Source: an uncultured Myxococcales bacterium (lineage in GTDB: Bacteria; Myxococcota_A; UBA9042; CAIXZC01). Taken from it: 64,000 nt of DNA. Under the pieces are notes generated by a model. That model ran no database searches. It saw only the letters and a list, made by a program, of their open reading frames with translations, and was not told the DNA's origin. Of this stretch, positions 1 through 64,000 are shown piece by piece (within the stretch, counting starts at the first letter, position 1; the number at the start of each line of letters is the position of its first letter). The translations under genes and the position numbers were made by a program. Location of the stretch: contig CAZFVN010000002.1 of assembly GCA_964522395.1 (NCBI GenBank), positions 43,644 through 107,643 of the forward strand, given 5' to 3'.

Positions 1-1
1 T

Positions 2-508
2 GAAGTGGTGGCTTGTGGTACCGAATCCCTCAACACGGGGGTGCTGGAGCCCGGGACCTATTACTTGATTGTCGATTCCAATGGCAATCTCCACAAGGGT
101 GACTTCTCCATGACTGTGGTGCCGTCGCCCCCTGATGCGCCTGACAATGACTCATGTGCGGCTCCTCAGCAGCTTATCTTCCAGAACAACATGTCCCAGG
201 CCAGCGGCATGACGCTCTTTAGTAATGACCTTTCCTCCGCACCATGCGGGGGGGCGGGAGCGCCAGAGAATGTCTTCACATTCGTGGTACCTGCCGGCAC
301 TTCCAAGGCGAGCTTCAATGTCGACGCCGACTTTGATCCCGCCATCTATATCGTGCTGGGAGATTGCAACGGGGCACCGGTGGCCTGTGTTCCAGCCGCC
401 AGCTATGACATGGGCTGGCCGGGGCAGGGCACCTACTACCTCTTCGTTGATGGCAAGACGGCCAACGACAAGGGGCTTTATACGTTGACTGTGACACTCA
501 CCCAGTAA
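2..508 (+). CDS. 3' fragment (the last ~169 codons) of a further array paralog whose start lies upstream of the window. It encodes a C-terminal PPC-like domain.
   Basis: The in-frame translation EVVACGTESLNTGVLEPGTYYLIVDSNGNLHKGDF...GQGTYYLFVDGKTANDKGLYTLTVTLTQ aligns with the C-termini of the genes at 17282-21391 and 21442-25554. There is no start codon inside the window. Confidence 0.85.
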   Translation, partial: EVVACGTESLNTGVLEPGTYYLIVDSNGNLHKGDFSMTVVPSPPDAPDNDSCAAPQQLIFQNNMSQASGMTLFSNDLSSAPCGGAGAPENVFTFVVPAGTSKASFNVDADFDPAIYIVLGDCNGAPVACVPAASYDMGWPGQGTYYLFVDGKTANDKGLYTLTVTLTQ

Positions 509-523
509 TTTGGGGGATTTTGG

Positions 524-3500
524 ATGCGTAGAATCGGATTCTTCTCAAGCCTACTCGTCTTGTTGCTTTCTCTTTCAGCCCAGGCTTCGGTCCCGGCGGC
601 TCTCTCCTACCAGGGTTTTTTGACAGACTCGGTGGGTAACCCCGTAACGGGGACCTGGACAGTTACCTTCGGCCTGTACGCAGGGCCGTCGGGGGGCGAG
701 GTGCTCTTTGAAGAGTCCCTCGATGTGACCACCGACAAGGGCCTCTTCAGCGTCTACCTGGGTACTCCGGATAATCCTCTGCCGGTAGGGTCATTTAAGG
801 CGGGGGAGCTCTTCCTGGAGCTGACAGTTGAAACCGATGATGGTCCAGTAGCGCTGACTCCCCGCCAGCAAGTAGTGTCGGACCCCTACGCCCTCTATGC
901 CCAGGATGCTGCTCAATTGGGCGGAGAGGATGCCGAAGCATTCGTCTTGCTGCAGCAATTGCCCGATCTCTGCGTCACGCCCGAAGCGCTGCCCGATGTG
1001 CTTGCAGAGTTGGGCATCGTCGGCGGTGGGCTGGACGAGGAGGCGCTGGCCGCCTGGCTGCTGGTCAACGGGTACAATGCCTGCGCTTGCTACGCAGACG
1101 ACAATGTCGCCAACTATCTGGCCGCGGCGGGCTATGAGCCTGGACCCTACTTCACTGGTTTGTACGAAGACCTTGTTGATTCTCCCGATCTCTCTATCTA
1201 TATGACGTCGGAAGATGTGGCAGCAGCACTCGCCAGCCTTGGGGCGGTACTTCTGGCCGACGGTTCCGTGGCCCTTGAGGGTGATTTTGATTTTGCTGGT
1301 TTTCAGGCTCTTAATCTGGCGGTGCACAATTCTGTAGACCCGCCCGCTGACCCTGCTGCCGGACAGCTTTGGTGGGATCTCAACCAAGTGATATTGAAGG
1401 TCTACACAGGGGAGGGATGGTCTGGCATCGGAGCTGGCGTGGCTGCCGATATTGCCTGTCCGGAGTGTGTAGATGCGGATGACGTTGCCTTTACCTTCGC
1501 AGCAGCCGATCAAAAGGGCGGCGCGGCGCTCAACGTGAACTGCTTCCAGTGCATCAACGGGGACGAGGTCAACTTCGCCTGGGCCAAAGGTGTCGAACCT
1601 GGGGGCGATGCTGAGCACGCCCTCACTGCGGATACCGCTTTGAACGCTGAGAAGGCCGCTGATCTGGAGTGTCCCGGCTGTGTCGATGTCGCTGACATCA
1701 ACCCTGTGGCCCTTGCTTCGGGCGTGGTTTCTTTTGATGATTCCAAGGCGAAATTGGGTGCGGCAACTGCCCAGGAGGCCTTTGAGAAGTTAGCCGCCAG
1801 TGGCGGTTCCGGTGCCGTAGAGGGTAACGGCACCATCATCTCCTATGTCGAGCAATGGGGATTGTCTGCCTACGGCTCTGCAACTACCTACATGCACCTT
1901 ATGAACCCGGCGTCACCCAAGGTGCTGATGCATCTCTATGCAGACGATTCAGCGAGCTTCGCTTCCTCGAACAACCTGGTAGTGGCATATGCCTTCGCCC
2001 CCAATCAGTATTCCGCTGGGGCCATGGGCAACCAGGGGGAGAACGCGCTGCAGGTGGGCAATCCCAGTACTTTCAACAGTGGCAGTCATATCATGATTCA
2101 TCAGACCCGGGGCAGTGATGGAGTCAGCGCGGGCACCTGGGAACTGAACCAGGTGAAGTCGGTAAACGGCTCGACCCTTCATCTGATAAAGCCGTTGGCC
2201 AACGACTACGTCACGGGTGGTTCAGCCAAAGCTCAGGTCGTACTGGCGGCTTCCTTCGGCAATGTTGAAATTGTTAACGGCGGCACCCTCAAGCCTTCTA
2301 TGGCACTCGCTGTGGATGGCTCCATGGGCGGCATTGTCTATGTTCGAGCCAACAAGATGACCGTCAAATCGGGCGGACGCATCGACGCGGATGGCATGGG
2401 CTTCCAGCCTTCGCCGGGGGGGTACTTCGCTCCCGGTTCGTCGGAGTGCGGAGTTGGTATTCCTGGCGAATCCGAGCAGAATTGCTCGGGGGGCGCCGCG
2501 GGTGCGATCCAATGTGCCAATGCAGGCGGTGGTGGCAACAAGGCCGCCGGGCAAAACGGCACCAACCACGGCAACTGTGCCACCGAAACGGAAGGCGGTG
2601 CGGCCAAGGGTGATGGCAATCTCAATACTCTGGAGTTTGGCGGCGCCGGCGGCACTCAGTTCGCCGGGGGCGGAGCTGGCGGCGGTATCGTAGTTATCGG
2701 CGCCCAGTCTTTTGTGGTACAGGATGGCGGCAAGGTCTCGGCAGATGGTTCTGTGGCCACAGACCGCGGTTCCGGTGGTGGCGCCGGCGGGACCATCGCA
2801 CTCTACGCAGATTTCCACCAGTTGGACGGTGAGGTGACGGCTGCAGGCGGCAAGGGTGGTGAAGTCCTGCAATGGAAGCATATCGAACCCAAACCCCTCA
2901 CTCCCGTTACTTTCAATACACGCTCCCACGGCGGGGGCTATAGTCCGAAGTATTTGGAATTCTGGTATCCGCATTGGTCGGGGTCGACTATCTACCGGTA
3001 TGACAGGAACTATACTCCCCTTGGTGATTTCACTTCTGGCAACAATAACATGATGCAACTCTGGGGCGATCCCGATGGCACCTACTACACTGCCAACTAC
3101 GGACAGGACCGAATACGGAAGTGGTCTGACAAGGGCAACAGCCAGATCTGGGAGTACTACAACGGCGGCACCACCAATGGTGTCTGCGCGGACGAAGACT
3201 ACGTCTATGCCATGCGCAGTAGCGGCAATGAGGTAAGGAAGCTCAACAAGACTACCGGCCAGCATGTCCAGACCTTCACAATATCGAACACTTCCAGCAC
3301 CGATGGCGCGCTACTGTGCACTCCAGGAAGGCTCTATTACGGTCGCACAGATGGCACTGTCTACTACCACGATACTTCCTCACATCAGCAACTTGGCTCA
3401 TTCTCCGCCGGTACAAATATCCACAACATGTCCTTTGACGGGCAGATCATGTACGTCTCGCCAAACTCGAGCACGGTTTCACGGATCCAACTCATAGAGG

Positions 3501-4624
3501 GGAACATCTACGAACCGGCAGGATCCGGCGGCGATGGCGGCGAAGGCTGGGTTGTGGAGAAGAGCCCCAAGGCCGGTATCATCAATGAATCCTATCCCAA
3601 GGGCATCCAGATCTGGATCGACGGAGAAGATGTCACCACCCAGGTAGGGGACCCCAACGGCAAGGGCAGTCCATCCTGGGATGCCCAGAACGGCATGTGG
3701 GGCAAAGATGGATTGGAGTCCTGGTCGACAGGGCAACTCGATCTGACCTCCGTTGCCAATTGGACGCTGGGTGAACACGCGATCCAGGTGAAAGAGACCG
3801 GCGGGGCGGGTGGAGATGTGAAGATGTTTGCCTACGTGGTCTATCCCTTCACCAAATCTGTAGCTCCAGTAAATGATACTTGTGACCAGCCGGTGATGCT
3901 CGACGTTTCTGACGCGGTAACCGTGACGGGTACCACGGAAGATGTCATGGGTAAGATCAAGGCAACTGATGCCAACACCGGGCCGTTCTGTGGCGGTTCG
4001 GGTGGTTCGGATGTGACCTACGGTTTTGTCTTGGACGACTGGCGCAGCCTGAGTATTTCGACGGTCTCTGCATTTACCCCCCGGGTCTACTTGCGCAAGG
4101 ACAGTTGCGCGGATGGCCAGGTGGTAGCGTGCGGTTCCAACCTCATCGATACCGGAGTCCTGGAACCGGGGACCTATTTCCTGGTGGTCGATTCCGATGG
4201 CAATTTGCAAAAGGGCAACTTCTCGCTGACCATTGTGCCCTCACCGCCCGACGCGCCAACCAACGATTCCTGCGCCATGCCCCAGCAATTGGTCTTCCAG
4301 AACAATGTTGCCAAGGCCAGCGGCATGACTCTTTTTTCTAACGACCTTTATTCCGCCGCGTGTGGTGGGGATGGTGCGCCGGAGAATACCTTCACTTTCG
4401 TGGTGCCGCCTGGAACTTCGAAGCTGGATATCGATGTCGACGCAGACTACGACCCGGTTATCTACATGGTCAAGGACAACTGCGAAGGGGGGCTGATAGC
4501 CTGCATTCCAGACAGTTCCTACCAGATGGGCTGGCCGGGACCGGGGACCTATTTCCTCTTCCTGGATGGCAAGACAGGCAATGACAAGGGGCTCTATGAG
4601 TTGTCCGTGAGCCTGGTGCAATAG
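524..4624 (+). CDS. Array paralog A, long form, 1366 aa. Secreted multidomain protein: conserved N-terminal domain, Gly-rich beta-helix-like core, beta-propeller-like insert, 2x C-terminal PPC-like domains.
   Basis: Uninterrupted ORF. Sec signal peptide MRRIGFFSSLLVLLLSLSAQA|SVPAAL. Conserved mature N-terminus AALSYQGFLTDSVGNPVTGTWTVTFGLY. GGAGGTQFAGGGAGGGIVVIGAQS glycine-rich repeats. C-terminal GTYFLVVDSDGN / DADYDP / GTYFLFLDGKT motifs typical of bacterial pre-peptidase C-terminal domains. Confidence 0.85.
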   Translation: MRRIGFFSSLLVLLLSLSAQASVPAALSYQGFLTDSVGNPVTGTWTVTFGLYAGPSGGEVLFEESLDVTTDKGLFSVYLGTPDNPLPVGSFKAGELFLELTVETDDGPVALTPRQQVVSDPYALYAQDAAQLGGEDAEAFVLLQQLPDLCVTPEALPDVLAELGIVGGGLDEEALAAWLLVNGYNACACYADDNVANYLAAAGYEPGPYFTGLYEDLVDSPDLSIYMTSEDVAAALASLGAVLLADGSVALEGDFDFAGFQALNLAVHNSVDPPADPAAGQLWWDLNQVILKVYTGEGWSGIGAGVAADIACPECVDADDVAFTFAAADQKGGAALNVNCFQCINGDEVNFAWAKGVEPGGDAEHALTADTALNAEKAADLECPGCVDVADINPVALASGVVSFDDSKAKLGAATAQEAFEKLAASGGSGAVEGNGTIISYVEQWGLSAYGSATTYMHLMNPASPKVLMHLYADDSASFASSNNLVVAYAFAPNQYSAGAMGNQGENALQVGNPSTFNSGSHIMIHQTRGSDGVSAGTWELNQVKSVNGSTLHLIKPLANDYVTGGSAKAQVVLAASFGNVEIVNGGTLKPSMALAVDGSMGGIVYVRANKMTVKSGGRIDADGMGFQPSPGGYFAPGSSECGVGIPGESEQNCSGGAAGAIQCANAGGGGNKAAGQNGTNHGNCATETEGGAAKGDGNLNTLEFGGAGGTQFAGGGAGGGIVVIGAQSFVVQDGGKVSADGSVATDRGSGGGAGGTIALYADFHQLDGEVTAAGGKGGEVLQWKHIEPKPLTPVTFNTRSHGGGYSPKYLEFWYPHWSGSTIYRYDRNYTPLGDFTSGNNNMMQLWGDPDGTYYTANYGQDRIRKWSDKGNSQIWEYYNGGTTNGVCADEDYVYAMRSSGNEVRKLNKTTGQHVQTFTISNTSSTDGALLCTPGRLYYGRTDGTVYYHDTSSHQQLGSFSAGTNIHNMSFDGQIMYVSPNSSTVSRIQLIEGNIYEPAGSGGDGGEGWVVEKSPKAGIINESYPKGIQIWIDGEDVTTQVGDPNGKGSPSWDAQNGMWGKDGLESWSTGQLDLTSVANWTLGEHAIQVKETGGAGGDVKMFAYVVYPFTKSVAPVNDTCDQPVMLDVSDAVTVTGTTEDVMGKIKATDANTGPFCGGSGGSDVTYGFVLDDWRSLSISTVSAFTPRVYLRKDSCADGQVVACGSNLIDTGVLEPGTYFLVVDSDGNLQKGNFSLTIVPSPPDAPTNDSCAMPQQLVFQNNVAKASGMTLFSNDLYSAACGGDGAPENTFTFVVPPGTSKLDIDVDADYDPVIYMVKDNCEGGLIACIPDSSYQMGWPGPGTYFLFLDGKTGNDKGLYELSVSLVQ

Positions 4625-4670
4625 CGCAGCAAACCGGTGCGGGCTGAGTGTCCGCCGGTGAGGGGTGACG

Positions 4671-7600
4671 ATGAAAGCAAGATGGGTAGTTGGAATCTCG
4701 GCAGCATTGGCAGTTTCTTTCATTCTGTTGCCCTCGATGGCAGTTCGCGCGGCCGCTCCAGCGGCGCTTTCATACCAGGGCTTTCTAACCGATTCGGTGG
4801 GCAATCCCGTGACCGGTACCTGGACGGTCTCGTTTGGTCTGTACGCAGAGCCATCAGGGGGGGAAGTGCTCTTTGAGGAGTCCCTCGACGTGACCACCGA
4901 TAAGGGTCTCTTCAGCGTCTACCTGGGTACCCCGGACAATCCTCTGCCGGTGGGCTCGTTTGAGGCAGGAGAGCTCTTTCTTGAGCTGACAGTTGAAACT
5001 GACGACGGTCCGGTGGCACTGACTCCGCGTCAGCAAGTCGTTTCAGACCCTTATGCCCTTTATGCCCAGGATGCTGCCCAGTTGGGCGGTGAGGATTCTT
5101 CATCATACGTGCTGCTCCAACAGTTACCGGACATTTGCATCACTCCTGAGGCATTGCCCGACGTTCTTGCTGAGTTGGGGATTGTTGGCGGTGGACTTGA
5201 TGAAGAGGCGCTGGCCGCCTGGCTGCTGGCCAATTCCTTTGTGGATGAGGCATTACTTGCGGCCTGGCTGCTGGACAATGGATATGACCCCTGTGCCTGT
5301 TACGGAGACGAGGGTGTGGCCGCTTACCTGGCCGCCGAGGGATTCGTCGCCGGTCCCCATTTCTCGGGGTCCTACGACGACCTGATGGATGCCCCCGATC
5401 TCTCCGGCTTCATGACCGCCGACGACATTGCCGAGGCCCTCTCCAATCTGGGTGCGGTGCTTCTCGCCGATGGGTCTGTAGCCCTCGAAGGCGACTTTGA
5501 TTTTGCCGGTTTCCAGGCCCTCAATCTGGCGGTGCACAATTCCGATGAGCCGCCGCTGGAACCGGTTGCCGGACAACTCTGGTGGGACCTAAACGAGGTT
5601 CTCTTGAAGGTCTACACCGGCGAAGGCTGGTCTGGCATCGGCACTGGTGTAGCGGCTGACATCGCCTGCCCTGAATGTGTGGATGCTGATGACGTGGCTT
5701 TCACCTTTGCTGCGGCCGACCAGAAGGGTGGTGCGGCGCTCAACGTCAACTGCTTCCAGTGTATCAAGGAAGAGGAAGTGAGCTTCGCCTGGGCCAAAGG
5801 CGTTGAGCCAGGCGGGGCGGCGGAGCATGCAGTCGTCTCCGATACTACCCTTGATGTGGCCTGTCCCGGCTGCGTCGATGTGGCCGATATCAATCCTGCA
5901 GCCCTCGCTTCGGGCGTGGTTTCCTTTGATGACTCCAAAGCCAAATTGGGTGCTGCAACTGCACAGGAGGCCTTCGAGAAGTTGGCGGCGGTTGGGGGCT
6001 CAAGTGCGGTGGAAGGCAACGGCACCATCGTTCCCTATGTCGAGCAATGGGGGCTTCCCGCATATGGCTCGGCCACGACCTATCTTCATCTCATGAACCC
6101 GGCTTCGCCAAAGGTGCTGATGCATTTGTATGCCGACGATTCGGCCAGCTTCGCGTCTTCCAATAATCTGGTCGTCGCCTACGATTTCGCCCCCAACCAG
6201 TATTCGGCCGGGGCCATGGGCAATGTCGGTGAGACCGCCTTGCAGGTTTCCAATCCCAGTACCTTCAACAGCGGTAGTCACATCATGATTCATCAGACCT
6301 GGGGCAGTGACGTTGCAACGGCCGGTACCTGGGAGCTCAATCAGGTGAAGTCGGTGAATGGCACGACCCTACATTTAATCAAACCGCTGGCCAATAGTTA
6401 TGTCACGGGAGGTGGCGCCAAAGCGCAGGTTGTGCTGGCCGCGTCGTTTGGCAACGTCGAAATCGTTAATGGCGGGACGCTCAAACCATCCCAACCTCTG
6501 GCGTTGGATGGCTCCATGGGTGGCATCGTCTATGTGCGGGCCAACAAGATGACCGTCAAGTCCGGTGGTAGAATCAATGCTGATGGTGCCGGTTTCCAAC
6601 CGACTCCAGGGGGCTATTTTGCCCCCGGCTCGTCAGAATGTGGCGTTGGGACCCCCGGCGAATCCGAGCAGAACTGTTCGGGTGGTGCGGCCGGTGCGGT
6701 GCAGTGTGCCAATGCCGGTGGCGGCGGCAATAAGACGGCGGGTCAAGACGGTACCGTCCACGGTGATTGCGAAGCCCAATCCAAGGGTGGTGTGGCCAAG
6801 GGTGACGCCAACTTAGGTACCCTTGAGTTTGGCGGAGCTGGCGGCACACAGTTTGAGGGCGGAGGAGCTGGCGGCGGTATCGTCGTCATCGGCGCCCAGT
6901 CTTTCGTGGTCCAGGATGGCGGTAAGGTTACGGCCGACGGGATCGCAGCTTCCGACCGCGGCTCGGCTGGCGGCGCCGGTGGAACTATCGCTCTCTACGC
7001 AGATTTCCATCAGTTGGACGGCGAAGTCATCGCTGAAGGTGGCGACGGAGCTGTAGTCAAGCAGTGGACCTACATTGAACCCAAGGCTCTCGGTACAGTG
7101 AATTTCGATACTCATTCCCACGGTGGCGGATATAGCCCCAAGTATAGGGAGTTCTGGTACCCGAAATGGGGGTCGAAGACCATCTACCGGTTCAACCTCG
7201 ACTACGAACCGCTGGGAACTTTTGATAGCGGTAACAATGATATGATGGGGTTCTGGGGTGACACGGACGGCACCTATTACACGGCCAACTGGGGCCAGGA
7301 CAGAATTCGTAAGTTCTCGGACAAGGGCGCCAGCCAGATCTGGGAGTATAGCCTCGGCTCCACCGCCGGCGCGGTTTGCGCCGATGAGAACTACGTCTAT
7401 GGCATGCGCCATGGTGATACAACGGTGTGGAAGCTCAACAAAGATACTGGGCAGCAGGTCGATACGTTCGCCTTGTCCGGTGCAAATAGTGCCTACGATT
7501 CGCTCATCTGTGCACCCGGGAGGTTCTACTACGGGCGCACCAACGGGCAGGTATATATCTACGACTCCAACTCGCATGGGCAGATTGGGAGTTTCAACGC

Positions 7601-8816
7601 AGGCATCAGCATTGATAGCGTAGCTTTCGACGGTCAGGTGATGTACGTCTCTCCGAACACCAGTACAGTGACCAGGTTCCAACTGGTGGATGGCAACGTC
7701 TACGAGCCAGCCGGTTCCGGTGGTGATGGTGGCGACGGGTGGGTAGTAGAGAAGACTCCTATTTCTGGGATCATTAATGAATCATATCCAAAGGGCATCG
7801 AGATCTGGATTGACGGAGAGGAAGTCACTGAGCAGGTGGGCGATCCCAATGCCAAGGGAACTCCGGCCTGGGATGTTGCAACCAACAAGTGGGGTAAGGA
7901 CGGTTTAGAGGCTTGGTCTACGGGGCCCCTGGACCTTACGTCGGTTGCTAACTGGACCCTGGGCGAACACTCCATCCAGGTGAAAGAGACTGGCGGCGCG
8001 GGTGGCGACGTCAAGATGTTCGCCTATGTCATCTATCCCTTCACCAAATCGACGGCTCCCGTAAACGATACTTGCGACCAGCCGGTGATGCTTGACCTTT
8101 CGGATGCGGTGACCGTTTCTGGCACCACTGAAGATATCATGGGCAAGGTCAAGGCTACCGATGCCAATACCGGACCGTTTTGTGGTGGTTCGGGTGGTTC
8201 GGATGTGACCTACGGGTTCACCCTCACTGACTGGCGCAGTCTGAGCATTGCGGTCACCTCCGCCTTCACGCCAAGGGTCTATTTGCGCAAAGACTCTTGC
8301 GCCGATGGTCAGGTGGTGGCGTGCGGGACAAACCTCATTGATACCGGGGTGCTGGAGCCGGGGACTTACTATCTGGTGGTAGATTCCGATGGCAACATGC
8401 AGAAGGGTAATTTCAGCCTGACCGTAGTGCCATCACCACCTGACGCCCCCGGCAATGACTCGTGTGCCGGGCCACAACCAATGATCTTCCAGAACAACAC
8501 TGCCCAGGCCAGCGGCATGACTTTTTTCTCTAACGACCTCTACTCGGCCGCGTGTGGTGGAGCCGGGGCGCCAGAGAACATCTTTACCTTTGTGGTACCG
8601 CCCGGGACGTCCAAACTGGATATCAATGTGGATGCCGACTACGACCCCGCCATCTACATGGTCAAGGATGCCTGCGAAGGCGCACTTATTGCGTGCATTC
8701 CAGACAGCACCTATCAGATGGGCTGGCCGGGACCGGGGACCTACTTCCTCTTCTTGGACGGCAAAACCGCCAACGACAAGGGGCTCTACGAGTTGACCGT
8801 GAGTATCACTCAGTAG
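4671..8816 (+). CDS. Array paralog B, long form, about 1381 aa from ATG 4671. Secreted multidomain protein of the same family.
   Basis: The ORF track starts at a GTG at 4665. The ATG at 4671 gives MKARWVVGISAALAVSFILLPSMAVRA|AAPAAL and lies after GAGGGGTGA. About 90% aa identity to paralog A over the N-terminal ~450 aa, with many synonymous differences. Confidence 0.8.
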   Translation: MKARWVVGISAALAVSFILLPSMAVRAAAPAALSYQGFLTDSVGNPVTGTWTVSFGLYAEPSGGEVLFEESLDVTTDKGLFSVYLGTPDNPLPVGSFEAGELFLELTVETDDGPVALTPRQQVVSDPYALYAQDAAQLGGEDSSSYVLLQQLPDICITPEALPDVLAELGIVGGGLDEEALAAWLLANSFVDEALLAAWLLDNGYDPCACYGDEGVAAYLAAEGFVAGPHFSGSYDDLMDAPDLSGFMTADDIAEALSNLGAVLLADGSVALEGDFDFAGFQALNLAVHNSDEPPLEPVAGQLWWDLNEVLLKVYTGEGWSGIGTGVAADIACPECVDADDVAFTFAAADQKGGAALNVNCFQCIKEEEVSFAWAKGVEPGGAAEHAVVSDTTLDVACPGCVDVADINPAALASGVVSFDDSKAKLGAATAQEAFEKLAAVGGSSAVEGNGTIVPYVEQWGLPAYGSATTYLHLMNPASPKVLMHLYADDSASFASSNNLVVAYDFAPNQYSAGAMGNVGETALQVSNPSTFNSGSHIMIHQTWGSDVATAGTWELNQVKSVNGTTLHLIKPLANSYVTGGGAKAQVVLAASFGNVEIVNGGTLKPSQPLALDGSMGGIVYVRANKMTVKSGGRINADGAGFQPTPGGYFAPGSSECGVGTPGESEQNCSGGAAGAVQCANAGGGGNKTAGQDGTVHGDCEAQSKGGVAKGDANLGTLEFGGAGGTQFEGGGAGGGIVVIGAQSFVVQDGGKVTADGIAASDRGSAGGAGGTIALYADFHQLDGEVIAEGGDGAVVKQWTYIEPKALGTVNFDTHSHGGGYSPKYREFWYPKWGSKTIYRFNLDYEPLGTFDSGNNDMMGFWGDTDGTYYTANWGQDRIRKFSDKGASQIWEYSLGSTAGAVCADENYVYGMRHGDTTVWKLNKDTGQQVDTFALSGANSAYDSLICAPGRFYYGRTNGQVYIYDSNSHGQIGSFNAGISIDSVAFDGQVMYVSPNTSTVTRFQLVDGNVYEPAGSGGDGGDGWVVEKTPISGIINESYPKGIEIWIDGEEVTEQVGDPNAKGTPAWDVATNKWGKDGLEAWSTGPLDLTSVANWTLGEHSIQVKETGGAGGDVKMFAYVIYPFTKSTAPVNDTCDQPVMLDLSDAVTVSGTTEDIMGKVKATDANTGPFCGGSGGSDVTYGFTLTDWRSLSIAVTSAFTPRVYLRKDSCADGQVVACGTNLIDTGVLEPGTYYLVVDSDGNMQKGNFSLTVVPSPPDAPGNDSCAGPQPMIFQNNTAQASGMTFFSNDLYSAACGGAGAPENIFTFVVPPGTSKLDINVDADYDPAIYMVKDACEGALIACIPDSTYQMGWPGPGTYFLFLDGKTANDKGLYELTVSITQ

Positions 8817-8818
8817 TT

Positions 8819-8935
8819 CTAATGGGTGAGGCAAACGATGGGTACGAAGGGAGTGGGTGGAGCAAATGGGCGAGGCAAATGGGTGAGGCAAGTGGGTGAG
8901 GCAAACGATGGATACGAAGGGAATGGGAGAGGCAC
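8819..8935 (+). repeat. Local tandem duplication of the inter-paralog leader motif, with about 4 copies of GGGTGAGGCAAA-like 12-mers.
   Basis: GGGTGAGGCAAACGATGGGTACGAAGGGAGTGGG occurs at about 8824-8858 and again at about 8894-8928 as ...GATGGATACGAAGGGAATGGG. Intervening copies are TGGGCGAGGCAAA and TGGGTGAGGCAAG. Confidence 0.7.
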
Positions 8936-8937
8936 AA

Positions 8938-11900
8938 ATGGCTAGAAGGCACATCACAGTTGGGCTCACTATCGCAGTATTGGCGCTGACGTGCTTCTCG
9001 CCCTTTTCAGCGCAAGCGGCTGCACCCGCTGCTCTCTCCTACCAGGGGTTCTTGACCGATTCGGTGGGTAACCCGGTGACAGGTACCTGGACAGTGACTT
9101 TTGGACTTTATGGGGAGCCCTCGGGAGGGGACTCGCTCTTCATGGAGTCATTGGATGTGACTACTGACAAGGGGCTCTTCAGTGTCTATCTAGGAACTCC
9201 GGACAATCCGCTTCCGGTGGCTTCATTTGAAACCGGCGAGCTCTTTCTTGAGTTGACGGTGGAGACCGACGATGGCCCCGTTGTGCTGACGCCGCGCCAG
9301 CAGGTAGTGTCGGATCCCTACGCCCTCTATGCCCAGGATTCTGCGCAACTCGGCGGTGAAGATTCTTCATCGTACGTGCTGCTCCAGCAGTTGCCGGACA
9401 TATGTATCACCCCCGAGGCCTTGCCCGACGTTCTGTTGGAGCTGGGAATTACGGGTGGCGGACTGGACGAGGAGGCCCTGGCCGCCTGGTTGCTGGCCAA
9501 TTCATTTGTGGATGAAACCTCTCTTTTGTCCTGGCTCCTGGAAAACGGGTATGAGACTGGTTCGCACTTCTCGGGTCTATACGAGGATCTCATCGATGTT
9601 CCTGACCTCGCCGGCTTCATGACGGCGGAAGATGTGGCCGAGGCCCTTGCTGCCCTGGGTGCGGTGTTACTGGCCGATGGCTCGGTGGCCCTCGATGGGA
9701 ATTTTGATTTTGCTGGCTTCCAGGCACTCAATCTGGCCGTACACAATTCCTTGGAGTCCCCGGAAGAGCCTGTAACCGGTCAGCTCTGGTGGGACCTGAA
9801 CGAGTCGCTGCTGCGGGTCTATACCGGCCAGGCGTGGTCTGGTATCGGCACGGGTGTAGCGGCAGATCTTTCTTGTCCCGAGTGCGTCGAGGCTGATGAT
9901 GTGGCCTTCACTTTCGCCGCGGCTGACCAGAAGGGCGGTGCGGCGCTCAACGTCAACTGCTTCCAATGTATCAGCGAAACTGAAGTGAACTTCGCCTGGG
10001 CCAAGGGGGTTGAGCCTGGCGGTGATGCCGAGCACGCGCTCACTGCCGACACGGCAACCAACGCGCTCACTGCGGACACAGCGGCGGATGTAGATTGTCC
10101 CGGCTGCGTTGATCTCGCAGACGTCAATCCCGCAGTCCTCGTTTCCGACGTCGTCGCCTTTGATGATTCGGTAACCAAGTTGGGGGCCAATACCGTCCAG
10201 GGGGCCTTTGAGAAACTGGCTGCTGTGGGCGGCTCCAGTGCGGTGGAGGGCAATGGCACCATCGTGCCCTACGTCGAGCAATGGGGACTTCCTGCATACG
10301 GGTCAGCCACGACTTATCTGCACCTGATGAACCCGGCTTCGCCAAAGGTCCTGATGCACCTTTATGCTGATGATTCGGCCAGCTTTGCCTCCTCCAATAA
10401 TCTGGTAGTGGCCTATGACTTTGCCCCAAACCAATACTCAGCCGGGGCCATGGGTAACCAGGGGGAGACTGCGCTTCAGGTGGGCAATCCCAGCACTTTC
10501 AACAGCGGCAGCCACATCATGGTGCACCAGACCACCGGAGATGACGGTATTACTGCCGGTACCTGGGAACTCAACCAGGTGAAGTCGGTGAACGGCTCGA
10601 CGCTGCATCTGATCAAGCCTCTCGCTCACGGTTATGTCACAGGGGGAAAGGCCAAGGCGCAGGTCGTGCTGGCGGCCTCCTTCGGCAATGTCGAAATCGT
10701 CAATGGTGGGACGCTCAAACCCTCTTCGCCGCTAGCGGTGGACGGCTCCATGGGCGGAATTGTCTATGTGCGGGCCAATAAGATGACCGTGAAATCCGGA
10801 GGTCGTATCAACGCGGATGGAGCCGGCTTCCAGCCCTCAGCGGGCGGCTATTTCGCCCCCGGTTCTTCGGAGTGCGGGGTTGGTACGGCGGGTGACTCTA
10901 AGCAGAACTGCTCGGGCGGGGCTGCCGGCGCTATCCAGTGTGCCAACGCTGGCGGCGGTGGCAACAAGACCGCGGGCCAGGATGGCTCCAATCACGGCAA
11001 TTGTGCCACTCAGACCGAAGGAGGAGCGTCCAAGGGTGACGGCAACCTCAATACGTTGGAATTCGGTGGTGCTGGTGGTACGCAGTTCGCAGGTGGCGGC
11101 GCGGGTGGTGGAATTGTTGTTATCGGGGCACAGTCTTTTGTAGTGCAGGACGGCGGCAAAGTCACGGCAGACGGAAAGTCGGCCAGCGACCGTGGCTCTG
11201 GTGGCGGTGCCGGCGGAACTATCGCACTCTTCGCAGATTTCCACCAGTTGGACGGGGATGTCTCCGCGGTTGGTGGCGAGGGTGGCGACGTGAAGCAGTG
11301 GAAGTATATTGAGCCTAAGCAACTGACTCCGGTCTCCTTCAATACCCGCTCCCATGGTGGTGGCTATAGCCCCAAGTACCTGGAGTTCTGGTACCCGGAG
11401 TGGTCGGGTTCGACCATCTACCGCTATAGCAGGGAATACGCTCCCCTCGGTGATTTTGCCTCGGGAAACGATCACATGATGCAACTCTGGGGCGACCCTG
11501 ACGGCACCTACTACACGATCAATTGGAGCCAGGACCGGGTGCGGAAATGGTCGGACAAAGGGGACAATCAGTTATGGGAGTACAATATCGGCAGTACCGC
11601 CGGGGCTGTTTGCACCGACGAAACCTACGCCTACGCCATGCGGCACAGCGGCAACGATGTGTGGAAGCTGAACAAGGCCACGGGCCAGCACGTGCAGACC
11701 TTCTCACTGAACAACACGGCAAGTATCTACGGTGGCCTGGTCTGTACTCCGGGGCGCCTCTACTACGGGCAGTCGGGTGGCAGTGTCTATATACACGACT
11801 CATCATCGCATCAGCAATTGGGCTCGTTTACGGTGGGCACCAGCATCAACAATATGTCCTTCGATGGTCAGGTAATGTACGTTTCGCCCAACTCCAGTAC

Positions 11901-13050
11901 TGTAACCCGCTTCCAACTCGTTGACGGCAATATCTACGAGCCGGCCGGGTCGGGTGGTGATGGTGGCGAAGGATGGATTGTCGAGAAGGCCCCAATGGCG
12001 GGAATCATCAATGAATCATACCCAAAGGGTATCGAGATTTGGGTAGATGGTGACGAGGTAACGCCGCAGGTGGGTGACCCCAACGCTAAGGGCACACCCG
12101 CTTGGGATGCTGCGACTCAGAAATGGGGCAAGGACGGCTTGGAAGCCTGGGCTACCGGTCCCCTGGACCTTACTTCGGTTGCCAATTGGACGCTAGGCGA
12201 GCACTCGCTGCAGGTGAAAGAGACGGGTGGTGCCGGTGGCGACGTCAAGATGTTTGCTTATGTCATCTACCCCTTCACCAAGTCGAGCGCCCCGGTAAAT
12301 GATACTTGCGATCAGCCGGTGATGCTGGACCTCTCAGATAGTGTTACCGTTGCCGGTACAACCGAAGATGTGATGGGCAAGATCAAGGCAACCGATGCCA
12401 ATACCGGGCCCTTCTGCGGCGGCTCGGGTGGAGCGGATGTTACCTATGCCTTTGTCCTGGATGATTGGCGGAGTATAAGCATTTCAGTGACTTCTGCCTT
12501 CGTCCCCAGAGTCTACTTGCGTAAGGACAGTTGTGCCGATGGTCAGGTCGTAGCGTGCGGCACCAGCCAAATCGATACAGGAGTGCTGGAGCCGGGGACC
12601 TACTATCTCGTGGTAGACTCAGACGGCAATATGCAGAAGGGGAACTTCACTCTCACCGTTGTGCCTTCGCCCCCAGATGCTCCAGGCAATGACTCGTGCG
12701 CCGGACCGCAGCAGATGGTCTTCCAGAACAACGTTGCCAAAGCCAGCGGCATGACGCTTTTTTCTAACGACCTCTACTCCGCTGCGTGTGGCGGGGATGG
12801 TGCACCAGAGAACATCTTCACGTTCGAGGTGCCGGCTGGCACTGCCAAACTGGATATCGACGTCAGCGCTGATTTTGACCCCACCATCTATATGGTCAAG
12901 GGTAACTGTGATGGCGTTCTTATCGCCTGCATCCCAGACAAGACATATCAGATGGGCTGGCCAGGGCCGGGGACCTATTTCCTCTTCCTGGACGGCAAGA
13001 CCGCAAACGACAAGGGGCTCTACGAGTTAACGGTGACCCTGACGCAATAG
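8938..13050 (+). CDS. Array paralog C, long form. Secreted multidomain protein.
   Basis: The ORF is open from 8896. The probable start is ATG 8938 (MARRHITVGLTIAVLALTCFSPFSAQA|AAPAAL), which gives a canonical signal peptide. The in-frame extension MDTKGMGEAQ is possible, so the start is uncertain. Confidence 0.75.
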   Translation: MARRHITVGLTIAVLALTCFSPFSAQAAAPAALSYQGFLTDSVGNPVTGTWTVTFGLYGEPSGGDSLFMESLDVTTDKGLFSVYLGTPDNPLPVASFETGELFLELTVETDDGPVVLTPRQQVVSDPYALYAQDSAQLGGEDSSSYVLLQQLPDICITPEALPDVLLELGITGGGLDEEALAAWLLANSFVDETSLLSWLLENGYETGSHFSGLYEDLIDVPDLAGFMTAEDVAEALAALGAVLLADGSVALDGNFDFAGFQALNLAVHNSLESPEEPVTGQLWWDLNESLLRVYTGQAWSGIGTGVAADLSCPECVEADDVAFTFAAADQKGGAALNVNCFQCISETEVNFAWAKGVEPGGDAEHALTADTATNALTADTAADVDCPGCVDLADVNPAVLVSDVVAFDDSVTKLGANTVQGAFEKLAAVGGSSAVEGNGTIVPYVEQWGLPAYGSATTYLHLMNPASPKVLMHLYADDSASFASSNNLVVAYDFAPNQYSAGAMGNQGETALQVGNPSTFNSGSHIMVHQTTGDDGITAGTWELNQVKSVNGSTLHLIKPLAHGYVTGGKAKAQVVLAASFGNVEIVNGGTLKPSSPLAVDGSMGGIVYVRANKMTVKSGGRINADGAGFQPSAGGYFAPGSSECGVGTAGDSKQNCSGGAAGAIQCANAGGGGNKTAGQDGSNHGNCATQTEGGASKGDGNLNTLEFGGAGGTQFAGGGAGGGIVVIGAQSFVVQDGGKVTADGKSASDRGSGGGAGGTIALFADFHQLDGDVSAVGGEGGDVKQWKYIEPKQLTPVSFNTRSHGGGYSPKYLEFWYPEWSGSTIYRYSREYAPLGDFASGNDHMMQLWGDPDGTYYTINWSQDRVRKWSDKGDNQLWEYNIGSTAGAVCTDETYAYAMRHSGNDVWKLNKATGQHVQTFSLNNTASIYGGLVCTPGRLYYGQSGGSVYIHDSSSHQQLGSFTVGTSINNMSFDGQVMYVSPNSSTVTRFQLVDGNIYEPAGSGGDGGEGWIVEKAPMAGIINESYPKGIEIWVDGDEVTPQVGDPNAKGTPAWDAATQKWGKDGLEAWATGPLDLTSVANWTLGEHSLQVKETGGAGGDVKMFAYVIYPFTKSSAPVNDTCDQPVMLDLSDSVTVAGTTEDVMGKIKATDANTGPFCGGSGGADVTYAFVLDDWRSISISVTSAFVPRVYLRKDSCADGQVVACGTSQIDTGVLEPGTYYLVVDSDGNMQKGNFTLTVVPSPPDAPGNDSCAGPQQMVFQNNVAKASGMTLFSNDLYSAACGGDGAPENIFTFEVPAGTAKLDIDVSADFDPTIYMVKGNCDGVLIACIPDKTYQMGWPGPGTYFLFLDGKTANDKGLYELTVTLTQ

Positions 13051-13092
13051 AGTAGCAACCGGTGTGGACTCAAAGCCGCACCAGAGGAGTTG

Positions 13093-16000
13093 ATGATGAA
13101 AGGAAGACTAGCACTGGCAATCTCGGCAGCGATGTTGGCAAGCTTGGCGATGTTGCCGTTGGCAGCTCAGGCTGCGGCCCCTGCGGCCCTCTCTTACCAG
13201 GGCTTCCTGACCGATTCAGTTGGTAACCCGGTGACGGGGACGTGGACAGTGACCTTCGGACTCTACGCTGAGCCTTCGGGAGGCGATGCCCTCTTCCAGG
13301 AATCATTGGATGTGACCACCGACAAGGGGTTGTTCAGCGTCTATCTGGGTACTCTGGACAATCCTCTGCCGTTGGCTGAGTTTGAAACCGGGCAGCTCTT
13401 TCTGGGCCTGACCATTGAGACTGATGATGGGCCGGTGGCGTTGACACCAAGACAGCAGGTGGTGTCGGATCCCTATGCCCTCTACGCCCAGGATGCCGCG
13501 CAGCTTGGTGGGGAAGACGCGGCTGCGTTTGTCTTGCTCCAGCAGTTGCCTGACCTCTGTATTACACCCGAAGCTCTGCCTGATGTCCTGGCAGAGTTGG
13601 GTGTCGTGGGTGGCGGTCTGGACGAAGCGGCGCTTGCTGCCTGGCTTCTCGTAAATGGCTACAACCCTTGCGCCTGTTATGCCGATGATAATGTGGTCGA
13701 CTATCTGGCTGCAGCCGGGTACGAGCCCGGCCCCTATTTCTCCGGCCTCTATGACGACCTCATTGACGCCCCTGACCTCGCCGGTTTCATGACGGCCGAG
13801 GACGTTGCCGATGCCCTCAGCAATCTAGGTGCGGTGCTCCTGGCAGATGGCTCAGTGGCGCTGGAGGGAGATTTCGATTTCGCCGGCTACCAGGCCCTCA
13901 ATCTGGCAGTACACAACTCACTTGAACCACCTGCGGAGCCGGTCGCCGGTCAACTTTGGTGGGACCTTGCCGACGGTCTGCTGAAGGTCTACACCGGCCA
14001 GGCATGGTCGGGGATTGGCACCGGCGTGGCTGCGGACATAGCCTGTCCCGAATGCGTGGATGCAGATGATGTGGCCTTTACCTTTGCGGCCGCTGACCAG
14101 AAAGGTGGCGCGGCGCTAAATGTGAACTGTTTCCAGTGTATAAGTGAAACCGAAGTCAACTTCGCCTGGGCCAAAGGCGTTGAGCCCGGTGGCGATGCCG
14201 AGCATGCCCTCACCGCGGATTCGGCCCTGACGGCCGATAAGGCCATTGACGTGGAGTGTCCTGGGTGTGTCGGCCTCTCGGACATCGACGCTGCTGCCCT
14301 GGCCTCAGAAGTTGTCAGCTTCGACGATTCGAAAACCAAGATTGGGGCACAAACGGTGCAGGGGGCCCTTGAAAAGTTGGTCGCCAGTGGTGGCAGCGGG
14401 GCTGTTGAAGGCAATGGCACCATCGTCCCCTATGTCGAACAATGGGGTCTTCCCGCTTACGGCTCGGCAACTACTTACCTGCATCTGATGAACCCAGCTT
14501 CACCCAAGGTACTGATGCACCTCTACGCCGATGACTCGGCCAGCTTCGCGTCATCAAATAACCTCGTTGTTGCGTATGCCTTTGCGCCCAACCAATACTC
14601 GGCTGGAGCCATGGGCAATGCGGGGGAGACCGCGCTGCAGGTGGCCAACCCCAGTACCTTCAACAGCAGCAGCCACATCATGATTCATCAGACCCGGGGT
14701 GATGACGGAGTCGTCGCGGGTACCTGGGAACTCAACCAGGTGAAGTCGGTGAACGGCTCAACCCTCCATTTGATTAAGCCCTTGGGCAACACCTATGTCA
14801 CCGGCGGCTCTGCTAAGGCCCAGGTAGTGCTGGCGGCGTCCTTCGGCAATGTGGAGATTGTCAACGGCGGAACCCTCAAGCCGTCTTCACCGCTGGCGCT
14901 GGATGGCTCCATGGGCGGCATCGTTTACGTGCGAGCGAACAAGATGACCGTGAAGTCGGGCGGTCGTATTGACGCGGACGGGATGGGCTTTCGGCCGACC
15001 CCAGGTGGTGACTTCGTCCCCGGTTCTTCAGAGTGTGGTCTTGGCACCGTCGGTGACTCCAAACAAAACTGCTCAGGGGGGGCTGCAGGCAAGTGGCCAT
15101 GTGGGAATGCTGGGGGTGGTGGCAATAAGTCCGCAGGCCAGAACGGCTCGGATCATACAGGTTGTCCAATTGAAACTGAGGGTGGTGCAGCTAAGGGCGA
15201 TGCGAACCTCAATACGCTTGAGTTCGGAGGTGCCGGAGGCACTCAATTCGCAGGCGGCGGCACCGGGGGTGGCATTGTGGTCATCGGGGCCCAGTCGTTT
15301 GTTGTTCAGGACGGCGGTAAAGTCTCGGCAGACGGTATGGCGGCCACCGATCGAGGTTCCGGCGGTGGGGCCGGTGGGACCGTAGCGCTCTTCGCAGACT
15401 TCCATCAGTTGGACGGCGAAGTAACGGCCACGGGTGGAATTGGCGGGGAAGTGGTGACGTGGAGTTTCATTGAGCCAAAGGCTCTTGAGTCCGTCTCCTT
15501 CAATACCCATTCCCATGGTGGCGGCTATAGTCCCAAGTACCTGGAGTTCTGGTACCCACAGTGGTCTGGGTCGACCATCCACCGTTATGACATCGATTAT
15601 GTGTCGCTCGGGACGTTTGCCAGCGGCACCAGCGATATAATGGGTCTCTGGGGAGACACGGACGGCACCTACTACACCGCCAACTGGGGTCAGGACAAGG
15701 TGCGCAAGTTCTCGGACAAGGGCAGTGACCAGATCTGGGAATACGGTTTGGGTACCACAGCCGGTGCTATTTGCTCCGACGAGAACTATGCCTATGCGAT
15801 GCGGCACGGCGGTGACACGGTGTGGAAGCTCAACAAGGATACTGGACAGCTCGCCGAGACCTTCTCTTTGCCCGGAGCGAACAGCATTACAGGTGGTTTG
15901 GTTTGCACTCCGGGGAGGTTCTATTATGGCACCGACAGTGGGACGGTGCGTATCTACGACGCTAACTCTCATCAGCAGATCGGTAGCTTCAACGTTGGCA

Positions 16001-17211
16001 CTGGTATCGCCAATATGGCTTTCGACGGTAGGGTGATGTACGTCTCGCCGAACTCGAGTACTGTGACACGGTACCAACTCACCGAGGGCAACATCTACGA
16101 ACCTGCTGGCTCCGGCGGTGATGGTGGTGAGGGCTGGCTACTCGAGAAGACACCGATGGCCGGGATCATTAATGAGTCCTATCCCAAGGGTATCGAAATC
16201 TGGGTTGATGGGGAGAATGTCACTGCGCAGGTGGGTGACCCCAACGGCAAGGGCTCTCCGGCCTGGGATGCTCCCACCAGCAAGTGGGGCAAAGACGGCT
16301 TGGAGTCTTGGTCAACCGGGCAGTTGGACCTTACGTCAGTGGCTAACTGGACGCTGGGCGAGCACTCGCTGTCGGTGAAGGAGACAGGTGGTGCGGGCGG
16401 GGATGTGAAGATGTTCGCATACGTGGTCTACCCCTTCACAAAATCGAGCGCACCGATGAATGATACTTGTGATCAGCCGGCAATGCTTGACCTCTCCGAT
16501 ACGGCGGTGGTGACGGGCACCACCGAAGACGTCATGGGCAAAATCAAGGCGACCGATGCCAATGTCGGGCCGTTTTGCGGTGGCTCCGGTGGTGCTGATG
16601 TGACCTACGGATTTACGCTCACCGAATGGCGCAGTTTGTCCATTGCAGTGACCTCCGCATTCATTCCCCGGGTCTATCTACGCAAGGATTCTTGCGAAGA
16701 CGGCCAGGTGGTGGCTTGTGGCACCAAACTGATTGATACCGGGGTCCTGGAGCCGGGGACTTACTATCTGGTGGTGGATTCGGATGGGAATCTGCAGAAG
16801 GGCAACTTCACTCTGACCGTAGTTCCGTCGCCTCCCGATGCGCCGGGCAACGACTCTTGCGCAGCTCCCCAGCAGATGGTCTTCGAGAACAACATTGCCA
16901 AGGCCAGCGGCATGACTCTTTTTTCTAACGACCTTTACTCCGCCGCGTGTGGTGGAGATGGCGCACCAGAGAACATCTTCACCTTCGTCGTGCCCGCGGG
17001 GACGTCCAAATTGGATATCAGCGTGGACGCCGATTTCTCTCCTACCATTTATATGGTCAATGGAGCCTGCGAGGGTGCGCTCATCGCGTGCATCCCCGAT
17101 AGTTCTTATCAAATGGGGTGGCCAGGGCCGGGCACCTACTATCTTTTCTTGGATGGCAAGACAGCGGACGACAAGGGGATCTACGAATTGACCGTGGGCC
17201 TCACGCAGTAG
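13093..17211 (+). CDS. Array paralog D, long form. Secreted multidomain protein.
   Basis: GAGGAG RBS, then ATGATGAAA at 13093. Signal peptide MMKGRLALAISAAMLASLAMLPLAAQA|AAPAAL. Full domain set as in paralog A. Confidence 0.8.
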   Translation: MMKGRLALAISAAMLASLAMLPLAAQAAAPAALSYQGFLTDSVGNPVTGTWTVTFGLYAEPSGGDALFQESLDVTTDKGLFSVYLGTLDNPLPLAEFETGQLFLGLTIETDDGPVALTPRQQVVSDPYALYAQDAAQLGGEDAAAFVLLQQLPDLCITPEALPDVLAELGVVGGGLDEAALAAWLLVNGYNPCACYADDNVVDYLAAAGYEPGPYFSGLYDDLIDAPDLAGFMTAEDVADALSNLGAVLLADGSVALEGDFDFAGYQALNLAVHNSLEPPAEPVAGQLWWDLADGLLKVYTGQAWSGIGTGVAADIACPECVDADDVAFTFAAADQKGGAALNVNCFQCISETEVNFAWAKGVEPGGDAEHALTADSALTADKAIDVECPGCVGLSDIDAAALASEVVSFDDSKTKIGAQTVQGALEKLVASGGSGAVEGNGTIVPYVEQWGLPAYGSATTYLHLMNPASPKVLMHLYADDSASFASSNNLVVAYAFAPNQYSAGAMGNAGETALQVANPSTFNSSSHIMIHQTRGDDGVVAGTWELNQVKSVNGSTLHLIKPLGNTYVTGGSAKAQVVLAASFGNVEIVNGGTLKPSSPLALDGSMGGIVYVRANKMTVKSGGRIDADGMGFRPTPGGDFVPGSSECGLGTVGDSKQNCSGGAAGKWPCGNAGGGGNKSAGQNGSDHTGCPIETEGGAAKGDANLNTLEFGGAGGTQFAGGGTGGGIVVIGAQSFVVQDGGKVSADGMAATDRGSGGGAGGTVALFADFHQLDGEVTATGGIGGEVVTWSFIEPKALESVSFNTHSHGGGYSPKYLEFWYPQWSGSTIHRYDIDYVSLGTFASGTSDIMGLWGDTDGTYYTANWGQDKVRKFSDKGSDQIWEYGLGTTAGAICSDENYAYAMRHGGDTVWKLNKDTGQLAETFSLPGANSITGGLVCTPGRFYYGTDSGTVRIYDANSHQQIGSFNVGTGIANMAFDGRVMYVSPNSSTVTRYQLTEGNIYEPAGSGGDGGEGWLLEKTPMAGIINESYPKGIEIWVDGENVTAQVGDPNGKGSPAWDAPTSKWGKDGLESWSTGQLDLTSVANWTLGEHSLSVKETGGAGGDVKMFAYVVYPFTKSSAPMNDTCDQPAMLDLSDTAVVTGTTEDVMGKIKATDANVGPFCGGSGGADVTYGFTLTEWRSLSIAVTSAFIPRVYLRKDSCEDGQVVACGTKLIDTGVLEPGTYYLVVDSDGNLQKGNFTLTVVPSPPDAPGNDSCAAPQQMVFENNIAKASGMTLFSNDLYSAACGGDGAPENIFTFVVPAGTSKLDISVDADFSPTIYMVNGACEGALIACIPDSSYQMGWPGPGTYYLFLDGKTADDKGIYELTVGLTQ

Positions 17212-17281
17212 CGAAGCAACCGGTGCGGTTTTTTTGATGGGTGAGGCAAATGATGAGTAAGAACGGAAAGGGTGGTTCGAT
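17212..17281 (+). promoter_or_regulatory. D/E junction. It holds the post-stop motif GCAACCGGTGCGG plus a T7 tract, the leader GGGTGAGGCAAA, an 11-codon uORF (17250-17285, MMSKNGKGGSI) overlapping the main ATG as ATGA, and the RBS GGTGG.
   Basis: Read directly from the sequence. The uORF stop TGA at 17283-17285 overlaps ATG 17282-17284. Confidence 0.5.
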
Positions 17282-20200
17282 ATGATAAGGAAAGTTAGCT
17301 GTGGTGCCGGTTTTGCGATGTTCGTACTGACCGCTCTTATGTCTGTTACGGCCTGGGCTGCGGCTCCGGCAGCGCTCTCTTATCAGGGCTTTCTCACCGA
17401 CTCGGTTGGCAACCCGGTAACGGGGACGTGGACGGTCACCTTTGGCCTCTACGCCGAGCCATCTGGCGGCGATGCCCTCTTCCAGGAGTCCCTGGACGTA
17501 ACCACCGACAAGGGTCTTTTCAGCATCTACCTGGGAACTCCGGATAATCCCCTGCCGTTGGCCGAGTTTGAAGCCGGGCAGCTCTTTCTGGGGCTGACGG
17601 TAGAAACTGATGACGGCCCCGTGGCGCTGACTCCACGGCAGCAGGTCGTATCGGACCCCTATGCTCTCTATGCTCAGGATGCCGCCCAACTTGGTGGCCA
17701 GGATTCGTCCGCTTTTGTATTGCTCCAGCAATTGCCTGACCTGTGCATTACGCCTGAGGCATTGCCAGAAGTGCTGGCCGAGTTGGGTGTTGTCGGGGGC
17801 GGCCTGGACGAAGAGGCATTGGCCGCCTGGCTCCTGATAAATGGCTACAACGCTTGCGCCTGTTACGCGGATGACAACGTGGAGGACTATCTGGTTGCTG
17901 CCGGCTATGAGCCTGGACCACATTTCTCCGCTCTCTACGAGGATCTCCTCGATGCCCCCGATCTCACCGGCTTCATGACTGCCGAGGATGTTGCGGAGGC
18001 GCTGTCCAATCTGGGAGCGGTGCTCCTGGCCGACGGTTCAGTAGCTTTGGCAGGAGACTTCGATTTCGCCGGTTTCCAGGCTCTCAATCTGGCTGTGCAC
18101 AACTCGTTGGAGCCGCCGGTGGAACCGGTGGCAGGTCAGCTCTGGTGGGATCTCACCGAGGGTCTACTGAAGGTCTATACGGGCCAGGCCTGGTCTGGTA
18201 TTGGCACCGGTGTGGCAGCAGATCTCTCTTGCCCCGGTTGCGTGGATTCAGACGATGTGGCCTTTACTTTTGCCGCCGCTGACCAGAAGGGGGGGGCCGC
18301 GCTTAACGTCAACTGCTTCCAGTGTATCAGCTCGGCCGAAGTGAACTTCGCCTGGGCCAAGGCCGTTGAACCGGGTGGGGCTGCAAAGCACTCTGTGACC
18401 GCCGACACAGCTTTCCTCGCCGAAGATTTGGAGTGCCCGGGTTGCGTTGGTCTCGCCGACATCGACGCTGCCGCTCTCGCCTCGGAGGTCGTGAGCTTCG
18501 ATGACTCCAAAGCCAAACTCGGCGCCGACACTGTCCAGGGAGCATTTGAGAAACTGGCCGCCGCAGGTGGCTCCAGCGCGGTGGAGGGAAATGGGACCAT
18601 TGTCCCCTACGTTGAGCAATGGGGTCTGCCAGCCTACGGCACGGCAACTACCTATTTGCATCTTATGAATCCTGCCACCCCGAAGGTGCTCATGCATCTC
18701 TACGCCGACGATTCGGCGAGCTTCGCATCTTCCAACAACCTGGTAGTGGCCTATGCTTTTGCCCCCAACCAGTATTCAGCCGGGGCCATTGGCAACCAGG
18801 GTGAGACGGCGCTGCAGGTAGGCAACCCCAGCACCTTCAATAGTGGCAGCCACATCATGATCCATCAGACCGTGGGTGGAAATGGGACCACCGGTGGAAC
18901 CTGGGAGTTGAACCAGGTCAAGTCGGTGAATGGCTCGACCCTGCATCTCATCAAGCCGCTGGCCCATAGCTTTGTCACCGGTGGCACTGCGAAGGCCCAG
19001 GTGGTCCTGGCTGCCTCCTTCGGCAATGTCGAGATCGTCAACGGTGGGACGCTGAAGCCCTCTTCCCCACTGGCGGCCGATGGTTCCATGGGTGGCATCG
19101 TCTATGTGCGAGCCAACAAAGTCATGGTCAAGTCTGGCGGCAAGGTTGTGGCCGATGCCATGGGTTTCCTGCCCACTACTGGTGGTAACTACGCGCCCGG
19201 TTCCTCCGAGTGTGGTCTCGGGGTTCCGGGCAACTCCCAGCAGAACTGTAGTGGCGGTTCCGGTGGCTCCGAGTATTGCGCCAATGCAGGTGGCGGCGGC
19301 AACAAAACCGCAGGTGACAACGGCAAGACCTACGGCAATTGTCCGGGTGAGGCCGAGGGCGGTGCCAGCAAGGGCAACGCCAGTCTCACCACTCTGGAGT
19401 TTGGAGGGGCGGGCGGTAGCCGACACAACCTTGGCGGCACTGGCGGTGGCATTGTAGTCATTGGTGCACAGTCGATCATCGTTCAGGAGGGAGGCAGCGT
19501 TTCCGCCAATGGGTCTTCCCCGGTGAATGGTGGCTCTGGTGGTGGCGCCGGTGGCACCATCGCGCTGCTGGCCGATTTCCACCAATTGGATGGCCAGGTG
19601 GAGGCTTCTGGCGGTGCCGGTGGTACAGGTCAGTCTTGGAAGTTTATTGAGCCTGAAGAAGTGTCCAGCGTCTCCTTCGACACCCGCTCCCATGGTGGTG
19701 GGTATAGCCCCAAGCACAAAGAGTACTGGTATCCGGAGTGGGCTGGCAGTACCGTCTATCGCTTCAACGATCAATATCAGCAAGTCGGGTCCTTCAACAG
19801 TGGCGACTCGCACATAATGCAGATTTGGGGTGATACGGACGGAACCTACTACACCGCTAACTGGAGCCATGACCGGATTCGCAAGTTCCAGGACAAGAGC
19901 GGTAGCCAGATCTGGGAGTACAGCACGGGGGCCACGGCCGGTGGTGTTTGCCACGATGGGACCTATCTCTATGCGATGCGTGAGAGTGGCCAGAGTGTTT
20001 ACAAACTCAATCCCGCCAATGGGCAGTTGGTCGAAACTATCGATCTGCCGAACATCCCCAATAGCTTGTACGGCGGTCTAGTTTGCATTCCTGGACGTAT
20101 CTACTATGCCAATACCGGTTCTCAGGTACGCTACTATGATCTAAAGACCAAACAACAGCTAGGCCTCTTCGATAGTGGGGTGGCCGGGTACAATACATCT

Positions 20201-21391
20201 TTCGACGGGCAGCACATGCTGATATCCGCCAATAACAGCAACGTCAAACGTTTCAAACTCATCGACGGTAATGTCTACGGTCCGCCTGGGGAGGGCGGTG
20301 ACGGCGGCGAAGGCTGGGTACTTTCGAAGTCTCCGGTATCGGGGATTATCAACGAATCCTACCCGAAGGGTATCGAAATCTGGGTGGACGGTGCTGAAGT
20401 AACTCCGCTCGTGGGAGACCCCAATGGCAAGGGCTCACCCGCCTGGGATGCGGATGTTCAGAAGTGGGGCAAGGACGGTCTCGACGCCTGGGCAACTGGT
20501 TCCCTCGACCTTTCCACAGTTGCCAACTGGACCCTGGGCGAACACTCGATTCAGGTGAAGGAAACCGGCGGAGCCGGTGGCGACGTGAAGATGTTTGCCT
20601 ACGTCATCTACCCCTTCACCAAGTCCTCGGCACCCATGAATGACACCTGCGAAACGCCGGCCATGCTGGACGTCTCTGACACGATCACCGTGACCGGAAC
20701 GACGGAAGACGTGATGGGCAAGATTAAGGCAACCGATGCCAATGCCGGGCCTTTCTGCGGCGGGTCTGGAGGGGCGGATGTCACCTACGGCTTCGCGCTG
20801 GATGATTGGCGCAGCCTGGATATCTCGGTGACCGCGGCATTCTCCTCACGCTTTTACGTGCGCAAGGGAAGTTGTGACGAAGGAGAAGTGGTGGCCTGTG
20901 GCACAGATTCGGTGAGTACAGGCGTATTGGAGCCGGGGACCTACTATTTGATCGTAGATTCCAACGGTAACCTCCACAAGGGTGATTTCAGCCTCACCAT
21001 CGTACCCTCACCACCCGATGCGCCCGATAACGACTCGTGTGCAGCTCCTCAGCAGCTGATCTTCCAGAACAACACCTCGCAGGCCAGCGGTATGACTCTC
21101 TTCTCCAACGATCTCTCCTCCGCTCCATGCGGGGGGGCTGGGGCACCGGAAAATGTCTTCTCCTTCGTGGTTCCCGCGGGCATGGCGAAACTGGGCTTCT
21201 CCGTGGATGCTGACTTCGACCCGGTAGTCTATCTGGTGCCAGAGAATTGCGCCGGACCGCCAGTGGCTTGCATTCCCGATGTTAGCTACGAAATGGGCTG
21301 GCCGGGGCAGGGTACTTACTACCTCTTTGTGGATGGCAAGACGGCCAACGACAAGGGGCTCTACACTCTCACCGTAACAATGACTCAATAG
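17282..21391 (+). CDS. Array paralog E, long form, 1369 aa. Secreted multidomain protein.
   Basis: ATG 17282 is preceded by GGTGG 6 nt upstream. Signal peptide ...TALMSVTAWA|AAPAAL. Its C-terminal PPC-like domain is of the LHKGDF / LSSAPCGG subtype, shared with paralog F and the 5' fragment. Confidence 0.85.
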   Translation: MIRKVSCGAGFAMFVLTALMSVTAWAAAPAALSYQGFLTDSVGNPVTGTWTVTFGLYAEPSGGDALFQESLDVTTDKGLFSIYLGTPDNPLPLAEFEAGQLFLGLTVETDDGPVALTPRQQVVSDPYALYAQDAAQLGGQDSSAFVLLQQLPDLCITPEALPEVLAELGVVGGGLDEEALAAWLLINGYNACACYADDNVEDYLVAAGYEPGPHFSALYEDLLDAPDLTGFMTAEDVAEALSNLGAVLLADGSVALAGDFDFAGFQALNLAVHNSLEPPVEPVAGQLWWDLTEGLLKVYTGQAWSGIGTGVAADLSCPGCVDSDDVAFTFAAADQKGGAALNVNCFQCISSAEVNFAWAKAVEPGGAAKHSVTADTAFLAEDLECPGCVGLADIDAAALASEVVSFDDSKAKLGADTVQGAFEKLAAAGGSSAVEGNGTIVPYVEQWGLPAYGTATTYLHLMNPATPKVLMHLYADDSASFASSNNLVVAYAFAPNQYSAGAIGNQGETALQVGNPSTFNSGSHIMIHQTVGGNGTTGGTWELNQVKSVNGSTLHLIKPLAHSFVTGGTAKAQVVLAASFGNVEIVNGGTLKPSSPLAADGSMGGIVYVRANKVMVKSGGKVVADAMGFLPTTGGNYAPGSSECGLGVPGNSQQNCSGGSGGSEYCANAGGGGNKTAGDNGKTYGNCPGEAEGGASKGNASLTTLEFGGAGGSRHNLGGTGGGIVVIGAQSIIVQEGGSVSANGSSPVNGGSGGGAGGTIALLADFHQLDGQVEASGGAGGTGQSWKFIEPEEVSSVSFDTRSHGGGYSPKHKEYWYPEWAGSTVYRFNDQYQQVGSFNSGDSHIMQIWGDTDGTYYTANWSHDRIRKFQDKSGSQIWEYSTGATAGGVCHDGTYLYAMRESGQSVYKLNPANGQLVETIDLPNIPNSLYGGLVCIPGRIYYANTGSQVRYYDLKTKQQLGLFDSGVAGYNTSFDGQHMLISANNSNVKRFKLIDGNVYGPPGEGGDGGEGWVLSKSPVSGIINESYPKGIEIWVDGAEVTPLVGDPNGKGSPAWDADVQKWGKDGLDAWATGSLDLSTVANWTLGEHSIQVKETGGAGGDVKMFAYVIYPFTKSSAPMNDTCETPAMLDVSDTITVTGTTEDVMGKIKATDANAGPFCGGSGGADVTYGFALDDWRSLDISVTAAFSSRFYVRKGSCDEGEVVACGTDSVSTGVLEPGTYYLIVDSNGNLHKGDFSLTIVPSPPDAPDNDSCAAPQQLIFQNNTSQASGMTLFSNDLSSAPCGGAGAPENVFSFVVPAGMAKLGFSVDADFDPVVYLVPENCAGPPVACIPDVSYEMGWPGQGTYYLFVDGKTANDKGLYTLTVTMTQ

Positions 21392-21441
21392 TCTCAGTGG
21401 GTGAGGCAAAAGATGAATGTGAACAGGATGGGTGGTTATTC
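21392..21441 (+). promoter_or_regulatory. E/F junction leader. It holds GGGTGAGGCAAAAGATG and an 11-codon +1-frame uORF (21413-21448, MNVNRMGGYSC) overlapping the main ATG at 21442.
   Basis: Read directly from the sequence. The same motif order as the D/E junction. Confidence 0.5.
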
Positions 21442-24400
21442 ATGTTAGAGAATCTCAACCGCAGTGCTGGCTTTGTGACGTTCATTCTATCCTTGATTAT
21501 CTCTTTCTCGGCGCATGCTGCGGCTCCCGCAGCACTCTCCTACCAGGGTTTCCTGACGGACTCGGTGGGGAATCCTGTGTCCGGGACCTGGACGGTTACC
21601 TTCGGCCTCTACGATGAGCCGTCGGGTGGCGATTCTCTCTTCATGGAGTCTCTGGACGTGACGACAGATAAGGGGCTCTTCAGTGTCTACCTGGGGACGC
21701 CGGACAATCCGCTTCCGGTGGCCTCTTTTGAAACCGGCCAGCTCTTTCTGGAGTTGACGGTGGAAACGGATGATGGCCCTGTGGCCTTGACGCCGCGGCA
21801 GCAGGTGGTGTCGGATCCATATGCACTCTACGCCCAGGATGCGGCCCAACTCGGAGGTGAAGATGCCGCGGCATTTGTGCTGCTGCAACAACTGCCCGAA
21901 CTCTGCATTACTCCCGAGGCTCTGCCCGATGTCCTAGTGGAACTTGGCATCACCGGTGGCGGGTTGGATGAAGCGGCACTGGCCGCGTGGCTGCTGGCCA
22001 ATTCCTATGTAGACGAGACTTTGCTTGCAACGTGGCTACTTGAAAATGGCTACGAGGTTGGAGCCCACTTTTCCGGTCTCTACGAAGACCTGATTGATGC
22101 CCCGGACCTTTCTGGTTTCATGACCGCGGATGATATTGCCCAGGCACTTTCAGATCTTGGGGCGGTGCTGCTGGCGGATGGTTCTGTAGCGCTGGAAGGT
22201 GACTTTGACTTCGCTGGCTTCCAGGCGCTCAATCTAGCTGTACACAACTCCTTGGAGCCACCCGATGAGCCTGTTGCAGGGCAACTCTGGTGGGACCTCA
22301 ATGATTCGTTGCTGCGAGTCTACACCGGGGAAACGTGGTCGGGAATCGGTACTGGAGTAGCGGCTGACCTATCCTGCCCGGAGTGTGTTGAGGCTGATGA
22401 CGTGGCCTTCACCTTTGCCGCGGCTGACCAGAAGGGCGGTGCAGCTCTAAATGTAAACTGCTTTCAGTGCATCAGCGAGAGTGAAGTGAGCTTCTCCTGG
22501 GCCAAGGGCGTGTCTCCTGGCGGGGATGCGGAGCACGCGCATACCGCTGACAGTGCGACCACCGCGCTGTCGGCCGAGACTGCAGAAGATGTGAATTGCC
22601 CCGGTTGCGTGGACCTGGTGGACATCAATCCCGCGGCCCTGGCCGGTTCGGTGGTGAGCTTCGATGACTCCAATGCCAAACTGGGGGCCAATAACCTCCA
22701 GGCTGCGGTCGACAAACTTGCCGCGGTTGGCGGTAGCAGCGCGGTGGAGGGGAATGGCACCATCGTCCCCTACGTAGAGCAGTGGGGACTGCCGGCATAT
22801 GGCACGGCAACGACCTATCTCCACCTCATGAATCCCACAACACCAAAGGTGCTTATGCATCTCTATGCCGACGATTCGGCGAGCTTTGCATCTTCCAATA
22901 ACCTGGTTGTGGCCTATGCGTTTGCTCCCAATCAGTATTCAGCGGGGGCCATTGGCAATACCGGGGAGACTGCACTGCAGGTCAGCAACCCCAGCACCTT
23001 CAACAGCGGTAGTCACATCATGATTCATCAAACCATCGGTGGCAACGGCACCACCGCAGGGACCTGGGAGCTGAATCAGGTGAAGTCGGTCAATGGTTCA
23101 ACGCTGCATCTTATCAAGCCGCTGGAGGATAGCTTTGTCACCGGTGGTGGAGCGAAAGCGCAGGTTGTTCTTGCCGCGTCTTTTGGCAATGTGGAAATCG
23201 TAAATGGTGGAACCCTGAAACCCTCCAGCCCCCTGGCAGCAGACGGTTCCCAAGGTGGCATCATTTACGTACGAGCCAACAAGGTAGTGGTCAGTTCGGG
23301 GGGCCGAATTGATGCCGACGGTGCTGGTTTTGACCCGACGCCTGGCGGGTACTTCGCACCTGGTTCATCTGAGTGTGGCCTGGGGGTCCCCGGCGATTCG
23401 CAGCAGAACTGCTCTGGTGGTGCTGGTGGCGGAAAGTTCTGCGCCAACGCTGGTGGTGGAGGCAACAAAACCGCAGGGGAAGATGGAGCAAATTACGACA
23501 ACTGTCCCACGGAGGCCAGCGGAGGCGCAGAGAAGGGCGATAGTAATCTGTCCACCCTGGAGTTCGGCGGTGCGGGAGGTAGCCAGTACGGATTGGGTGG
23601 CGCTGGTGGCGGCATTGTAGTTATCGGCGCTCAGTCCTTTGTCGTGAAAGATGGCGGCAAGGTTTCGGCCAATGGTATGGCGGCCGAGATCGGTGGGTCA
23701 GGTGGTGGTGCTGGCGGGTCGATTGTTCTCATGGCCGATTTTCACCAGTTGGATGGTGAGGTCGCGGCCGCAGGTGGCAAGGGCGGAGAAGGCGTTACCT
23801 GGAAGTTTATTGATCCAGAAGAGGTTGCCTCCGTGTCCTTCGATACTCACTCCTACGGTGGCGGCTATAGTTACAAACACAAGGAGTTCTGGTACCCGGA
23901 ATGGTCAGGCACCACGGTCTATCGATTCAACGAGAGCTATCAGTCCGTGGGGTCCTTCAATTCCGGTTCCGGGGATATGATGGGTTTCTGGGTGGATGCG
24001 GATGGCTCCTACTATACGGCCAACTGGGGTCAGGGAGTGGTGCGAAGATGGCAAGAGAAGAGTAACAATCAGATGTGGCAGCACAGCATTGGAGCCGATG
24101 CGGGAGGTGTTTGCACCGACGGTACGTATGTCTACGCCATGCGCAACGGCAGCAATACAGTTTACAAGCTCAATCGAGCCAACGGCGCGGAGATCGAGAC
24201 CTTCTCTCTTCCCAACATCAGCGGCACTCTCTACGGTGGACTTCTCTGCATCCCGGGTCGCCTCTACTTTGGCAACACTGGTAGCAACCTGAACTACTAC
24301 CATCTGGCGACCAAGCAACTGATTGGCAACTTCACGACGGGTAGCGGCGTCCACAACCTCTCTTTCGACGGGCAGTTCATGTATACGTCGCCAAACAGCT

Positions 24401-25554
24401 CTGATGTGAAGCGTTTCAAACTGTTGGAAGGCAACAGCTTCGAGCCAGTAGGCGACGGCGGCGACGGAGGCGATGGCTGGGTTCTCGAAAAAGCCCCCGT
24501 TTCCGGCATCATCAACGAATCCTACCCCAAGGGCATCGAAATCTGGGTCGATGGCAAAGAAGTGACGCCAATTGTTGGGGACCCCAATGGAAAGGGAACC
24601 CCCGCCTGGGATGGTGATGCCCAGAAATGGGGAAAGGATGGTCTGGATGCCTGGTCAACCGGCTCCCTCGATCTTTCCACGGTGGCCAATTGGACCTTGG
24701 GAGAGCACTCCATTCAGGTGAAGGAAACCGGTGGGGCCGGCGGTGACGTGAAGATGTTTGCCTATGTCATCTACCCCTTCACAAAGTCATCTGCACCCCT
24801 CAATGACACCTGCGATTCACCGGTGATGCTTGATGTTTCGGATACCGTGACAGTCACAGGAACGACCGAAGATGTAATGGGCAAGATCAAGGCAACTGAT
24901 GCCAATACCGGGCCCTTTTGTGGTGGTTCGGGCGGTGCGGATGTTACCTACGGGTTTGCCTTGGATGATTGGCGCACGCTGGATATCTCAGTAACTGCCG
25001 CATTCTCTTCCCGATTCTACGTGCGCAAGGGAAGTTGCGACGAAGGCGAGGTTGTTGCCTGTGGCACTGAGACGGTCAACACCGGAGTCCTGGAGCCGGG
25101 GACTTACTATTTGATCGTCGATTCCAATGGCAATTTGCACAAGGGTGACTTCACCCTCACTGTGGTGCCCTCTCCGCCCGACGCTCCAGACAACGACTCT
25201 TGCGCGGCCCCGCAACAATTGATCTTCCAGAACAACACCTCTCAGGCCTCCGGCATGACTCTCTTTTCCAACGACCTCTCTTCGGCGCCTTGCGGGGGGG
25301 TCGGCGCACCGGAAAATGTGTTCTCATTCACGGTGCCCGCTGGTACCTCGAAGCTAAGCTTTTCGGTAGATGCTGACTTTGATCCGGTCATCTATCTGGT
25401 GCTAACAGATTGCGGAGGGCAGGCGGTGGCTTGCATTCCGGACATTACCTATGAGATGGGCTGGCCCGGACCGGGCACTTACTACCTCTTTGTGGATGGC
25501 AAGACGGCCAACGACAAGGGGCTCTATACGCTGACAGTAAGCATGACTCAGTAG
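21442..25554 (+). CDS. Array paralog F, long form. Secreted multidomain protein.
   Basis: The ORF is open from a GTG at 21397. The probable start is ATG 21442 (MLENLNRSAGFVTFILSLIISFSAHA|AAPAAL). The beta-propeller-like insert is present, with a diverged sequence. Confidence 0.75.
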   Translation: MLENLNRSAGFVTFILSLIISFSAHAAAPAALSYQGFLTDSVGNPVSGTWTVTFGLYDEPSGGDSLFMESLDVTTDKGLFSVYLGTPDNPLPVASFETGQLFLELTVETDDGPVALTPRQQVVSDPYALYAQDAAQLGGEDAAAFVLLQQLPELCITPEALPDVLVELGITGGGLDEAALAAWLLANSYVDETLLATWLLENGYEVGAHFSGLYEDLIDAPDLSGFMTADDIAQALSDLGAVLLADGSVALEGDFDFAGFQALNLAVHNSLEPPDEPVAGQLWWDLNDSLLRVYTGETWSGIGTGVAADLSCPECVEADDVAFTFAAADQKGGAALNVNCFQCISESEVSFSWAKGVSPGGDAEHAHTADSATTALSAETAEDVNCPGCVDLVDINPAALAGSVVSFDDSNAKLGANNLQAAVDKLAAVGGSSAVEGNGTIVPYVEQWGLPAYGTATTYLHLMNPTTPKVLMHLYADDSASFASSNNLVVAYAFAPNQYSAGAIGNTGETALQVSNPSTFNSGSHIMIHQTIGGNGTTAGTWELNQVKSVNGSTLHLIKPLEDSFVTGGGAKAQVVLAASFGNVEIVNGGTLKPSSPLAADGSQGGIIYVRANKVVVSSGGRIDADGAGFDPTPGGYFAPGSSECGLGVPGDSQQNCSGGAGGGKFCANAGGGGNKTAGEDGANYDNCPTEASGGAEKGDSNLSTLEFGGAGGSQYGLGGAGGGIVVIGAQSFVVKDGGKVSANGMAAEIGGSGGGAGGSIVLMADFHQLDGEVAAAGGKGGEGVTWKFIDPEEVASVSFDTHSYGGGYSYKHKEFWYPEWSGTTVYRFNESYQSVGSFNSGSGDMMGFWVDADGSYYTANWGQGVVRRWQEKSNNQMWQHSIGADAGGVCTDGTYVYAMRNGSNTVYKLNRANGAEIETFSLPNISGTLYGGLLCIPGRLYFGNTGSNLNYYHLATKQLIGNFTTGSGVHNLSFDGQFMYTSPNSSDVKRFKLLEGNSFEPVGDGGDGGDGWVLEKAPVSGIINESYPKGIEIWVDGKEVTPIVGDPNGKGTPAWDGDAQKWGKDGLDAWSTGSLDLSTVANWTLGEHSIQVKETGGAGGDVKMFAYVIYPFTKSSAPLNDTCDSPVMLDVSDTVTVTGTTEDVMGKIKATDANTGPFCGGSGGADVTYGFALDDWRTLDISVTAAFSSRFYVRKGSCDEGEVVACGTETVNTGVLEPGTYYLIVDSNGNLHKGDFTLTVVPSPPDAPDNDSCAAPQQLIFQNNTSQASGMTLFSNDLSSAPCGGVGAPENVFSFTVPAGTSKLSFSVDADFDPVIYLVLTDCGGQAVACIPDITYEMGWPGPGTYYLFVDGKTANDKGLYTLTVSMTQ

Positions 25555-25605
25555 TTTCAACGGGTGAGCCAATTGATGAGCACGACCCAAATGGATGGTT
25601 CAAAT

Positions 25606-28600
25606 ATGCGAAGGAAACTTAGCCGTAGTGTCTCAATTGCCTTGTTCTTGCTGACCGCACTCTGGTCATTCTCGGTTCTTGCAGCGGCCCCGGCGGCATT
25701 GTCCTACCAGGGGTTCTTGACCGATTCGGTAGGTAACCCTGTAAGTGGAACCTGGACGGTGACGTTTGGGCTCTTTGCCGCGCCTGGAGGTGGGGCCGCG
25801 CTCTTTGAGGAGTCGCTGGATGTGACCACCGATAAGGGACTCTTCTCGGTCTACCTGGGGACTCCTGACAATCCCTTGCCAACCGCCTCCTTCGAAACCG
25901 GCATGCTCTTCTTGGAGCTGACGGTGGAGACCGACGACGGGCCCGTGGCGCTGTCGCCCAGGCAGCAGGTAGTGTCGGATCCCTACGCTCTCTATGCTCA
26001 AGATGCTGCACAACTTGGTGGTGAAAATGCCGCCGCGTTCGTGCTTCTGCAGCAACTTCCTGACCTTTGCATTACACCCGAGGCTCTCCCCGATGTTCTG
26101 GAGGAGCTTGGCATCACCGGGGGCGGGCTTGATGAAGAAGCCCTGGCCGCGTGGCTACTGGCCAATGCTTTCTTGGATGAGGCGGCTCTTTCCGAGTGGC
26201 TATTGGCCAATGGATATGACCCCTGCGCCTGTTACGGCGACGAGGGCGTGGCTGCCTATCTGGCTGTCGAGGGCTTCATTGCAGGACCACATTTCTCGGG
26301 CCTCTATGAAGATCTTATAGACCCCCCGGACCTCTCCGGGTTTATGACCTCGGATGATGTAGCAGAGCTACTCTCTGACCTCGGCGCGGTGCTCCTGGCT
26401 GATGGCTCGGTGGCCCTTGAAGGGCATCTCGATTTCGCCGGCTTCGAAGCGCTCAACTTAGCCGTGCACAATTCAGAGGATGCTCCCGAGGAACCGGCAG
26501 TTGGGCAGCTCTGGTGGGATCTGAGCGAGGCTCTCCTCAAAGTCTACACCGGCGAGGCGTGGTCAGGGATTGGCACCGGCGTGGCGGCTGATATTGCCTG
26601 TCCAGAATGTGTCGACGCGGATGATGTGGCCTTTACCTTCGCCGCCGCTGACCAGAAAGGCGGGGCGGCGCTCAATGTCAACTGCTTCCAGTGCATCAAT
26701 GCCGACGAAGTGAGCTTCGCCTGGGCCAAAGGAGTGCTTCCAGGCGGGGATGCGGAGCATGCACTGACAGCGGACCTGGCAACCACCTCCCTTACCGCCG
26801 AAACGGCTTCAGATGTGGAATGCCCTGGTTGCGTTCAGGCTGGCGACATCGACCCCGCTGCCCTCGATGCCAAATTGGTGGCCTTCGATGATGCCGGTGC
26901 CGAATTGGGAGCCAACACCGTCCAAGCTGCCGTTGAGAAGCTGGCAGCCGCCGGTGGATCCGAAGCCAACGAAGGCAATGGGACAGTCATCTCCTACGAA
27001 CAGCAGTGGGGCCTGCCGTCCTACGGTCACGCAACAGAATATGTCCACCTGTTCAATCCGACCCAACCGAAGGTCATGGCCTATCTCTACGCCAGCGAAT
27101 CGACTAGTTTTGCTACCTCCAACAATCTGGTGGTGGCATACAACCATACACCCAACCAGTACAGTGAAGTTGCCCAGGGAACGGCGGGTGACACCGCTTT
27201 GGAGGTGAACAACCCCTCAATCTTCAACTATGGTAACCACATCATGGTTCACCAGACCGTAGGGAAGAACGGCAATGGCACGGACGCCGGGAATTGGGAA
27301 TTGAACCAGGTCATCGGTGTCAACGGAAACACCGTCTTGCTGGCCAAACCGCTGCTCAACACCTACTCCTCTGTCGATTGTGACGAGGGTCGGGCACAGG
27401 CAATTATCGCGGCTTCATACAACCTGCTGGAAGTGGTCAACGGTGGCCACGTCTACCCATCTAATTCGCTCTCTTCCACTTCGGAGACAAGAGGGGGCAT
27501 TGTCTATATCCGGGCCCGCAAGGTTGTCGTGAAGGCCGGTGGCAAGATCGATGCAGACAATCGTGGTTTTGAGGGTGGTGATTGGTATAGTTGCACCAAC
27601 GAGGCGGAGAAGGGCCATTCGGAATGTAGTACTTGTGAGAATAGCAACCTCATGGGCCAAAGCGCCAACTGTTCGGGCGGCGGTGGGAGCTACATCGGAT
27701 GTTCTAGTCCAGCCTATGGAGGTGCTGGCGGTGGGGGCAATAAGGCCGCTGGCCAGAAAGGGGGCGGTAGTCAACAGGCCTCTGGCGGCAACGCCAAAGG
27801 CGATGCTCTGTTAAACACTCTGCACTTTGGCGGGGCAGGTGGTAAATCGTACGCGCGTAGCGGCGGGCATGGCGGCGGCATGGTCGTATTGGGTGCGGAA
27901 ACCATCATAGTGGAAGCGGGCGGAACCATTTCCGCGAACGGAGCCAACGGTTCCTCCACCGGGAGTGGCAGTCAATCTGGCGGTGGTGGTGGCGCCGGCG
28001 GCACGGTAGCGCTCTTTGCCAATCAAGTGATAAATGAGGGGACCATCTCAGCCACCGGCGGTACAGGTGGTACCGGTCCCAAGGGCAATGGTGGCGACGG
28101 CGGCGAGGGTTGGGTGGTGCAGATAGACCCCATTCCAGGCGTCGTCAACGAATCCTACCCCAAGGGCATCGAATTCTGGGTCGACGACAAGAACATCACC
28201 CCGGAAGTTGGAGACCCCAACGGAAAGGGCGACCCATTCTGGGATGCCGATGGTGGCAAGTGGGGCAAGGATGGTCTGACCGCGTGGTCCACTGGAGCCC
28301 TCGACTTGACCTCCTTCGCCAACTGGACCCTGGGCGAGCACAAGATTGAACTCAAGGAGACCGGCGGCGCCGGCGGTGAGTTGAAGCTCTATATGTACAT
28401 TATCTATCCCTTTACCAAGGCCTCAGCCCCGGTGAACGATACGTGTGAGCAGCCCGTAATGATGGACCTATCGGGCCCAGTCACACTCACTGGTACCACT
28501 GAGGATATCATGGGCAAGATCAAGGCCACCGATGCCAATAATGGGCCTTTCTGTGGTGGCTCCGGCGGCCCCGACCTGGTTTATGGATTCACTCTTAACG

Positions 28601-29187
28601 ACTGGCGTCAACTGGCAGTCAAAGTGACCTCTGCACACACGCCCCGCATCTACATTAAGAAGGATGATTGCGAGGGTGGTGAGGTGGTGGCCTGCGGTGA
28701 AGACTCCTTCGACACGGGGGTTCTGCAACCAGGTACCTACTATCTCTTTGTTGATGCTGACGGCAATTTGCAAAAGGGCGATTTCACCTTGAACGTGGTG
28801 CCCTCACCTCCAGATGCACCAGGCAATGACTCGTGCGCAGCTCCGCAGCAACTCGTGTTCCAGAACAACACCTCGCAAGTGTCCGGTATGACGCTCTTTT
28901 CTAACGACCTTTACTCCGCTGCGTGTGGTGGGGCCGGCGCGCCAGAAAACGTCTTCCAGTTCACGGTGCCTGCCGGGGTCTCGAAGCTGGATGTTGCGGT
29001 GGATGCAGATTTCGCCCCCACCATGTATGTCGCTAAGGGAAGCTGCGAAGGGGACCCCATCGCCTGTGTTCCCGCGGCGACCTACCAGATGAGCTGGCCA
29101 GGCCAGGGAGTCTACTACCTCTTTCTCGATGGGAAGACTGCTGACGCCAAGGGTCTATACACTTTGACCGTCACCATGACTCAATAG
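25606..29187 (+). CDS. Array paralog G, short form, about 1193 aa. Secreted protein lacking the beta-propeller-like insert.
   Basis: The ORF is open from 25564. The probable start is ATG 25606 (MRRKLSRSVSIALFLLTALWSFSVLA|AAPAAL). The central region is homologous to the long forms but more diverged. The segment KPLTPV...NIYEP is missing. Confidence 0.75.
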   Translation: MRRKLSRSVSIALFLLTALWSFSVLAAAPAALSYQGFLTDSVGNPVSGTWTVTFGLFAAPGGGAALFEESLDVTTDKGLFSVYLGTPDNPLPTASFETGMLFLELTVETDDGPVALSPRQQVVSDPYALYAQDAAQLGGENAAAFVLLQQLPDLCITPEALPDVLEELGITGGGLDEEALAAWLLANAFLDEAALSEWLLANGYDPCACYGDEGVAAYLAVEGFIAGPHFSGLYEDLIDPPDLSGFMTSDDVAELLSDLGAVLLADGSVALEGHLDFAGFEALNLAVHNSEDAPEEPAVGQLWWDLSEALLKVYTGEAWSGIGTGVAADIACPECVDADDVAFTFAAADQKGGAALNVNCFQCINADEVSFAWAKGVLPGGDAEHALTADLATTSLTAETASDVECPGCVQAGDIDPAALDAKLVAFDDAGAELGANTVQAAVEKLAAAGGSEANEGNGTVISYEQQWGLPSYGHATEYVHLFNPTQPKVMAYLYASESTSFATSNNLVVAYNHTPNQYSEVAQGTAGDTALEVNNPSIFNYGNHIMVHQTVGKNGNGTDAGNWELNQVIGVNGNTVLLAKPLLNTYSSVDCDEGRAQAIIAASYNLLEVVNGGHVYPSNSLSSTSETRGGIVYIRARKVVVKAGGKIDADNRGFEGGDWYSCTNEAEKGHSECSTCENSNLMGQSANCSGGGGSYIGCSSPAYGGAGGGGNKAAGQKGGGSQQASGGNAKGDALLNTLHFGGAGGKSYARSGGHGGGMVVLGAETIIVEAGGTISANGANGSSTGSGSQSGGGGGAGGTVALFANQVINEGTISATGGTGGTGPKGNGGDGGEGWVVQIDPIPGVVNESYPKGIEFWVDDKNITPEVGDPNGKGDPFWDADGGKWGKDGLTAWSTGALDLTSFANWTLGEHKIELKETGGAGGELKLYMYIIYPFTKASAPVNDTCEQPVMMDLSGPVTLTGTTEDIMGKIKATDANNGPFCGGSGGPDLVYGFTLNDWRQLAVKVTSAHTPRIYIKKDDCEGGEVVACGEDSFDTGVLQPGTYYLFVDADGNLQKGDFTLNVVPSPPDAPGNDSCAAPQQLVFQNNTSQVSGMTLFSNDLYSAACGGAGAPENVFQFTVPAGVSKLDVAVDADFAPTMYVAKGSCEGDPIACVPAATYQMSWPGQGVYYLFLDGKTADAKGLYTLTVTMTQ

Positions 29188-29238
29188 TCCTACTGGGTGG
29201 AGCAAAAAATGAGCAGGAACAGAAATGGGTGGTTCAAC

Positions 29239-32200
29239 ATGCTAAGGAAGATTAACCGTAGTGCTGGCTGTTTGCTGTTCGTGTTTGCCGTTATGTTGTC
29301 CTCTTCGGCCCAGGCAGAGGCTCCGGCCGCGCTCTCATACCAGGGGTTTCTCACCGATTCGGTGGGCAATCCAGTGACGGGGACCTGGACGCTCTCGTTC
29401 GGACTCTACTCGGTGCCTGTGGGCGGCTCTCCACTCTTTGAGGAATCTCTCAACGTGACTACCGATAAGGGGCTCTTCTCTGTCTACCTGGGGACCCCGG
29501 ACAATCCGCTGCCGACGGATTCGTTTAGTAGCGGTCAGCTCTTCCTGGAATTGACCGTGGAAACCGATGACGGTCCCGTGGCGTTGACTCCCAGACAACA
29601 GGTTGTCTCCGATCCCTACGCCATTTTCGCCCATGATGCGGAGCAACTTGGGGGAGAAGATTCCTCTTCCTACGTGCTGCTCCAACAACTTCCCGACCTC
29701 TGTATTACCCCTGAGGCGCTTCCCGATGTGCTGGAAGATTTGGGGATTGGCGGTGGCGGTCTCGATGAGGAGGCACTGGCTGCCTGGTTATTGGCCAACT
29801 CTTTCTTGGATGAGGTATCCCTTTCTGCATGGTTGCTGGCCAATGGGTACGACCCCTGTGCCTGCTATGGTGACGATGGAGTGGCTGCCTACCTCGCTGC
29901 CGAGGGGTTTGTCGCGGGACCCCATTTTTCCGGACTCTACGAAGACCTCGTCGACCCTCCGGACCTCTCCGGTTTCATGACCTCAGATAATGTTGCTGAG
30001 TTGCTCTCAGACCTCGGCGCGGTGCTCCTGGCCGATGGCTCGGTGGCCCTTGATGGGTCTCTCGATTTCGCCGGTTTTGAGGCGCTCAACTTAGCGGTAC
30101 ACAACTCGGAGGATGCTCCAGCGGAACCGGCAGTGGGGCAACTCTGGTGGGACCTTAACGAAGCTCTCCTCAAAGTCTACACTGGCGAAGCGTGGTCGGG
30201 GATTGGCACCGGCGTGGCGGCTGATATTGCTTGCCCAGAGTGTGTCGACGCGGATGACGTGGCATTTACCTTCGCAGCCGCTGATCAGAAGGGCGGGTCG
30301 GCGCTCAATGTCAACTGCTTCCAGTGCATCAATGCCGACGAAGTAAGCTTCGCTTGGGCCAAGGGCGTTTTGCCAGGCGGAGATGCGGAGCATGCCCTCA
30401 CGGCTGACACCGCAACCAGCGCCCTTACTGCCGACACCGCGGCTGATGTCGAGTGCCCCGGCTGCGTCAACGCCGGTGACCTGGCTGCAGATGCAGTCCA
30501 TTCGCAAAAGGTCGTCTTCGACGACACCAAAACTCAATTGGGCGCCAGCACGGTGCAAGGAGCCATTGAGAAGATGGCGGAAGATGGCGGCGGGAATGCC
30601 GTGGAAGGATTGGGGACCATCGTTCCCTACGTCCAACAGTGGGGTCTGCCCGCCTACGGCAAGGCCGAAAACCACATCCACCTCATGAATCCCTCAACGC
30701 CCAAGGTAGTGGCCCATGTCTATGCCAGCGAATCGACCAGCTTCGCCACCTCCAACAACCTGGTGGTGGCCTATAACCACAATCCTAACCAGTATAGCCC
30801 TGTCTCGCAGGGAACCGCCGGGGATAATGCGCTGGAAGTAGGTAATCCATCTATCTTCAACTACGGCAATCACATTCTCGTGCACCAGTCGGTGGGCACC
30901 GGTGGCAACGGCACCGGCGCTGGTAACTGGGAGTTGAATCAGGTAGTTGGCGTCAACGGCAATACGTTGTTGTTGGCGAAGCCGCTGAACAATACGTACA
31001 GCTCTGCTGATTGCAAGCAGGGGAGGGCGCAGGCGGTTGTGGCGGCCTCTTACAACCTCCTCGAGGTTACTTCCGGCGGAAAGATCTACCCGAGCGAGAA
31101 CTTCCATGGCGATGAGGTCCGAGGGGGCATCGTCTATGTTCGGGCTCGCAAGATTGTAGTTAAGTCTGGGGGCTCCATCGAGGTAAATGGGCGTGGCTTC
31201 GAGGGGGGGGATAACTACGAGTGTAACCAACCCAGTGAGCAGGGCCATTCGGAGTGTAGTGTTTGCGACAACCAGTGGAGTTCATCTCCTAATTGTTCTG
31301 GTGGCGGCGGTGGTGGTCACGGCTGTCATCATCCCGCCTACGGTGGTGGCGGTGGCGGCGGGAACAAAGCGGCTGGCGGCGCAGGGACCGGAAGTCAGAA
31401 AGGAAGTGGAGGTAACTCCAAAGGCGACGGCTCTCTCAGCGCCATACACATGGGCGGTGGCGGCGGCATGGTTTATTCGCAACCTGGCGGTCGCGGTGGC
31501 GGAATCATCGTTCTTGGTGCAGAAACAATTATCGTTGAGCCGGGAGGCTCCATTTCGGCCAACGGCACCAACGGCGGCAACACTGGCAGCGGCCACCAGG
31601 CTGGCGGCGGCGGTGGTGCTGGCGGCACCGTGGCTCTCTACGCTGAACAGGTCGTGAACTCAGGTACCATATCGGCCACCGGAGGGAAGGGCGGAACCGG
31701 ACCCCAGGGCAACGGCGGTGACGGTGGGGAAGGTTGGGTAGTACAGCTCGACCCCGTTTCCGGCGTGGTCAATGAATCCTATCCCAAGGGGCTTGAACTT
31801 TATGTTGATGGCCAGGAAGTAACCCCGCTGGTAGGCGATCCCAATGGCAAAGGCGCTCCCTACTGGGATGCCGAAAATGGCAAATGGGGCAAGGATGGGC
31901 TGACTGCCTGGAACACCGGTCCATTGGACCTGACTTCTGTCGCTAACTGGACCCTGGGTGAGCATACCGTTGCGCTGCACGAAACGGGCGGCGCAGGGGG
32001 TGAGTTGAAGCTCTACCTCTACGTCATCTATCCCTATTCGAAATCGAGTCCGCCGGTGAATGATACCTGCGACCAGCCGGTCATGATGAATCTCGCCGGA
32101 CCGGTAACAATGACCGGCTCCACGGAAGATATCATGGGCAAACTGAAAGCTACCGATGCCCACTCCGGACCCTTCTGTGGTGGCTCAGGAGGACCAGAGG

Positions 32201-32811
32201 TGGTCTATGCCTTCACCCTGGATGACTGGCGGCAACTCTCCATATCAGTGACCTCCGCACACACGCCGCGCGTATACATTAAAAAGGACGACTGCGCCGG
32301 GGGCGAAGTGGTGGCTTGCGGCGAAGACTCATTTGCAACTGGAGTGCTGCAACCCGGTACCTATTATCTCTTCGTGGATGCCGACGGCAATCTGCAAAAG
32401 GGCGACTTCGCGCTCACGGTGACGCCGGCACCTCCCGATGCTCCGGACAATGATACTTGCGCGGTCCCGCAGCAACTGGTCTTCCAGAACAACACTTCTC
32501 AGGTATCGGGCATGACGCTCTTTAGCAGCGACGACTATTCGGCCGCTTGTGGTGGCGCCGGCGCACCAGAGAATGTCTTCCAATTCACCGTTCCGGCGGG
32601 CATCTCTGCCTTGAACATCTCGGTGGATGCTGACTTCGCTCCGGCAATGTATCTGGCCAAAGAGAATTGCGATGGCGCGCCAATTGCTTGTGTCCCCGCC
32701 GACACCTATCAGATGGGCTGGCCGGGCCAGGGTACCTACTACCTCTTCCTCGATGGGAAGGGCGCGGATGCTAAGGGGCTCTACACTTTGACTGTTACAA
32801 TGGAGCAATAG
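29239..32811 (+). CDS. Array paralog H, short form. Secreted protein.
   Basis: The ORF is open from 29197. The probable start is ATG 29239 (MLRKINRSAGCLLFVFAVMLSSSAQA|EAPAAL). GGGTGG lies 7 nt upstream of the ATG. Confidence 0.75.
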   Translation: MLRKINRSAGCLLFVFAVMLSSSAQAEAPAALSYQGFLTDSVGNPVTGTWTLSFGLYSVPVGGSPLFEESLNVTTDKGLFSVYLGTPDNPLPTDSFSSGQLFLELTVETDDGPVALTPRQQVVSDPYAIFAHDAEQLGGEDSSSYVLLQQLPDLCITPEALPDVLEDLGIGGGGLDEEALAAWLLANSFLDEVSLSAWLLANGYDPCACYGDDGVAAYLAAEGFVAGPHFSGLYEDLVDPPDLSGFMTSDNVAELLSDLGAVLLADGSVALDGSLDFAGFEALNLAVHNSEDAPAEPAVGQLWWDLNEALLKVYTGEAWSGIGTGVAADIACPECVDADDVAFTFAAADQKGGSALNVNCFQCINADEVSFAWAKGVLPGGDAEHALTADTATSALTADTAADVECPGCVNAGDLAADAVHSQKVVFDDTKTQLGASTVQGAIEKMAEDGGGNAVEGLGTIVPYVQQWGLPAYGKAENHIHLMNPSTPKVVAHVYASESTSFATSNNLVVAYNHNPNQYSPVSQGTAGDNALEVGNPSIFNYGNHILVHQSVGTGGNGTGAGNWELNQVVGVNGNTLLLAKPLNNTYSSADCKQGRAQAVVAASYNLLEVTSGGKIYPSENFHGDEVRGGIVYVRARKIVVKSGGSIEVNGRGFEGGDNYECNQPSEQGHSECSVCDNQWSSSPNCSGGGGGGHGCHHPAYGGGGGGGNKAAGGAGTGSQKGSGGNSKGDGSLSAIHMGGGGGMVYSQPGGRGGGIIVLGAETIIVEPGGSISANGTNGGNTGSGHQAGGGGGAGGTVALYAEQVVNSGTISATGGKGGTGPQGNGGDGGEGWVVQLDPVSGVVNESYPKGLELYVDGQEVTPLVGDPNGKGAPYWDAENGKWGKDGLTAWNTGPLDLTSVANWTLGEHTVALHETGGAGGELKLYLYVIYPYSKSSPPVNDTCDQPVMMNLAGPVTMTGSTEDIMGKLKATDAHSGPFCGGSGGPEVVYAFTLDDWRQLSISVTSAHTPRVYIKKDDCAGGEVVACGEDSFATGVLQPGTYYLFVDADGNLQKGDFALTVTPAPPDAPDNDTCAVPQQLVFQNNTSQVSGMTLFSSDDYSAACGGAGAPENVFQFTVPAGISALNISVDADFAPAMYLAKENCDGAPIACVPADTYQMGWPGQGTYYLFLDGKGADAKGLYTLTVTMEQ

Positions 32812-32888
32812 CTCTAGTGGGTGAGACATTTCTAACGGGTGAGGCTTCAATGGGTGAAACAGAAGATGACTGGAAGAGGTGGTTCAAT

Positions 32889-35800
32889 ATGCTAGGGAAA
32901 CTCAACCGTAGTGCCGGTTTCGTGTTGTTCGTGCTGACCGTGCTGGCGTCCTTCTCAGCTCAGGCCGCGGTCCCCACGGCGCTCTCATATCAGGGTTTTC
33001 TAACTGACTCAGTGGGCAACCCGGTGACCGGCACGTGGACCGTCACTTTCGGGCTCTTTGCCGATCCCAACGGCGGTGCGCCCCTCTTTGAGGAGTCCCT
33101 GGATGTGACCACGGATAAAGGGCTCTTCTCGGTCTACCTGGGAACTCCGGACAATCCGTTGCCACTTGCCTCCTTCGAGTCGGGAACGCTCTTCCTGGAA
33201 TTGACCGTTGAAACTGACGATGGCCCGGTTTCATTGACTCCCCGGCAGCAAGTTGTCTCCGATCCTTTCGCACTCTACGCTCAGGACGCAGCTCAACTTG
33301 GAGGTGAGGACGCATCGGCGTTTGTGCTGCTGCAGCAATTGCCCGATCTATGCGTTACTCCGGAGGCCCTACCAGACGTATTGACAGAGCTTGGGATTAC
33401 CGGTGGAGGTCTTGACGAAGAGGCACTTGCCGCCTGGCTGCTCGCCAACTCCTTTGTCGACGAGGTGTCCCTGGCGGCCTGGCTGCTGGCCAACGGGTAT
33501 GATCCGTGCGCCTGCTATGGCGATGAGGGTGTGGCCGCCTATCTGGCTGCCGAGGGATTCATGGCAGGGCCGCATTTCTCTGGCCTCTATGGGGACCTTG
33601 TTGACTCACCCGATCTCTCGTCATATGTGACAGCCGAAGATGTGGAGCAGGCACTCTCAGACCTCGGTGCCGTCCTCCTCGCCGATGGCTCGGTTGCTCT
33701 CGAAGGGAACCTCGATTTTGCAGGCTACCAGGCCCTCAATCTGGCGGTTCACAATTCGGAAGAGGCACCGGAAGAACCAGTCGTTGGGCAGCTCTGGTGG
33801 GACCTCACTGAGGGCCTGCTCAAGGTCCATACGGGTGATGGATGGTCAGGAATTGGCACTGGCGTGGCGGCAGACATCGCCTGCCCAGAATGTGTCGATG
33901 CCGACGACGTAGCGTTCACTTTTGCCGCCGCAGATCAGAAGGGCGGGGCTGCACTCAATGTCAATTGCTTCCAGTGCATCAATGCTGATGAGGTGAGCTT
34001 CGCATGGGCCAAAGGAGTGCTACCGGGCGGAGATGCTGAACATGCGCTGACTGCAGACACCGCGGTCAACGCGCTAACTGCCGAAACCGCAGGTGACGTC
34101 GAGTGCCCCGGTTGTGTAGATGCCGGTGATCTGGCCGTTGGTGCCATGCACTCGGACAAGGTCGTCTTCGACGACACCAAGACCCAAATCGGTGCAGGTT
34201 CGGTGCAGGCGGCCCTGGAGCACGCCCTGTCGGCTGGAGCCAGCGGTGCGGTAGAAGGAAACGGGACCATTGTTCCATTTGTAGAGCAGTGGGGTCTGCC
34301 GGCTTACGGTGAGGCCACCACATACGTCCACCTCATGAATCCCAGCCAGCCTAAAGTCCTGGCCCATCTCTATGCCGGGGAATCGAGCAGCTTCTCCACA
34401 TCCAATAACCTCGTGGTGGCTTACAGCTTCGCGCCCAACCAATACTCTGGCGGTGTCAACGGTACCGCTGGAGAGCAGGCTTTGCAGGTAACCAACCCCT
34501 CGAGCTTCTCCGTGGGAGCCCACATTCTCATTCATCAGACCGTAGGCACCGGGGGCAACGGCACCAATGCCGGCCAGTGGGAGCTCTCTCAGGTCCTGGG
34601 CATCGAGGGTTCGACGCTTCTGCTGGCAAAGGAGTTGCAGCATACGTTCACTTCTTGCGGCAATGATTGTGGTTACGCGCAGGCTGTGGTGGCTGCCTCA
34701 TACAATCAGTTGGAGGTGGTCAACGGCGGGACTATCAGTCCTTCAATGAATGCCCATGACCAGGGGGACAAGAAGGGCAGTATCATCTTCATCAGAGCTC
34801 GCAAGATCGTTCTGAAGACGGGCGGTAAGATCCAAGCCAATGGTTATGGTCCCTACAATAGGGGTGATACGTGGGGAGGCGACTACCGAGGCGAAACAGC
34901 GTCGTCGCAGTGCAAAATTGATAATGGAAGCTGGGGTCCGGCCAACAACTGCTCGGGTGGTGGCGGTGGTGGCAAGCACATAATTGAGTGGTCAAATACA
35001 TGCGGTGGGGGGGGCGGTGGAAACAAGACGGCTGGACAGAAAGGCAAGGGGAACAGCAACAATGGCGGCCACGGAGGCTCTGCATGGGGTGATGCAAACG
35101 CCGATATATTGACCTTTGGAGGGTCCGGCGGAAGTTCCTATTATGGTCGAGCCGGATGGGGTGGAGGCCTCATCGTTCTGGGAGCGGAGACCATCATCGT
35201 CGAAAATGGTGCTTCGATCACTGCAAACGGAAATACGGGCGATTGTCCATGGGGTAATCATGGTTCCCATGGTGGCGGTGGCGGCGGAGCCGGTGGATCT
35301 ATTGTCCTCTTTGCCAAGGAGCTGCTCAACAGCGGAACTGTAACCGCTGACGGTGGCGCCGGGAAGCACTGCGGCGATGCCGTTAACATCGGCGGCAACG
35401 GTGGCGACGGCTGGGTCATTCACAAGGACCCCGTTGACGGCACTGTCAATGAGAGTTTCGCGAAGGGTGTTGAACTCTGGCTCGATGGTGAGAATGTTAC
35501 TGCTCAAATTGGGGATCCCAATGCCAAGGGGGCCCCGGCCTGGAATGCGGATGATCAGAACTGGGGGGCCGATGGCCTTGCCGGGTGGTCTACCGGGCCG
35601 CTGGATTTGACTGCCGCGGCCAATTGGACGTTGGGCGAACATAAGATCCAGCTCAAAGAGACCGGTGGTGCGGGTGGCGACGTCAAACTCTTCACCTACA
35701 TCATCTATCCCTTCACCAAGTCGACTCCGCCGGTAAACGATACTTGCGACCAGCCAGTGTTGCTGGATGTGTCGGGCCCGACCACGGTAACCGGCACCAC

Positions 35801-36488
35801 TGAAGATATCATGGGCAAATTGAAGGCCACCGATGCCCATTCCGGACCGTTTTGCGGCGGGGCCGGAGGGCCGGAAGTTGTTTATGCATTCACCTTGGAA
35901 GAGTGGCGGCAGCTCACTCTCTCGGTGACCAGCGCGTTTACGCCGCGGGTCTATATCAAGAAGGGAAGTTGCACCGACGGTGAAGTGGTTGCGTGTGGCA
36001 CCGACCAGGTAACAACTGGCGTCTTCGAACCTGGAACCTACTATCTCTTCCTCGATTCAGATGGCAACCTGCAGAAAGGCGACTTCTCCCTTACAGTGAC
36101 CCCCACTCCCCCTGATTCACCGGCCAACGACTCTTGTGCCGGGCCGGAGCAACTGCTTTTCCAGAACAATGTGGCCCAGATCTCCGGCATGACTCTTTTT
36201 TCTAACGACCTCTACTCTGCCGCGTGCGGTGGCGCTGGTGCACCCGAAAACGTCTTCACCTTCACGGTGCCGGCCGGGCTTTCATCGTTGGATATCGCCG
36301 TGGATGCTGACTACGACCCCGCTATCTATGTTGTGAAGGACTCTTGTGACGGCAATCCTGTGGCCTGCATTCCGGCCAACAGCTACCAGATGGGCTGGCC
36401 CGGATCGGGTGTTTATTATCTCTTCCTCGACGGCAAAACCGCCAACGACGAAGGGCTCTACACACTGACCATTACCCTCAATCAGTAG
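32889..36488 (+). CDS. Array paralog I, short form. Secreted protein.
   Basis: The ORF is open from 32817. The probable start is ATG 32889 (MLGKLNRSAGFVLFVLTVLASFSAQA|AVPTAL). Confidence 0.75.
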   Translation: MLGKLNRSAGFVLFVLTVLASFSAQAAVPTALSYQGFLTDSVGNPVTGTWTVTFGLFADPNGGAPLFEESLDVTTDKGLFSVYLGTPDNPLPLASFESGTLFLELTVETDDGPVSLTPRQQVVSDPFALYAQDAAQLGGEDASAFVLLQQLPDLCVTPEALPDVLTELGITGGGLDEEALAAWLLANSFVDEVSLAAWLLANGYDPCACYGDEGVAAYLAAEGFMAGPHFSGLYGDLVDSPDLSSYVTAEDVEQALSDLGAVLLADGSVALEGNLDFAGYQALNLAVHNSEEAPEEPVVGQLWWDLTEGLLKVHTGDGWSGIGTGVAADIACPECVDADDVAFTFAAADQKGGAALNVNCFQCINADEVSFAWAKGVLPGGDAEHALTADTAVNALTAETAGDVECPGCVDAGDLAVGAMHSDKVVFDDTKTQIGAGSVQAALEHALSAGASGAVEGNGTIVPFVEQWGLPAYGEATTYVHLMNPSQPKVLAHLYAGESSSFSTSNNLVVAYSFAPNQYSGGVNGTAGEQALQVTNPSSFSVGAHILIHQTVGTGGNGTNAGQWELSQVLGIEGSTLLLAKELQHTFTSCGNDCGYAQAVVAASYNQLEVVNGGTISPSMNAHDQGDKKGSIIFIRARKIVLKTGGKIQANGYGPYNRGDTWGGDYRGETASSQCKIDNGSWGPANNCSGGGGGGKHIIEWSNTCGGGGGGNKTAGQKGKGNSNNGGHGGSAWGDANADILTFGGSGGSSYYGRAGWGGGLIVLGAETIIVENGASITANGNTGDCPWGNHGSHGGGGGGAGGSIVLFAKELLNSGTVTADGGAGKHCGDAVNIGGNGGDGWVIHKDPVDGTVNESFAKGVELWLDGENVTAQIGDPNAKGAPAWNADDQNWGADGLAGWSTGPLDLTAAANWTLGEHKIQLKETGGAGGDVKLFTYIIYPFTKSTPPVNDTCDQPVLLDVSGPTTVTGTTEDIMGKLKATDAHSGPFCGGAGGPEVVYAFTLEEWRQLTLSVTSAFTPRVYIKKGSCTDGEVVACGTDQVTTGVFEPGTYYLFLDSDGNLQKGDFSLTVTPTPPDSPANDSCAGPEQLLFQNNVAQISGMTLFSNDLYSAACGGAGAPENVFTFTVPAGLSSLDIAVDADYDPAIYVVKDSCDGNPVACIPANSYQMGWPGSGVYYLFLDGKTANDEGLYTLTITLNQ

Positions 36489-36503
36489 CAACAGGTGAAC
36501 ACC

Positions 36504-39500
36504 ATGAAGAGAATTGCCATCGTATCTGGTCTCCTGGTCCTACTTCTGTCCTTTGCCGCTCAGGCGGCAGCTCCCGCTGCACTGTCGTACCAGGGCTTTC
36601 TCACCGATTCTGTGGGTAACCCGGTAACTGGGACCTGGACCATAACTTTCGGGCTCTATGCGGCTCCTAGTGGAGGGCAAGAACTCTTTGAGGAGTCTCT
36701 TGACGTGACCACGGACAAGGGATTATTCAGCGTCTACCTCGGTACGCCTGACAATCCGCTTCCCACGGCATCCTTTGAAGCGGGGCAACTCTTTCTGGCC
36801 CTGACCGTAGAAACGGACGATGGCCCGGTGACGCTGACGCCTCGTCAGCAAGTGGTGTCAGATCCATATGCCCTCTATGCTCAAGATGCCGCTCAGTTGG
36901 GGGGCGAGGACGCTGAGGCCTTTGTGTTACTGCAGCAACTACCTGACCTGTGCATTACGCCAGACGCTCTTCCCGCTGTTCTGGCAGATTTGGGCATCAC
37001 TGGAGGTGGTCTGGACGAAGAGGCCCTGGCCGCGTGGCTCCTGGCCAATTCGTTCGTAGATGAGACTGCTCTTGCGGTCTGGCTACTAGCCAATGGGTAT
37101 GACCCGTGTGCCTGCTACGGGGATGAGGGCGTTGCCGCATATCTTGCGGCCGAGGGGTTTGTGGCAGGGCCCCACTTCTCCGGTCTCTACGACGACCTCA
37201 TCGATTCTCCTGACCTTTCAGGATTCATGACCGCGGACGATGTGGCCGAGGCCCTCTCGAACCTTGGTGCCGTGCTGCTCGCTGATGGTTCTGTTGCACT
37301 TGAAGGTGACCTGAATTTTGCCGGATACCAGGCTCTGAATCTGGCAGTTCATAACTCCGAAGAGGCGCCTGTAGAACCGGTGGCTGGCCAACTTTGGTGG
37401 GACTCTGGCGATGCGATGCTGAAGATCTATGATGGTGATGACTGGGGGAGTGTTGGCACCGGCGTGGCGGAGGATGTTGCTTGTCCTGAGTGCGTCGATG
37501 CCGATGATGTGGCCTTTACCTTTGCCGCTGCTGATCAGAAGGGCGGTGCATCGCTGAATGTGAACTGCTTCCAGTGCATTAATGCCGATGAGGTTAGTTT
37601 CGCCTGGGCCAAAGGTGTTTTACCCGGCGGCGATGCAGAGCATTCGCTGACCGCTGACCTGGCGACCTCTGCACTCACCGCTGAGTTGGCTCAGGACGTC
37701 GAATGTCCCGGCTGTGTGAATGCCGGTGACATCGATCCGAATGCCCTCGACTCCAAGGTAGTCAAGTACGATGGCGCTGGCTCTGGCCTCGGTTCCAACT
37801 CGGTGCAGGGAGCTATTGACGAGTTGGCATCTAGCGGCTCTGGGGACCTCAATGAAGGCAATGGAACTATTGTCCCTTATGTTCAGCAGTGGGGTCTCCC
37901 CGCATATGGCAAGGCCGAGAATCATATCCACCTCATGAACCCTTCCCAGCCCAAAGTCGTGGCCCATGTCTATGCTAGCGAATCGACCAGTTTTGCGACC
38001 TCCAATAATCTGGTTGTGGCATATAACCATACGCCCAACCAGTACAGCGAAGTCTCGCAAGGTACCGCTGGCGATACCGCGCTGGAAGTGAACAACCCCA
38101 GCATCTTCAACTATGGAAATCATATTCTGGTCCACCAGTCTGTCGGCACAGGTGGAAATGGCGCCGGGGCTGGTAACTGGGAGTTGAATCAGGTCATTGG
38201 GGTCAATGGCAACACACTGCTATTGGCCAAGCCGCTAGAGAAAACCTATTCCTCTGGAGACTGCGATGATGGTCGTGCCCAGGCCGTGGTGGCCGCGTCC
38301 TACAACCTTCTGGAGGTTGTGTCGGGTGGTAACATCATGGCCAATGAGACTTTCTACAGTGGGGGCGAATCACGAGGTGGAATTGTATACGTGAGAGCGC
38401 GGAAGATCGTGGTGAAGTCAGGTGGCAAGATCCAAGTGGATGGACGCGGCTTCTATGGGGCCAATTCATACGAGTGCGGACCACCACGGGTCACAGAGAA
38501 GGGCCACTCAGAGTGCAATGTTTGCGACAATCTGGTTTCCTTCTATGGCACGGCCCCCAATTGTTCTGGTGGCGGGGGTGGAAATCACAATTGCTGGTAT
38601 CCCGGAAAGGGTGGCGGAGGTGGCGGTGGGAACAAGACTGCGGGGAAAGACGGCGTCGGTTCTGAGCCTGGCAAGGGCGGACTAACAAAGGGGGATGCTA
38701 ACCTGGCTACCTTGCAGTTTGGTGGTGGTGGTGGACGAGCGATGCACACGAACGCGGGACATGGTGGCGGCATCATCGTTCTGGGTGCCGAGACGATCAT
38801 CGTCGAACCAGGAGGTAGCATTACCGCTAACGGGAGCGCCGGGGTGAATGATGGCAATGGCAACTATGCCGCTGGAGGCGGGGGAGGTGGCGGTACGGTG
38901 GCTCTCTTCGCAGATCAGGTAATGAACGAGGGTACTATTGTCGCCGCGGGTGGCAAGGGAGGCACCGCCCCCCAGGGCAATGGCGGAGATGGCGGCGAAG
39001 GCTGGGTGGTTCAAAAGGACCCCATTTCCGGCGTGGTCAATGAGTCCTATCCAAAGGGCCTGGAAATATATGTTGACGGTCAGGAGGTAACCCCCCTCGT
39101 GGGCGATCCAAATGGCAAAGGGGCACCTTCCTGGGACGCTGAGGTGGGCAAATGGGGAGCAGATGGTCTCACTGAATGGAACACCGGTCCATTGGATCTA
39201 ACGTCAGTGGCCAACTGGACTCTGGGTGAGCATACCATTGCTTTGCATGAGACGGGTGGAGCGGGTGGTGAGTTGAAGCTCTATCTCTACGTGATCTACC
39301 CATTTACCAAATCTTCGGTGCCGGGCAACGACACCTGCGATGGTCCGACCTTCCTTAATCTCGCAAATCCCGTGACCGTCTCCGGTACCACCGAGGACAT
39401 CATGGGCAAGATCAAAGCTACCGATGCCAGCCAGGCGCAGTTCTGCGGCGGCTCCGGTGGTCCCGATGCCATCTACGCCTTCACCCTCGATGACTGGCGA

Positions 39501-40076
39501 CAACTGGCCGTCAGCGTGAAGGCACCATTCACGCCGCGCACCTACATCAAGAAGGGGGACTGCATTACTGGCGAGGTTGCGGGTTGCGGAACTGATTCCT
39601 GGCAATCCAAGGTCCTGGAACCGGGTACTTACTACTTCTATATCGATGGCGATGGCAATCTGCAGAAGGGTGATTTCTCCTTTACGTTGACGCCCTCTCC
39701 GCCGGGACCCCCGGCTAACGATAGCTGTGCTGGCCCAATGTCCCTGGTCTTCCAAGACGGCACCGCCCAGGTCAATGAAATGAGTCTCTTTGCCACGGAC
39801 ACTTACTCGGCAGTTTGTGGTGGAACTGGTGCTCCGGACCTTGTCTATACCTTCAATGTGGCCCCCAATACCAGCAAACTCACTATCACCGTTGATGGGG
39901 ACTTCGACCCCGCCATCTACGTTACCAAAGACTCGTGCGATGCCAATCCCATCGCCTGCGTTCCACAAGGTTCCTATCAGATGTCCTGGCCCACCCCGGG
40001 CACCTACTACCTATTTGTCGATGGCAAGACCGCTCAGGATAAGGGTCTCTTTACGCTGACTCTAACGACAGAGTAG
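36504..40076 (+). CDS. Array paralog J, short form, about 1190 aa. It is the last copy of the array.
   Basis: The track starts at a GTG at 36495. ATG 36504 gives MKRIAIVSGLLVLLLSFAAQA|AAPAAL. The C-terminal PPC-like domains are the most diverged of the array (TTE end). Confidence 0.8.
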   Translation: MKRIAIVSGLLVLLLSFAAQAAAPAALSYQGFLTDSVGNPVTGTWTITFGLYAAPSGGQELFEESLDVTTDKGLFSVYLGTPDNPLPTASFEAGQLFLALTVETDDGPVTLTPRQQVVSDPYALYAQDAAQLGGEDAEAFVLLQQLPDLCITPDALPAVLADLGITGGGLDEEALAAWLLANSFVDETALAVWLLANGYDPCACYGDEGVAAYLAAEGFVAGPHFSGLYDDLIDSPDLSGFMTADDVAEALSNLGAVLLADGSVALEGDLNFAGYQALNLAVHNSEEAPVEPVAGQLWWDSGDAMLKIYDGDDWGSVGTGVAEDVACPECVDADDVAFTFAAADQKGGASLNVNCFQCINADEVSFAWAKGVLPGGDAEHSLTADLATSALTAELAQDVECPGCVNAGDIDPNALDSKVVKYDGAGSGLGSNSVQGAIDELASSGSGDLNEGNGTIVPYVQQWGLPAYGKAENHIHLMNPSQPKVVAHVYASESTSFATSNNLVVAYNHTPNQYSEVSQGTAGDTALEVNNPSIFNYGNHILVHQSVGTGGNGAGAGNWELNQVIGVNGNTLLLAKPLEKTYSSGDCDDGRAQAVVAASYNLLEVVSGGNIMANETFYSGGESRGGIVYVRARKIVVKSGGKIQVDGRGFYGANSYECGPPRVTEKGHSECNVCDNLVSFYGTAPNCSGGGGGNHNCWYPGKGGGGGGGNKTAGKDGVGSEPGKGGLTKGDANLATLQFGGGGGRAMHTNAGHGGGIIVLGAETIIVEPGGSITANGSAGVNDGNGNYAAGGGGGGGTVALFADQVMNEGTIVAAGGKGGTAPQGNGGDGGEGWVVQKDPISGVVNESYPKGLEIYVDGQEVTPLVGDPNGKGAPSWDAEVGKWGADGLTEWNTGPLDLTSVANWTLGEHTIALHETGGAGGELKLYLYVIYPFTKSSVPGNDTCDGPTFLNLANPVTVSGTTEDIMGKIKATDASQAQFCGGSGGPDAIYAFTLDDWRQLAVSVKAPFTPRTYIKKGDCITGEVAGCGTDSWQSKVLEPGTYYFYIDGDGNLQKGDFSFTLTPSPPGPPANDSCAGPMSLVFQDGTAQVNEMSLFATDTYSAVCGGTGAPDLVYTFNVAPNTSKLTITVDGDFDPAIYVTKDSCDANPIACVPQGSYQMSWPTPGTYYLFVDGKTAQDKGLFTLTLTTE

Positions 40077-40122
40077 AGTCAACACCTGCCTGGGGAGGAA
40101 TCCACACGACAGGGGGAAGGCT

Positions 40123-42078
40123 TTACGCTCCTGGAGAGAAGACGAAGGGCCAGCGAATGATGCACATACCGCCCTTGGGAGGCTGGAAGTGGATCTTTCC
40201 GATGATCTTGGAGATGCACCTATCCAGCTTCTTGTTTCCGGTGGAGTTCTGCACGGCTTTTACGCCTTTGACTCGGCCAGTGAGGTCAATGATCCACTGG
40301 ACCGTCACCTTACCGGCGAGGTCAGGCTTCATTTGGAGTTGCATTTCGTAGCAGGCACGAATGGCTGCTGAACGGCCCTTGACTTTGCGCTGCACGTCAT
40401 TCTTCTTGCAGAACTGACCCATGGAGCCGGAGCCGAGTTTGACGCGGGAGGCCCGCTTCCGGTCACGGCCCTTGAGGCTGGCCAGCGCCATTCGGCCGGA
40501 GCGATTGGCATCAGCTCCGCCAATTCCACCCGGCAAGCCGCCGCCCATTCCGCCCATACCGCCCAGACCGAAAGCACCGCCGCCACCGAAGCCGCCGCCC
40601 CCACCGCCAAATCCGCCGGCACCGCCGAAGCCGCCACCGCCACCGTAGTCACCGGTACCGCCCGAGCTGCCCATGTAGGAGAAGTCGTTGTCACCTTCGT
40701 TGTTCAACTGATACTGACCATCCTCACCCCAAACAACATTCTTGACCGCCAGATTACGGTCCTTACCGAGCAGTTTGGAGAGGGAAGTGTTCTTCTTCAT
40801 CTTGCTGTCGAGTACCGCGATAACGCCCTTCTTCTTCAATTCCTTGGCGAGCTTCGAGTCACGCTTGGCATCCCGCCCGATGTGCCCTTCTTTCATGGGC
40901 TTGAAGTCTTCGTCCTTCTTGGGGATGTCCACGGCCTTCTTAAGCGGGTCTCCTGCATCCTCAAGCTTCTGCTCGACGGTGGGAGTATCCTCGATCTCTT
41001 CCTCGAGCTTCTCTTCTTCGGGCATCTTCTCGAGTTCTTTCTCTTCCTCTTCCTTCTTGGCCTGCTCTTCCTTCTTCTGGCGTTCCTTCTTCTTCATGTC
41101 GCGCTTGACGTCGATCTTAATGAAGCGACGCAGTTCTTCCTGGCTCTTGACTCGCACTGATACGGGGCGAGGGGAAACGACGATTGCCATCAGAAATGCG
41201 ATCTGGATGGCTGCGGAGAGGAGCGCTGAGGATGCCATTCCGCGGTCGAAGTTGCGCAGTGAACTGGGGGTCCTGACGTTGGCAGGTTCAGTAAATTGGA
41301 AGAAGAGGGAGAGTTCGCCAAACTTGAAAACGCCCGAGTCGCCCGGATTGACGGTGACGTAATCGGTGCCACTGGTATTGGCAGTGTTTTCCTTCTTGTA
41401 TTCGGCAACTGATGCGGTTTTGTCACCGATTGTGATTCGCCCATCAAGGGCCTTGTCGAGGCCAACCGCGTAACTGTCCGTTCGGCCACCCTTGTGGCGG
41501 ATGAGGGTCAGCTTGTCAAAGGAGGCGGGCAAGGGAAACATGTTCTTGAGGTCGGAACCGACCGTGACGCTCTGACCTTCGTTGAAGACCCGTTCCTTGA
41601 TGATCGTATCTTTCCAGAGAAGAGCGACCCGCAAGAACTGCGTTCCTTTTGGGTAGCGAGGGTTGGCACCAATGGTCTTGAGACTACCAAAGAGTGCCAG
41701 CAGGCTTCCCAACCAGAGAAGGTAGAAGCCGAGTCCACCTTGCATGAAGCCGGTAAACTGACCTCCTTCATCAAAGGGGAGCTGATGTATATCTTTGTAT
41801 ATGAGCGGAGCCTTGAAGGAAATGTAGACAAAGATTCCCATCGCGGCCGAGGAGAGGATTACGTTGACCAGGGCGGCCTGTTTGTGCTTGCGGAAGTAAA
41901 ATCCGACCAGCGCTACCGGTACCATAAGCCCGGCAAAGAGAACGACGAGGTTGCCCATTCCCGCTTCCATGAGCATCGCCTGTTTCCCTTCGTACACCAT
42001 GTCGTACAGGGGGAATCCGAGAGCTCCGGCGATTAATATTATCGCTCCAATGACTGCAACAGTCTGTCCGACTTTCAT
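40123..42078 (-). CDS. Polytopic membrane protein, 651 aa. It has an FHA-like segment, a Lys/Glu-rich coiled coil, a (GGF/GGM)n glycine-rich linker and a C-terminal TonB-C/AgmX-PglI-like domain.
   Basis: Four N-terminal hydrophobic helices. KKKERQKKEEQAKKEEEEKELEK low-complexity segment. GGFGGAGGFGGGGGGFGGGGAFGLGGMGGMGGG stretch. The C-terminal segment AAIRACYEMQLQ...VTVQWIIDLTGRVKGVKAV...CISKIIGKIHFQPP resembles TonB C-terminal or AgmX/PglI C-terminal domains of Myxococcus gliding proteins. This is from memory and not verified. Confidence 0.55.
   Translation of the reverse strand: MKVGQTVAVIGAIILIAGALGFPLYDMVYEGKQAMLMEAGMGNLVVLFAGLMVPVALVGFYFRKHKQAALVNVILSSAAMGIFVYISFKAPLIYKDIHQLPFDEGGQFTGFMQGGLGFYLLWLGSLLALFGSLKTIGANPRYPKGTQFLRVALLWKDTIIKERVFNEGQSVTVGSDLKNMFPLPASFDKLTLIRHKGGRTDSYAVGLDKALDGRITIGDKTASVAEYKKENTANTSGTDYVTVNPGDSGVFKFGELSLFFQFTEPANVRTPSSLRNFDRGMASSALLSAAIQIAFLMAIVVSPRPVSVRVKSQEELRRFIKIDVKRDMKKKERQKKEEQAKKEEEEKELEKMPEEEKLEEEIEDTPTVEQKLEDAGDPLKKAVDIPKKDEDFKPMKEGHIGRDAKRDSKLAKELKKKGVIAVLDSKMKKNTSLSKLLGKDRNLAVKNVVWGEDGQYQLNNEGDNDFSYMGSSGGTGDYGGGGGFGGAGGFGGGGGGFGGGGAFGLGGMGGMGGGLPGGIGGADANRSGRMALASLKGRDRKRASRVKLGSGSMGQFCKKNDVQRKVKGRSAAIRACYEMQLQMKPDLAGKVTVQWIIDLTGRVKGVKAVQNSTGNKKLDRCISKIIGKIHFQPPKGGMCIIRWPFVFSPGA
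40440..40690 (-). repeat. Low-complexity coding repeat (GGF/GGA/GGM)n within the 40123-42078 gene.
   Basis: The + strand reads ccgcc/gccacc/gaagcc reiterations encoding GGFGGAGGFGGGGGGFGGGGAFGLGGMGGMGGG. Confidence 0.6.
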
Positions 42079-42125
42079 GTTCTACCCTTCATTTCAATGG
42101 CATCAGAGGCCAACAACAACGGCCT

Positions 42126-42154
42126 ATGATATTTTTGTAGTTCCCACGTGTCAA
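42126..42154 (-). promoter_or_regulatory. Candidate sigma70-type promoter for the 40123-42078 gene, read on the - strand as TTGACA, a 17-nt spacer, then TATCAT.
   Basis: The + strand reads atgata (42126-42131) ... tgtcaa (42149-42154). On the - strand this is TTGACAcgtgggaactacaaaaaTATCAT, about 45 nt upstream of the start codon. The RBS is GAAGGG. Confidence 0.4.
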
Positions 42155-42252
42155 GCTCAAAACCCGGCGACCGATGGGCCCATCTCGGTGCGTCAGGGGC
42201 GGGTTAGACACGGGGGGGCACATGGGGTTCCCGAGTAAGTGAAAAAAAACGC

Positions 42253-42993
42253 CTAATTGCCGCGATTAAAATCCTCCTCTGGGAAGCTCCCCAGTGCGTC
42301 AGGTAGCTCCCAATCACTCCTCTTTTCCAGGACCAGCAGTGTCAGCACAGCTTGAGCACGGCCAGAGTCCCCATGGCGTTGGTAGAAGCGGGCCAGCCGA
42401 GCAACGTTCTTTCGACGATCGGTACCGTGAAGTGCGAGGTATCTGAGCAATTCCTCGGCATCGGCCAAATGCCCGAGCTTCTCCGAAATTCTGGCGAGCC
42501 GACCTCGGACCGCCAAATTAGTGGGGGATAGATACTGTGCCCTTTTGAGATAGAGTCGAGCTTCTCCCTCTCGTCCTTCGGCGATCAGAACATCGGCCAG
42601 CTCGATCATGGGGACTACCGCTCCCCGCGCAGCTTTGATAGCAGACTCAAAAGAGCTGACGGCCTTCTTTGCGTCTCCTTCGTGGCGGTACCAACGTCCC
42701 ATGGCGAGATGGATGACATAGAGGTTATCCCGGCTGGCTTGGGCACGAGAGAGCAAATAGAATGCATCTCGGTATCGGCCCCGACTCATGTCGCAAAGCG
42801 CCTTCTTGTACGCCGGATACCACCACTCGGGGGCAACGACCACAGCCATTTCGTATTGTCGGCATGCGGCCTCTACTCTACCCAGTTCGCTCTGCGCATC
42901 GCCCCGTTCCAGCGCAGTGCGGGCAATAGTCACCGGGTCATCAGCGGATACGAAACCAGGAGCTAGAACAATGCCGAGGGCAAGTAACATCAC
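42253..42993 (-). CDS. Secreted tetratricopeptide-repeat protein, 246 aa.
   Basis: Signal peptide MMLLALGIVLAPGFVSADD. Repeated W/Y-A-L-G-x-A helix-pair pattern typical of TPR (YKKALCDMSRGRYRDAFYLL, AMGRWYRHEGDAKKAVSSFESAI). Confidence 0.6.
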   Translation of the reverse strand: MMLLALGIVLAPGFVSADDPVTIARTALERGDAQSELGRVEAACRQYEMAVVVAPEWWYPAYKKALCDMSRGRYRDAFYLLSRAQASRDNLYVIHLAMGRWYRHEGDAKKAVSSFESAIKAARGAVVPMIELADVLIAEGREGEARLYLKRAQYLSPTNLAVRGRLARISEKLGHLADAEELLRYLALHGTDRRKNVARLARFYQRHGDSGRAQAVLTLLVLEKRSDWELPDALGSFPEEDFNRGN

Positions 42994-43028
42994 GGGGGAA
43001 AGGAAGAAGAGACGGCAGCAAGAAGAAC

Positions 43029-44162
43029 TCAGAAGGTCACCCCAAAAGTGGCCCCCGTGAAACTGGGAGAAAAATGGGGTTGGAAAGCGGTCTTTGGTGA
43101 AGTTGTGCCCTCAGGGCCGTCGCTGATGTCAAGTACGAGAATGGTCACCGCGGCTACCGCAGAAGCGCCAGCCACGCCGGCTAGCACCGTTGATATAAGG
43201 GCATTCCGGTCCCCTCTCTCAGTGATCGGGTCCAACTCGTCGAAGAAGGTCTCCTGGGTGACATCGCAAGTAGTGCCGTTCGAGCAATGCTCGTCAATGA
43301 GGTCGTTGGCATCCGTCTCAGCTTTCTTCATGCGAGTGTACATGTAGAAGCTACCGCCTCCAGCAAGGAGTGCGACGCCGCCAAGTACCGAAGTGGCAAC
43401 TATGGTCCCCGTCGTGATATTGCCAGGCTCGTCGCCCGTTTTCGGGGGTGGCGTAATTGGGTCAACCGGCGGCTTGCCACCTGCTTTGGCCAGGGCAAGC
43501 TTGGCCTGACATGGAGCTTTGACGCTGCAATTGACAGTCACTTCGCCGGCTTTGAAACCGTCAGCCGTGGCCGCCACTACATGCTTCCCAGCAACTACGC
43601 TGACTGGCTTACTAGAGTCGGTCACGGCTTTACCGTCCAATGTAATGGCGGCACCCGCTGGCTGGACGGCAAAGGTCAAGGTTGCGGTTCGTGGCTGCAG
43701 AGCCCACTTGGCAACCTGCTCCATCTCTTCAATCAGCTTGCCGACATCCCCTTCCACCCGTTGCCGGTAGGGCTTCTCTTTCTCCGCTCCGGCTGCCACC
43801 AGCCAGACCTCCAGGCGATAGCCGTTGGCTGCCTTGCCAACCTTGCCAAACAGAACCAGATTGAGGCCAAGTTCGGTGGCGGCGGCGCGCACACATGATA
43901 CCTCGCTCACACAGGTACCGCCCGACTTGGCAGTGCGCTCGGAGAGGGAGTTCCGAAAGGTCTCTTTTCCCTGGACGCGGTAGCCCCGGTTACTCTTCTC
44001 AATGACCGAGCTAATGAGAACCTCAGTGAGGTCGTCGGCCAACTCCCGGTCCATGTCGCTTTCAGGCAGTAGCAGCACCGCAGCGGATCGCTCCGTCGCA
44101 CCGGCCAGACCGGACAGTGATAAAACTGCCATCAGCAGGGCGGCAAAGATTCTCAGAGCCAT
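43029..44162 (-). CDS. Secreted or envelope protein of 377 aa with a PEGA-like beta-sandwich segment and a C-terminal Phe.
   Basis: Signal peptide MALRIFAALLMAVLSLSGLAGA. AGKHVVAATADGFKAGEVTVN resembles a PEGA domain. It ends ...FGVTF, as in outer-membrane beta-barrel C-terminal strands. The function is unknown. Confidence 0.45.
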   Translation of the reverse strand: MALRIFAALLMAVLSLSGLAGATERSAAVLLLPESDMDRELADDLTEVLISSVIEKSNRGYRVQGKETFRNSLSERTAKSGGTCVSEVSCVRAAATELGLNLVLFGKVGKAANGYRLEVWLVAAGAEKEKPYRQRVEGDVGKLIEEMEQVAKWALQPRTATLTFAVQPAGAAITLDGKAVTDSSKPVSVVAGKHVVAATADGFKAGEVTVNCSVKAPCQAKLALAKAGGKPPVDPITPPPKTGDEPGNITTGTIVATSVLGGVALLAGGGSFYMYTRMKKAETDANDLIDEHCSNGTTCDVTQETFFDELDPITERGDRNALISTVLAGVAGASAVAAVTILVLDISDGPEGTTSPKTAFQPHFSPSFTGATFGVTF

Positions 44163-44309
44163 AGGTAGAACCTCGTTTAGTACCGCCCTAGAATAGAGAA
44201 GGGTTAGATCCTTGTCAAATAACGTGCATGCACTGCGCGTGCGCGAGCGCGACTTTCATTTGACATCCCCTCAGCCAACGATTAGGTTTCGGCGGCGGAG
44301 GCGCTGTAT

Positions 44310-44918
44310 ATGCTGTTGACCATCGACCGTATGGACCCGGAACACTGGCTGGTTGCACAGGTGGTCCGTACTTTGCAAAATGGCGGCGTGGTGGTCATTC
44401 CTACCGATACTGTATACGGCGTGGTGTGCGATATTGAATGTGATGTGGCTGCTGAGCGCATCTATCGTCTCAAGGGCATGGATTCCAAGAAGCTCCTTTC
44501 GATTCTCTGTTCTGACCTTGCCATGGCAGCTCAGTATACGCGGGGAATTCCCAATACCCTCTTTCGTGTTGTTCGTAGGAAGCTGCCTGGGCCCTACACC
44601 TTCATCTTGCCGGCCTCCAAAGAGTTGCCTCGCATTATGCGCAAGCACCGGAAGACGGTAGGGATACGGGTGCCGGATTGCCCATTCACGCTGGAGTTGA
44701 TAGCTCAGTTCCAGCGACCTCTTCTCACTACCTCCGTAGCTCTATCGCCAGGCGAGTGGCTGCTAGACCCCTTCACCATTGAGGAGGAGTACGGTAATAG
44801 CATCGATCTGGTCGTTGACGGTGGGGCCCTGTTTCCGGAGCCCTCCACAGTTATTGACTTCTCAAGTCTCGACCCGGAGGTAGTACGGGAGGGCAAGGGG
44901 CCCGTGGATTTCCTCTAG
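44310..44918 (+). CDS. tsaC: L-threonylcarbamoyladenylate synthase (TsaC/YrdC family, t6A biosynthesis).
   Basis: 202 aa. The N-terminal motif VVVIPTDTVYGVVCD is the hallmark YrdC/Sua5 fold motif. The size fits a single-domain TsaC. Confidence 0.75.
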   Translation: MLLTIDRMDPEHWLVAQVVRTLQNGGVVVIPTDTVYGVVCDIECDVAAERIYRLKGMDSKKLLSILCSDLAMAAQYTRGIPNTLFRVVRRKLPGPYTFILPASKELPRIMRKHRKTVGIRVPDCPFTLELIAQFQRPLLTTSVALSPGEWLLDPFTIEEEYGNSIDLVVDGGALFPEPSTVIDFSSLDPEVVREGKGPVDFL

Positions 44919-44932
44919 GGCAGGAGCCTATC

Positions 44933-46543
44933 GTGGAGCAAGGTTACGACGTTCTGATTCTTGGCAGCGGGATCGCCGGTCTGACGGCGGCGCTCGCGGT
45001 GGCGGATCAGGCCCGCTGCCTCGTCCTCTCCAAGGCATCGAGCGAAGAGACCAATACGGTGAGAGCCCAGGGGGGCATTGCCTCGGTCTTTGCCAAGGAC
45101 GATTCCTTCGACCTCCACATCGAGGACACGCTGGCGGCCGGTGCCGGTCTTAGTGACGAGGGTACCGTCCGTCGCTGCGTCCAGGAGGGGCCGGAACAGA
45201 TTCGCTGGCTGGCTGGCCTTGGCGTCGGCTTCGCACCGGCTGATAACGGGGTCACCGGGGCTTTCGACCTGAGTCGCGAGGGAGGCCATTCGAGGCGGCG
45301 TGTTGTCCATGCCAAAGATACGACGGGGCGAGCCGTTGAAGAGGTACTCCTAGAGCAAGTGCAAGCACATCCCAATATCACTTTGCGCGAGCGAGCCATG
45401 GGAGTCGACCTGGTCACTCTGCGCAAGGTGTCGGGCAATGGCCAGCGCGATCGCTGCATCGGTGCCTACGTCATGGATACTGACTCCGGCGTTATTCAAG
45501 CTGTGGGCGCGTCAGCGACCATCCTCGCCACCGGTGGAGCCGGCAAGGTCTATCTTTACACCAGCAATCCCGACGTCGCCACCGGGGATGGCCTGGCGAT
45601 GGCCTGGAGGGTCGGAGCCGAAGTAGAGAGCATGGAATTCTTTCAGTTCCACCCCACTTGCCTCTACCATCCGCAGGCCAAGAACTTTCTGATCTCTGAG
45701 GCGGTGCGGGGGGAGGGTGGCCAACTGCTCACTCGAGCTGGCCATCGATTCATGCCCGACTACCACGATGCTGCAGAGTTGGCGCCGCGAGACGTCGTGG
45801 CGAGAGCGATTGATGCGGAGCTGAAGAAGTCCGGAGACGACCATGTTCTCCTCGATATCAGCCACAAACGTCCGGCGTTCGTGGAGAATCGCTTTCCCGG
45901 TATCTTTTCCTTCTGTCAGAAGTTGGGAATCGATATTCGCACCGAGCCCATCCCTGTGGTTCCCGCAGCCCACTATCAGTGCGGCGGTATCCGGGTTGAT
46001 GAAAATGGTTGGACCGGTATAGCGGGGCTTTACGCGGCTGGGGAGGTGGCCTGCACCGGCATGCATGGGGCCAATCGACTGGCGTCCAATTCGCTGCTGG
46101 AGGCATTGGTCTATGGCCGTCGTTCAGGGCAGACTGCGCTCAAGTGGCTACGAGACGTGGGAGAGGGACCAAAGGAGCTACCGGCGTGGCATACCGGCAT
46201 GGCGCGCCACCCTGACGAATCGATTGTGATTAGTCAGAATTGGGACGAGATCAGGCGTTTCATGTGGAACTATGTGGGGCTGGTGCGGTCAGACAATCGG
46301 CTCGCCCGCGCCCGACGACGGCTCTCCGCGGTGCGGGAGGAGATCCTCTCGGACTACTGGAGCTTCATCGTCACTCCTGACCTCCTGGAATTGCGCAACC
46401 TCTCTGACGTTGCCTATCTGATCCTCGAGATGGCGAGCATTCGCAAAGAGTCTCGAGGGTTGCACTACAACCTGGACCATCCTGAAACCGATGATCGGAA
46501 CTGGCGGCGTTCGACTATTCTCAGGGGACCCCGGCCACGCTAG
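44933..46543 (+). CDS. nadB: L-aspartate oxidase (NAD biosynthesis).
   Basis: 536 aa with a GTG start after AGGAG. Dinucleotide-binding DVLILGSGIAGLTAALA. RAQGGIA, FQFHPT and ISEAVRGEGG motifs of the NadB/succinate-dehydrogenase flavoprotein family. The length fits NadB rather than SdhA. Confidence 0.8.
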   Translation: MEQGYDVLILGSGIAGLTAALAVADQARCLVLSKASSEETNTVRAQGGIASVFAKDDSFDLHIEDTLAAGAGLSDEGTVRRCVQEGPEQIRWLAGLGVGFAPADNGVTGAFDLSREGGHSRRRVVHAKDTTGRAVEEVLLEQVQAHPNITLRERAMGVDLVTLRKVSGNGQRDRCIGAYVMDTDSGVIQAVGASATILATGGAGKVYLYTSNPDVATGDGLAMAWRVGAEVESMEFFQFHPTCLYHPQAKNFLISEAVRGEGGQLLTRAGHRFMPDYHDAAELAPRDVVARAIDAELKKSGDDHVLLDISHKRPAFVENRFPGIFSFCQKLGIDIRTEPIPVVPAAHYQCGGIRVDENGWTGIAGLYAAGEVACTGMHGANRLASNSLLEALVYGRRSGQTALKWLRDVGEGPKELPAWHTGMARHPDESIVISQNWDEIRRFMWNYVGLVRSDNRLARARRRLSAVREEILSDYWSFIVTPDLLELRNLSDVAYLILEMASIRKESRGLHYNLDHPETDDRNWRRSTILRGPRPR

Positions 46544-46608
46544 AGTACCGCTCAGGCAAGCGACCATGAAGTTCTCATTCAGTGACCGAAATCTGCCCGT
46601 CGGTTGCG

Positions 46609-49600
46609 CTAGGGACCATTCTTGATTTGCAGTTGGTAGACCTTGCAGTTGACGGTGACGCCCGGCTTGCGATAGACCTTCACGAAGTACTTGCCCCCAA
46701 AGGTTTTGCATTTGTTCTTGTTGGGGGCCGCTACATGGCCTGTCCCTGCCGGTCCAACCGCTACTGAGCAAGGGCATTCACCCCCGTCAGTGCCGTCGTA
46801 GAAATTCACGGTCCAGTGGAAGATATCGCCATCCTTGCAAAGCAGATTCTGTACTGGGTCACAGCCATCTTTGTAGATTTGGAAGCGGAAAGCACTGGCA
46901 CCATCAACCAATTGGGCGTTCAATGTGAAGTCGTTGCAATCATCCCCGGGAGTATCCGTCGCGATAAAAACGTACCAGTCTTCGTCGTTGCCAGGGGCCA
47001 GATTGCCAAAAGTGTTGACTGCTACATCGCCCTGAGTGATGGTCCCCAGGTCATAGGCGTTCGTACACTGGTTGCCCTCATTGTCCTGGTCGACAACGTC
47101 TTCTTCACATTCGCATCCATCCCCAAAGAGGTAGTTGAGATCATAGAAATGAGTGTTGCATCCTTCGATGACGCAGGCCCCATCTTCACAAGCCGGTGTG
47201 CCATTCTTCACCTTGCCGCACATCCCAATGGCGTTGCCTTCGTCGGTTGAACCGTTGCAATTGTCATCAATGCTATTGCACTGCTCTGTGGCTCCGGGAA
47301 AAACGTATTGCTTGGTGTCGTCGCAATCCATCTTCTGCTGTGTGTTGTAAAGCTCAAAGGGAGCGCAGAGGCACTTGAAATTGTTGGAAACTCCGAACTT
47401 GTCCTGGTCGCCGTCATAGTAATGGTCCTGGCAGCCGACGGCGTTTTCCTCGTCAACGGCGCCGTTGCAATTGTTGTCTCGCTCGTCGCACAACTCTTCG
47501 GCGAACTTATTGATCTCGGGATCTTCGTCGTCGCAGTCACTGCCCGCCGGGTCCCCGTCCCCGTCAATGTCATCGTCCAGGCAGTCCTTGACACCGTCAT
47601 TGTCGGTGTCAGGGAACCCCTCATCGATGCCTCCGAGACAGTTGTTATCAATGGCATCGCACAGTTCATCAACGCTGGGATTGATGAAAAACTCCTGGTC
47701 GTTGCAGTCCCCGCCTAATACTGCAGAGTACTGGCCCTCCGGCTCGCAGGTGCACTGCGTGGCCGCGGTGATGCCAAAACCGTCGCCGTCGACATCCAGG
47801 AAGTATGGGAAACAGCCATCGGAGCCAAACTCGTCTACTTCGTCATTGCAGTTGTTATCAATACCGTCGCACAGTTCATTGGCGCCGGGGTTGGATTCCT
47901 TCTCATTGTCGTCGCAGTCACCGCCCTGGGTGGTAGTGTAAATCCCCTCGCCACCGCACAAGCACTGCCACTTGAAGCTGTTGCCGTAGCCGTCGTTGTC
48001 AGCATCCTGATAGTATGGTGAGCAGCCAGAAGAGCCATCGCCATCCACCGAGCCGTTACAGTCGTCATCGATGCCATTGCAGAGATCTTCAGCTCCCGGG
48101 TGGACGCCCTGATTGGTGTCGTCACAGTCCCCCGGCAGCATCGTCGTGTAGCCCTGCCCAGCCTCACAGAGACATTGTGAGTTTCCAGTATCTCCGTAGC
48201 CATCCAGGTCGCCATCAAAATAGAAGATTTCGCAGTCGGCGGTGCCATCATCCACGATTCCGTTACAGTCATCGTCCCAGCCGTTGCAGATTTCGGCCTT
48301 CCCGGTGTTTACGTTGGGGTTGGTATCGTCGCAATCACCGCCGTTCTTCGCTGTATAGAAGTCCTTCGGGGAGCAGAGGCATTTGGTCTCTGCGTTGTTG
48401 CCCCAACCATCTTTGTCGAGGTCGTGGTAGTAGAGGATGCAGCCCTCCGAATCTGGCTCGTCGAGGAGGTCATTGCAGTTATTGTCCTTGCCGTCACAGC
48501 TTTCGGTTTTGCCGGGAAAGATCTCCGGATCCTCATCGTTGCAGTCGCCGAAGTTCTCAGCGTCGTAGGAGCCGCTCGGCTGGCAAGTGCACTTTGTGTA
48601 GTTGAATATGCCCCACCCATCAGAATCCTCGTCGAGATAGTAGATGTTGCAGCCCAACGAACCGTCCTCGTCACTCTTGAAATTACAGTTATCGTCCTTG
48701 CCGTTGCAGTACTCATTGGCGCCAGGATAGACCTTGTCGTCGTTGTCATCACAGTCACCGGATTGAGTGGCCGAATACTCGTCCTTGGAGCCACATACGC
48801 ATTTCTTGTCTGCGTAAAGCCCGTACGTGTCGCCATCGTGGTCGCGGTAGCGGAGCACACAACCGGTGCTGCCGGCGTTGTCGACATCTTCGTCGCAGTT
48901 ATCATCGATGTTGTTGCAGATTTCCTCGGCCAGTGGATGAATGTTCGGGTCAGAGTCGTTGCAGTCACCGAATGCGACTGCGGTGAAGGGCGGGGAGCCG
49001 TCGACGCCGCAAACGCACTTCTTGAAGCCGGCGAAGCCGAAGTTGTCTTTGTCCACGTCGATGTAGAAGTTCTGGCATCCCTCAGAATCTTCAGGATCAA
49101 CCAGGGTATCGCAGTTGTCATCCACGCCATTGCAAACCTCTAGTGCTCCGGGAAAGATCGCGGCATCAGTGGGGGCGCAGTCCTGCAAGTCAGGCGTGCC
49201 ATCATTGTCATTATCTGGGTCACAGACGTCGCCAATACCGTCTCCGTCACCATCGTCCTGGAGGGGATTGGAGTTGGCCGGGCAGTTGTCGTCGCAGTCC
49301 TGAATCTCGCCCGGCAGGCAAGGGTTGTCGCCACTTTCGCCGGAGTTGTCGCCATCGTCGGGGACGCCGTCACCATCGTCGTCGCCATCACAGGCGTCAC
49401 CATCACCGTCGCCATCTACGTCTTCCTGGAGGACGTTGGGGACAAGCTTGCAATTATCGACGGGGTCCTTCACGCCATCGTTATCGTCGTCATCGTCGCA
49501 CATGTCCCCCAGGCCATCGTCGTCGTTGTCAAACTGGTCGGGGTTGGGAATTAGCGCGCAGTTGTCATCACATTCAACAACCAATGTTGGCGGTGCGCAG

Positions 49601-51003
49601 GGGAAGTTGCCATCGATGCCGTCGCCATTTCCATCTTCTGGAACATCGTCCCCATCGTCATCTTCGTCAACGCAATCGGCCAGAGAATCGAAGTCGTAGT
49701 CAGGGAAGCCGTCGTCGAAGATAGTATTGCAGTCGTTGTCCAGGCCGTCGCATATCTCGGGTTGGTTGGAATCGCCTATGCAGACCACCGCGTTGTCACC
49801 TTCGCAGGCCCAGATGCCATTGGCACAAAAGTCGATGTCATCGCCGTCACAGGGTTCCCCTTTTTCGGGCCAGGGGTCGTCGGCCACGCCGTCGCAGTTG
49901 TCATCCTTGCCGTTGCAGATTTCAATGTAGGGCGGATCGTCGACGCAGTTCATCTGACCTTGAGCGTCACACTCCCAGGTTCCCTCAGCGCAGAGGTCAT
50001 CATCTTCTGGGTTGTCGCACTCCTCACCTAACCCCAGGAAGTCCTCATCGACTTCGCCGTCACAATCGTCATCTTCACCGTTGCATTGTTCGGGGCCGGG
50101 GAAGGGAGCTGGACAGAGCCATCCATCCGGACCCTGGCATACTTCATCTGCCGTGCAGGCGCCGAACTCGTTTTCGTTAGCGCACTCCTCTCCAACCAGC
50201 TCTTCATCCTTCTCGCCATCACAATCATTGTCGTTGCCATCACACACTTCTGGACCAGGGATTTCGGCGGAACATTCGCTCCACCCTGCGGCACCATCAC
50301 AGAGCCTCTCGCCAAAGCACTTGCCGAACTCATTCTCCTCTGAGCAGTCCTCCTGAGCGCCATTGAGTTCGCCGAGGCAGATACAGGAGCCGCTCTCCGG
50401 CAGACACTGGGCGAAGGTCTCATCGTCCACCGTCATTTCCTGGCAACTGTAGTCCTCCGGGCAGAGGCCTTCTTCCCCACAGGCAATGGCACAGCGAAGA
50501 TCACCGGCATTGCCTACGGCCAGACAGCGATCTTGAGGCGAACCACACTCCTTGTCTTCTTCGCAACTCTGGCAGAGGTCGGTTTCGGGTGGGGAGCAAA
50601 GATAGATGATGTCAGAGCCGACGTCTTTGCTCGTGCATTTCCAGTTGAGGGGGCACTCCGTCTCACAGTTGATGGTGCAAACGTCACCATACTGCTCAGT
50701 CGCGACGCAGTAGCTTGAGAGACAATCATCAGCCTCTTTGCAAGGCCAAAGGAAACCACCTTCTTCAGTGATAAGTTCGATCTCGGAGACCTGGATATCT
50801 AGATCTTCGAGCCACCAGAGTTCACTGATATCAACTATATCATCGGGGACAATGATGGTTGTATCGCTAGGTGGGGTCACCACCGAATCCATGATTCCGA
50901 CATCCTGAACGTCAAGGTCCCTGGAGGTCTCCTGTCCTGGGGTTGAGCAGGCCGAAATGAGGAGGACGAAGAGGGAGCGAAAAAGAGAGCGTGCTGTGAT
51001 CAT
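46609..51003 (-). CDS. Giant cysteine-rich lipoprotein of about 1464 aa. It holds EGF-like Cys-rich modules, thrombospondin type 3 Ca-binding repeats, about 10 MopE-type putative metal-binding repeats and a C-terminal PPC-like domain.
   Basis: The likely start is ATG 51003 (MITARSLFRSLFVLLISAC, lipobox LISAC). The track ORF extends to 51183. Repeated ~70-aa modules read GC..YY.D.D.DG.G...C.C...Y...GDCDD.D..V.PGA.E.C.G.DDDC.G..DE. There is also a CDDNCPANSNPLQDDGDGDGIGDVCDPDNDNDGTPD TSP3 consensus. Confidence 0.8.
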   Translation of the reverse strand: MITARSLFRSLFVLLISACSTPGQETSRDLDVQDVGIMDSVVTPPSDTTIIVPDDIVDISELWWLEDLDIQVSEIELITEEGGFLWPCKEADDCLSSYCVATEQYGDVCTINCETECPLNWKCTSKDVGSDIIYLCSPPETDLCQSCEEDKECGSPQDRCLAVGNAGDLRCAIACGEEGLCPEDYSCQEMTVDDETFAQCLPESGSCICLGELNGAQEDCSEENEFGKCFGERLCDGAAGWSECSAEIPGPEVCDGNDNDCDGEKDEELVGEECANENEFGACTADEVCQGPDGWLCPAPFPGPEQCNGEDDDCDGEVDEDFLGLGEECDNPEDDDLCAEGTWECDAQGQMNCVDDPPYIEICNGKDDNCDGVADDPWPEKGEPCDGDDIDFCANGIWACEGDNAVVCIGDSNQPEICDGLDNDCNTIFDDGFPDYDFDSLADCVDEDDDGDDVPEDGNGDGIDGNFPCAPPTLVVECDDNCALIPNPDQFDNDDDGLGDMCDDDDDNDGVKDPVDNCKLVPNVLQEDVDGDGDGDACDGDDDGDGVPDDGDNSGESGDNPCLPGEIQDCDDNCPANSNPLQDDGDGDGIGDVCDPDNDNDGTPDLQDCAPTDAAIFPGALEVCNGVDDNCDTLVDPEDSEGCQNFYIDVDKDNFGFAGFKKCVCGVDGSPPFTAVAFGDCNDSDPNIHPLAEEICNNIDDNCDEDVDNAGSTGCVLRYRDHDGDTYGLYADKKCVCGSKDEYSATQSGDCDDNDDKVYPGANEYCNGKDDNCNFKSDEDGSLGCNIYYLDEDSDGWGIFNYTKCTCQPSGSYDAENFGDCNDEDPEIFPGKTESCDGKDNNCNDLLDEPDSEGCILYYHDLDKDGWGNNAETKCLCSPKDFYTAKNGGDCDDTNPNVNTGKAEICNGWDDDCNGIVDDGTADCEIFYFDGDLDGYGDTGNSQCLCEAGQGYTTMLPGDCDDTNQGVHPGAEDLCNGIDDDCNGSVDGDGSSGCSPYYQDADNDGYGNSFKWQCLCGGEGIYTTTQGGDCDDNEKESNPGANELCDGIDNNCNDEVDEFGSDGCFPYFLDVDGDGFGITAATQCTCEPEGQYSAVLGGDCNDQEFFINPSVDELCDAIDNNCLGGIDEGFPDTDNDGVKDCLDDDIDGDGDPAGSDCDDEDPEINKFAEELCDERDNNCNGAVDEENAVGCQDHYYDGDQDKFGVSNNFKCLCAPFELYNTQQKMDCDDTKQYVFPGATEQCNSIDDNCNGSTDEGNAIGMCGKVKNGTPACEDGACVIEGCNTHFYDLNYLFGDGCECEEDVVDQDNEGNQCTNAYDLGTITQGDVAVNTFGNLAPGNDEDWYVFIATDTPGDDCNDFTLNAQLVDGASAFRFQIYKDGCDPVQNLLCKDGDIFHWTVNFYDGTDGGECPCSVAVGPAGTGHVAAPNKNKCKTFGGKYFVKVYRKPGVTVNCKVYQLQIKNGP
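47300..49080 (-). repeat. Coding tandem repeats: about 10 MopE-like CxxxDDDCDGxxDE-containing ~70-aa modules within the 46609-51003 gene.
   Basis: Recurrent CNGKDDNCN, CDGKDNNCNDLLDE, CNGWDDDCNGIVDD, CNGIDDDCNGSVDG, CDGIDNNCNDEVDE and CDAIDNNCLGGIDE, each preceded by GDCDD/GDCND and C.C. The coordinates are approximate. Confidence 0.6.
49190..49670 (-). repeat. Thrombospondin type 3-like Asp-rich Ca-binding repeats, coding, within the 46609-51003 gene.
   Basis: DNCALIPNPDQFDNDDDGLGDMCDDDDDNDGVKDPVDNCKLVPNVLQEDVDGDGDGDACDGDDDGDGVPD...CDDNCPANSNPLQDDGDGDGIGDVCDPDNDNDGTPD matches the DxDxDGxxDxxD...DNCPxxxNxxQxDxDxDGxGDxCD consensus. The coordinates are approximate. Confidence 0.55.
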
Positions 51004-51046
51004 ATTTCGTCCTCGCTGGTGGCCGGCGGCGGACCTCATCCTGGGT

Positions 51047-53188
51047 CTAGCCGTCGTTGATGCCATTGGAGAATTCGATCTGGTAGTCATCGCAGGCGAT
51101 GGCGGCCCCCGGTTTGCGGAATACTCTGATGTAGAAGTCTGCGGTTTGGCTGGTGCACTGGTGGGTCGTGGCGGAAGTGTCATCTTTGAAATTGTCAGGA
51201 GTCAGATTGTGGTCAGCGTCCGGTGCACAGGGACATTCGCCGCCGGGCGCATCAGGTTGGCCGGTTTCCGCATAGAAGTCTGTCATGTACTCGAAGAGGG
51301 TGGCCTCGCTGCAAAGATGGTCAGCCCCGGCGCAGCCGCCCCGGTAGACGTCGAATGCGTAGGCATCGTTGGGGTTCTTGAGGAGTCGCACTCGGACGTG
51401 GAAGGTGTCACAACCATCCGGATCCGGGCCATCGACCGCCTTGAACTTGTACCAGTCCGAGTCATCGACCGGCACCACCTTGCCGGTGCGGGAGGTAGAA
51501 CTGGAACCATCCCCCAGGTCGCCCAGGAATTCGGCATCGACACAGGTCTGGTTGGCTATCTCCGAGCCCTCCACCTGACATTCGCAGCCATCTGCAAAGG
51601 CCGAGTTGAGATCGTGGTAACCCTCTTCACAACTGTTGATAACGCAACCGTCCTGGCAAGCCACGTCGCCGTGGGCGATGACGCCGCAGCTTGTCACCGC
51701 TTCGCCTTCGTCAGTTTCGCCGTCACAGTCGTTGTCAACGCCGTCACAAAGTTCGACGACAGTGGGGTGGACGTCATAGTTGGTGTCGTCACAGTCGCCA
51801 CCTTTGATGGCGATGTAGTCGCCAATCTTGCCACAGAGGCATTTCAACTGGTCGGAGAGGCCGTAGCCGTCCTTGTCCTGGTCGAGATAGTAGGGGATGC
51901 AGCCCAGACCGTTTTCTTCGTCCATGACGCCGTCACAGTTATTGTCCTCACCATCACAGAGCTCTTCTGCGTCCGGGAAGGTATTGGGATTGGCATCGTT
52001 GCAGTCGTCAGCGGTCTTGGACCACTCGGAAGTCTCCTTACAGCGGCAATCGGTAATGGTGGGGTCGCCGAAGCCATCGCTGTCGCCGTCGTAGTACATA
52101 GTTTCGCAGCCGTCGGAAAAGGACTCGTCTGTATCGCCATCACAGTCATCGTCGAACTGGTTGCAGACCTCTTCAACTCCCGGGTTGACGCTGATGTTGG
52201 AGTCATCACAGTCACCACCCATGGATTCATGGTTGGCGCTGGGGGCTTCACATTCGCAGCTACCGGCGCCAATGCCGTAGCCATCTCCGTCCTGATCAAA
52301 ATACCAGGTGATGCACTTGAGTGAGTTGGGGGGGTCGATCTCCCCATCGCAGTTATCGTCGATGCCGTTGCACTCTTCTGGTTTGGGGTCCACCGCACTG
52401 CATTCCGTGAGGCCGTTGGCGTTGCAAACTCGCTCGCCGTGGCACTCGCCATACCCATTGACCTTCATGCATGTCGTGCTGGCACCCTCCTGAATGGCCT
52501 TCGTTGAGCACTCACACTCGCCGCCCGCTCCAGAGGGCACGCACTGGTGCGCGGTGCCGCCACCGTCAGTTGCGACTTCGGCGCAGACATAACCTTCCGG
52601 GCAATCGCCAGTGGCCGAGCAGTCGACCGCACAGAAGCTCCCGTTATCACCATGAGAGACGCAAAGGTCGTTGGCAGTGGAATATGCCGACTTACAAACG
52701 TCGTCTTCAGCGCAAGGATTGCAAAGGTAGACATGTTGCGGCAGGCAGATGTAGAGCACATCTGGCAGGGCCTGCTGGTCTTGTACGCATGCCCAGCCCT
52801 CTGGACAATCCTCGATGCAACCCTTCGAGCAAACCTTTCCGTCTTGCGTCTCGACGCAATAGCCGCTCACGCAATCGGAGTTATCTTCACAGTCGCAAAG
52901 GAACTCACCGGGGCCGGCACAAACTTCTACTTCGGGAGGAAGTTCCCCCGCTACGTCCGTCGGTTTCACGGTGTCAGTTCCAGTGTCGGCCGGCGGCACA
53001 TAGAACTCGTCCATGACATCGATACCGGTGTTGTCGGCGACGTCAATTGGCGTAGTGTCACCTGGTTTTACATCCCCTGGAGCTACATCTACGGATACTG
53101 CTGGACTAGACGAGCAAGCCATGGCCAAGAGCCAGACGATCAGCAGGGGCCAGCCTGCAACGACGTGATTCGAACGAATTGTCAGCAT
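51047..53188 (-). CDS. Cysteine-rich lipoprotein of about 713 aa with MopE-type repeats and a C-terminal PPC-like domain. It is a paralog of the 46609-51003 gene.
   Basis: The probable start is ATG 53188 (MLTIRSNHVVAGWPLLIVWLLAMAC, lipobox LAMAC), preceded by GGAGGGAAGG. The track ORF extends to 53629 without a signal peptide. Repeats CNGIDDNCDGEIDP, CNQFDDDCDGDTDE, CDGEDNNCDGVMDE and CDGVDNDCDGETDE. The C-terminus DDSDWYKFKAVDG...FYIRVFRKPG is homologous to the C-terminus of the neighbouring gene. Confidence 0.75.
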   Translation of the reverse strand: MLTIRSNHVVAGWPLLIVWLLAMACSSSPAVSVDVAPGDVKPGDTTPIDVADNTGIDVMDEFYVPPADTGTDTVKPTDVAGELPPEVEVCAGPGEFLCDCEDNSDCVSGYCVETQDGKVCSKGCIEDCPEGWACVQDQQALPDVLYICLPQHVYLCNPCAEDDVCKSAYSTANDLCVSHGDNGSFCAVDCSATGDCPEGYVCAEVATDGGGTAHQCVPSGAGGECECSTKAIQEGASTTCMKVNGYGECHGERVCNANGLTECSAVDPKPEECNGIDDNCDGEIDPPNSLKCITWYFDQDGDGYGIGAGSCECEAPSANHESMGGDCDDSNISVNPGVEEVCNQFDDDCDGDTDESFSDGCETMYYDGDSDGFGDPTITDCRCKETSEWSKTADDCNDANPNTFPDAEELCDGEDNNCDGVMDEENGLGCIPYYLDQDKDGYGLSDQLKCLCGKIGDYIAIKGGDCDDTNYDVHPTVVELCDGVDNDCDGETDEGEAVTSCGVIAHGDVACQDGCVINSCEEGYHDLNSAFADGCECQVEGSEIANQTCVDAEFLGDLGDGSSSTSRTGKVVPVDDSDWYKFKAVDGPDPDGCDTFHVRVRLLKNPNDAYAFDVYRGGCAGADHLCSEATLFEYMTDFYAETGQPDAPGGECPCAPDADHNLTPDNFKDDTSATTHQCTSQTADFYIRVFRKPGAAIACDDYQIEFSNGINDG

Positions 53189-53348
53189 CCTTCCCTCCCT
53201 CGACACGAGCAGCACGAGCGCGCACTTCGCGTTAGTTTGGAGTATACATTGCGCGCCTGTACGGGTCAACGAAAAGCGCCGCTTCGCTGCTGGCGTCCGC
53301 AACGCAAAGCTGGTAGCGTGGAAACCGACGAAAAAGGTGGAGGACTGC

Positions 53349-56087
53349 ATGACTGTGCACCGATGGCTTCTGCTTTTAAACACCGCGCTCCTCGTGTCCG
53401 CCTGCGGCCAGAGCGGGGATGGCGCTGTTTGCAGCACCGCGGTGAACCCCGGCGACCTCGTTATTACAGAAGTTTTTGTCGACCCGGCTGGACCGGATGG
53501 AGCAAAAGAGTGGATTGAGATCGTAAACGTCTCAAGTGTGCCGCAATGTCTCAATGGGCTCTTCGTGGAAGCCGCCGGAGCAACCGTCCGCCAGACGGCG
53601 CTTGAGGACTCGGACGACATCATCATCATGCCCAGCTCTTTTGCCGTCTTGAGCGGGGAAATGGGCCCCGTAGATGCCCTGGCTTACTGGGACACCGGCT
53701 TCGCTCTCCCCAGTACTGCAACCTCCCTTCGTCTCAAGCGCAGCAATGTTGTCATCGATGAAATTTCGTGGGGAGGCGAGGGCCAACCTTCACCTAAGGA
53801 GGGCAGGAGCCTTTCACTCTGTGCAGAATGTCTGGAGTCTAGCTGTAACGACGATCCCGACTGGTGGGCGATCGCCTCGGGAATGCCCTACGATAGTTCC
53901 GGCAACAGGGGTTCTCCGGGAACGCCGAACGGTACCTGCGCATGTCCCGCTCCTCCAGGCAGTACAGCGGTGCGGGCGCCGAAGGCCGGGGACCTTCTCA
54001 TTACTGAAATCTATGCCAATCCGCCTGGCACCGACGGCGACGCGGAGTGGTTCGAGATTCTAATCGTGGCCAAGGACGCGGCGATTGACTTCTCCGGCAT
54101 TGGTATCCGCCGTGAAATCGATGGGCCAGTAGTCGCCACCATAGATGCCGATCTCTGTCTCACCGGCACTCCGGATACCTATCTGACCCTCGGTCGAAGC
54201 CTGGACCCCGGGGCCAATGGGGGAATCACCCTCGATTATGCCTATGGCTCGGGTTTGACTCTTGCCAACGACGGCGGTTACGTGGGTCTGGTTCTCGGCG
54301 ACCAGCTTATTGCTGGCTACGCGTATGGCGAGGTGACGGATGGCCGCAGTCTCTCCTACGATGGGGGCAGCAAGGAGTGGTGCGATGGATCAATGCCATT
54401 TGGCGAAGAAGGGGGGTTTGCAACCCCCGGCTCACTCAATCCGCCATGTGGGGTGGCCACTTGCCTGCAAGGCGGTTTGCCGGTGACTGCCCAGGTGCCG
54501 TTGCCGGGTGAAGTAGAGATTGTGGAAGTGTTCCCCAATACTCCCGGCAAGGAGGTGCCAGAGCGGGAGTGGTTCGAAATCCGGGTCACCGGAGGCCGCG
54601 AGATCGATCTCAACGGACTGGAAATCTGGAACGACCCTGACGCCATCAACGCAATCCACACGATAGAGTCGGATAGCGGTGACTGTCTAAGGGTTCAGCC
54701 GGGCGGGCATGTTGTCCTCGCCCGCAGCGACATCGTCGTCCTCAACGGATTGCCGTCTGGCTCGATCATCGCGGTCTATGAAGCACTCTCCATGCAGAGC
54801 GAGGGTCACTTGCTGCTACGCTATGCCGGCAACACCATTGACGCGACGGACTGGATTCTCTCCGAGGATGGCCGGGCCGTGCAGAAGGACATCGCTACCG
54901 GTGATTGGTGCAGCGCCACCAAGAGCTACTGGACGACCCCGGAAAACAAGCTCGCGTTTGGTACTCCCGGGAGCCCCAATGAGTCCTGTGGTAGCGGTGG
55001 AACGTGTCAGTTTGGAGGTAGTCCGCGCCAACTCGTTTTGCCCTCCGAAGGGGAGTTGATCATCAATGAAGTTTTCCCTAATCCCGACGGCAACGATGTA
55101 GCTAACCGGGAGTGGCTGGAACTGGCGTTCGCTGAGTCCGCAATGGGCAAGAATCTCAACGGCATAGAACTCTTTATCAAGGGTGAGTCAAAGGGAATCA
55201 TCGGCGAGAATTCTGATGCTTGTGTCACCATTGAGAAACCCTTCCTGGTATTGGGCAAGAGTGCCGATACCGGCGTCACCGGCGGGGCCGAAATCGACAT
55301 CGTGATGGCCGGGTTGGCGCTCCCCAATAGCGACGTTAGTGTCACCTTCTCCCGGGCCCAGACCATCTACGATTTCATCTACTACAGCGATCCCGATGAT
55401 GGTGTAGCGATCCAACTGGACCCCGACTTCAAGGATATTTCTGCCAATGATTCACCTGACAATTGGTGCGATTCTCAAATAAGCTTCAATAACACTCCGG
55501 AGTTGGGTACGCCAGGGGCTGAAAACCCCTCCTGCAACGCGGTCTTCTGTATGGCTAACAATGAGGCGCAGGAACTACTTAAGCTCTATCCGGAGGAGGT
55601 TGTAATCACCGAAGTATATGCCAATCCCAAGGGAGCGGACGGTAAGAAAGAATGGTTTGAAATCTATGTTGAGCCGGGAGTAACCAAAGCGCACCTAAAT
55701 GGGGTCGGGATCATGAAGAAGGCGGGGGAGGAGCCAAGTTGGAGCTTCTCCACGTCGCAGTGCATTGAACTGGAAGGCGGGAACCACTACGTGCTCTGCC
55801 GCTCGGCCGATCCGACGGAAAACGGTGGTCTGACCGATTGCATCGAGTATGGCAGCGTCACCCTGGTCAATAGCGGTGGCGTAATCGGCCTCGGTAAACC
55901 CGGTGTGATCTATGACCTCGTGCCAGCCTATGGTGATGCCGACGACGGTGTCTCCCGCCAGCTCGACCCCGAGCATTACTCGGCAACGCAAAACGATTCC
56001 AAGGACAACTGGTGCGATACGCCCGCTTCCAGTACCTTCTCCGATGGTCGCGGAACCCCCGGCCAGAAGAATCCAGCTTGTAAGTAA
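53349..56087 (+). CDS. Lipoprotein with five lamin-tail-domain (LTD) repeats, about 912 aa.
   Basis: ATG 53349 lies after GGTGGAGGA. Signal peptide MTVHRWLLLLNTALLVSAC (lipobox). Five copies of the LTD N-terminal signature: DLVITEVFVDPAGPDGAKEWIEIVN, DLLITEIYANPPGTDGDAEWFEIL, VEIVEVFPNTPGKEVPEREWFEIRV, ELIINEVFPNPDGNDVANREWLELAF and VVITEVYANPKGADGKKEWFEIYV. Each is followed by a ~150-aa beta-rich unit with conserved CxxxxC. Confidence 0.75.
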   Translation: MTVHRWLLLLNTALLVSACGQSGDGAVCSTAVNPGDLVITEVFVDPAGPDGAKEWIEIVNVSSVPQCLNGLFVEAAGATVRQTALEDSDDIIIMPSSFAVLSGEMGPVDALAYWDTGFALPSTATSLRLKRSNVVIDEISWGGEGQPSPKEGRSLSLCAECLESSCNDDPDWWAIASGMPYDSSGNRGSPGTPNGTCACPAPPGSTAVRAPKAGDLLITEIYANPPGTDGDAEWFEILIVAKDAAIDFSGIGIRREIDGPVVATIDADLCLTGTPDTYLTLGRSLDPGANGGITLDYAYGSGLTLANDGGYVGLVLGDQLIAGYAYGEVTDGRSLSYDGGSKEWCDGSMPFGEEGGFATPGSLNPPCGVATCLQGGLPVTAQVPLPGEVEIVEVFPNTPGKEVPEREWFEIRVTGGREIDLNGLEIWNDPDAINAIHTIESDSGDCLRVQPGGHVVLARSDIVVLNGLPSGSIIAVYEALSMQSEGHLLLRYAGNTIDATDWILSEDGRAVQKDIATGDWCSATKSYWTTPENKLAFGTPGSPNESCGSGGTCQFGGSPRQLVLPSEGELIINEVFPNPDGNDVANREWLELAFAESAMGKNLNGIELFIKGESKGIIGENSDACVTIEKPFLVLGKSADTGVTGGAEIDIVMAGLALPNSDVSVTFSRAQTIYDFIYYSDPDDGVAIQLDPDFKDISANDSPDNWCDSQISFNNTPELGTPGAENPSCNAVFCMANNEAQELLKLYPEEVVITEVYANPKGADGKKEWFEIYVEPGVTKAHLNGVGIMKKAGEEPSWSFSTSQCIELEGGNHYVLCRSADPTENGGLTDCIEYGSVTLVNSGGVIGLGKPGVIYDLVPAYGDADDGVSRQLDPEHYSATQNDSKDNWCDTPASSTFSDGRGTPGQKNPACK

Positions 56088-56154
56088 ATGGCAGATACCT
56101 CTCCCAGAGCGTCGCACGGGCGTGCTTCGCGTCTATAAGATATTTCTCTTGCAA

Positions 56155-56200
56155 AGGGACGGGCGCGGATGCTAGCGTCCCGCCCAGTTCGTTGTTTGAG
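56155..56200 (+). terminator. Candidate intrinsic terminator after the LTD gene.
   Basis: GC-rich stem GGGACG(GGCGCGGATGCTAG)CGTCCC(GCCC), followed by the T-rich GTTCGTTGTTTG. The hairpin is imperfect. Confidence 0.3.
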
Positions 56201-56243
56201 ATTGCAGATGCGCGGCGCTGGCGTGGGAGCAAATCAGGAGAAG

Positions 56244-56972
56244 ATGCTGGAAGGCCCCGAAAAAGTTACACTTTTTCTCGGAAACTACGGGAGCGGCAAG
56301 ACCGAAGTAGCGGTCAACTATGCGCTTCATCAAGCCGCTGGAGCGCCTTCTTGGAGCATTGCGCTGGCAGATCTCGATCTCGTCAATCCTTACTTCCGTA
56401 GTCGTGAACCGCGAGATCTCCTGGAAGCTGCCGGAGTTCGGGTGATTCTACCCGACCGAGAATACCACGATGCCGATTTACCCATCCTCGTTCCGGAGGT
56501 GCGCGCGGCGCTTACCGCCTCAACCGCCCATGTGATTCTCGACGTCGGTGGCGATGATGCTGGTGCGAGAGTACTGGGGGCGCTCACGGATGCTCTCCCC
56601 GAGGGTAGCTACCAGGCGCTGATGGTGCTTAACGGCAATCGGCCTTTCACCAGCGATGTGGCGGGCATCAAGAGAATCAGAAGCGATATCGAGCGGGCCG
56701 GCCGGATTCAGATTGGCGGTCTGGTTTCTAATACGCACTTGATGGAAGAGACGACTGTGGGGACGATCCTGGCCGGCTACCGGCTGGCCAAGGAGGCCTC
56801 GAGGGCCACGGGTCTCCCCCTTGAATTCGTCTGTGCCCCGGCGACGATGGTGGCGGAGGTTGCCGCAGCAATAGGGGAACCGGTGCTCCCCATCGTGCGC
56901 TATCTGGCCCCCTCCTGGAAGAACTCAGGGGGCGGTCGGGGCAATTTGGGAAAGGAACTCTTTCGACTGTAG
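56244..56972 (+). CDS. P-loop NTPase of unknown function, about 242 aa.
   Basis: ATG 56244 lies after AGGAGA. The track ORF starts at 56169. Walker A GNYGSGKTE. DVGGDD is a possible Walker B. It sits immediately upstream of the oxidoreductase operon. The family was not recognised. Confidence 0.5.
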   Translation: MLEGPEKVTLFLGNYGSGKTEVAVNYALHQAAGAPSWSIALADLDLVNPYFRSREPRDLLEAAGVRVILPDREYHDADLPILVPEVRAALTASTAHVILDVGGDDAGARVLGALTDALPEGSYQALMVLNGNRPFTSDVAGIKRIRSDIERAGRIQIGGLVSNTHLMEETTVGTILAGYRLAKEASRATGLPLEFVCAPATMVAEVAAAIGEPVLPIVRYLAPSWKNSGGGRGNLGKELFRL

Positions 56973-56980
56973 GAGCGACC

Positions 56981-57214
56981 ATGCCCAGGGTCAGAATCGA
57001 CAAGGATCGTTGCAAGGGATGCGGGCTTTGCGTGGACAACTGCCCGCAAAACGTCCTCGATATGTCCATGGAGATCAATGCCAAAGGGTACTTCCACTCA
57101 AGCCCGGTGCGGCAGCACCATTGTATCGGCTGCCGGATTTGCGCCATTGTTTGCCCCGACGTGGCGATTGAGGTTGCAGTGAATGGTGTCCAGTACCACT
57201 ACTTCGCATACTAG
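56981..57214 (+). CDS. korD: 2x[4Fe-4S] ferredoxin-like delta subunit of a four-subunit 2-oxoacid:ferredoxin oxidoreductase.
   Basis: 77 aa with two CxxCxxCxxxCP motifs (CKGCGLCVDNCP, CIGCRICAIVCP). It is the first gene of a delta-alpha-beta-gamma operon, as in oorDABC. Confidence 0.7.
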   Translation: MPRVRIDKDRCKGCGLCVDNCPQNVLDMSMEINAKGYFHSSPVRQHHCIGCRICAIVCPDVAIEVAVNGVQYHYFAY

Positions 57215-57223
57215 GAGCCAGTG

Positions 57224-58297
57224 ATGGGTAAGAGACTCCTGATGAAAGGCAATGAGGCCATCGGCGAAGCCGCGATCATAGCGGGTTGTCGAGCATATTT
57301 CTGCTATCCAATTACGCCTCAGACGGAAGTCGCGGAATATCTGGCGCGCCGCATGCCCGAGGTGGGTGGCGTCTTTCTGCAGGGCGAGAGTGAGGTAGCT
57401 GTAGCATACATGCTCTTTGGCGCTGCCGCGGGTGGACGCAAAGTCTTCACCACTTCGTCAAGCCCCGGCATCAGCTTGATGGCTGAGGGCATGTCCTATC
57501 TTGCCGCGGCGGAGTTGCCGGTGGTGATTGGCAATGTCATGCGCAATGGCCCAGGTCTGGGAGGTATCCTGCCCTGTCAGGCCGATTATTTCCAGGCAAC
57601 CAAGGGGGCCGGTCACGGCGATTATCGGTTCCTGGTGCTTGCCCCGGCATCTGTCCAAGAGGCAGTGGACATGATGATCCTCGGCTTCGAGTTGGCCGAG
57701 AAGTATCGGACCCCGGTGATGATCGTTGCCGACGGCATGATTGGTCAGATGATGGAGCCGGTGGAGATACCCGAGTTTGACAGTGAGCCCTCCCCCGACA
57801 TTGAGGGACACGAGGATTGGGCGACTATCGGTGCCAAAGGCCGAGGGCAGAATCTCGTTAAGACCCTCTACCTGAAACCGGAACAGTCCTGGGAACACAA
57901 CGTAAAACTGAAGGCGAAGTATGACCTCATCGAGGACAACGAAATACGCTATGAAGAGGTAGACACCGATGGCGATCTTGATGTCCTGATCGTCTCCTTT
58001 GGGACCATGGCCCGGATTTGCAAAACGGCCATGACCGAGATGAAGGAGCAGGGTGTCAAGGTCGGCATGCTACGTCCGCAGACGCTCTGGCCTTTCCCTC
58101 TGCAACGTATCCGGGAACTGGCGGCGCGGTCGAAGATTGTCTATTCGGTGGAACTGTCCATGGGTCAGATGGTAGAGGACGTGGACCGTGCAGTGCAGGG
58201 CCAGGCGCCGGTGCATTTCTACGGCAAGACGGGGGGGCTGGTCCCGATTCCAGCAGAGGTTACTGCAGCGATACTCGCTACGTTGGAGGATAAGTAG
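57224..58297 (+). CDS. korA: 2-oxoacid:ferredoxin oxidoreductase alpha subunit.
   Basis: The N-terminus MGKRLLMKGNEAIGEAAIIAGCRAYFCYPITPQTEV...GGVFLQGESEVAVAYMLFGAAAGGRKVFTTSSSPGISLM is the conserved KorA/PorA core. The 2-oxoglutarate versus pyruvate or other 2-oxoacid specificity is unresolved. Confidence 0.75.
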   Translation: MGKRLLMKGNEAIGEAAIIAGCRAYFCYPITPQTEVAEYLARRMPEVGGVFLQGESEVAVAYMLFGAAAGGRKVFTTSSSPGISLMAEGMSYLAAAELPVVIGNVMRNGPGLGGILPCQADYFQATKGAGHGDYRFLVLAPASVQEAVDMMILGFELAEKYRTPVMIVADGMIGQMMEPVEIPEFDSEPSPDIEGHEDWATIGAKGRGQNLVKTLYLKPEQSWEHNVKLKAKYDLIEDNEIRYEEVDTDGDLDVLIVSFGTMARICKTAMTEMKEQGVKVGMLRPQTLWPFPLQRIRELAARSKIVYSVELSMGQMVEDVDRAVQGQAPVHFYGKTGGLVPIPAEVTAAILATLEDK

Positions 58298-59047
58298 ATG
58301 GCCAACAAGATCTTCCAAAGGACCGAATCGACGGCCACCGCACATACCCACTATTGCCCCGGCTGTACCCACGGGATCATCCATCGCATGGTGGCGGAAT
58401 CCCTGGACGAACTCGGTTTGCATGATCGGGCCGTAGGCATCGCTCCCGTGGGTTGCTCGGTGCTGGCGTACAACTACTTCACTATTGATTTCCAGGAATC
58501 GGCCCACGGTCGCGCACCAGCGATGGCCACCGGTTTGAAGCGAGTCCGCCCTGAACTGATCGTCTTCACTTATCAAGGGGACGGTGATCTGGCCTCCATC
58601 GGCACCGGGGAGATTATCCACGCGGCCAACCGTGGCGAGAAGATCTGCGTCATTTTCGTGAACAACGCCATCTACGGCATGACCGGCGGGCAGCTCGCCC
58701 CCACCACCATGCCGCGGCAGGTGACGACAACTTCTCCGGCCGGTCGGGATGTTAGCGAAGTTGGACACCCTCTCAGGGTGGCTGAGATGCTGGCAACCTT
58801 GGCAACGCCGAGCTATATCGTCCGGACTGCGGTGCACACGCCAGCCTACATGGTGCAGGCCAAAGAGTGCATCAAACGGGCATTCAAGTATCAGGCTGAA
58901 GGGCGCTGCTTCTCCCTGGTGGAGATCCTCTCGACCTGTCCCACGAATTGGGGTTTGCAACCAACTGAAGCCACCGCCTGGGTTGAACAGAATATGGTTC
59001 CCTACTACAAGATCAAGGAATTCAAGACGCCGGAGATGGAGGGGTAG
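58298..59047 (+). CDS. korB: 2-oxoacid:ferredoxin oxidoreductase beta subunit (TPP-binding).
   Basis: YCPGCTHG Cys motif. TPP-binding GDGD...NN motif (YQGDGDLASIGTGEIIHAANRGEKICVIFVNNAIYGMTGGQ). Confidence 0.75.
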   Translation: MANKIFQRTESTATAHTHYCPGCTHGIIHRMVAESLDELGLHDRAVGIAPVGCSVLAYNYFTIDFQESAHGRAPAMATGLKRVRPELIVFTYQGDGDLASIGTGEIIHAANRGEKICVIFVNNAIYGMTGGQLAPTTMPRQVTTTSPAGRDVSEVGHPLRVAEMLATLATPSYIVRTAVHTPAYMVQAKECIKRAFKYQAEGRCFSLVEILSTCPTNWGLQPTEATAWVEQNMVPYYKIKEFKTPEMEG

Positions 59048-59049
59048 AG

Positions 59050-59604
59050 ATGCAATATGAAGTTGTCTTTGCCGGATTCGGTGGACAGGGCGTCATGATC
59101 GCCGGACAGATTCTCGCGCATAGCGCGATGGACGAAGGCTACAACGTAGTTTGGCTTCCTAGCTATGGGCCTGAAATGCGGGGAGGCACAGCCAATTGTA
59201 GCGTTGTCATCTCCGACAAACTTATTGCCTCACCCGTAGTCCCCACGCCTGGAGCTGCCGTCGTTATGAACAATCCCTCTTTGGATAAGTTCGGGGCTTC
59301 GGTCAGGCCCGGTGGCGTAGTCATCATAAATACTTCCCTGGTGAATGTGGAATGCGACCGGGAAGATATTACGGTGGTCTCCATTCCGGCCAACGAGATC
59401 GCCATTGAGTTGGGCTCCGGAAAGGCAGCCAACATGGTGGTCCTGGGGGCCTACGTGGGGGCTACTGATGCTGTCTCCATCGAGAATCTGAAAGCGTTCA
59501 TGCAGAAGAAATTTGCGAACAAGCCGCAGTTTGTCGGTCTTAACATGGAGGCCCTTCAGGCGGGCTACGACAGAGCCAAAGCGGCGATGCAGGAGGAGAA
59601 GTGA
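59050..59604 (+). CDS. korC: 2-oxoacid:ferredoxin oxidoreductase gamma subunit.
   Basis: 184 aa. FAGFGGQGVMIAGQILAHSA...YGPEMRGGTANCSVVIS is the gamma-subunit (pyruvate/ketoisovalerate oxidoreductase gamma family) signature. Confidence 0.7.
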   Translation: MQYEVVFAGFGGQGVMIAGQILAHSAMDEGYNVVWLPSYGPEMRGGTANCSVVISDKLIASPVVPTPGAAVVMNNPSLDKFGASVRPGGVVIINTSLVNVECDREDITVVSIPANEIAIELGSGKAANMVVLGAYVGATDAVSIENLKAFMQKKFANKPQFVGLNMEALQAGYDRAKAAMQEEK

Positions 59605-60056
59605 TGCCCTCGACAGATTATGCCGAGTTGCTGCAGAAGTACCCTCCCATTGAGGAGTCGCTCATCGAGATTCTTCACGATGTGCAACTGGCTCATCGTC
59701 ATCTGCCGCGGCCAGCCCTTGAGGCTGCCGCCAACTACTGTGAGATTCCTCTCGCCCGGGTCATGAGCGTGGCCACATTCTACAAGGCTTTCTCCTTTGA
59801 ACCAAAGGGCGATACAGTGCTCAAAGTCTGTATGGGTACGGCTTGCCACGTGAAGGGAGCCAGCCTGCTCCTCGACGAAGCTGAGCGCCTTCTGGGCTGC
59901 AAGTGTGGTGAAACCACCGAGGACCGGAAGTATACGTTGGAAGAAGTGAACTGTGTCGGTGCCTGTGCCATGGCCCCGCTGGTCATCGAGGATGAGCAAT
60001 ACCACGGGAAATTCAAACCCGTTGACATGAAGACTCTGCTCAAGACGGGGGAGTAG
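59604..60056 (+). CDS. NuoE/HoxE-like thioredoxin-fold [2Fe-2S] subunit of an NADH-linked diaphorase module.
   Basis: Cys pattern C-x4-C...C-x3-C (VCMGTACHVKGA ... NCVGACAMAPLV). The ATG overlaps the korC TGA as TGATG. Confidence 0.7.
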   Translation: MPSTDYAELLQKYPPIEESLIEILHDVQLAHRHLPRPALEAAANYCEIPLARVMSVATFYKAFSFEPKGDTVLKVCMGTACHVKGASLLLDEAERLLGCKCGETTEDRKYTLEEVNCVGACAMAPLVIEDEQYHGKFKPVDMKTLLKTGE

Positions 60057-60057
60057 A

Positions 60058-61908
60058 ATGAAACTGACGCTTGCGAATATCGACGGCTATCGGCAGGAGC
60101 TGGTGAATCGGCGCAAGGGATTGCAGTCCATCATGGTCTGCTGCGGTACCGGCTGCCGAGCCCGGAACGGGTTGGGAGTGGCTGAGGCCCTGGGTGAAGA
60201 GCTGGCGAAGAAGGACCTTGGTGAAGTGAAAGTGGAATTGACCTCTACCGGGTGTCACGGCTGGTGTGAGCAAGGTCCCATCGTCACCGTCGAGCCAGAC
60301 GGTATTTTTTATACTAACGTCAAGGCCGATGATGCCGCTCAGATTGTCGAGGCTTTTGAGGCGGGCAATCCGGTACAGAGACTGCTCTATCGAGACATCG
60401 CCACCAAGGAACGCAAGGTGACCTATCATGAGGTGCCCTTTTACTCGCATCAGACCAGGTGGGCGATGCGCAATGTGGGACGGATATCTCCGACTGACAT
60501 TGGTCACTACATCGTTCGGGATGGCTACATGGCGTTGGCGAAGGTGCTCTCCGGTATGAGCCAGGAGGCAGTCCTGGACGAGGTTGCAAAAGCTGGTCTG
60601 CGAGGTCGAGGTGGCGGCGGCTTTGATGCCGGCCGTAAGTGGCGCTCCGCAGCGCGAGCCAGTGGGAGCGAGAAGTACCTCATCTGCAATGGCGACGAGG
60701 GTGACCCAGGTGCGTTTATGGACCGGTCGATAATGGAGGCTGACCCTCATGGAGTGATTGAGGGGATGACTATCGGAGCCTATGCCATAGGGTCTTCCCA
60801 GGGTTACATTTACGTGCGGCAGGAGTATCCGCTTGCTGTCGAGAATCTTGAAAAGGCAATGGCCGATGCCCGGGAAATGGGGTTGTTGGGCGAGAACATC
60901 CTTGGAAGCGAGTTCTCCTTCGACATCAAGATAGCCCGTGGCGGCGGAGCTTTTGTTTGTGGGGAATCCTCAGCGCTGATGCGCTCCATTGAGGGCAAAG
61001 TTGGCGAGCCTCGAGCCAAATATGTTCATGCCACCGACAAGGGACTCTTCAATCGGCCGACAGTGCTCAACAATGTCGAGACCTTCATCTGTGTGCCCCT
61101 GATTATCGACAAAGGTGCTGCTCACTTCGCCGCTACCGGGACTGAAGGTTCCAAAGGAACCAAAGCGTTCTCGGTGGTGGGCAAGGTGAATTGCAATGGA
61201 CTCATTGAAGTGCCAATGGGGACCACTTTGCGGGAGCTTATCTTTGACGTTGCCGGTGGTGTCCCCAAGGGCCGCTCATTCAAAGCGGTTCAGACGGGTG
61301 GGCCTTCGGGCGGCTGTCTGCCAGAAGATCAGTTGGATCTTCCGGTAGACTTCGACACCCTGGCCGAGGCTGGCTCAATGATGGGCTCGGGCGGTCTCAT
61401 CGTTATGGACGACCGCAACTGCCTGGTGGACGTGGCCCGCTATTTCGTGAAGTTTCTGGTGGACGAGTCTTGTGGCAAGTGTGTGCCTTGTCGGGAAGGG
61501 CTCAAGCAGATGTTGGAGGTGCTGACCCGGATTACGACGGGTGAGGGTCGAGTAGAGGACCTCGCCACCATCGACAAGCTCTGTGATGTGCTCAAGGATG
61601 GTAGCCTCTGCGCCCTGGGGACGTCCGCTGCTAACCCGGTCCTGTCGACCCTGATGTATTTCCGCAGTGAGTATGAAGAGCACATTCGGGATGGGTTTTG
61701 TCGGGCTGGAGTTTGCGCCGCTCTCTGTTCTTACCATATCAACGAGAAATGCACCGGCTGTACGTTGTGTGCCAAGGTTTGTCCGGTGACCTGCATTACC
61801 GGCGAGAAGAAGAAGTTGCACCTTATTGAGCAGGAGGACTGCATCCAATGTGGTTCCTGCTTTGATGCCTGCCGGTTCGATGCCATTGAGATCAGGAGCG
61901 CGCCATGA
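60058..61908 (+). CDS. NuoF/HoxF/HndC-like NAD(H)- and FMN-binding subunit. It has an N-terminal [2Fe-2S] domain and a C-terminal 2x[4Fe-4S] ferredoxin domain.
   Basis: 616 aa. GRGGGGFDAGRKW and ICNGDEGDPGAFMDR are the FMN/NADH motifs of NuoF. ESCGKCVPCREG is the N3 cluster motif. The C-terminus holds CTGCTLCAKVCP and CIQCGSCFDAC. The N-terminus holds CCGTGC. Confidence 0.75.
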   Translation: MKLTLANIDGYRQELVNRRKGLQSIMVCCGTGCRARNGLGVAEALGEELAKKDLGEVKVELTSTGCHGWCEQGPIVTVEPDGIFYTNVKADDAAQIVEAFEAGNPVQRLLYRDIATKERKVTYHEVPFYSHQTRWAMRNVGRISPTDIGHYIVRDGYMALAKVLSGMSQEAVLDEVAKAGLRGRGGGGFDAGRKWRSAARASGSEKYLICNGDEGDPGAFMDRSIMEADPHGVIEGMTIGAYAIGSSQGYIYVRQEYPLAVENLEKAMADAREMGLLGENILGSEFSFDIKIARGGGAFVCGESSALMRSIEGKVGEPRAKYVHATDKGLFNRPTVLNNVETFICVPLIIDKGAAHFAATGTEGSKGTKAFSVVGKVNCNGLIEVPMGTTLRELIFDVAGGVPKGRSFKAVQTGGPSGGCLPEDQLDLPVDFDTLAEAGSMMGSGGLIVMDDRNCLVDVARYFVKFLVDESCGKCVPCREGLKQMLEVLTRITTGEGRVEDLATIDKLCDVLKDGSLCALGTSAANPVLSTLMYFRSEYEEHIRDGFCRAGVCAALCSYHINEKCTGCTLCAKVCPVTCITGEKKKLHLIEQEDCIQCGSCFDACRFDAIEIRSAP

Positions 61909-62660
61909 GTGAAATCACGCTAAACGGCAGATTGGTCAAGGTGCGCAAGGGAGAGTTTCTGCTTGCCGTGGCCCGGCGGGAAGGGGTCGATATCCCAACC
62001 CTTTGTCAACTCGATTCAGTCGAGCCGTCTGGAGCTTGCCGACTTTGCATGGTGGAAGTGACGAAATCTGAGTGGGATGGCTGGTCGAAGCTAGTGACAT
62101 CCTGCCTGTTTCCCGCTGATGACGGCCTGATTGTGACCACCGATTCTCCCCAGGTTTGCAAGACTCGTAAGGGGATCCTGGAGTTGCTTATGGCCCGGTC
62201 GCCCAATGCTCTACCTGTCCAGGAACTGGCGCGAGAGTATGGCATTTTGCAGTGCCCTTATCCTGTCGACCACCAGGGCGACAACTGCATCTTGTGCGAT
62301 ATCTGCACGAGGGTTTGTCAGAATCTGGTGACCGGCGCTATCGCCCGTATTGAAAGAGGGGTGGAGAAGCGGGTGGCGACTCCCTTTGAGGAGCCTACCC
62401 CCGACTGCATAGGCTGTCTGGCCTGCGCTAGAAGTTGCCCTACCGAGGCCATCGATTACCAGGATACAGGTGCATCGCGCACCATCTGGGGCAAGACCTT
62501 TGAAGTTGCGGCGTGCGGGGGCTGCGGTGCTCCAACGGTAACTGCAGAGCAGGTAGCCTGGATCGAGAAGAGCAAGGGAGTTTCCCAGGAAGACCAGTTG
62601 ATGTGTGACCGGTGCAAGGCGCAAAAGACCGCCGCTGCGTACCAGAAGCTGGCCTGGTAG
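61905..62660 (+). CDS. NuoG/HydA-N-terminal-like iron-sulfur subunit with [2Fe-2S], His-ligated [4Fe-4S] and [4Fe-4S] sites. It has no catalytic domain.
   Basis: 251 aa. ITLNGRLVKV...CQLDSVEPSGACRLCMVEV is a 2Fe-2S ferredoxin fold. HQGDNCILCDICTRVCQ is an HxxxCxxCxxxxxC motif. CIGCLACARSCP. It overlaps the stop of the previous gene as ATGA. Confidence 0.65.
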   Translation: MSEITLNGRLVKVRKGEFLLAVARREGVDIPTLCQLDSVEPSGACRLCMVEVTKSEWDGWSKLVTSCLFPADDGLIVTTDSPQVCKTRKGILELLMARSPNALPVQELAREYGILQCPYPVDHQGDNCILCDICTRVCQNLVTGAIARIERGVEKRVATPFEEPTPDCIGCLACARSCPTEAIDYQDTGASRTIWGKTFEVAACGGCGAPTVTAEQVAWIEKSKGVSQEDQLMCDRCKAQKTAAAYQKLAW

Positions 62661-62674
62661 GGAGGAGATAAGAG

Positions 62675-63088
62675 ATGGTATCAAAGTTGATGCACGTTAC
62701 TCCCAGCAAATGCACAGCCTGCCGTAATTGCGAGTTAGCTTGTGCCTTTGCTCATCTGCACGAAGGGCGCCCAACTACCGCCCGTATTCGAGCCTTCGCC
62801 GATGATGGCCAGCGTGAGGGACACAATGCAGTTGTAGTTTGCATGCAGTGCGAAGATGCTGGCTGCGTCAAGGCCTGCCCCGCCTTTGCCCTCTGGCGGA
62901 AGCCGGAGACCGGTGCTATTTATCATGTGCCTGAGCGCTGCATTCGTTGTCAATCCTGCGTTGCCGGTTGTTCCTTCGGCAATATGCGTTGGGAAGCGGC
63001 CATGGATTTCCCCACCAAATGTGACCTATGTAATGGCGACCCCGTTTGCGTGAAGTTCTGCCCCACCGCCGCCATCGAGTATCGGTAG
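62675..63088 (+). CDS. Polyferredoxin with four [4Fe-4S]-type Cys motifs.
   Basis: 137 aa. CTACRNCELAC, CMQCEDAGCVKACP, CIRCQSCVAGC and CDLCNGDPVCVKFCP. RBS GGGAGGAG. Confidence 0.65.
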   Translation: MVSKLMHVTPSKCTACRNCELACAFAHLHEGRPTTARIRAFADDGQREGHNAVVVCMQCEDAGCVKACPAFALWRKPETGAIYHVPERCIRCQSCVAGCSFGNMRWEAAMDFPTKCDLCNGDPVCVKFCPTAAIEYR

Positions 63089-63202
63089 CGTCCCTTCAGC
63101 CACCATCCACCTCTCCTGCCGTCCCTCTGAAAAACAGGTTGGATTTGGTGTGAGGTGACCCTATGCTGGACTTGGAATTTCACAGCGAAGGAGGGATTTA
63201 CA

Positions 63203-63376
63203 ATGGAAAACAAAGTACTCATGGCAATGAAAGAAGCGGGCAAGCCAGTCCGTCCAGGCGATGTTGCCACTGCCCTTGGGGCCGACAAAGCCGAAGTATC
63301 CAAGGCCATCAAGGCCCTGAAGGCCACCGGGGCCATCCATTCCCCAAAGCGTTGCTTCTGGGAACCTACTTCCTAG
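63203..63376 (+). CDS. Small hypothetical protein of 57 aa, possibly helix-turn-helix.
   Basis: ATG 63203 lies 7 nt after AAGGAGGG. MENKVLMAMKEAGKPVRPGDVATALGADKAEVSKAIKALKATGAI. The call rests on a strong RBS only. Confidence 0.35.
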   Translation: MENKVLMAMKEAGKPVRPGDVATALGADKAEVSKAIKALKATGAIHSPKRCFWEPTS

Positions 63377-63386
63377 TACTCCACGG

Positions 63387-63974
63387 CTAGCGCTCCAATT
63401 TCAGCAGCTTCTTCAGGACCTTGTCGAGGAGTGAATCCTGGCCGGGCTCGTAGCGGTTGACGGGGTCCCAGGCTGGAGCTTCTGGAGGGGAGTAGACGTA
63501 GGAGTCTCGGGCTGGCTGGGGCGGCGGTGTGGCTGCTGCAGCAGCCGGTTTGGCCGTCGCCTTATCGGGTGCGGCAGTGTCCTTCTGTTCCTGTGCATTG
63601 GCGGCCGGCTTGCCGCCGCGACCGCGGCCGCCCCGGCGTCGGCGGCGTTTGGCGGCTTCGCTTAGTGGTTTTGCTTCACTACCATCGCCTGTACTCTTCT
63701 TCTTGCTGACTGCCGATTTGGACTCAGCGGCCTCGGCAGCAGGCTTCTCACCGTCGGCCTTCTTGCGGGGGCGCCTGCTCCGCCTGGGCTTCTTGGGGGT
63801 TTCGTCTTCGGCCTTGGCTTTTTCCGTGGTCGCACCGGTTTTTTTGGCCTTGGTTTCTGCTTTCGTCTCTGTTGCTTTGGTGCTGCCCCGGCGACCACGA
63901 CCTCGACCGGGGCTGCCCTTCTTGGCTCCGCCCTTCTTCGGTTCTTCGGTTTTGGTCTCTTCTGGCTTGGCCAC
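63387..63974 (-). CDS. Highly basic Lys/Ala/Glu/Arg-rich low-complexity protein, histone-H1-like. It is possibly longer, as the upstream part may run off the window.
   Basis: KKGGAKKGSPGRGRGRRGS...KKPRRSRRPRKKADGEK...RRRRRGGRGRGGKPA, with a conserved-looking C-terminus YVYSPPEAPAWDPVNRYEPGQDSLLDKVLKKLLKLER. The track start is a GTG 27 nt from the window edge. Confidence 0.5.
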   Translation of the reverse strand: MAKPEETKTEEPKKGGAKKGSPGRGRGRRGSTKATETKAETKAKKTGATTEKAKAEDETPKKPRRSRRPRKKADGEKPAAEAAESKSAVSKKKSTGDGSEAKPLSEAAKRRRRRGGRGRGGKPAANAQEQKDTAAPDKATAKPAAAAATPPPQPARDSYVYSPPEAPAWDPVNRYEPGQDSLLDKVLKKLLKLER

Positions 63975-64000
63975 CTGCTGCTTCGCTTCTTCTCGCTTTT

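Follow-up and report, generated by a model that had tools for sequence, protein, structure and literature searches.

In 2024, the ability of Bdellovibrio to recognise many types of prey was attributed to mosaic adhesive trimer (MAT) fibres (Caulton et al. 2024, PMC10769870). The proteins are defined by a conserved N-domain located directly after the signal peptide. MATs are intertwined trimers (“meandering trimerization”) with beta-prisms and beta-helices; they are displayed on the predator surface, bind prey glycans, and combine a conserved N-terminal part with a variable, chimeric C-terminal tip, and a subgroup ends in an S74 chaperone-protease. The same work lists a MAT with an FGE tip as well as beta-helix MATs from Myxococcales and Bradymonadaceae, and the 21 MAT genes of HD100 are mostly dispersed, forming adjacent pairs at most as judged by locus tag (PMC10769870). 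Here, we describe an array of genes from an organism that is placed among Myxococcota MAGs and known from metagenomes alone. Its products resemble the MATs of Bdellovibrio bacteriovorus in several respects: a signal peptide is followed by a beta-rich N-domain of ~110 to 130 aa without a PDB homologue; the proteins are ~1000 to 1400 aa long, combine beta-helix segments with adhesion-type domains, and have many paralogues per genome; and the wider family exchanges distal domains, the FGE tip included. We estimate at roughly 60% the probability that the array proteins are surface-anchored, Sec-exported modular binding fibres distantly related to the MAT superfamily.

An ORF scan of the window (the whole 64,000-nucleotide stretch of DNA analysed) revealed 10 complete plus-strand ORFs of 1193 to 1385 aa preceded by the 3′ end of another copy. 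Every further ORF of ≥300 aa between positions 1 and 40079 was antisense and lay within an array gene, which bears out the original prediction of ten complete same-strand ORFs and a 3′ fragment with nothing interspersed. Gaps between maximal ORFs are 5 to 79 nt; with likely ATG starts, placed ~26 to 32 codons ahead of the LSYQGF motif, the spacers are roughly 15 to 125 nt, close to the 15 to 120 bp given originally. The array had also been expected to run past the 5′ edge, and upstream extension recovered a whole array of 13 genes (52,021 bp) on JGI contig Ga0115649_1000032 (264,497 bp), starting 11.9 kb upstream of the window. This upstream part contains copies 1 and 2 together with the beginning of copy 3 (U3), and the window head is identical to source contig L001:21946-24119. 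All 13 reading frames are intact, and a convergent gene follows the last copy. The genes all lie on one strand and are probably largely co-transcribed. The array features in the window are as follows:

1..508, + strand: 3′ end of array copy 3 (U3), whose frame-2 translation matches the family C terminus
524..4624, + strand: G1, long-type fibre paralogue, 1366 aa
4665..8816, + strand: G2, long type, likely ATG start 4671
8823..8935, + strand: six-copy cluster of spacer motif TGGGTGAGGCAA in the G2-G3 spacer
8896..13050, + strand: G3, long type, likely start 8938
13090..17211, + strand: G4, long type, likely start 13093
17282..21391, + strand: G5, long type
21397..25554, + strand: G6, long type, likely start 21442
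25564..29187, + strand: G7, short type without propeller, likely start 25606
29197..32811, + strand: G8, short type, likely start 29239
32817..36488, + strand: G9, short type, likely start 32889
36495..40076, + strand: G10, short type, the last gene of the array, likely start 36504

Pairwise protein identity among the paralogues is 63 to 82%. As proposed originally, the mature N terminus, AAPAALSYQGFLTDSVGNPV...PRQQVVSDPYALYAQDA, is nearly invariant in the alignment. The original description missed that the copies form two subtypes: nine are long and contain a beta-propeller insert of 216 aa, which the other four, short copies lack. The term “giant” overstates the size of proteins of ~1200 to 1400 aa. 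Single copies of TGGGTGAGGCAA are found in spacers at 17238, 21398, 25561, 29194, and 32818; 24 matches to the motif were observed versus 7.5 expected, and the exact matches are located in spacers (5/5). A terminator-like hairpin is present 3′ of G4.

The proteins consist of a signal peptide, a beta-sandwich N-domain, a helical Cys-containing repeat spacer, a phage-tail-fibre motif, CxxC repeats, a beta-sandwich, a Gly-rich beta-helix, another beta-sandwich, and two jelly rolls, in this order. The corresponding parts of G1, including the insert of the long copies, are as follows:

524..586, + strand: Sec-type signal peptide, aa 1–21, AQA/SVP (hydrophobic core and AxA read by eye from the sequence)
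587..913, + strand: conserved N-domain, aa 22–130, beta-sandwich similar to Bdello_MAT_N (NF053851 match, AF2 pLDDT 85)
914..1228, + strand: helical Cys-containing short-repeat spacer, aa 131–235 (alignment)
1229..1423, + strand: phage-tail-fibre-like motif, LLADGSVALEGDFDFAGFQALNLAVHNS...GQLWWD (PHROG and tblastn matches)
1424..1798, + strand: three CxxC repeats, CPECV/CFQCI/CPGCV (invariant Cys columns; low-confidence monomer model)
1799..2323, + strand: beta-sandwich ahead of the helix (AF2 strands, pLDDT 65–91 in the G10 equivalent)
2324..2878, + strand: glycine-rich beta-helix (NF047640 match, tailspike structural matches, pLDDT 74–96)
2879..3526, + strand: beta-propeller insert of ~5 blades, NHL/PknD type (profile versus PDB; long copies only)
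3527..3859, + strand: second beta-sandwich, GGDGGEGW...ETGGAGG
3860..4621, + strand: two tandem C-terminal jelly rolls, PPC/collagen-binding-domain-like, with a conserved Cys in each

An equivalent Sec-type signal peptide is predicted from the sequence in all copies. In 12 of the 12 copies tested, the N-domain matched NF053851 (Bdello_MAT_N) with E values of 1e-9 to 3e-12 and scores of 38 to 47 bits, in a colinear alignment that covers model positions 2–160 of 162 and begins directly after the signal peptide. This was the sole NCBIfam match for the N-terminal ~200 aa in the ten copies scanned in this way; full-length G1 and G10 matched too. As in MATs, a beta-rich domain of ~130 aa stands straight after the signal peptide, following the AxA site, and comparison of the N-domain with PDB gave no significant structural match. 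Since the scores are below the curated NCBI cutoff for NF053851 (38 to 47 versus 60 bits), the proteins lie outside the curated Bdellovibrio subfamily, and the N-domain is, as judged from sequence similarity, homologous to the MAT N-domain at the superfamily level only.

All ten remote relatives of the N-module (10/10) also match NF053851. These relatives fuse the module to other distal ends: P-domain, FGE-sulfatase, or DUF1554/endostatin-like. The helical spacer repeats are also present in N-module relatives. The occurrence of the same N-module with differing distal ends suggests a family mosaic like that of MAT fibres. All 13 array copies carry the same PPC-like pair at the distal tip, while distal parts differ across the wider N-module family. 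No S74 or peptidase match was obtained for the C terminus in Pfam, NCBIfam, or PHROGs, so the array proteins would fall with the non-S74 type of MATs. The array differs from the Bdellovibrio MATs in that its copies are arranged head-to-tail in one locus, whereas the HD100 genes are mostly dispersed; in that its copies have a common C-terminal tip and vary mid-protein; and in that its proteins carry extra conserved CxxC and helical-repeat segments and score under the curated HMM cutoff.

The number of repeat units in the helical spacer differs between copies, with one 15-aa unit seen as an alignment indel. The motif that follows it matched phrog_8309 (E 2e-5), and tblastn gave a match of 42% across 59 aa (E 6e-6) to the tail fiber protein of Streptococcus phage Javan290. 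This short motif is common to the Streptococcus phage tail fiber protein, cyanophage structural proteins, and PHROG 8309, and the beta-helix is a further likeness to phage tailspikes. In contrast to phage fibres, the array proteins begin with a Sec signal peptide and their genes are chromosomal, with no phage genes nearby, and no relatives were found in IMG/VR viral contigs. In the AF2 monomer model of G10, confidence is low over aa 122–458 (pLDDT <50 at aa 321–458), a pattern that an obligate oligomer could produce, though it is no proof of one.

The Gly-rich beta-helix is homologous to NF047640 (gliding_AgmC_N, E 1e-17), which covers the N-terminal part of AgmC, adventurous gliding motility protein C. 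Given this match and the Myxococcota lineage, the paralogues could be gliding or substratum adhesins engaged by a myxobacterial motility machine, with copies suited to differing substrata, by analogy with AgmC of Myxococcus or with SprB-type adhesins. Such an explanation, which overlaps with the MAT-fibre reading in that both invoke adhesins, appears unlikely. The score of 63 to 64 bits (model positions 37–394 of 412) is far under the 275 bits required for the equivalog; the similarity is confined to the Gly-rich helix, the remaining architecture of AgmC being different; glt/agl motility genes were not found in the window or the fetched flanks; and a search of the open literature yielded nothing on the function of AgmC.

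Foldseek matches of the beta-helix to the tailspikes 4y9v and 4ru4 and to the capsule depolymerases of KP34 and K64-1 would also fit secreted tailspike-like polysaccharide depolymerases, with a catalytic helix and jelly rolls acting as carbohydrate-binding modules. These matches are, however, weak and generic (E ~1e-5 for PDB tailspikes and 1e-4 or weaker for viral depolymerases, TM-scores ≤0.14), and family searches gave no match to glycoside hydrolases, lyases, or pectate lyases. Nearly every invariant helix residue in the alignment is Gly, Asn, or Cys, and a conserved acidic pair is absent. A depolymerase function is therefore very improbable. More generally, Pfam and NCBIfam searches matched no enzymatic family, in keeping with the absence of a catalytic motif noted originally.

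In profile searches against PDB, the propeller insert matched Pizza7H (E 1.3e-16, 4 matched stretches) and PknD (1rwi, E 2.6e-5); WD40/PknD matches cover insert positions 38–206, and PQQ_2 matched 11 of 14 members. Its repeated blades of ~42 aa are those of an NHL/PknD-type propeller, the origin of the designed “Pizza” proteins. Unlike PknD, which has six blades, the insert has ~5, is set between the last beta-helix rungs, and has no kinase context. For the C-terminal pair, the best Foldseek PDB match was ColG s3a-s3b (5iku, E 7e-8), so the modelled tandem domains appear similar in fold to the ColG CBD/PPC domains. Further matches obtained for the fibre proteins include viral tail proteins, PA14, and CUB domains. 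Window proteins have no Pfam match at E up to 1, and their PPC similarity, below the gathering score of PF04151, comes via fold and relatives: sequence relatives of the domain match PF23759 (GBD_T9SS_assoc) and PF04151 (PPC). As an extracellular repeat, this domain is very common: its profile matches 42,258 proteins. The Gly-rich beta-helix and the two PPC-like C-terminal domains of the original description remain valid.

Misassembly is a well-known problem with tandem repeats, and the array might in principle be artefactual, through assembly or annotation, or consist of duplicates in decay. The same arrangement was, however, found in four independent assemblies at ~99.9% identity. DNA identity between paralogues is only ~73 to 78%, and they are therefore too diverged for repeat collapse. 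Artefact and decay are refuted by the assembly agreement, the intact frames (13/13), and dN/dS of 0.04 to 0.3, leaving them a negligible probability.

In paralogue comparisons, pS is 0.65 to 0.75 in all domains, i.e., saturated. pN is 0.06 to 0.08 in the N-domain, 0.18 to 0.28 in the helix, and 0.26 to 0.35 in the propeller, the most diverged segment; divergence thus peaks mid-protein, in the beta-helix and propeller, and not at the C-terminal tip. dN/dS stays under 0.35 in all domains. Separate orthologues of every copy, in 1:1 correspondence, are present on other contigs and in related populations. Syntenic arrays, which the original prediction proposed to look for, are present in relatives, one of which has 9 copies at the same locus. 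The saturation of synonymous sites, the dN/dS values under 0.35, and the orthologues of each copy elsewhere show that the paralogues are an old, conserved, selectively maintained set.

The same data bear on phase or antigenic variation, in which one or a few copies would be expressed at a time, altering the surface against phages or grazers. Many same-strand copies with a common N terminus are present, and the recurrent TGGGTGAGGCAA motif together with the hairpin after G4 could support differential expression. Yet there is no trace of recombination or gene conversion, synonymous sites being saturated everywhere; orthologues are 1:1 across populations; every copy is full-length and intact rather than a silent cassette; and no invertase or recombinase was found beside the array. 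We consider such variation quite unlikely. The copies had been described as “diversified in place,” and as a rapidly varying system this agrees poorly with the saturation, the low dN/dS, and the separate orthologues. The core idea, that the array supplies a repertoire of secreted fibres for binding or adhesion and has no housekeeping role, is supported by the MAT_N homology, the tail-fibre motif, the tailspike-like helix, the ColG-like domains, and the lack of a match to any enzymatic family.

Because the conserved front end of the proteins resembles the Bdellovibrio prey-recognition fibres, the array probably encodes a stable set of proteins for binding at the cell surface and is not an artefact or enzyme cluster. 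In the binding-fibre model, the near-invariant N-module (beta-sandwich, helical spacer, tail-fibre motif, and CxxC repeats) would oligomerise and dock all paralogues to one common cell-surface element. The distal part, comprising a beta-sandwich, the Gly-rich beta-helix, a lateral 5-bladed propeller in the nine long copies, the second beta-sandwich, and two jelly rolls, would point outward and bind external ligands, e.g., glycans or proteins on prey, particles, or matrix. Since the copies differ most in helix and propeller, the 13 of them may constitute a fixed repertoire of specificities. Surface display, trimerisation, an anchor partner, ligand binding, and any predation role are what we infer; the window holds no indication of a predatory lifestyle.

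A candidate for the surface element is a putative lipoprotein, rich in Cys, whose gene lies 14 nt upstream of copy 1. This gene is directly upstream on the source contig and on L014, L016, L020, L032, and L034, and is missing at the dispersed fibre loci L007, L010, and L019. We tentatively propose, as a rather doubtful extension of the model, “one dock, many fibres”: the lipoprotein would provide the surface anchor long sought for the MAT-type N-module, and the 13 paralogues could form hetero-oligomers, because, as co-transcribed genes, they would share a near-identical oligomerisation module. If true, hetero-oligomers would multiply specificities combinatorially. The conserved synteny makes this partner gene a concrete, testable anchor candidate.

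With 13 genes over 52 kb, this is the largest single array met in the present analysis. Because the paralogues are ~75% identical in DNA, each copy can be tracked separately in metatranscriptomes. The locus would represent a deep-branching, unannotated version of the MAT superfamily in uncultured aquatic Myxococcota, without a Pfam match and “hypothetical” everywhere. Its logic of diversification differs from that of Bdellovibrio MATs, the tip being conserved and the shaft and lateral propeller variable.

Ten complete open reading frames (ORFs) of 1193 to 1385 amino acids (aa) were listed on the + strand between window positions 524 and 40076, and bases 1 to 508, translated in frame 2, encode the C terminus of a further array copy, as in the original prediction. 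The only other long ORFs listed in the array interval are antisense ones inside array genes. The ten proteins (G1 to G10) align end to end with 63 to 82% identity; their mature N terminus is almost invariant, and every Cys position is conserved in the alignment. By exact look-up, the window is part of JGI contig Ga0115649_1000032 (264,497 bp), and its head matches the tail of the upstream stretch L001 at 100% identity. The array does continue past the 5′ edge, as had been expected: it starts 11.9 kb upstream, at P0014 (1372 aa), and comprises 13 genes in 52,021 bp. Nine long copies, which carry a β-propeller insert (upstream copies U1 to U3, then G1 to G6), are followed by four short copies lacking it (G7 to G10), and a convergent gene forms the 3′ boundary. 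Since DNA identity between paralogues is only 73 to 78%, repeat collapse or artefactual expansion, raised as a concern in the original prediction, is excluded. Three other assemblies show the same arrangement at ~99.9% identity, and the dN/dS ratios described below are those of intact, selected genes.

The domains of the array proteins are the following, in G1 numbering:

aa 1–21, signal peptide
aa 22–130, N-domain, a β-sandwich (AF2 pLDDT 85)
aa 131–235, helical spacer of short Cys-containing helical repeats, with a unit number that differs among copies
aa 236–300, tail-fibre motif (PHROG 8309 match)
aa 301–425, three CxxC repeats
aa 426–600, β-sandwich
aa 601–785, Gly-rich β-helix (pLDDT 74–96; AgmC_N match, E = 1e-17; tailspike structural matches)
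aa 786–1001, propeller insert of 216 aa, in long copies only, between the last helix rungs
aa 1002–1112, second β-sandwich
aa 1113–1366, two jelly-roll domains (best structural match: ColG tandem collagen-binding domain pair, 5iku, E = 7e-8)

The propeller insert of the long copies had been missed in the initial domain description. Given blades of ~42 aa, it would contain about five of them; its profile matches PknD-derived “Pizza” propellers (E = 1.3e-16) and PknD itself (2.6e-5). Over 59 aa, the tail-fibre motif shares 42% identity with a Streptococcus phage protein annotated as a tail fiber protein (E = 6e-6). Residues 122 to 458 of the G10 monomer model are of low confidence. In an exhaustive profile search, the C-terminal domain type proved to be a very common extracellular repeat, present in 42,258 matching proteins in up to 19 copies per protein; its relatives include PF23759 and PF04151 matches. 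Full-length array proteins gave nothing in Pfam at E values up to 1 except one noise match, and a whole-protein sequence profile searched against PDB gave only a chance CxxC match.

The tailspike matches of the helix bring to mind a tailspike-like depolymerase. However, these matches are weak, the helix invariants are mostly Gly, and no enzyme family in Pfam, NCBIfam, or PHROGs was matched by the array proteins, which makes a depolymerase very improbable. Invariant polar residues (E433, H458, H522, H526, and E540, including an HxxxH motif) occur in the β-sandwich preceding the helix (G1 aa 433–540, window ~1820–2143) and at equivalent positions in the other copies; this cluster may bind a metal or a ligand. 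In BFVD, the structure that best matches the whole-protein G10 model belongs to a PA14-domain protein from Bathycoccus sp. RCC716 virus 1 (~1000 columns, E = 3e-24, low TM score), which suggests that this giant-virus protein has a similar helix-plus-jelly-roll architecture.

When ten copies were scanned by their N-terminal ~200 aa, NF053851 (Bdello_MAT_N, mosaic adhesive trimer family chimeric fiber protein) was the sole NCBIfam match; full-length G1 and G10 match this model too. In these 12 copies, E values range from 1e-9 to 3e-12 (38 to 47 bits), and the match is colinear, covering model positions 2 to 160 of 162 and beginning at the signal peptide. None of these scores reaches the curated cutoff, 60 bits, so the array proteins fall outside the curated Bdellovibrio subfamily. 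At the sequence level, the E values and the placement of the match indicate that the N-domain is homologous to that of mosaic adhesive trimers (MATs) of Bdellovibrio bacteriovorus. MATs are defined by a conserved β-rich domain that directly follows the signal peptide and is carried on trimeric β-prism/β-helix fibres with swappable adhesive tips; the authors note that this domain lacks homologues in PDB and that the surface receptor for it is not known (Caulton et al., PMC10769870). A Foldseek search of PDB with the array N-domain fold returned no match at E < 1e-3, and its profile found only six, uninformative matches in a word-indexed protein database. The aligned N-domains showed too much diversity for scanning by pattern.

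Elsewhere, the exhaustive search found the shared N-terminal module fused to proprotein-convertase P-domain, FGE-sulfatase, and DUF1554/endostatin-like domains. All ten relatives with other distal parts that were tested match MAT_N, the sole fibre model matched. Table S3 of the MAT paper lists one FGE-tipped MAT as well as β-helix–tipped MATs from Myxococcales and Bradymonadaceae (PMC10769870). We consider it probable (roughly 60%) that the locus encodes a variant form of MAT-type chimeric fibres. Unlike Bdellovibrio MATs, whose genes are mostly dispersed, the genes here form one 13-gene array, the tip is identical in all copies, and there is no S74 domain. The AgmC_N match leaves an AgmC-like gliding or substratum adhesin as an unlikely alternative, which sequence alone cannot part from MAT-type fibres; a literature search on AgmC found nothing.

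A set of 5.8 billion clustered proteins contains only 67 close relatives, none of them named; their sources are aquatic MAGs labelled Myxococcales, Myxococcota, or Deltaproteobacteria. A scan of viral contigs found no relatives of the array proteins. A shorter, more distant branch of the family occurs in tandem sets in other Myxococcota/“Proteobacteria” MAGs (L022, L024, and L026 to L028; at least four copies in L024). Its copies are several hundred residues shorter, judging by tblastn spacing, and their N-domains are ~30 to 40% identical to those of the array.

Divergence of paralogues and their subgroups was estimated per domain by Nei-Gojobori analysis. Synonymous sites are saturated (pS 0.65–0.75) in every domain and every paralogue subgroup, while pN is 0.06–0.08 in the N-domain, 0.13–0.18 in the C-terminal domains, 0.18–0.28 in the β-helix, and 0.26–0.35 in the propeller insert; dN/dS is below about 0.35 in every mature-protein domain. 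Since the N terminus is as saturated as the rest, its invariance is due to purifying selection, and recent gene conversion is ruled out as its source. A neighbour-joining tree places most of the window paralogues with their own orthologues on other contigs rather than with their array neighbours.

In related populations, the array is found at the same locus, with flanking genes shared on both sides (a Cys-rich gene upstream; 652-aa, TPR, 377-aa, Sua5, and NadB genes downstream). Syntenic arrays (L034/L036, ENA NODE_402_length_120117; L033, NODE_827_length_115264) vary in their number of copies: that of one relative spans 35,994 bp, equivalent to 9 genes (7 long and 2 short) versus 13 here, and another lacks G7 and G8 orthologues. 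What looks in L035 like a three-copy array broken by a 434-aa gene on the minus strand is an artefact of gene calling; L034 and L035 are 99.98% identical. The repertoire is old and maintained, gaining and losing copies slowly, and does not consist of fast-switching cassettes. Antigenic or phase variation among the paralogues is opposed by the saturated sites and by the copies having orthologues of their own, as well as by the lack of identified switching genes next to the array, and we regard it as improbable. The adhesin repertoire proposed originally appears broadly right as an idea, on sequence grounds, but the array is ancient rather than rapidly diversifying, and the location of the diversity needs correction: divergence among paralogues lies mostly in the helix and propeller.

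Maximal ORFs of the array are separated by gaps of 5 to 79 nt. Translation probably starts at ATGs 26 to 32 codons upstream of the LSYQGF motif, several of which follow a conserved ribosome-binding region of the GGGTGGTTCAA type; counted from these starts, spacers are ~15 to 125 nt. A 12-nt motif, TGGGTGAGGCAA, recurs in the spacers directly 3′ of stop codons (24 matches versus 7.5 expected), and none of its five exact copies lies within a gene. It could serve in regulation, in translation coupling, or as an alternative start that reads “MGEA” in frame. The spacer features are as follows:

8823–8935, six tandem copies of the motif, in the G2-G3 spacer
17238, 21398, 25561, 29194, and 32818, further sites of the motif
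17218–17240, terminator-like hairpin AACCG-GTG-CGGTT with a T-run, directly 3′ of the G4 stop codon (consensus-scan match only)

With this hairpin, the array might be transcribed as two units. Neither Rfam nor tRNA scans gave a genuine match; an ARAGORN “tRNA-???” at 17551–17647, with a two-base anticodon and inside the G5 coding sequence, is almost certainly spurious.

The neighbourhood of the array includes the following genes:

L001:8914–9987 (source contig, 11 to 13 kb 5′ of the window), Cys-rich protein of 357 aa; signal peptide, lipoprotein-like Cys, Dicty_CTDC repeat
40123–42078, − strand, 651-aa protein with no Pfam match; N-terminal hydrophobic segments, then Lys/Glu-rich, then Gly-rich
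42253–42993, TPR protein
43029–44162, 377-aa protein
46609–51183 (−), 51047–53629 (−), and 53337–56087 (+), large secreted-type ORFs

The gene for the 651-aa protein is convergent to the array and is conserved in close relatives together with the TPR and 377-aa genes. The large ORFs encode MopE-type Cys-rich repeats accompanied by thrombospondin type 3 repeats, and also a lamin-tail-domain protein. Because the first two ORFs share 137 nt, one of their starts has probably been miscalled.

Judging by their signal peptides, the array proteins would be exported by Sec. The invariant N-module may then oligomerise and dock all paralogues on one common surface element, with the distal helix, propeller, and jelly rolls contacting ligands; paralogues would differ in specificity chiefly through helix and propeller surfaces. 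The Cys-rich protein encoded upstream is a candidate partner of the fibres. Its gene is separated from array copy 1 by 14 nt and also directly precedes the first fibre gene in five other loci (L014, L016, L020, L032, and L034; 45 to 83% identity), though it does not adjoin every dispersed fibre gene. If the locus does encode MAT-type fibres, it would carry this system into Myxococcota, newly organised, and supply a candidate anchor for the MAT N-domain.

Follow-up and report, generated by a model that had tools for sequence, protein, structure and literature searches.

Organization of the array and its proteins

The stretch of DNA analysed here (the window, 64,000 nucleotides) contains within positions 1-40076 ten complete tandem paralogous genes, designated A to J, and the tail of an eleventh. 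All of them lie on the forward strand and are 63-76% identical at the nucleotide level, including the segment at 5-508, which is the 3' end of the upstream copy Z3 and corresponds to the '5' fragment' of the initial annotation. Copies A (524-4624; 1366 aa), B (4665-8816), C (8896-13050), D (13090-17211), E (17282-21391) and F (21397-25554) are of a long form, and copies G (25564-29187), H (29197-32811), I (32817-36488) and J (36495-40076), the last of the array, are of a short form, which confirms the long/short division made at the outset. Using the same contig in public assemblies, the whole array is found to comprise 13 copies, nine long and four short: positions 13218-19496 of the contig L024 correspond to window positions 1-6279 at 100% identity, and the further copies Z1 (1273-5391), Z2 (5405-9496) and Z3 (9580-13725) precede them on L024. 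All 13 are full length, each with its own ATG, a Shine-Dalgarno-like site and a signal peptide. Two genes on the reverse strand (40123-42993), encoding a 651-aa protein without a Pfam match and a 246-aa TPR protein, close the array and are conserved likewise at the end of the arrays in two other genomes, and hence these arrays are syntenic, with copy numbers of 13 here as compared to at least ten and at least nine in the others. Genes neighbouring the array are rich in MopE, TSP3 and LTD.

The array genes are predicted to encode large secreted proteins resembling fibres or adhesins. A structural model, which is a monomer prediction built from copy J, suggests an N-terminal beta-sandwich followed by a poorly modelled region of about 330 residues with short helical repeats and conserved Cys motifs, then a beta-sandwich and a beta-helix body, an optional five-bladed beta-propeller restricted to the long copies and, lastly, two beta-sandwiches similar to collagen-binding domains. 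In copy A, the 5' region that turns out to be prone to exchange covers 590-1699, the propeller insert 2864-3520 and the 3' region 3521-4621. Residues 119-450 have a pLDDT below 50 in this monomer model, which would be compatible with an oligomeric shaft. The C-terminal region is modelled with pLDDT values of 77-91 as a tandem beta-sandwich fold resembling the s3a-s3b domains of ColG, whose tandem collagen-binding domain (5iku) is the top Foldseek match in the PDB (E=2e-8, probability 1.00), while the beta-helix matches tailspikes and also phage and viral structural proteins. The description of the C-terminal domains as PPC-like thus holds at the level of the fold and not at that of Pfam detection: neither PPC (PF04151) nor any other usable Pfam domain was found in three copies at E<=0.1 or in two copies at E<=10, with an irrelevant WND match (E=0.12) as the sole Pfam match at E<=10, and a profile search of PDB sequences returned only a spurious WW-domain match.

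Detectable relatives number 74, every one of them from metagenomes. The NCBIfam model Bdello_MAT_N (NF053851) matches all ten copies of the window at 39-42 bits (E~1e-10) with a curated cutoff of 60 bits, and such scores suggest N-terminal modules that are related or convergent rather than membership of that family. The N-terminal model of AgmC (NF047640) matches the Gly-rich central region of all copies at 64-68 bits (E~1e-18) with a cutoff of 275; assignment of the copies as AgmC orthologs was rejected, since this score is far under the cutoff and the similarity covers the repeat-rich region only.

A block with a variable number of helical units

The interval 960-1260, to which attention had been drawn, does include copy A's instance of a variable block, and the block proper occupies the narrower segment 1031-1159 of copy A and its equivalents in the other copies. 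Its unit structure and polarity, derived from 66 homologs, are those of a variable-number array of helical units of 15-20 residues with the pattern 'D.. (V/L)AA(W/Y)L..NG(Y/F)'. In the protein alignment, the three variants recur with precisely the membership originally proposed. Type I, 'LLVNGYN(A/P)CACYADDNV..YL.AAGYEPGP.F', has two units and is present in A, D (13618-13746) and E (17804-17932), as well as in Z2. Type II, with three units due to an extra 'ANSF.DE..L..WLL' unit together with 'DPCACYG..GVAAYLA.EGF', is carried by B (5196-5369), G (26128-26301), H (29761-29934), I (33411-33584) and J (37011-37184), and in the full array by all short copies plus B, Z1 and Z3. Type III, 'ANS(F/Y)VDET.L..WLLENGYE.G.HF', which lacks the Cys-containing unit, is found in C (9463-9576), F (21964-22077) and the orthologs of C and F.

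These groupings differ in what they can tell about exchange. The A/D/E grouping had been counted as evidence of recombination, but its two units are the unit count of distant homologs, so that it reflects a shared ancestral state and is by itself uninformative. The informative conflicts are C with F, and B (with Z1 and Z3) joining the short copies; in a tree of unit 3, B, Z1 and Z3 group with all short copies at 98%. The case of B is illustrated by its close ortholog P0007, which carries a type I block: in most windows of 50 aa the two proteins share 96-100% identity, which falls to 71-82% at the block. A search for a recent donor of the type II block of B found none, the candidates being 79-82% identical, and at this level of identity neither the donor nor the direction can be fixed. 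Moreover, identity dips at the block in all close ortholog pairs, and hence this block evolves fast regardless of exchange.

Conflicting histories of the 5' region and the body

Different parts of the genes follow different trees, which were built by neighbour joining (K2P) and by parsimony. In neighbour-joining (K2P) bootstrap analysis, the 5' region of about 1.1 kb (alignment nt 121-1200) joins D with E at 100%, C with F at 87% and G with H at 98%, whereas the remaining 3 kb or so (alignment nt 1201-4350) join E with F at 100%, separate A-D from the rest at 100% and join H with J at 94%, such that mutually exclusive splits each reach 100%. The 5' region of D (13177-14286) therefore groups with E and its remainder with A-C; E follows D in its 5' region, and F and Z3 in its body and 3' region (20288-21388); and F follows C in its 5' region and E in its 3' region (24451-25551). 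At the 3' end, the shared motifs are as originally listed, with LIVDSNGNLHKGDF and LSSAPCGG in the Z3 fragment, E and F, and LVVDSDGN(L/M)QKGNF and LYSAACGG in A-D. The claim of incongruent groupings is thus borne out for the block, whereas the long/short and the C-terminal groupings fit one and the same tree.

Inter-copy recombination is supported by each of several tests. The phi test gives z=-8.2 (p=0.001) on the alignment; restricted to third positions of all ten copies it is not significant (z=-0.46), because silent sites are saturated, whereas A-F alone give p=0.01. Quartet maximum chi-square places breakpoints at alignment nt ~1170-1330 (p<0.001), and in reciprocal Templeton tests, for which the trees of the partitions were chosen from the same data as tested, each partition rejects the tree of the other (p=9e-11 and 3e-21). 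Congruence of the per-segment phylogenies, which would have spoken against exchange, is decisively rejected.

The best-preserved tract in the window is shared by G (26322-26719, core 26530-26711) and H (29955-30352, core 30163-30344), with z=14.4 in a GENECONV-like scan and an identity of 89.4% over 398 nt and 93.4% over 182 nt as compared to 69.6% in the remainder. Silent-site identity between G and H shows the same contrast, 51% versus 35% (p=0.00035), and the silent sites of E and F also switch (p=0.027). D and E are 79.4% identical in the 5' region versus 69.2% elsewhere; for D-E and C-F the silent sites give only a trend (p=0.07-0.09) due to fourfold sites near saturation, and their 5' grouping is carried mainly by first and second codon positions and by indels. 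Trees from third positions alone retain G-H at 87% and the same-genome pairs of the relatives at 78-100%. From the GENECONV-like scan only pair-specific signals were used, namely that of G and H and that linking B, Z1 and Z3 to the short copies within the block; a signal at alignment nt ~1590-2080, shared by many unrelated pairs, was treated as an artefact of a conserved region and not as conversion. The longest exact match between copies in this genome is 50 nt (E 21314 / F 25477), and no recent conversion tract, that is no exact match above 50 nt, was found between its copies. Exchange within this genome took place long ago and is not ongoing.

Concerted evolution in three arrays

Comparison of 30 copies, using the collinear arrays of two other metagenome genomes (X1 and X2), reveals which parts of the genes follow their orthologs and which follow their neighbours. 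In the body tree, orthologs from different genomes group together: (I, X1_9, X2_8), (E, X1_7, X2_6) and (F, X1_8, X2_7) each at 100%, and (J, X1_10, X2_9) and (Z3, X2_3) at 98%, with X1_10 and X2_9 joining J at 98-100% in body analyses. In the tree of the 5' region it is copies of the same genome that group, namely (X1_9, X1_10), (X2_8, X2_9) and (G, H) at 100% and (X2_2, X2_3, X2_4) at 98%, and in the 3' region (X1_7, X1_8) at 92%, (X2_6, X2_7) at 86% and (X1_2, X1_3) at 94%. The nearest neighbour is a paralog of the same genome for 21 of the 30 copies in the 5' region, 11 of 30 in the 3' region, 6 of 30 in the body and none of 22 in the propeller. Hence, the central body and the propeller insert track orthology across genomes, while the 5' and some of the 3' regions cluster within genomes.

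In the relatives, bounded tracts are still near-identical. X2_8 and X2_9 share 964 nt at 99.9% versus 63% elsewhere, and X1_9 and X1_10 share 671 nt at 99.6% versus 66% elsewhere, both bounded on either side by flanks of 50-84% identity (70-84% in the signal-peptide region, 50-60% in the body); runs of 917 (X2) and 587 (X1) consecutive identical nucleotides thereby connect paralogs otherwise about 65% identical. X2_6 and X2_7 share 305 nt at 96.4%, again with flanks in the range of 50-84%. The silent-site signal of the relatives is clear (p<1e-19), and several copies, such as X1_3 and X1_4, have more than one switch. A close relative has no D gene, and a D-like central segment is present in its orthologs of C; comparison with the closest relative (JGI 3300072015) was made at the protein level. 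This pattern across genomes, with similarity of paralogs within genomes, bounded tracts and incongruent segment phylogenies, is the classic signature of concerted evolution, seen here in three lineages and confined to one domain of a lineage-restricted secreted family.

Alternative explanations

The conflict might be explained with no exchange between copies at all, by recurrent independent slippage in a short repeat combined with parallel selection on the flanking protein residues. Being a short tandem repeat, the block is indeed prone to recurrent in-frame indels at its unit boundaries (..WLL.NGY / ..), its rapid evolution and the ancestral state of A, D and E, for which no event is needed, fit such a history, and the silent sites of D-E and C-F are weakly informative. 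However, the conflict extends past the block, with about 1.1 kb of flanking sequence switching tree, G-H and the same-genome pairs of the relatives persist in third positions, and neither slippage nor selection can yield the 917 and 587 consecutive identical nucleotides. As a full explanation this account is largely refuted already and we regard it as very improbable. Still less credit can be given to wrong joining of paralogs or strains during metagenome assembly. Every sequence does come from such assemblies, and the 917-nt perfect repeat of X2 exceeds the usual insert size of short-read libraries, which could leave its flanks mispaired; such mispairing would neither create the identity nor change the orthology of the bodies. 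The window itself is reproduced at 100% identity in an ENA scaffold of 154 kb and a JGI contig of 264 kb, which are independent assemblies, exact protein matches exist in databases for copies C-J, two further assemblies show this regional pattern again and, since no exact match between copies exceeds 50 nt, the paralogs of the window cannot tangle an assembly graph. Programmed variation, by silent cassettes feeding one expression site in the style of pilE/pilS, vlsE or msp2 or by a diversity-generating retroelement, would suit a set of numerous tandem genes for a secreted protein that exchange segments; it is highly unlikely given that all 13 copies are complete with no truncated cassettes, that near-identical donor and recipient tracts are absent from this genome and that body and propeller are orthologously stable. 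Furthermore, a scan of flanking genes revealed neither a reverse transcriptase (18 ORFs) nor an invertase or a recombinase, and the absence of exact inter-copy repeats above 50 nt makes a template/variable repeat pair unlikely.

Another possibility is that unequal crossovers, during expansion and contraction of the array, created the chimeras a single time at their junctions and that these chimeras have diverged since. The varying copy number of the syntenic arrays, the missing D gene of the close relative with its D-like C orthologs and the old age of the events in this genome are in line with such an origin, and the one junction between 5' region and body near alignment nt 1200-1330 suits a chimera made by one crossover for D, E, C and F. 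On the other hand, C and F are not adjacent, and the pairs C-F and D-E in the 5' region with E-F in the body are unlike any simple segmental duplication; duplication of a two-gene unit was rejected, since it predicts the pairs C-E and D-F and neither is seen. Multiple switches within several copies also argue against a one-time origin, and the tracts of the relatives are internal with divergent sequence on either side, which indicates conversion and not a single crossover. While crossovers of this kind probably contributed, they are refuted as the sole mechanism by these bounded internal tracts, and a purely crossover-born array is accordingly an unlikely, though not a far-fetched, account.

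Probable gene conversion with gain and loss of copies

Conflicting segment trees, clustering within genomes in the cross-genome comparison and bounded near-identical tracts together support interlocus gene conversion accompanied by gain and loss of copies through unequal crossing-over as the process that built this mosaic array, with block variants moved by short tracts; we assign this reading a probability of about 85%. The mosaic would thus arise from ordinary homologous recombination among members of the array, presumably of the RecA type. Non-reciprocal conversion would repeatedly overwrite the 5' region of about 1.1-1.2 kb and, at a lower frequency, the 3' region of about 1 kb, whole copies would in parallel be gained or lost through unequal crossing-over, and the central body and propeller would diverge while retaining orthology across genomes. 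Within the block, duplication of the first unit of the two-unit type I could have given type II, from which loss of the Cys-containing unit would give type III. Misalignment inside the repeat may alter the number of units, after which short conversion tracts would spread the variants between copies, the direction of transfer being an inference.

That tandem genes for surface proteins evolve by interlocus gene conversion and by birth and death is textbook knowledge, and so the mechanism contributes nothing new: it is the protein family that is new and uncharacterized, and the mechanism is ordinary. The array is among the larger intact tandem arrays of secreted proteins of more than 1200 residues. 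It exhibits an unusually clean split between a homogenized front end and an orthologously stable body, which coincides with a predicted domain boundary, and this division predicts a shared anchoring or assembly module on the one side and specificity-carrying parts on the other. Homogenization of the N-terminus may be tolerated or even favoured because it would serve as such a shared module, and the body and the propeller may be responsible for copy-specific binding.

A more far-reaching and rather doubtful proposal, built on analogy, is that the array constitutes, in a probably Myxococcota-like and uncultured bacterium, a repertoire of surface fibres comparable to the mosaic adhesive trimer (MAT) fibres used by Bdellovibrio in prey recognition. 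The N-terminal module of about 400 residues would then act in anchoring or oligomerization and be kept interchangeable by conversion, across long and short forms alike, such that different paralogs may share one docking site or even assemble together. Copy-specific binding would be left to diverging modules, namely the beta-helix body, the five-bladed propeller and the collagen-binding-domain-like tips, and the helical block with its variable number of units might adjust the length or the register of the shaft.

Comparison with known systems

Antigenic variation by cassettes is known from Neisseria pilE/pilS, Borrelia vlsE and Anaplasma msp2. The present array shares with these systems the segmental non-reciprocal transfer between paralogous surface-protein sequences and differs from them in having no expression site with silent cassettes, in the completeness of every copy and in the lack of recent tracts. 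Likeness to AgmC of Myxococcus and to the beta-helices of phage tailspikes consists in the Gly-rich central region and the modelled beta-helix, respectively.

A closer parallel is found in babA/babB/babC of Helicobacter pylori, which have homologous 5' and 3' parts and a divergent middle (Pride & Blaser 2002, as cited in PMC5483490). Both cases have segmental exchange, gene ends homogenized within a genome, a divergent central and presumably ligand-binding part, chimeric genes and a mechanism presumed to be RecA-dependent. By contrast, the array here has 13 adjacent genes instead of two or three dispersed loci, is without phase-variable dinucleotide repeats, carries old events and belongs to an unrelated protein family.

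The MAT fibres of Bdellovibrio bacteriovorus combine an invariant N-terminal domain with diversified distal domains, and 'tip swapping' is mentioned in the discussion of their description (PMC10769870). Like them, the array encodes a large repertoire of secreted fibre-like paralogs. Whereas the MAT proteins have an intertwined beta-prism and S74 or other tips, the model here shows a beta-helix body, which in the long copies is joined by a propeller, and then tandem collagen-binding-domain-like domains; moreover, the genes form a tandem array, and exchange affects the N-terminal part and not the tips. Should the family prove to be a repertoire of adhesins or fibres like the MAT proteins, the predicted division into a shared module and specificity-carrying parts would be a useful starting point.

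Array of tandem paralogs and its surroundings

The first 40076 nt of the window (1-40076, plus strand) are occupied by ten tightly packed and complete paralogous ORFs, namely copies A (524-4624), B (4665-8816), C (8896-13050), D (13090-17211), E (17282-21391), F (21397-25554), G (25564-29187), H (29197-32811), I (32817-36488) and J (36495-40076). Long copies A-F comprise 1366-1385 codons and short copies G-J 1193-1223, with a pairwise nucleotide identity of only 63-76%. None of the ten is truncated, and in each an SD-like motif lies ahead of the ATG, which opens a signal peptide with AxA at its end. The first 6279 nt of the window are matched at 100% identity by the end of an ENA scaffold (locus L024), and the first 2174 nt by that of a locus from a JGI contig (L022); together they reveal three further full-length long copies upstream, Z1, Z2 and Z3 (L024 1-13217). 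Thus, the array consists of 13 genes, nine long and four short, of which 10.1 lie inside the window, and this overlap identifies the fragment at 5-508 (+) as the 3' end of Z3. The extreme end of the ENA scaffold is a run of 51 C (L024 1-51), most likely a contig-end assembly or sequencing artefact. A motif GG(G/A)TGGTT(C/A)(A/G/T)(A/T)(T/C) ATG recurs directly 5' of the likely true starts of copies E-I (~17264-17281, 21424-21441, 25588-25605, 29221-29238 and 32871-32888), 31 codons before LSYQGF; ORF calls with GTG starts farther upstream in C and F-J are probably too long.

Upstream of Z1, the array start is preceded by a protein of 357 aa that carries a Dictyostelium-type Cys repeat. Directly after J, the minus strand encodes a 651-aa protein without Pfam match (40123-42078), followed by a 246-aa TPR protein (42253-42993); both genes keep this position in two other genomes and may encode accessory factors for the array. 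The genes in the flanks encode secreted proteins with MopE/TSP3 and LTD repeats as well as oxidoreductases of anaerobic type. The former are very large secreted-type proteins with abundant thrombospondin type 3 repeats and metal-binding MopE motifs, and a lamin-tail-domain protein (46609-51183 and 51047-53629, minus strand; 53337-56087, plus strand), a repertoire that fits a Myxococcota-like organism; the first two ORFs overlap by ~140 nt, and hence one start call is probably wrong. An operon-like run at 57221-62660 (+), with 2-oxoacid:ferredoxin oxidoreductase subunits, a thioredoxin-like [2Fe-2S] ferredoxin and NuoF-like and Fe-S subunits, suggests an anaerobic or microaerophilic host metabolism.

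Protein architecture

Array proteins have no match in Pfam. In all ten copies, the N-terminal ~160 residues score 39-42 bits against the NCBIfam Bdellovibrio mosaic-adhesive-trimer N-domain model (cutoff 60), and the Gly-rich centre 64-68 bits against the AgmC N-terminal model (cutoff 275). AlphaFold modelling of J (mean pLDDT 72.8) predicts with confidence an N-terminal beta-sandwich (27-117) and, from ~450, a beta-rich body with a beta-helix and two C-terminal beta-sandwiches, while residues 119-450, which hold helical units and invariant CxxC motifs, are poorly modelled. The PPC-like C-terminus proposed in the initial annotation stands at the fold level only, with the ColG tandem collagen-binding domains as the best PDB match, and is without Pfam support. 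The ~220-residue insert defining the long copies (2864-3520, 7056-7712, 11290-11946, 15451-16107, 19628-20287 and 23791-24450, plus strand) is, by a high-confidence prediction, a five-bladed beta-propeller (pLDDT 85.6), and its fold comes closest to that of bacterial and plant glutaminyl cyclases (TM 0.62-0.68). All copies contain an invariant Cys-rich stretch, 'CPECVDADDVAFTFAAADQKGGAALNVNCFQCI', and then a second CPGCV motif (in A ~1455-1560, aa 311-345); the stretch falls within the region with a poor monomer model and may be a shaft element stabilised by metal or disulfides. Among the viral structures in BFVD, the J model matches best a PA14-domain protein from a Bathycoccus prasinovirus (E=5e-24 across ~1000 columns, with low TM) and, next to it, numerous tail or structural proteins of phages, which hints at an overall architecture in common with viral fibres.

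Variable block near the 5' end

The three mutually exclusive block variants reappear in a protein alignment with exactly the memberships that had been listed, and so do the groups by C-terminal motif and the division into long and short copies. The interval 960-1260 originally assigned holds for the instance in copy A, where the variable block proper is narrower (1031-1159); in the other copies it lies at B 5196-5369, C 9463-9576, D 13618-13746, E 17804-17932, F 21964-22077, G 26128-26301, H 29761-29934, I 33411-33584 and J 37011-37184. Alignment of 66 family members resolves it into a short tandem repeat with units of 15-20 residues of the form x-D-x-x-(V/L)-A-A-(W/Y/F)-L-x-x-N-G-(Y/F), each predicted as a helix of about ten residues in the J model (153-162, 172-181, 187-196 and 207-216). 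All distant homologs covering the block, long and short, have two units, the second with C-x-C in most. Type I (A, D, E and Z2) keeps this ancestral number of units; in type II (B, Z1, Z3 and every short copy) the first unit is duplicated, and type III (in C and F and the orthologs of both) seems to be a type II block that has lost the C-x-C unit. Grouping of A, D and E, initially taken as a sign of exchange, therefore reflects a shared ancestral unit count, and what is informative is the conflict that joins C to F and the one that joins B, Z1 and Z3 to the short copies.

For the latter, a third-unit tree of the block (SPECIFICALLY) unites B, Z1 and Z3 and every short copy (98%), and a GENECONV-like scan flags their block against G-J (z 5-7). 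None of the 13 sampled long copies of X1 and X2, the arrays of two other metagenome genomes, has a type II block. In a closer relative, known from proteins only (JGI sample 3300072015), the B ortholog P0007 agrees with B at 96-100% across most windows of 50 residues, but has a type I block, where identity falls to 71-82%. Thus, one of the two lineages replaced just that patch since their split; no donor of B's block is identifiable in the genome, the best identity to type II copies being 82%. Block idiosyncrasies shared by long and short copies within single, more distant genomes (e.g. P0031 and P0047) fit an exchange between both forms.

Conflicting histories of gene segments

Incongruence exceeds chance and reaches far outside the block. 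Per-segment phylogenies, proposed as a check in the initial annotation, conflict among the ten window copies: in NJ bootstrap, alignment nt 121-1200 join D+E (100), C+F (87) and G+H (98), as opposed to E+F (100), ABCD versus the rest (100) and H+J (94) for nt 1201-4350; a further grouping, B+D (93), is specific to the propeller insert. The two partitions reject each other's trees in Templeton tests (p=9e-11 and 3e-21), and quartet site-pattern profiles change at nt ~1170-1330 (max-chi-square permutation p<0.001). Recombination detection, likewise proposed, was carried out as PHI and gave z=-8.2 (p=0.001), and p=0.01 for A-F at third positions only. The GENECONV-like scan singles out G/H (z=14), with G 26322-26719 and H 29955-30352 being 89.4% identical (182-nt core 93.4%) versus 69.6% in the rest of the gene.

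The family comprises 74 proteins, all from metagenomes or MAGs. X1 (ENA ERZ24794645 NODE_1071; at least eight long and two short copies) and X2 (ENA ERZ24794654 NODE_402; at least seven long and two short copies) are collinear with the window array and end at the same two downstream genes. In a codon alignment of 30 copies, the body groups cross-genome orthologs, with (I,X1_9,X2_8), (E,X1_7,X2_6) and (F,X1_8,X2_7) at 100% each, (Z2,X2_2) at 100%, and (J,X1_10,X2_9) and (Z3,X2_3) at 98%. The 5' region groups copies by genome, (X1_9,X1_10), (X2_8,X2_9) and (G,H) at 100 and (X2_2,X2_3,X2_4) at 98, and in the 3' region the E/F pair does so in all three genomes, (X1_7,X1_8) 92, (X2_6,X2_7) 86 and (E,F) 65. 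X1_3 (L025/L029) combines a Z3-type body (98%) and propeller (90%) with a 3' region clustering with that of its neighbour X1_2 (94%; 386 nt at 91.5%), hence conversion in the 3' region is not restricted to the E/F pair. A same-genome paralog is the nearest neighbour in 21/30 copies for the 5' region, 6/30 for the body, 0/22 for the propeller and 11/30 for the 3' region. Between close orthologs, no part diverges faster than the propeller (51-86% aa), which never clusters by genome. The conversion-prone 5' region ends roughly where the confidently folded body starts.

Nature and age of the exchanges

Near-identical tracts join X2_8/X2_9 (964 nt at 99.9%, with 917 consecutive identical bases, vs 63% elsewhere), X1_9/X1_10 (671 nt at 99.6% vs 66% elsewhere) and, in the 3' region, X2_6/X2_7 (305 nt at 96.4%). 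In the two short-copy pairs the tracts have divergent sequence on either side, and hence represent gene conversion rather than a single crossover. Third-position-only trees and fourfold-site counts retain G-H (51% vs 35%, p=0.00035) and the X1 and X2 short-copy pairs (p<1e-19), so that for these pairs the signal is not amino-acid convergence; for D-E and C-F the silent-site shift is a trend only (p=0.07-0.09), with fourfold sites near compositional saturation (about 0.42 observed vs 0.30 expected). A cassette-type antigenic variation system was rejected, as all copies are complete, and so was a DGR for the array, as no reverse transcriptase was found among the neighbouring genes scanned, nor was a recombinase. 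Segment trees, same-genome 5' clusters and bounded tracts support inter-copy recombination; the feature is real and the recombination reading correct. The process is a region-restricted concerted evolution by interlocus gene conversion in the 5' and partly the 3' gene parts, with an underlying birth-and-death turnover and an orthologous divergence of body and propeller.

Recent exchange was not seen in the window genome, where the longest exact inter-copy match is 50 nt, at the 3' end of E/F. In the other genomes, C orthologs and F orthologs alike have type III blocks, and hence this sharing is older than the divergence of these genomes. Copy number is 13 here versus at least ten and at least nine in the other arrays, and X1 and X2 lack counterparts of G and H. 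A close relative (JGI sample 3300072015; P0011 and P0013, proteins only) has the order A, B, C, E, F without D. Its C orthologs are a further mosaic, D-like in a central segment (beta-helix end and propeller) between C-like flanks, possibly tied to the D loss. The picture is one of long-running episodic conversion with copy gain and loss.

Comparison with known systems

Segmental conversion within surface-protein families is well known; the mechanism is thus ordinary, and the protein family is uncharacterised. Concerted evolution of whole genes is held to be rare in prokaryotes (PMC6053082). The closest architectural analogy is to the Bdellovibrio MAT fibres, whose N-terminal domain is invariant and whose tips are swapped (PMC10769870), without implying membership, since scores stay below the NCBIfam N-domain cutoff. 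The closest documented parallel to the array is the H. pylori bab family, in which the ends are homologous and the binding middle is divergent (PMC5483490).

Follow-up and report, generated by a model that had tools for sequence, protein, structure and literature searches.

The closest described counterparts of the proteins analysed here are the prey-binding mosaic adhesive trimer (MAT) fibres of the predator Bdellovibrio bacteriovorus, which are homotrimers ('meandering trimerisation'), displayed on the surface of the producer and directed at epitopes of target cells (Caulton et al. 2024, PMC10769870). All 21 Bdellovibrio MATs carry a ~130-aa domain, conserved and beta-rich, directly after the signal peptide, which is without a PDB homologue and has been proposed to lie beside the predator surface, binding a surface element (PMC10769870). 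This domain is one MAT part still without a structure or a named binding partner. The 21 MAT locus tags of strain HD100 are mostly non-consecutive in the supplement (PMC10769870), which suggests scattered loci. Other parts of the proteins recall AgmC of Myxococcus adventurous gliding motility and ColG, and their general layout recalls phage tail fibres and tailspikes, in which the proximal end is constant and binding is left to the distal part. Proteins of this kind are already known, and purifying selection on a shared module is ordinary evolutionary genetics.

The window (the whole stretch of DNA that was analysed, 64,000 nucleotides) holds ten intact paralogs, A to J, in tandem on the + strand between positions 524 and 40076 (Table 1). 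They are large secreted proteins encoded by adjoining genes and share an N-terminal domain (N-domain) of ~125-127 residues. The likeness to MATs covers the beta-rich domain right after the signal peptide, seen in the array from the A-x-A motif and the AlphaFold2 sandwich, the lack of a solved structural homologue for that domain, the many paralogs per genome, the size of about 1000 aa or more and, in the wider domain family, the fusion of the N-domain to unrelated C-terminal modules, S74 included. The array nevertheless differs from the MATs in several respects. Its N-domains score 38-49 bits against a cut-off of 60 in the Bdellovibrio profile and leave the middle of that profile unmatched, and its paralogs keep one body plan with a homologous tip, whereas MATs have swapped, non-homologous tips. 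The body consists of an AgmC_N-like Gly-rich beta-helix, an optional propeller-like insert and collagen-binding-like jelly-rolls, and S74 is absent (from A and J), so that the copies would belong to the non-S74 MAT group. Furthermore, the array is a single tandem cluster of at least 11 copies, whereas the HD100 MAT loci are apparently scattered. The best overall explanation, to which we give a probability of roughly 65%, is that a MAT-superfamily N-domain held by selection serves as a shared cell-proximal docking module, with the body projecting outward.

Table 1. Coordinates of the paralogs, their N-domains and other features (positions in the window).
Feature	Position	Strand	Remark
Eleventh copy	5-508	+	C-terminal 167 aa; gene start upstream of the window
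Paralog A	524-4624	+	1366 aa, first complete array copy
Paralog B	4665-8816	+	
Paralog C	8896-13050	+	
Paralog D	13090-17211	+	
Paralog E	17282-21391	+	
Paralog F	21397-25554	+	
Paralog G	25564-29187	+	short form without insert
Paralog H	29197-32811	+	short form
Paralog I	32817-36488	+	short form
Paralog J	36495-40076	+	short form; used for full-length model
Signal peptide of A	524-586	+	MRRIGFFSSLLVLLLSLSAQA, A-x-A cleavage motif; read from the sequence
N-domain of A	593-973	+	aa 24-150; inside the 590-1000 of the sequence-only reading
N-domain of B	4758-5138	+	
N-domain of C	9025-9405	+	
N-domain of D	13180-13560	+	
N-domain of E	17366-17746	+	
N-domain of F	21526-21906	+	
N-domain of G	25690-26070	+	
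N-domain of H	29323-29703	+	most divergent, 80-87% identical to the others
N-domain of I	32973-33353	+	
N-domain of J	36573-36953	+	
Second conserved block in A	1403-1582	+	alignment columns 340-400, identity 0.88-0.90
~215-aa insert in A	2867-3514	+	in A-F, not in G-J
Two tandem C-terminal jelly-roll (beta-sandwich) domains in A	3866-4621	+	each begins 'ND(T/S)C'

Architecture of the tandem paralogs

A single domain order is common to all ten copies. In A, the signal peptide is followed by the MAT_N-like domain, a ~330-aa region that does not fold as a monomer, an AgmC_N-like Gly-rich beta-helix region, the ~215-aa insert and the tandem C-terminal jelly-rolls. A close relative likewise has one more copy upstream of its A ortholog, and on other contigs 4-7 or more copies stand in tandem. 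No RNA family came up when the whole window was scanned with Rfam.

An equivalent signal peptide is present in all ten copies, with an identity between copies of just 34%, and each copy has an A-x-A cleavage motif 2-3 residues ahead of 'P-A-A-L-S-Y-Q-G'. The stretch at 590-1000 encodes the first folded domain of a giant secreted protein, beginning 2-3 residues past the signal-peptidase site. In A, a beta-sandwich core (~nt 593-880) is followed by the conserved 'PYALYAQDAAQLGGEDA..FVLLQQLPD' tail; the AlphaFold2 model of the N-domain is a beta-sandwich over residues 6-96 (pLDDT 80-96), and the full-length model of J reproduces this fold. The N-domain consists of a ~95-residue beta-sandwich with a conserved tail of ~30 residues.

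The ~330 residues that follow the N-domain (J 122-457) are also highly conserved, with a pLDDT below 50 in the monomer model, and are compatible with an oligomer-dependent fold. Alignment columns 290-417 have a pN of 0.090, near the constraint on the N-domain, and of three C-x-x-C motifs in A the first two fall within the second conserved block (CPECVDADDVAFTFAAADQKGGAALNVNCFQCI), while the last (CPGCV) comes ~50 residues on. Conserved residues of such low monomer confidence are typical of intertwined oligomeric shafts, and this, together with the trimeric state of MAT fibres (PMC10769870), would fit a reading in which the main task of the N-domain is oligomerisation, as a trimer-nucleating module by which the fibre shaft gets its register. 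We consider such a role distinctly unlikely, as the N-domain folds confidently on its own as a monomeric beta-sandwich in AlphaFold2. In phage and MAT fibres, moreover, trimerisation is usually driven C-terminally, for example by the S74 chaperone, and a Pfam search of A and J brought up neither Peptidase_S74 nor another family.

Outside the N-domain, pairs of paralogs are 63-83% identical. Identity is lowest in the central Gly-rich beta-helix region (0.48-0.64), in the linker in columns 420-480 (0.56-0.60) and in the insert of A-F (0.49-0.67), which may be beta-propeller-like, for which a weak PHROG match is the sole basis. A at aa ~534-629 and J at aa 507-840 align with NF047640 (gliding_AgmC_N) at E ~1e-17, over most of the 412 profile positions, which points to a Gly-rich beta-helix-type module common to the central region and AgmC_N. 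The scores of 63-64 bits are far below the cut-off of 275, so the array proteins are not AgmC equivalogs, and the N-terminal domain is not involved in the match.

The C-terminal jelly-rolls are present in all ten copies at 63-81% identity and have no Pfam match. In the model of J (two domains, ~125 aa each), their best Foldseek match is to s3a-s3b, the collagen-binding domains that stand in tandem in the clostridial collagenase ColG (PDB 5iku, E 4e-9), and next come CUB and neuropilin-type modules in tandem; the likeness to ColG is limited to the C-terminus and comes with 15% sequence identity, a target-normalised TM-score of 0.35 and a large rmsd. A sequence search of solved structures with full-length A gave no match. 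These observations modify the sequence-only reading, which had held that the rest of the protein diverges and had suggested a constant shaft with a variable tip. Relative to the N-domain the rest does diverge, but it keeps the same architecture at 63-83% identity, with a second block that is nearly as conserved. The shaft-and-tip logic fails within the array, where the middle and not the C-terminal tip is most variable, and a modular logic is found instead in the wider domain family, in which the N-domain is fused to unrelated C-terminal parts.

N-domain conservation and divergence of the DNA

Conservation of the N-domain was compared over the 127 columns after the signal peptide in the ten copies (45 pairs). 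Amino-acid identity averages 0.878 (minimum 0.803, maximum 0.945), which bears out the earlier figure of more than 85% across copies, though 8 of the 45 pairs fall below 0.85; no other segment has so large a share of invariant columns (89 of 127). The DNA is far less alike, with a nucleotide identity between copies of only 0.70-0.83. The proportion of synonymous differences (pS) across the 45 pairs is 0.60-0.82 in the N-domain and 0.66-0.75 in whole genes, against an expectation of 0.79 for synonymous codons drawn at random from the codon usage of the family, and two or more codons are in use among the ten copies at 83 of the 88 (94%) invariant degenerate columns. The many third-position differences noted from the letters are real. 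The worked A/B example behind that observation had been placed out of frame and register (600-683 against 4747-4830, 17 nt off, with 55 differences), whereas in the true register (A 599-682, B 4764-4847) the copies differ at 19 sites, of which 18 are synonymous and one is non-synonymous; this comes near the original count of ~17 changes, almost all silent.

The sequence-only reading had further proposed dN/dS per domain, with a lower value expected in the N-domain than elsewhere. The N-domain pN is 0.084 against 0.200 for the rest, a ratio of 0.42 (column-bootstrap 95% interval 0.30-0.56). Of 1067 sliding windows of 127 columns, the five with the lowest pN include the N-domain, and each of these five overlaps the N-terminal block. 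Given that synonymous sites are nearly saturated, dN/dS values from these paralogs are rough, and what is robust is only how segments rank in pN. An antisense ORF of 275 aa (791-1618) that overlaps the N-domain was treated as spurious, as freely varying third positions speak against a second constrained frame.

Tandem, co-oriented copies are a favourable arrangement for gene conversion, and near-identity of the N-domains could in principle stem from recent or ongoing conversion (concerted evolution) rather than from selection on the protein. Some short tracts do exceed the column-shuffle expectation, among them a 50-nt identical run of E and F at the C-terminal end, and G and H reach 93% identity over a 150-nt window in the second conserved block. 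The adjacent copies D and E have several derived N-domain states in common, and of all pairs they are the most alike in the nucleotides of the N-domain (identity 0.826) and show the lowest pS (0.60), a pattern that raises the suspicion of an old, short exchange between them. Nevertheless, that upper bound on nucleotide identity and the pS range apply to every pair, and the pS range together with the codon diversity at invariant columns refutes recent conversion events; several codons at 83 of 88 such columns exclude recent homogenisation. Identical nucleotide runs between two copies reach 50 nt at most, and the top five (35-50 nt) all lie outside the N-domain; of the runs that begin within it, the longest measures 29 nt (pair C-G).

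Comparison with external sequences further strengthened this observation. Outside the N-domain, each window copy has an external homolog, from a contig of another sample, that is 0.85-0.93 identical, whereas its nearest in-window paralog is 0.69-0.82 identical. The closest relatives come from JGI sample 3300072015 (91-93% identical), and an ENA contig (L003) holds five complete copies that are not clean 1:1 orthologs of A-D (pS 0.60-0.68). Near-saturated silent sites and external homologs closer than the paralogs argue for purifying selection and against gene conversion, which we regard as a highly improbable cause of the conservation. The array copies are ancient tandem duplicates with synonymous sites near saturation, and the pS, codon-column and pN evidence agree in supporting the earlier proposal that the N-domain is old, under strong purifying selection and not recently homogenised. 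The array is in this sense a natural experiment, in which 70% of N-domain residues are invariant with silent sites near saturation; such invariance pinpoints important positions and argues for a single shared interaction partner.

The domain family and the question of phage origin

All ten N-termini match the NCBIfam model NF053851 (Bdello_MAT_N) at E 1e-9 to 4e-13 (38.4-49.3 bits). The alignment is limited to profile positions ~2-80 and ~115-160, the first stretch lying partly over the signal peptide, and the scores are below the curated cut-off of 60 bits; with the profile middle unmatched, the copies fall outside the Bdellovibrio subfamily in NCBI's definition. On this profile evidence, the N-domain is placed in the same superfamily as the Bdellovibrio MAT N-terminal domain. 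A word-indexed search with a single N-domain found just two near-identical fragments, and the family became visible only in a full HMMER scan, in which the N-domain profile retrieved 30,421 cluster representatives with E<=1e-3, of which 3,526 have E<=1e-10. Bdello_MAT_N is matched by 85 of the 91 best-scoring family members as well (best E 3.5e-25). No Pfam model covers the N-domain in the window proteins, in the 91 full-length family members or in 43 isolated N-domains (E<=1). The profile search shows that its distribution extends far beyond the Bdellovibrio family to which the curated model applies.

Host proteins of the family are 141-1542 aa long, and their unrelated partner domains include Peptidase_S74, Beta_helix, P_proprotein, TIG, phage tail collar and collagen. 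The motif set that had been listed from the letters (YQG.L.D..G.P..G, GG, FSV.LG and PRQ...PYA) is the consensus of this wider family, and the suspected resemblance to tail-fibre-like or fibre-adhesin N-termini is real at the level of sequence profiles. The structure searches brought up no resemblance to the N-termini of solved or phage fibres, which refutes only that analogy: at E<=1e-3 the N-domain has no structural match in the PDB, and its best BFVD matches (E ~1e-3, TM-score <=0.45) are generic Ig-like sandwiches.

Phage fibres nevertheless share features with this family. Some members end in tail collar, Peptidase_S74 or PHROG tail-fibre modules, the motif 'A..LGG..A..FV' after the N-domain recurs in the family, and weak Foldseek matches lead to phage tail-tip and minor tail proteins (E 1e-3 to 4e-2). 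The N-domain might accordingly be read as a phage tail-fibre N-terminus, used for baseplate or virion attachment, in a prophage or a locus for a phage-derived particle. Such an origin has very little to recommend it, since the array proteins are chromosomal and every copy carries a Sec signal peptide, while the N-domain has no match among PHROG families and none by tblastn in 50,697 phage genomes. In addition, the array is flanked by housekeeping genes, the GC content is uniform at 57-59%, and no phage genes are present.

Proposed role of the N-domain

Returning to the docking interpretation, the N-domain would be the cell-proximal module, common to all paralogs, by which each of them docks to the same partner, either on the surface of the producer or along its export route. 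Binding would fall to the remaining, outward-pointing part of the chain, with a region that probably folds only as an oligomer, the Gly-rich beta-helix, the optional propeller-like insert and the tandem jelly-rolls. We infer this docking or anchoring role, the most likely one, from the MAT analogy and from the fixed position of the N-domain in the best-scoring family members; the array proteins would presumably be oligomeric and exposed at the surface.

The same fixed position can be read differently. The N-domain starts within 60 residues of the N-terminus in 142 of the 152 best matches (median residue 26), and this near-invariant place after the signal peptide would suit an export or sorting module for a dedicated outer-membrane translocation or assembly pathway, recognised in the periplasm and not acting as a static anchor, because recognition by such a pathway would require the domain at the mature N-terminus. 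Its fusion to unrelated passenger regions, and its retention by all ten paralogs despite the divergence of their signal peptides, are in line with this. However, no known secretion-system gene was found adjoining the array or three distant family members, whose gene neighbourhoods also gave no convincing common partner gene, and P0007, P0008, P0016 and P0021 carry three or four tandem N-domain copies, some of them internal, an unusual arrangement for a signal that served sorting alone. Moreover, work on MATs favours surface retention (PMC10769870). A purely export-related function thus appears unlikely, and docking remains the preferred role.

A broader proposal, which we hold tentatively and consider rather doubtful as a whole, is that the array encodes a set of MAT-like surface fibres not described before, from an uncultured lineage of deltaproteobacterium type, docking via one shared N-terminal beta-sandwich. 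If this were so, at least 11 anciently diverged tandem paralogs, each apparently with closer homologs elsewhere than within the array, would make up the repertoire, and their body plan (AgmC-like beta-helix, optional propeller-like insert and collagen-binding-like jelly-rolls) would be new among MATs. The N-domain would then mark a surface-presentation system across many bacterial phyla, with more than 30,000 protein clusters and no Pfam entry or solved structure. The source labels available for a subset of family matches name some dozen lineages of bacteria. One member carries the label Patescibacteria, which argues against a strictly outer-membrane-specific receptor.

Constraint on the N-terminal domain

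Ten intact head-to-tail paralogs on the + strand (A–J) fill the first 40 kb of the window and encode a family of secreted proteins. Each copy opens with a Sec-type signal peptide whose last residues are A-x-A, and these peptides share only 34% identity between copies. The sequence "PAALSYQGFLTDSVGNPV..." starts 2-3 residues past the A-x-A in every copy, within a domain of 127 alignment columns (N-domain; A nt 593-973) whose mean pairwise amino acid identity is 0.878 (range 0.80-0.94) and in which 89 of 127 columns are invariant, the highest fraction among all segments. The sequence-only reading had placed this identity above 85% across all ten copies, which agrees with the mean but not with 8 of the 45 pairs, mostly those with H. 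At the nucleotide level, N-domain identity is only 0.70-0.83. That reading's alignment of A 600-683 with B 4747-4830 proved to be out of register (55 mismatches and in-frame stop codons). In correct register, with A 599-682 aligned to B 4764-4847, the two copies show 19 differences, 18 synonymous and one non-synonymous, so the substance of its claim that A/B changes are nearly all synonymous holds.

Nei-Gojobori proportions of synonymous (pS) and non-synonymous (pN) differences were computed across all 45 pairs. The pS values (0.60-0.82 in the N-domain; 0.66-0.75 for whole genes) lie near the random expectation of 0.79, obtained by redrawing synonymous codons from the family's own usage, and silent sites are thus nearly saturated throughout, in the N-domain no less than elsewhere. 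At least two codons were found among the ten copies at 83 of 88 invariant degenerate N-domain columns; together with the pS values, this bears out the proposal of purifying selection rather than recent homogenisation. By comparing pN, we found 0.084 in the N-domain vs 0.200 in the rest (ratio 0.42, bootstrap 95% interval 0.30-0.56), which places the N-domain among the five lowest of 1067 same-size sliding windows. The per-domain dN/dS comparison suggested earlier therefore holds as a ranking, which is robust by dN, while absolute dN/dS values of 0.05-0.12 are only rough because dS is saturated.

The data exclude recent gene conversion. All five of the longest identical runs (35-50 nt) lie outside the N-domain; the longest between any pair, 50 nt, is shared by E and F at the extreme C-terminus (E from 21314, F from 25477), and G and H have a 150-nt window of 93% identity in another conserved block (G 26557-26707, H 30190-30340). 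Both exceed the column-shuffle expectation and may mark old, short conversion events or just clusters of constrained codons. The adjacent D (13180-13560) and E (17366-17746) N-domains have the derived states GDALFQ, PLPLAEFE and FLGLT in common, and their identity tops all pairs (0.946 amino acid, 0.826 nucleotide, pS 0.60); their bodies belong to different subgroups (0.77). This likeness may reflect ancient exchange or repeated use of a few permitted states, and the occurrence of the same states in two external fragments (P0001 and P0002) speaks for the latter.

Identity and breadth of the N-domain family

The mature N-terminus is a constant, strongly constrained beta-sandwich homologous to the N-domain of the mosaic adhesive trimer (MAT) fibre adhesins of Bdellovibrio. 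In NCBIfam, each of the ten N-termini hits NF053851 (Bdello_MAT_N, mosaic adhesive trimer family chimeric fiber protein), with E-values from 1e-9 to 4e-13, scores of 38-49 bits under the curated cut-off of 60 and two matched stretches at profile positions ~2-80 and ~115-160. The MAT N-domain, a beta-rich stretch of ~130 aa that follows the signal peptide and is conserved in all 21 MATs, is without a structural homologue in the PDB and has been proposed to lie adjacent to the predator surface, binding a surface element; a supplementary table places MAT-like proteins in Oligoflexia, Bradymonadaceae, Myxococcales, the FCB group, the PVC group and Omnitrophica (Caulton et al. 2024, PMC10769870). 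No Pfam match to the N-domain was obtained for the window proteins, 91 full-length family members or 43 isolated domains (E<=1). The N-domain also lacked matches to PHROG families and, by tblastn, to 50,697 phage genomes, which excludes a phage-virion origin. The earlier comparison to tail-fibre-like or fibre-adhesin N-termini thus stands for bacterial fibre adhesins, through the Bdello_MAT_N match, and fails for phage fibres.

AlphaFold2 modelling of the N-domain from a 116-sequence alignment gave a beta-sandwich at residues 6-96 (pLDDT 80-96) followed by less confident helices (overall mean pLDDT 81.5, pTM 0.65). The structural likeness to fibre N-termini that had been anticipated was not found: Foldseek returned nothing in the PDB at E<=1e-3, the best matches being generic Ig-like/macroglobulin domains (TM-score ~0.4), and predicted viral structures gave only borderline Ig-like, Big-1 and FN3-type matches (E ~1e-3, TM-score <=0.45).

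A profile built from the ten window domains was searched against 1.84 billion cluster representatives and, at thresholds of E<=1e-3 and E<=1e-10, matched 30,421 and 3,526 proteins, respectively. In the best 152 matches, the N-domain starts at residue 26 in the median case, and in 142 of them no later than residue 60; four external proteins (P0007, P0008, P0016 and P0021) carry 3-4 tandem copies, some far from the N-terminus, so the N-domain is not strictly limited to the mature N-terminus. Host proteins are 141-1542 aa long. Bdello_MAT_N is also matched by 85 of the 91 best-scoring proteins (best E 3.5e-25), and partner domains in those 91 are mutually unrelated (Peptidase_S74 in eight, Beta_helix, P_proprotein, TIG and others). 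A second search added phage tail-collar and collagen partners and source labels of candidate division KSB1, Phycisphaerae, Terriglobales, Zixibacteria, Bipolaricaulia, Elusimicrobiota, WOR-3, Desulfobulbaceae, Patescibacteria, Spartobacteria and Ignavibacteriaceae. Across bacteria, the N-domain is joined to numerous passenger regions with no relation to one another. The family consensus, ..P....YQG.LTD..G.PV.G....TF.LY....GG..LW.ET..V.V..G.FSV.LG..NPLP...F......LG..V..D.E..PRQ...S.PYA..A..A..LGG, is the motif set that the sequence-only reading had set out. For two short N-domain proteins, P0162 (source label Zixibacteria) and P0186, a 385-aa FG-GAP_3 protein is encoded within ~2 kb, which may reflect no more than relatedness of the genomes.

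Body plan and proposed role

Outside the N-domain the paralogs diverge only in relative terms: pN is higher, yet one architecture is common to A-J at 63-83% overall identity, in a body plan unlike that of MATs. The N-terminal conserved block reaches ~column 215 (identity 0.84-0.89). A second block contains the first two of three C-x-x-C motifs (CPECV..., CFQCI...), with the third (CPGCV...) ~50 residues beyond it, and pN in the wider window of columns 290-417 is 0.090; this block, about as conserved as the N-domain, might supply an oligomeric stalk with a metal or disulfide site. Identity minima fall in the linker (columns 420-480, 0.56-0.60), the Gly-rich central region (0.48-0.64) and an insert (0.49-0.67). 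The C-terminus is fairly conserved (0.63-0.81), so that variability within the array peaks in the middle rather than at the variable tip envisaged earlier. Copies also vary in the count of short helical units ("..L..WLL.N.F/Y", "D..V..YLA..GY") at columns 213-240, with an extra unit in B, G, H, I and J and the "NGYxxCACY..." unit missing in C and F, which looks like stepwise variation in stalk length.

In the full-length J model (mean pLDDT 71.9), the N-domain recurs (block-mean pLDDT mostly 73-89). Residues 122-457 fall below pLDDT 50 as a monomer, though the second most conserved block lies there, and a confident, beta-rich part follows at residues 458-1193 (mostly 80-97). The two C-terminal beta-sandwiches best match the ColG tandem collagen-binding domains (5iku, E 4e-9), then tandem CUB and neuropilin-type modules and, weakly, a phage tailspike beta-helix. 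The central region matches the AgmC_N profile (E ~1e-17, score far under the cut-off).

We infer that the N-domain docks all paralogs to one common partner on the producer's surface or within its export route, which would account for the inability of ten anciently diverged copies to change it. Alternatively, the N-domain may be an export signal or a trimer-nucleation module. The conserved 330 residues that do not fold as a monomer would form an oligomeric stalk, and the beta-helix and jelly-roll domains would point outward as the binding end. A 2024 description of proteins of this kind and of their N-domain already exists, as does a curated model, and the evolutionary point is sound but ordinary. 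What appears to be new is the tandem array, with 11 or more paralogs of one architecture, that recurs on contigs from other samples, the departure from the MAT body plan and the measured breadth of a domain family without a Pfam entry or solved structure.

Array, age and neighbourhood

Protein lengths of 1366-1385 aa in A-F and 1193-1223 aa in G-J differ because of an insert in the former only, which defines long and short forms that are both found on contigs from other samples too. By sequence, this insert resembles a beta-propeller, with weak PHROG 8401 and WND matches. For every one of A-J there is an external homolog that is 0.85-0.93 identical with the N-domain excluded, compared with only 0.69-0.82 for the best in-window paralog, and on other samples' contigs such genes stand in arrays of 4-7 or more. 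Some of those contigs also carry the same Sua5 and oxidoreductase genes that neighbour the array here. Most duplications in the array thus appear older than the separation of these lineages.

Coordinates of features in the window and, for the FG-GAP_3 genes, on external contigs
Feature	Position (nt)	Strand	Remark
Eleventh copy	5-508		tail only, upstream of A
Helical-unit region	A 1067-1090; G 26164-26232; J 37047-37115		
Second conserved block	A 1403-1582; J 37428-37607	+	columns 340-400; equivalent stretch in all ten copies; A CPECVDADDVAFTFAAADQKGGAALNVNCFQCI; identity 0.88-0.90
~215-aa insert	A 2867-3514		in A-F, missing in G-J
651-aa protein	40123-42078	-	no Pfam match; convergent to array end
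TPR protein	42253-42993	-	convergent to array end
377-aa protein	43029-44162	-	weak DUF3869 match; convergent to array end
Very large Cys-/Asp-rich proteins	46609-51183; 51047-53629	-; -	many MopE "putative metal-binding motif" PF11617 repeats and thrombospondin type 3 repeats
916-aa lamin-tail-domain protein	53337-56087	+	adjoins the two Cys-/Asp-rich proteins
385-aa FG-GAP_3 proteins	L006 6013-7170; L007 4798-5955		pair of sites

GC content is uniform (57-59%) over the array and the adjoining housekeeping genes, which include Sua5/YrdC, 2-oxoacid:ferredoxin oxidoreductase subunits, a Nuo51-type flavoprotein and an FAD-dependent flavoprotein of the succinate dehydrogenase/fumarate reductase type, a class within which L-aspartate oxidase is not distinguished by the tool. 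Neither phage genes nor RNA families were found in the window. Long antisense ORFs (150-390 aa; e.g., 791-1618 on the - strand, and many others inside the array) overlie the paralogs and are most likely artefacts of a G+C-rich coding strand. The Cys-/Asp-rich proteins, whose ORF calls overlap by ~137 nt (51047-51183) so that at least one start is miscalled, and the lamin-tail-domain protein look like additional secreted or surface proteins. The last domain of the 1524-aa Cys-/Asp-rich protein recalls the jelly-rolls at the C-terminus of the array proteins.
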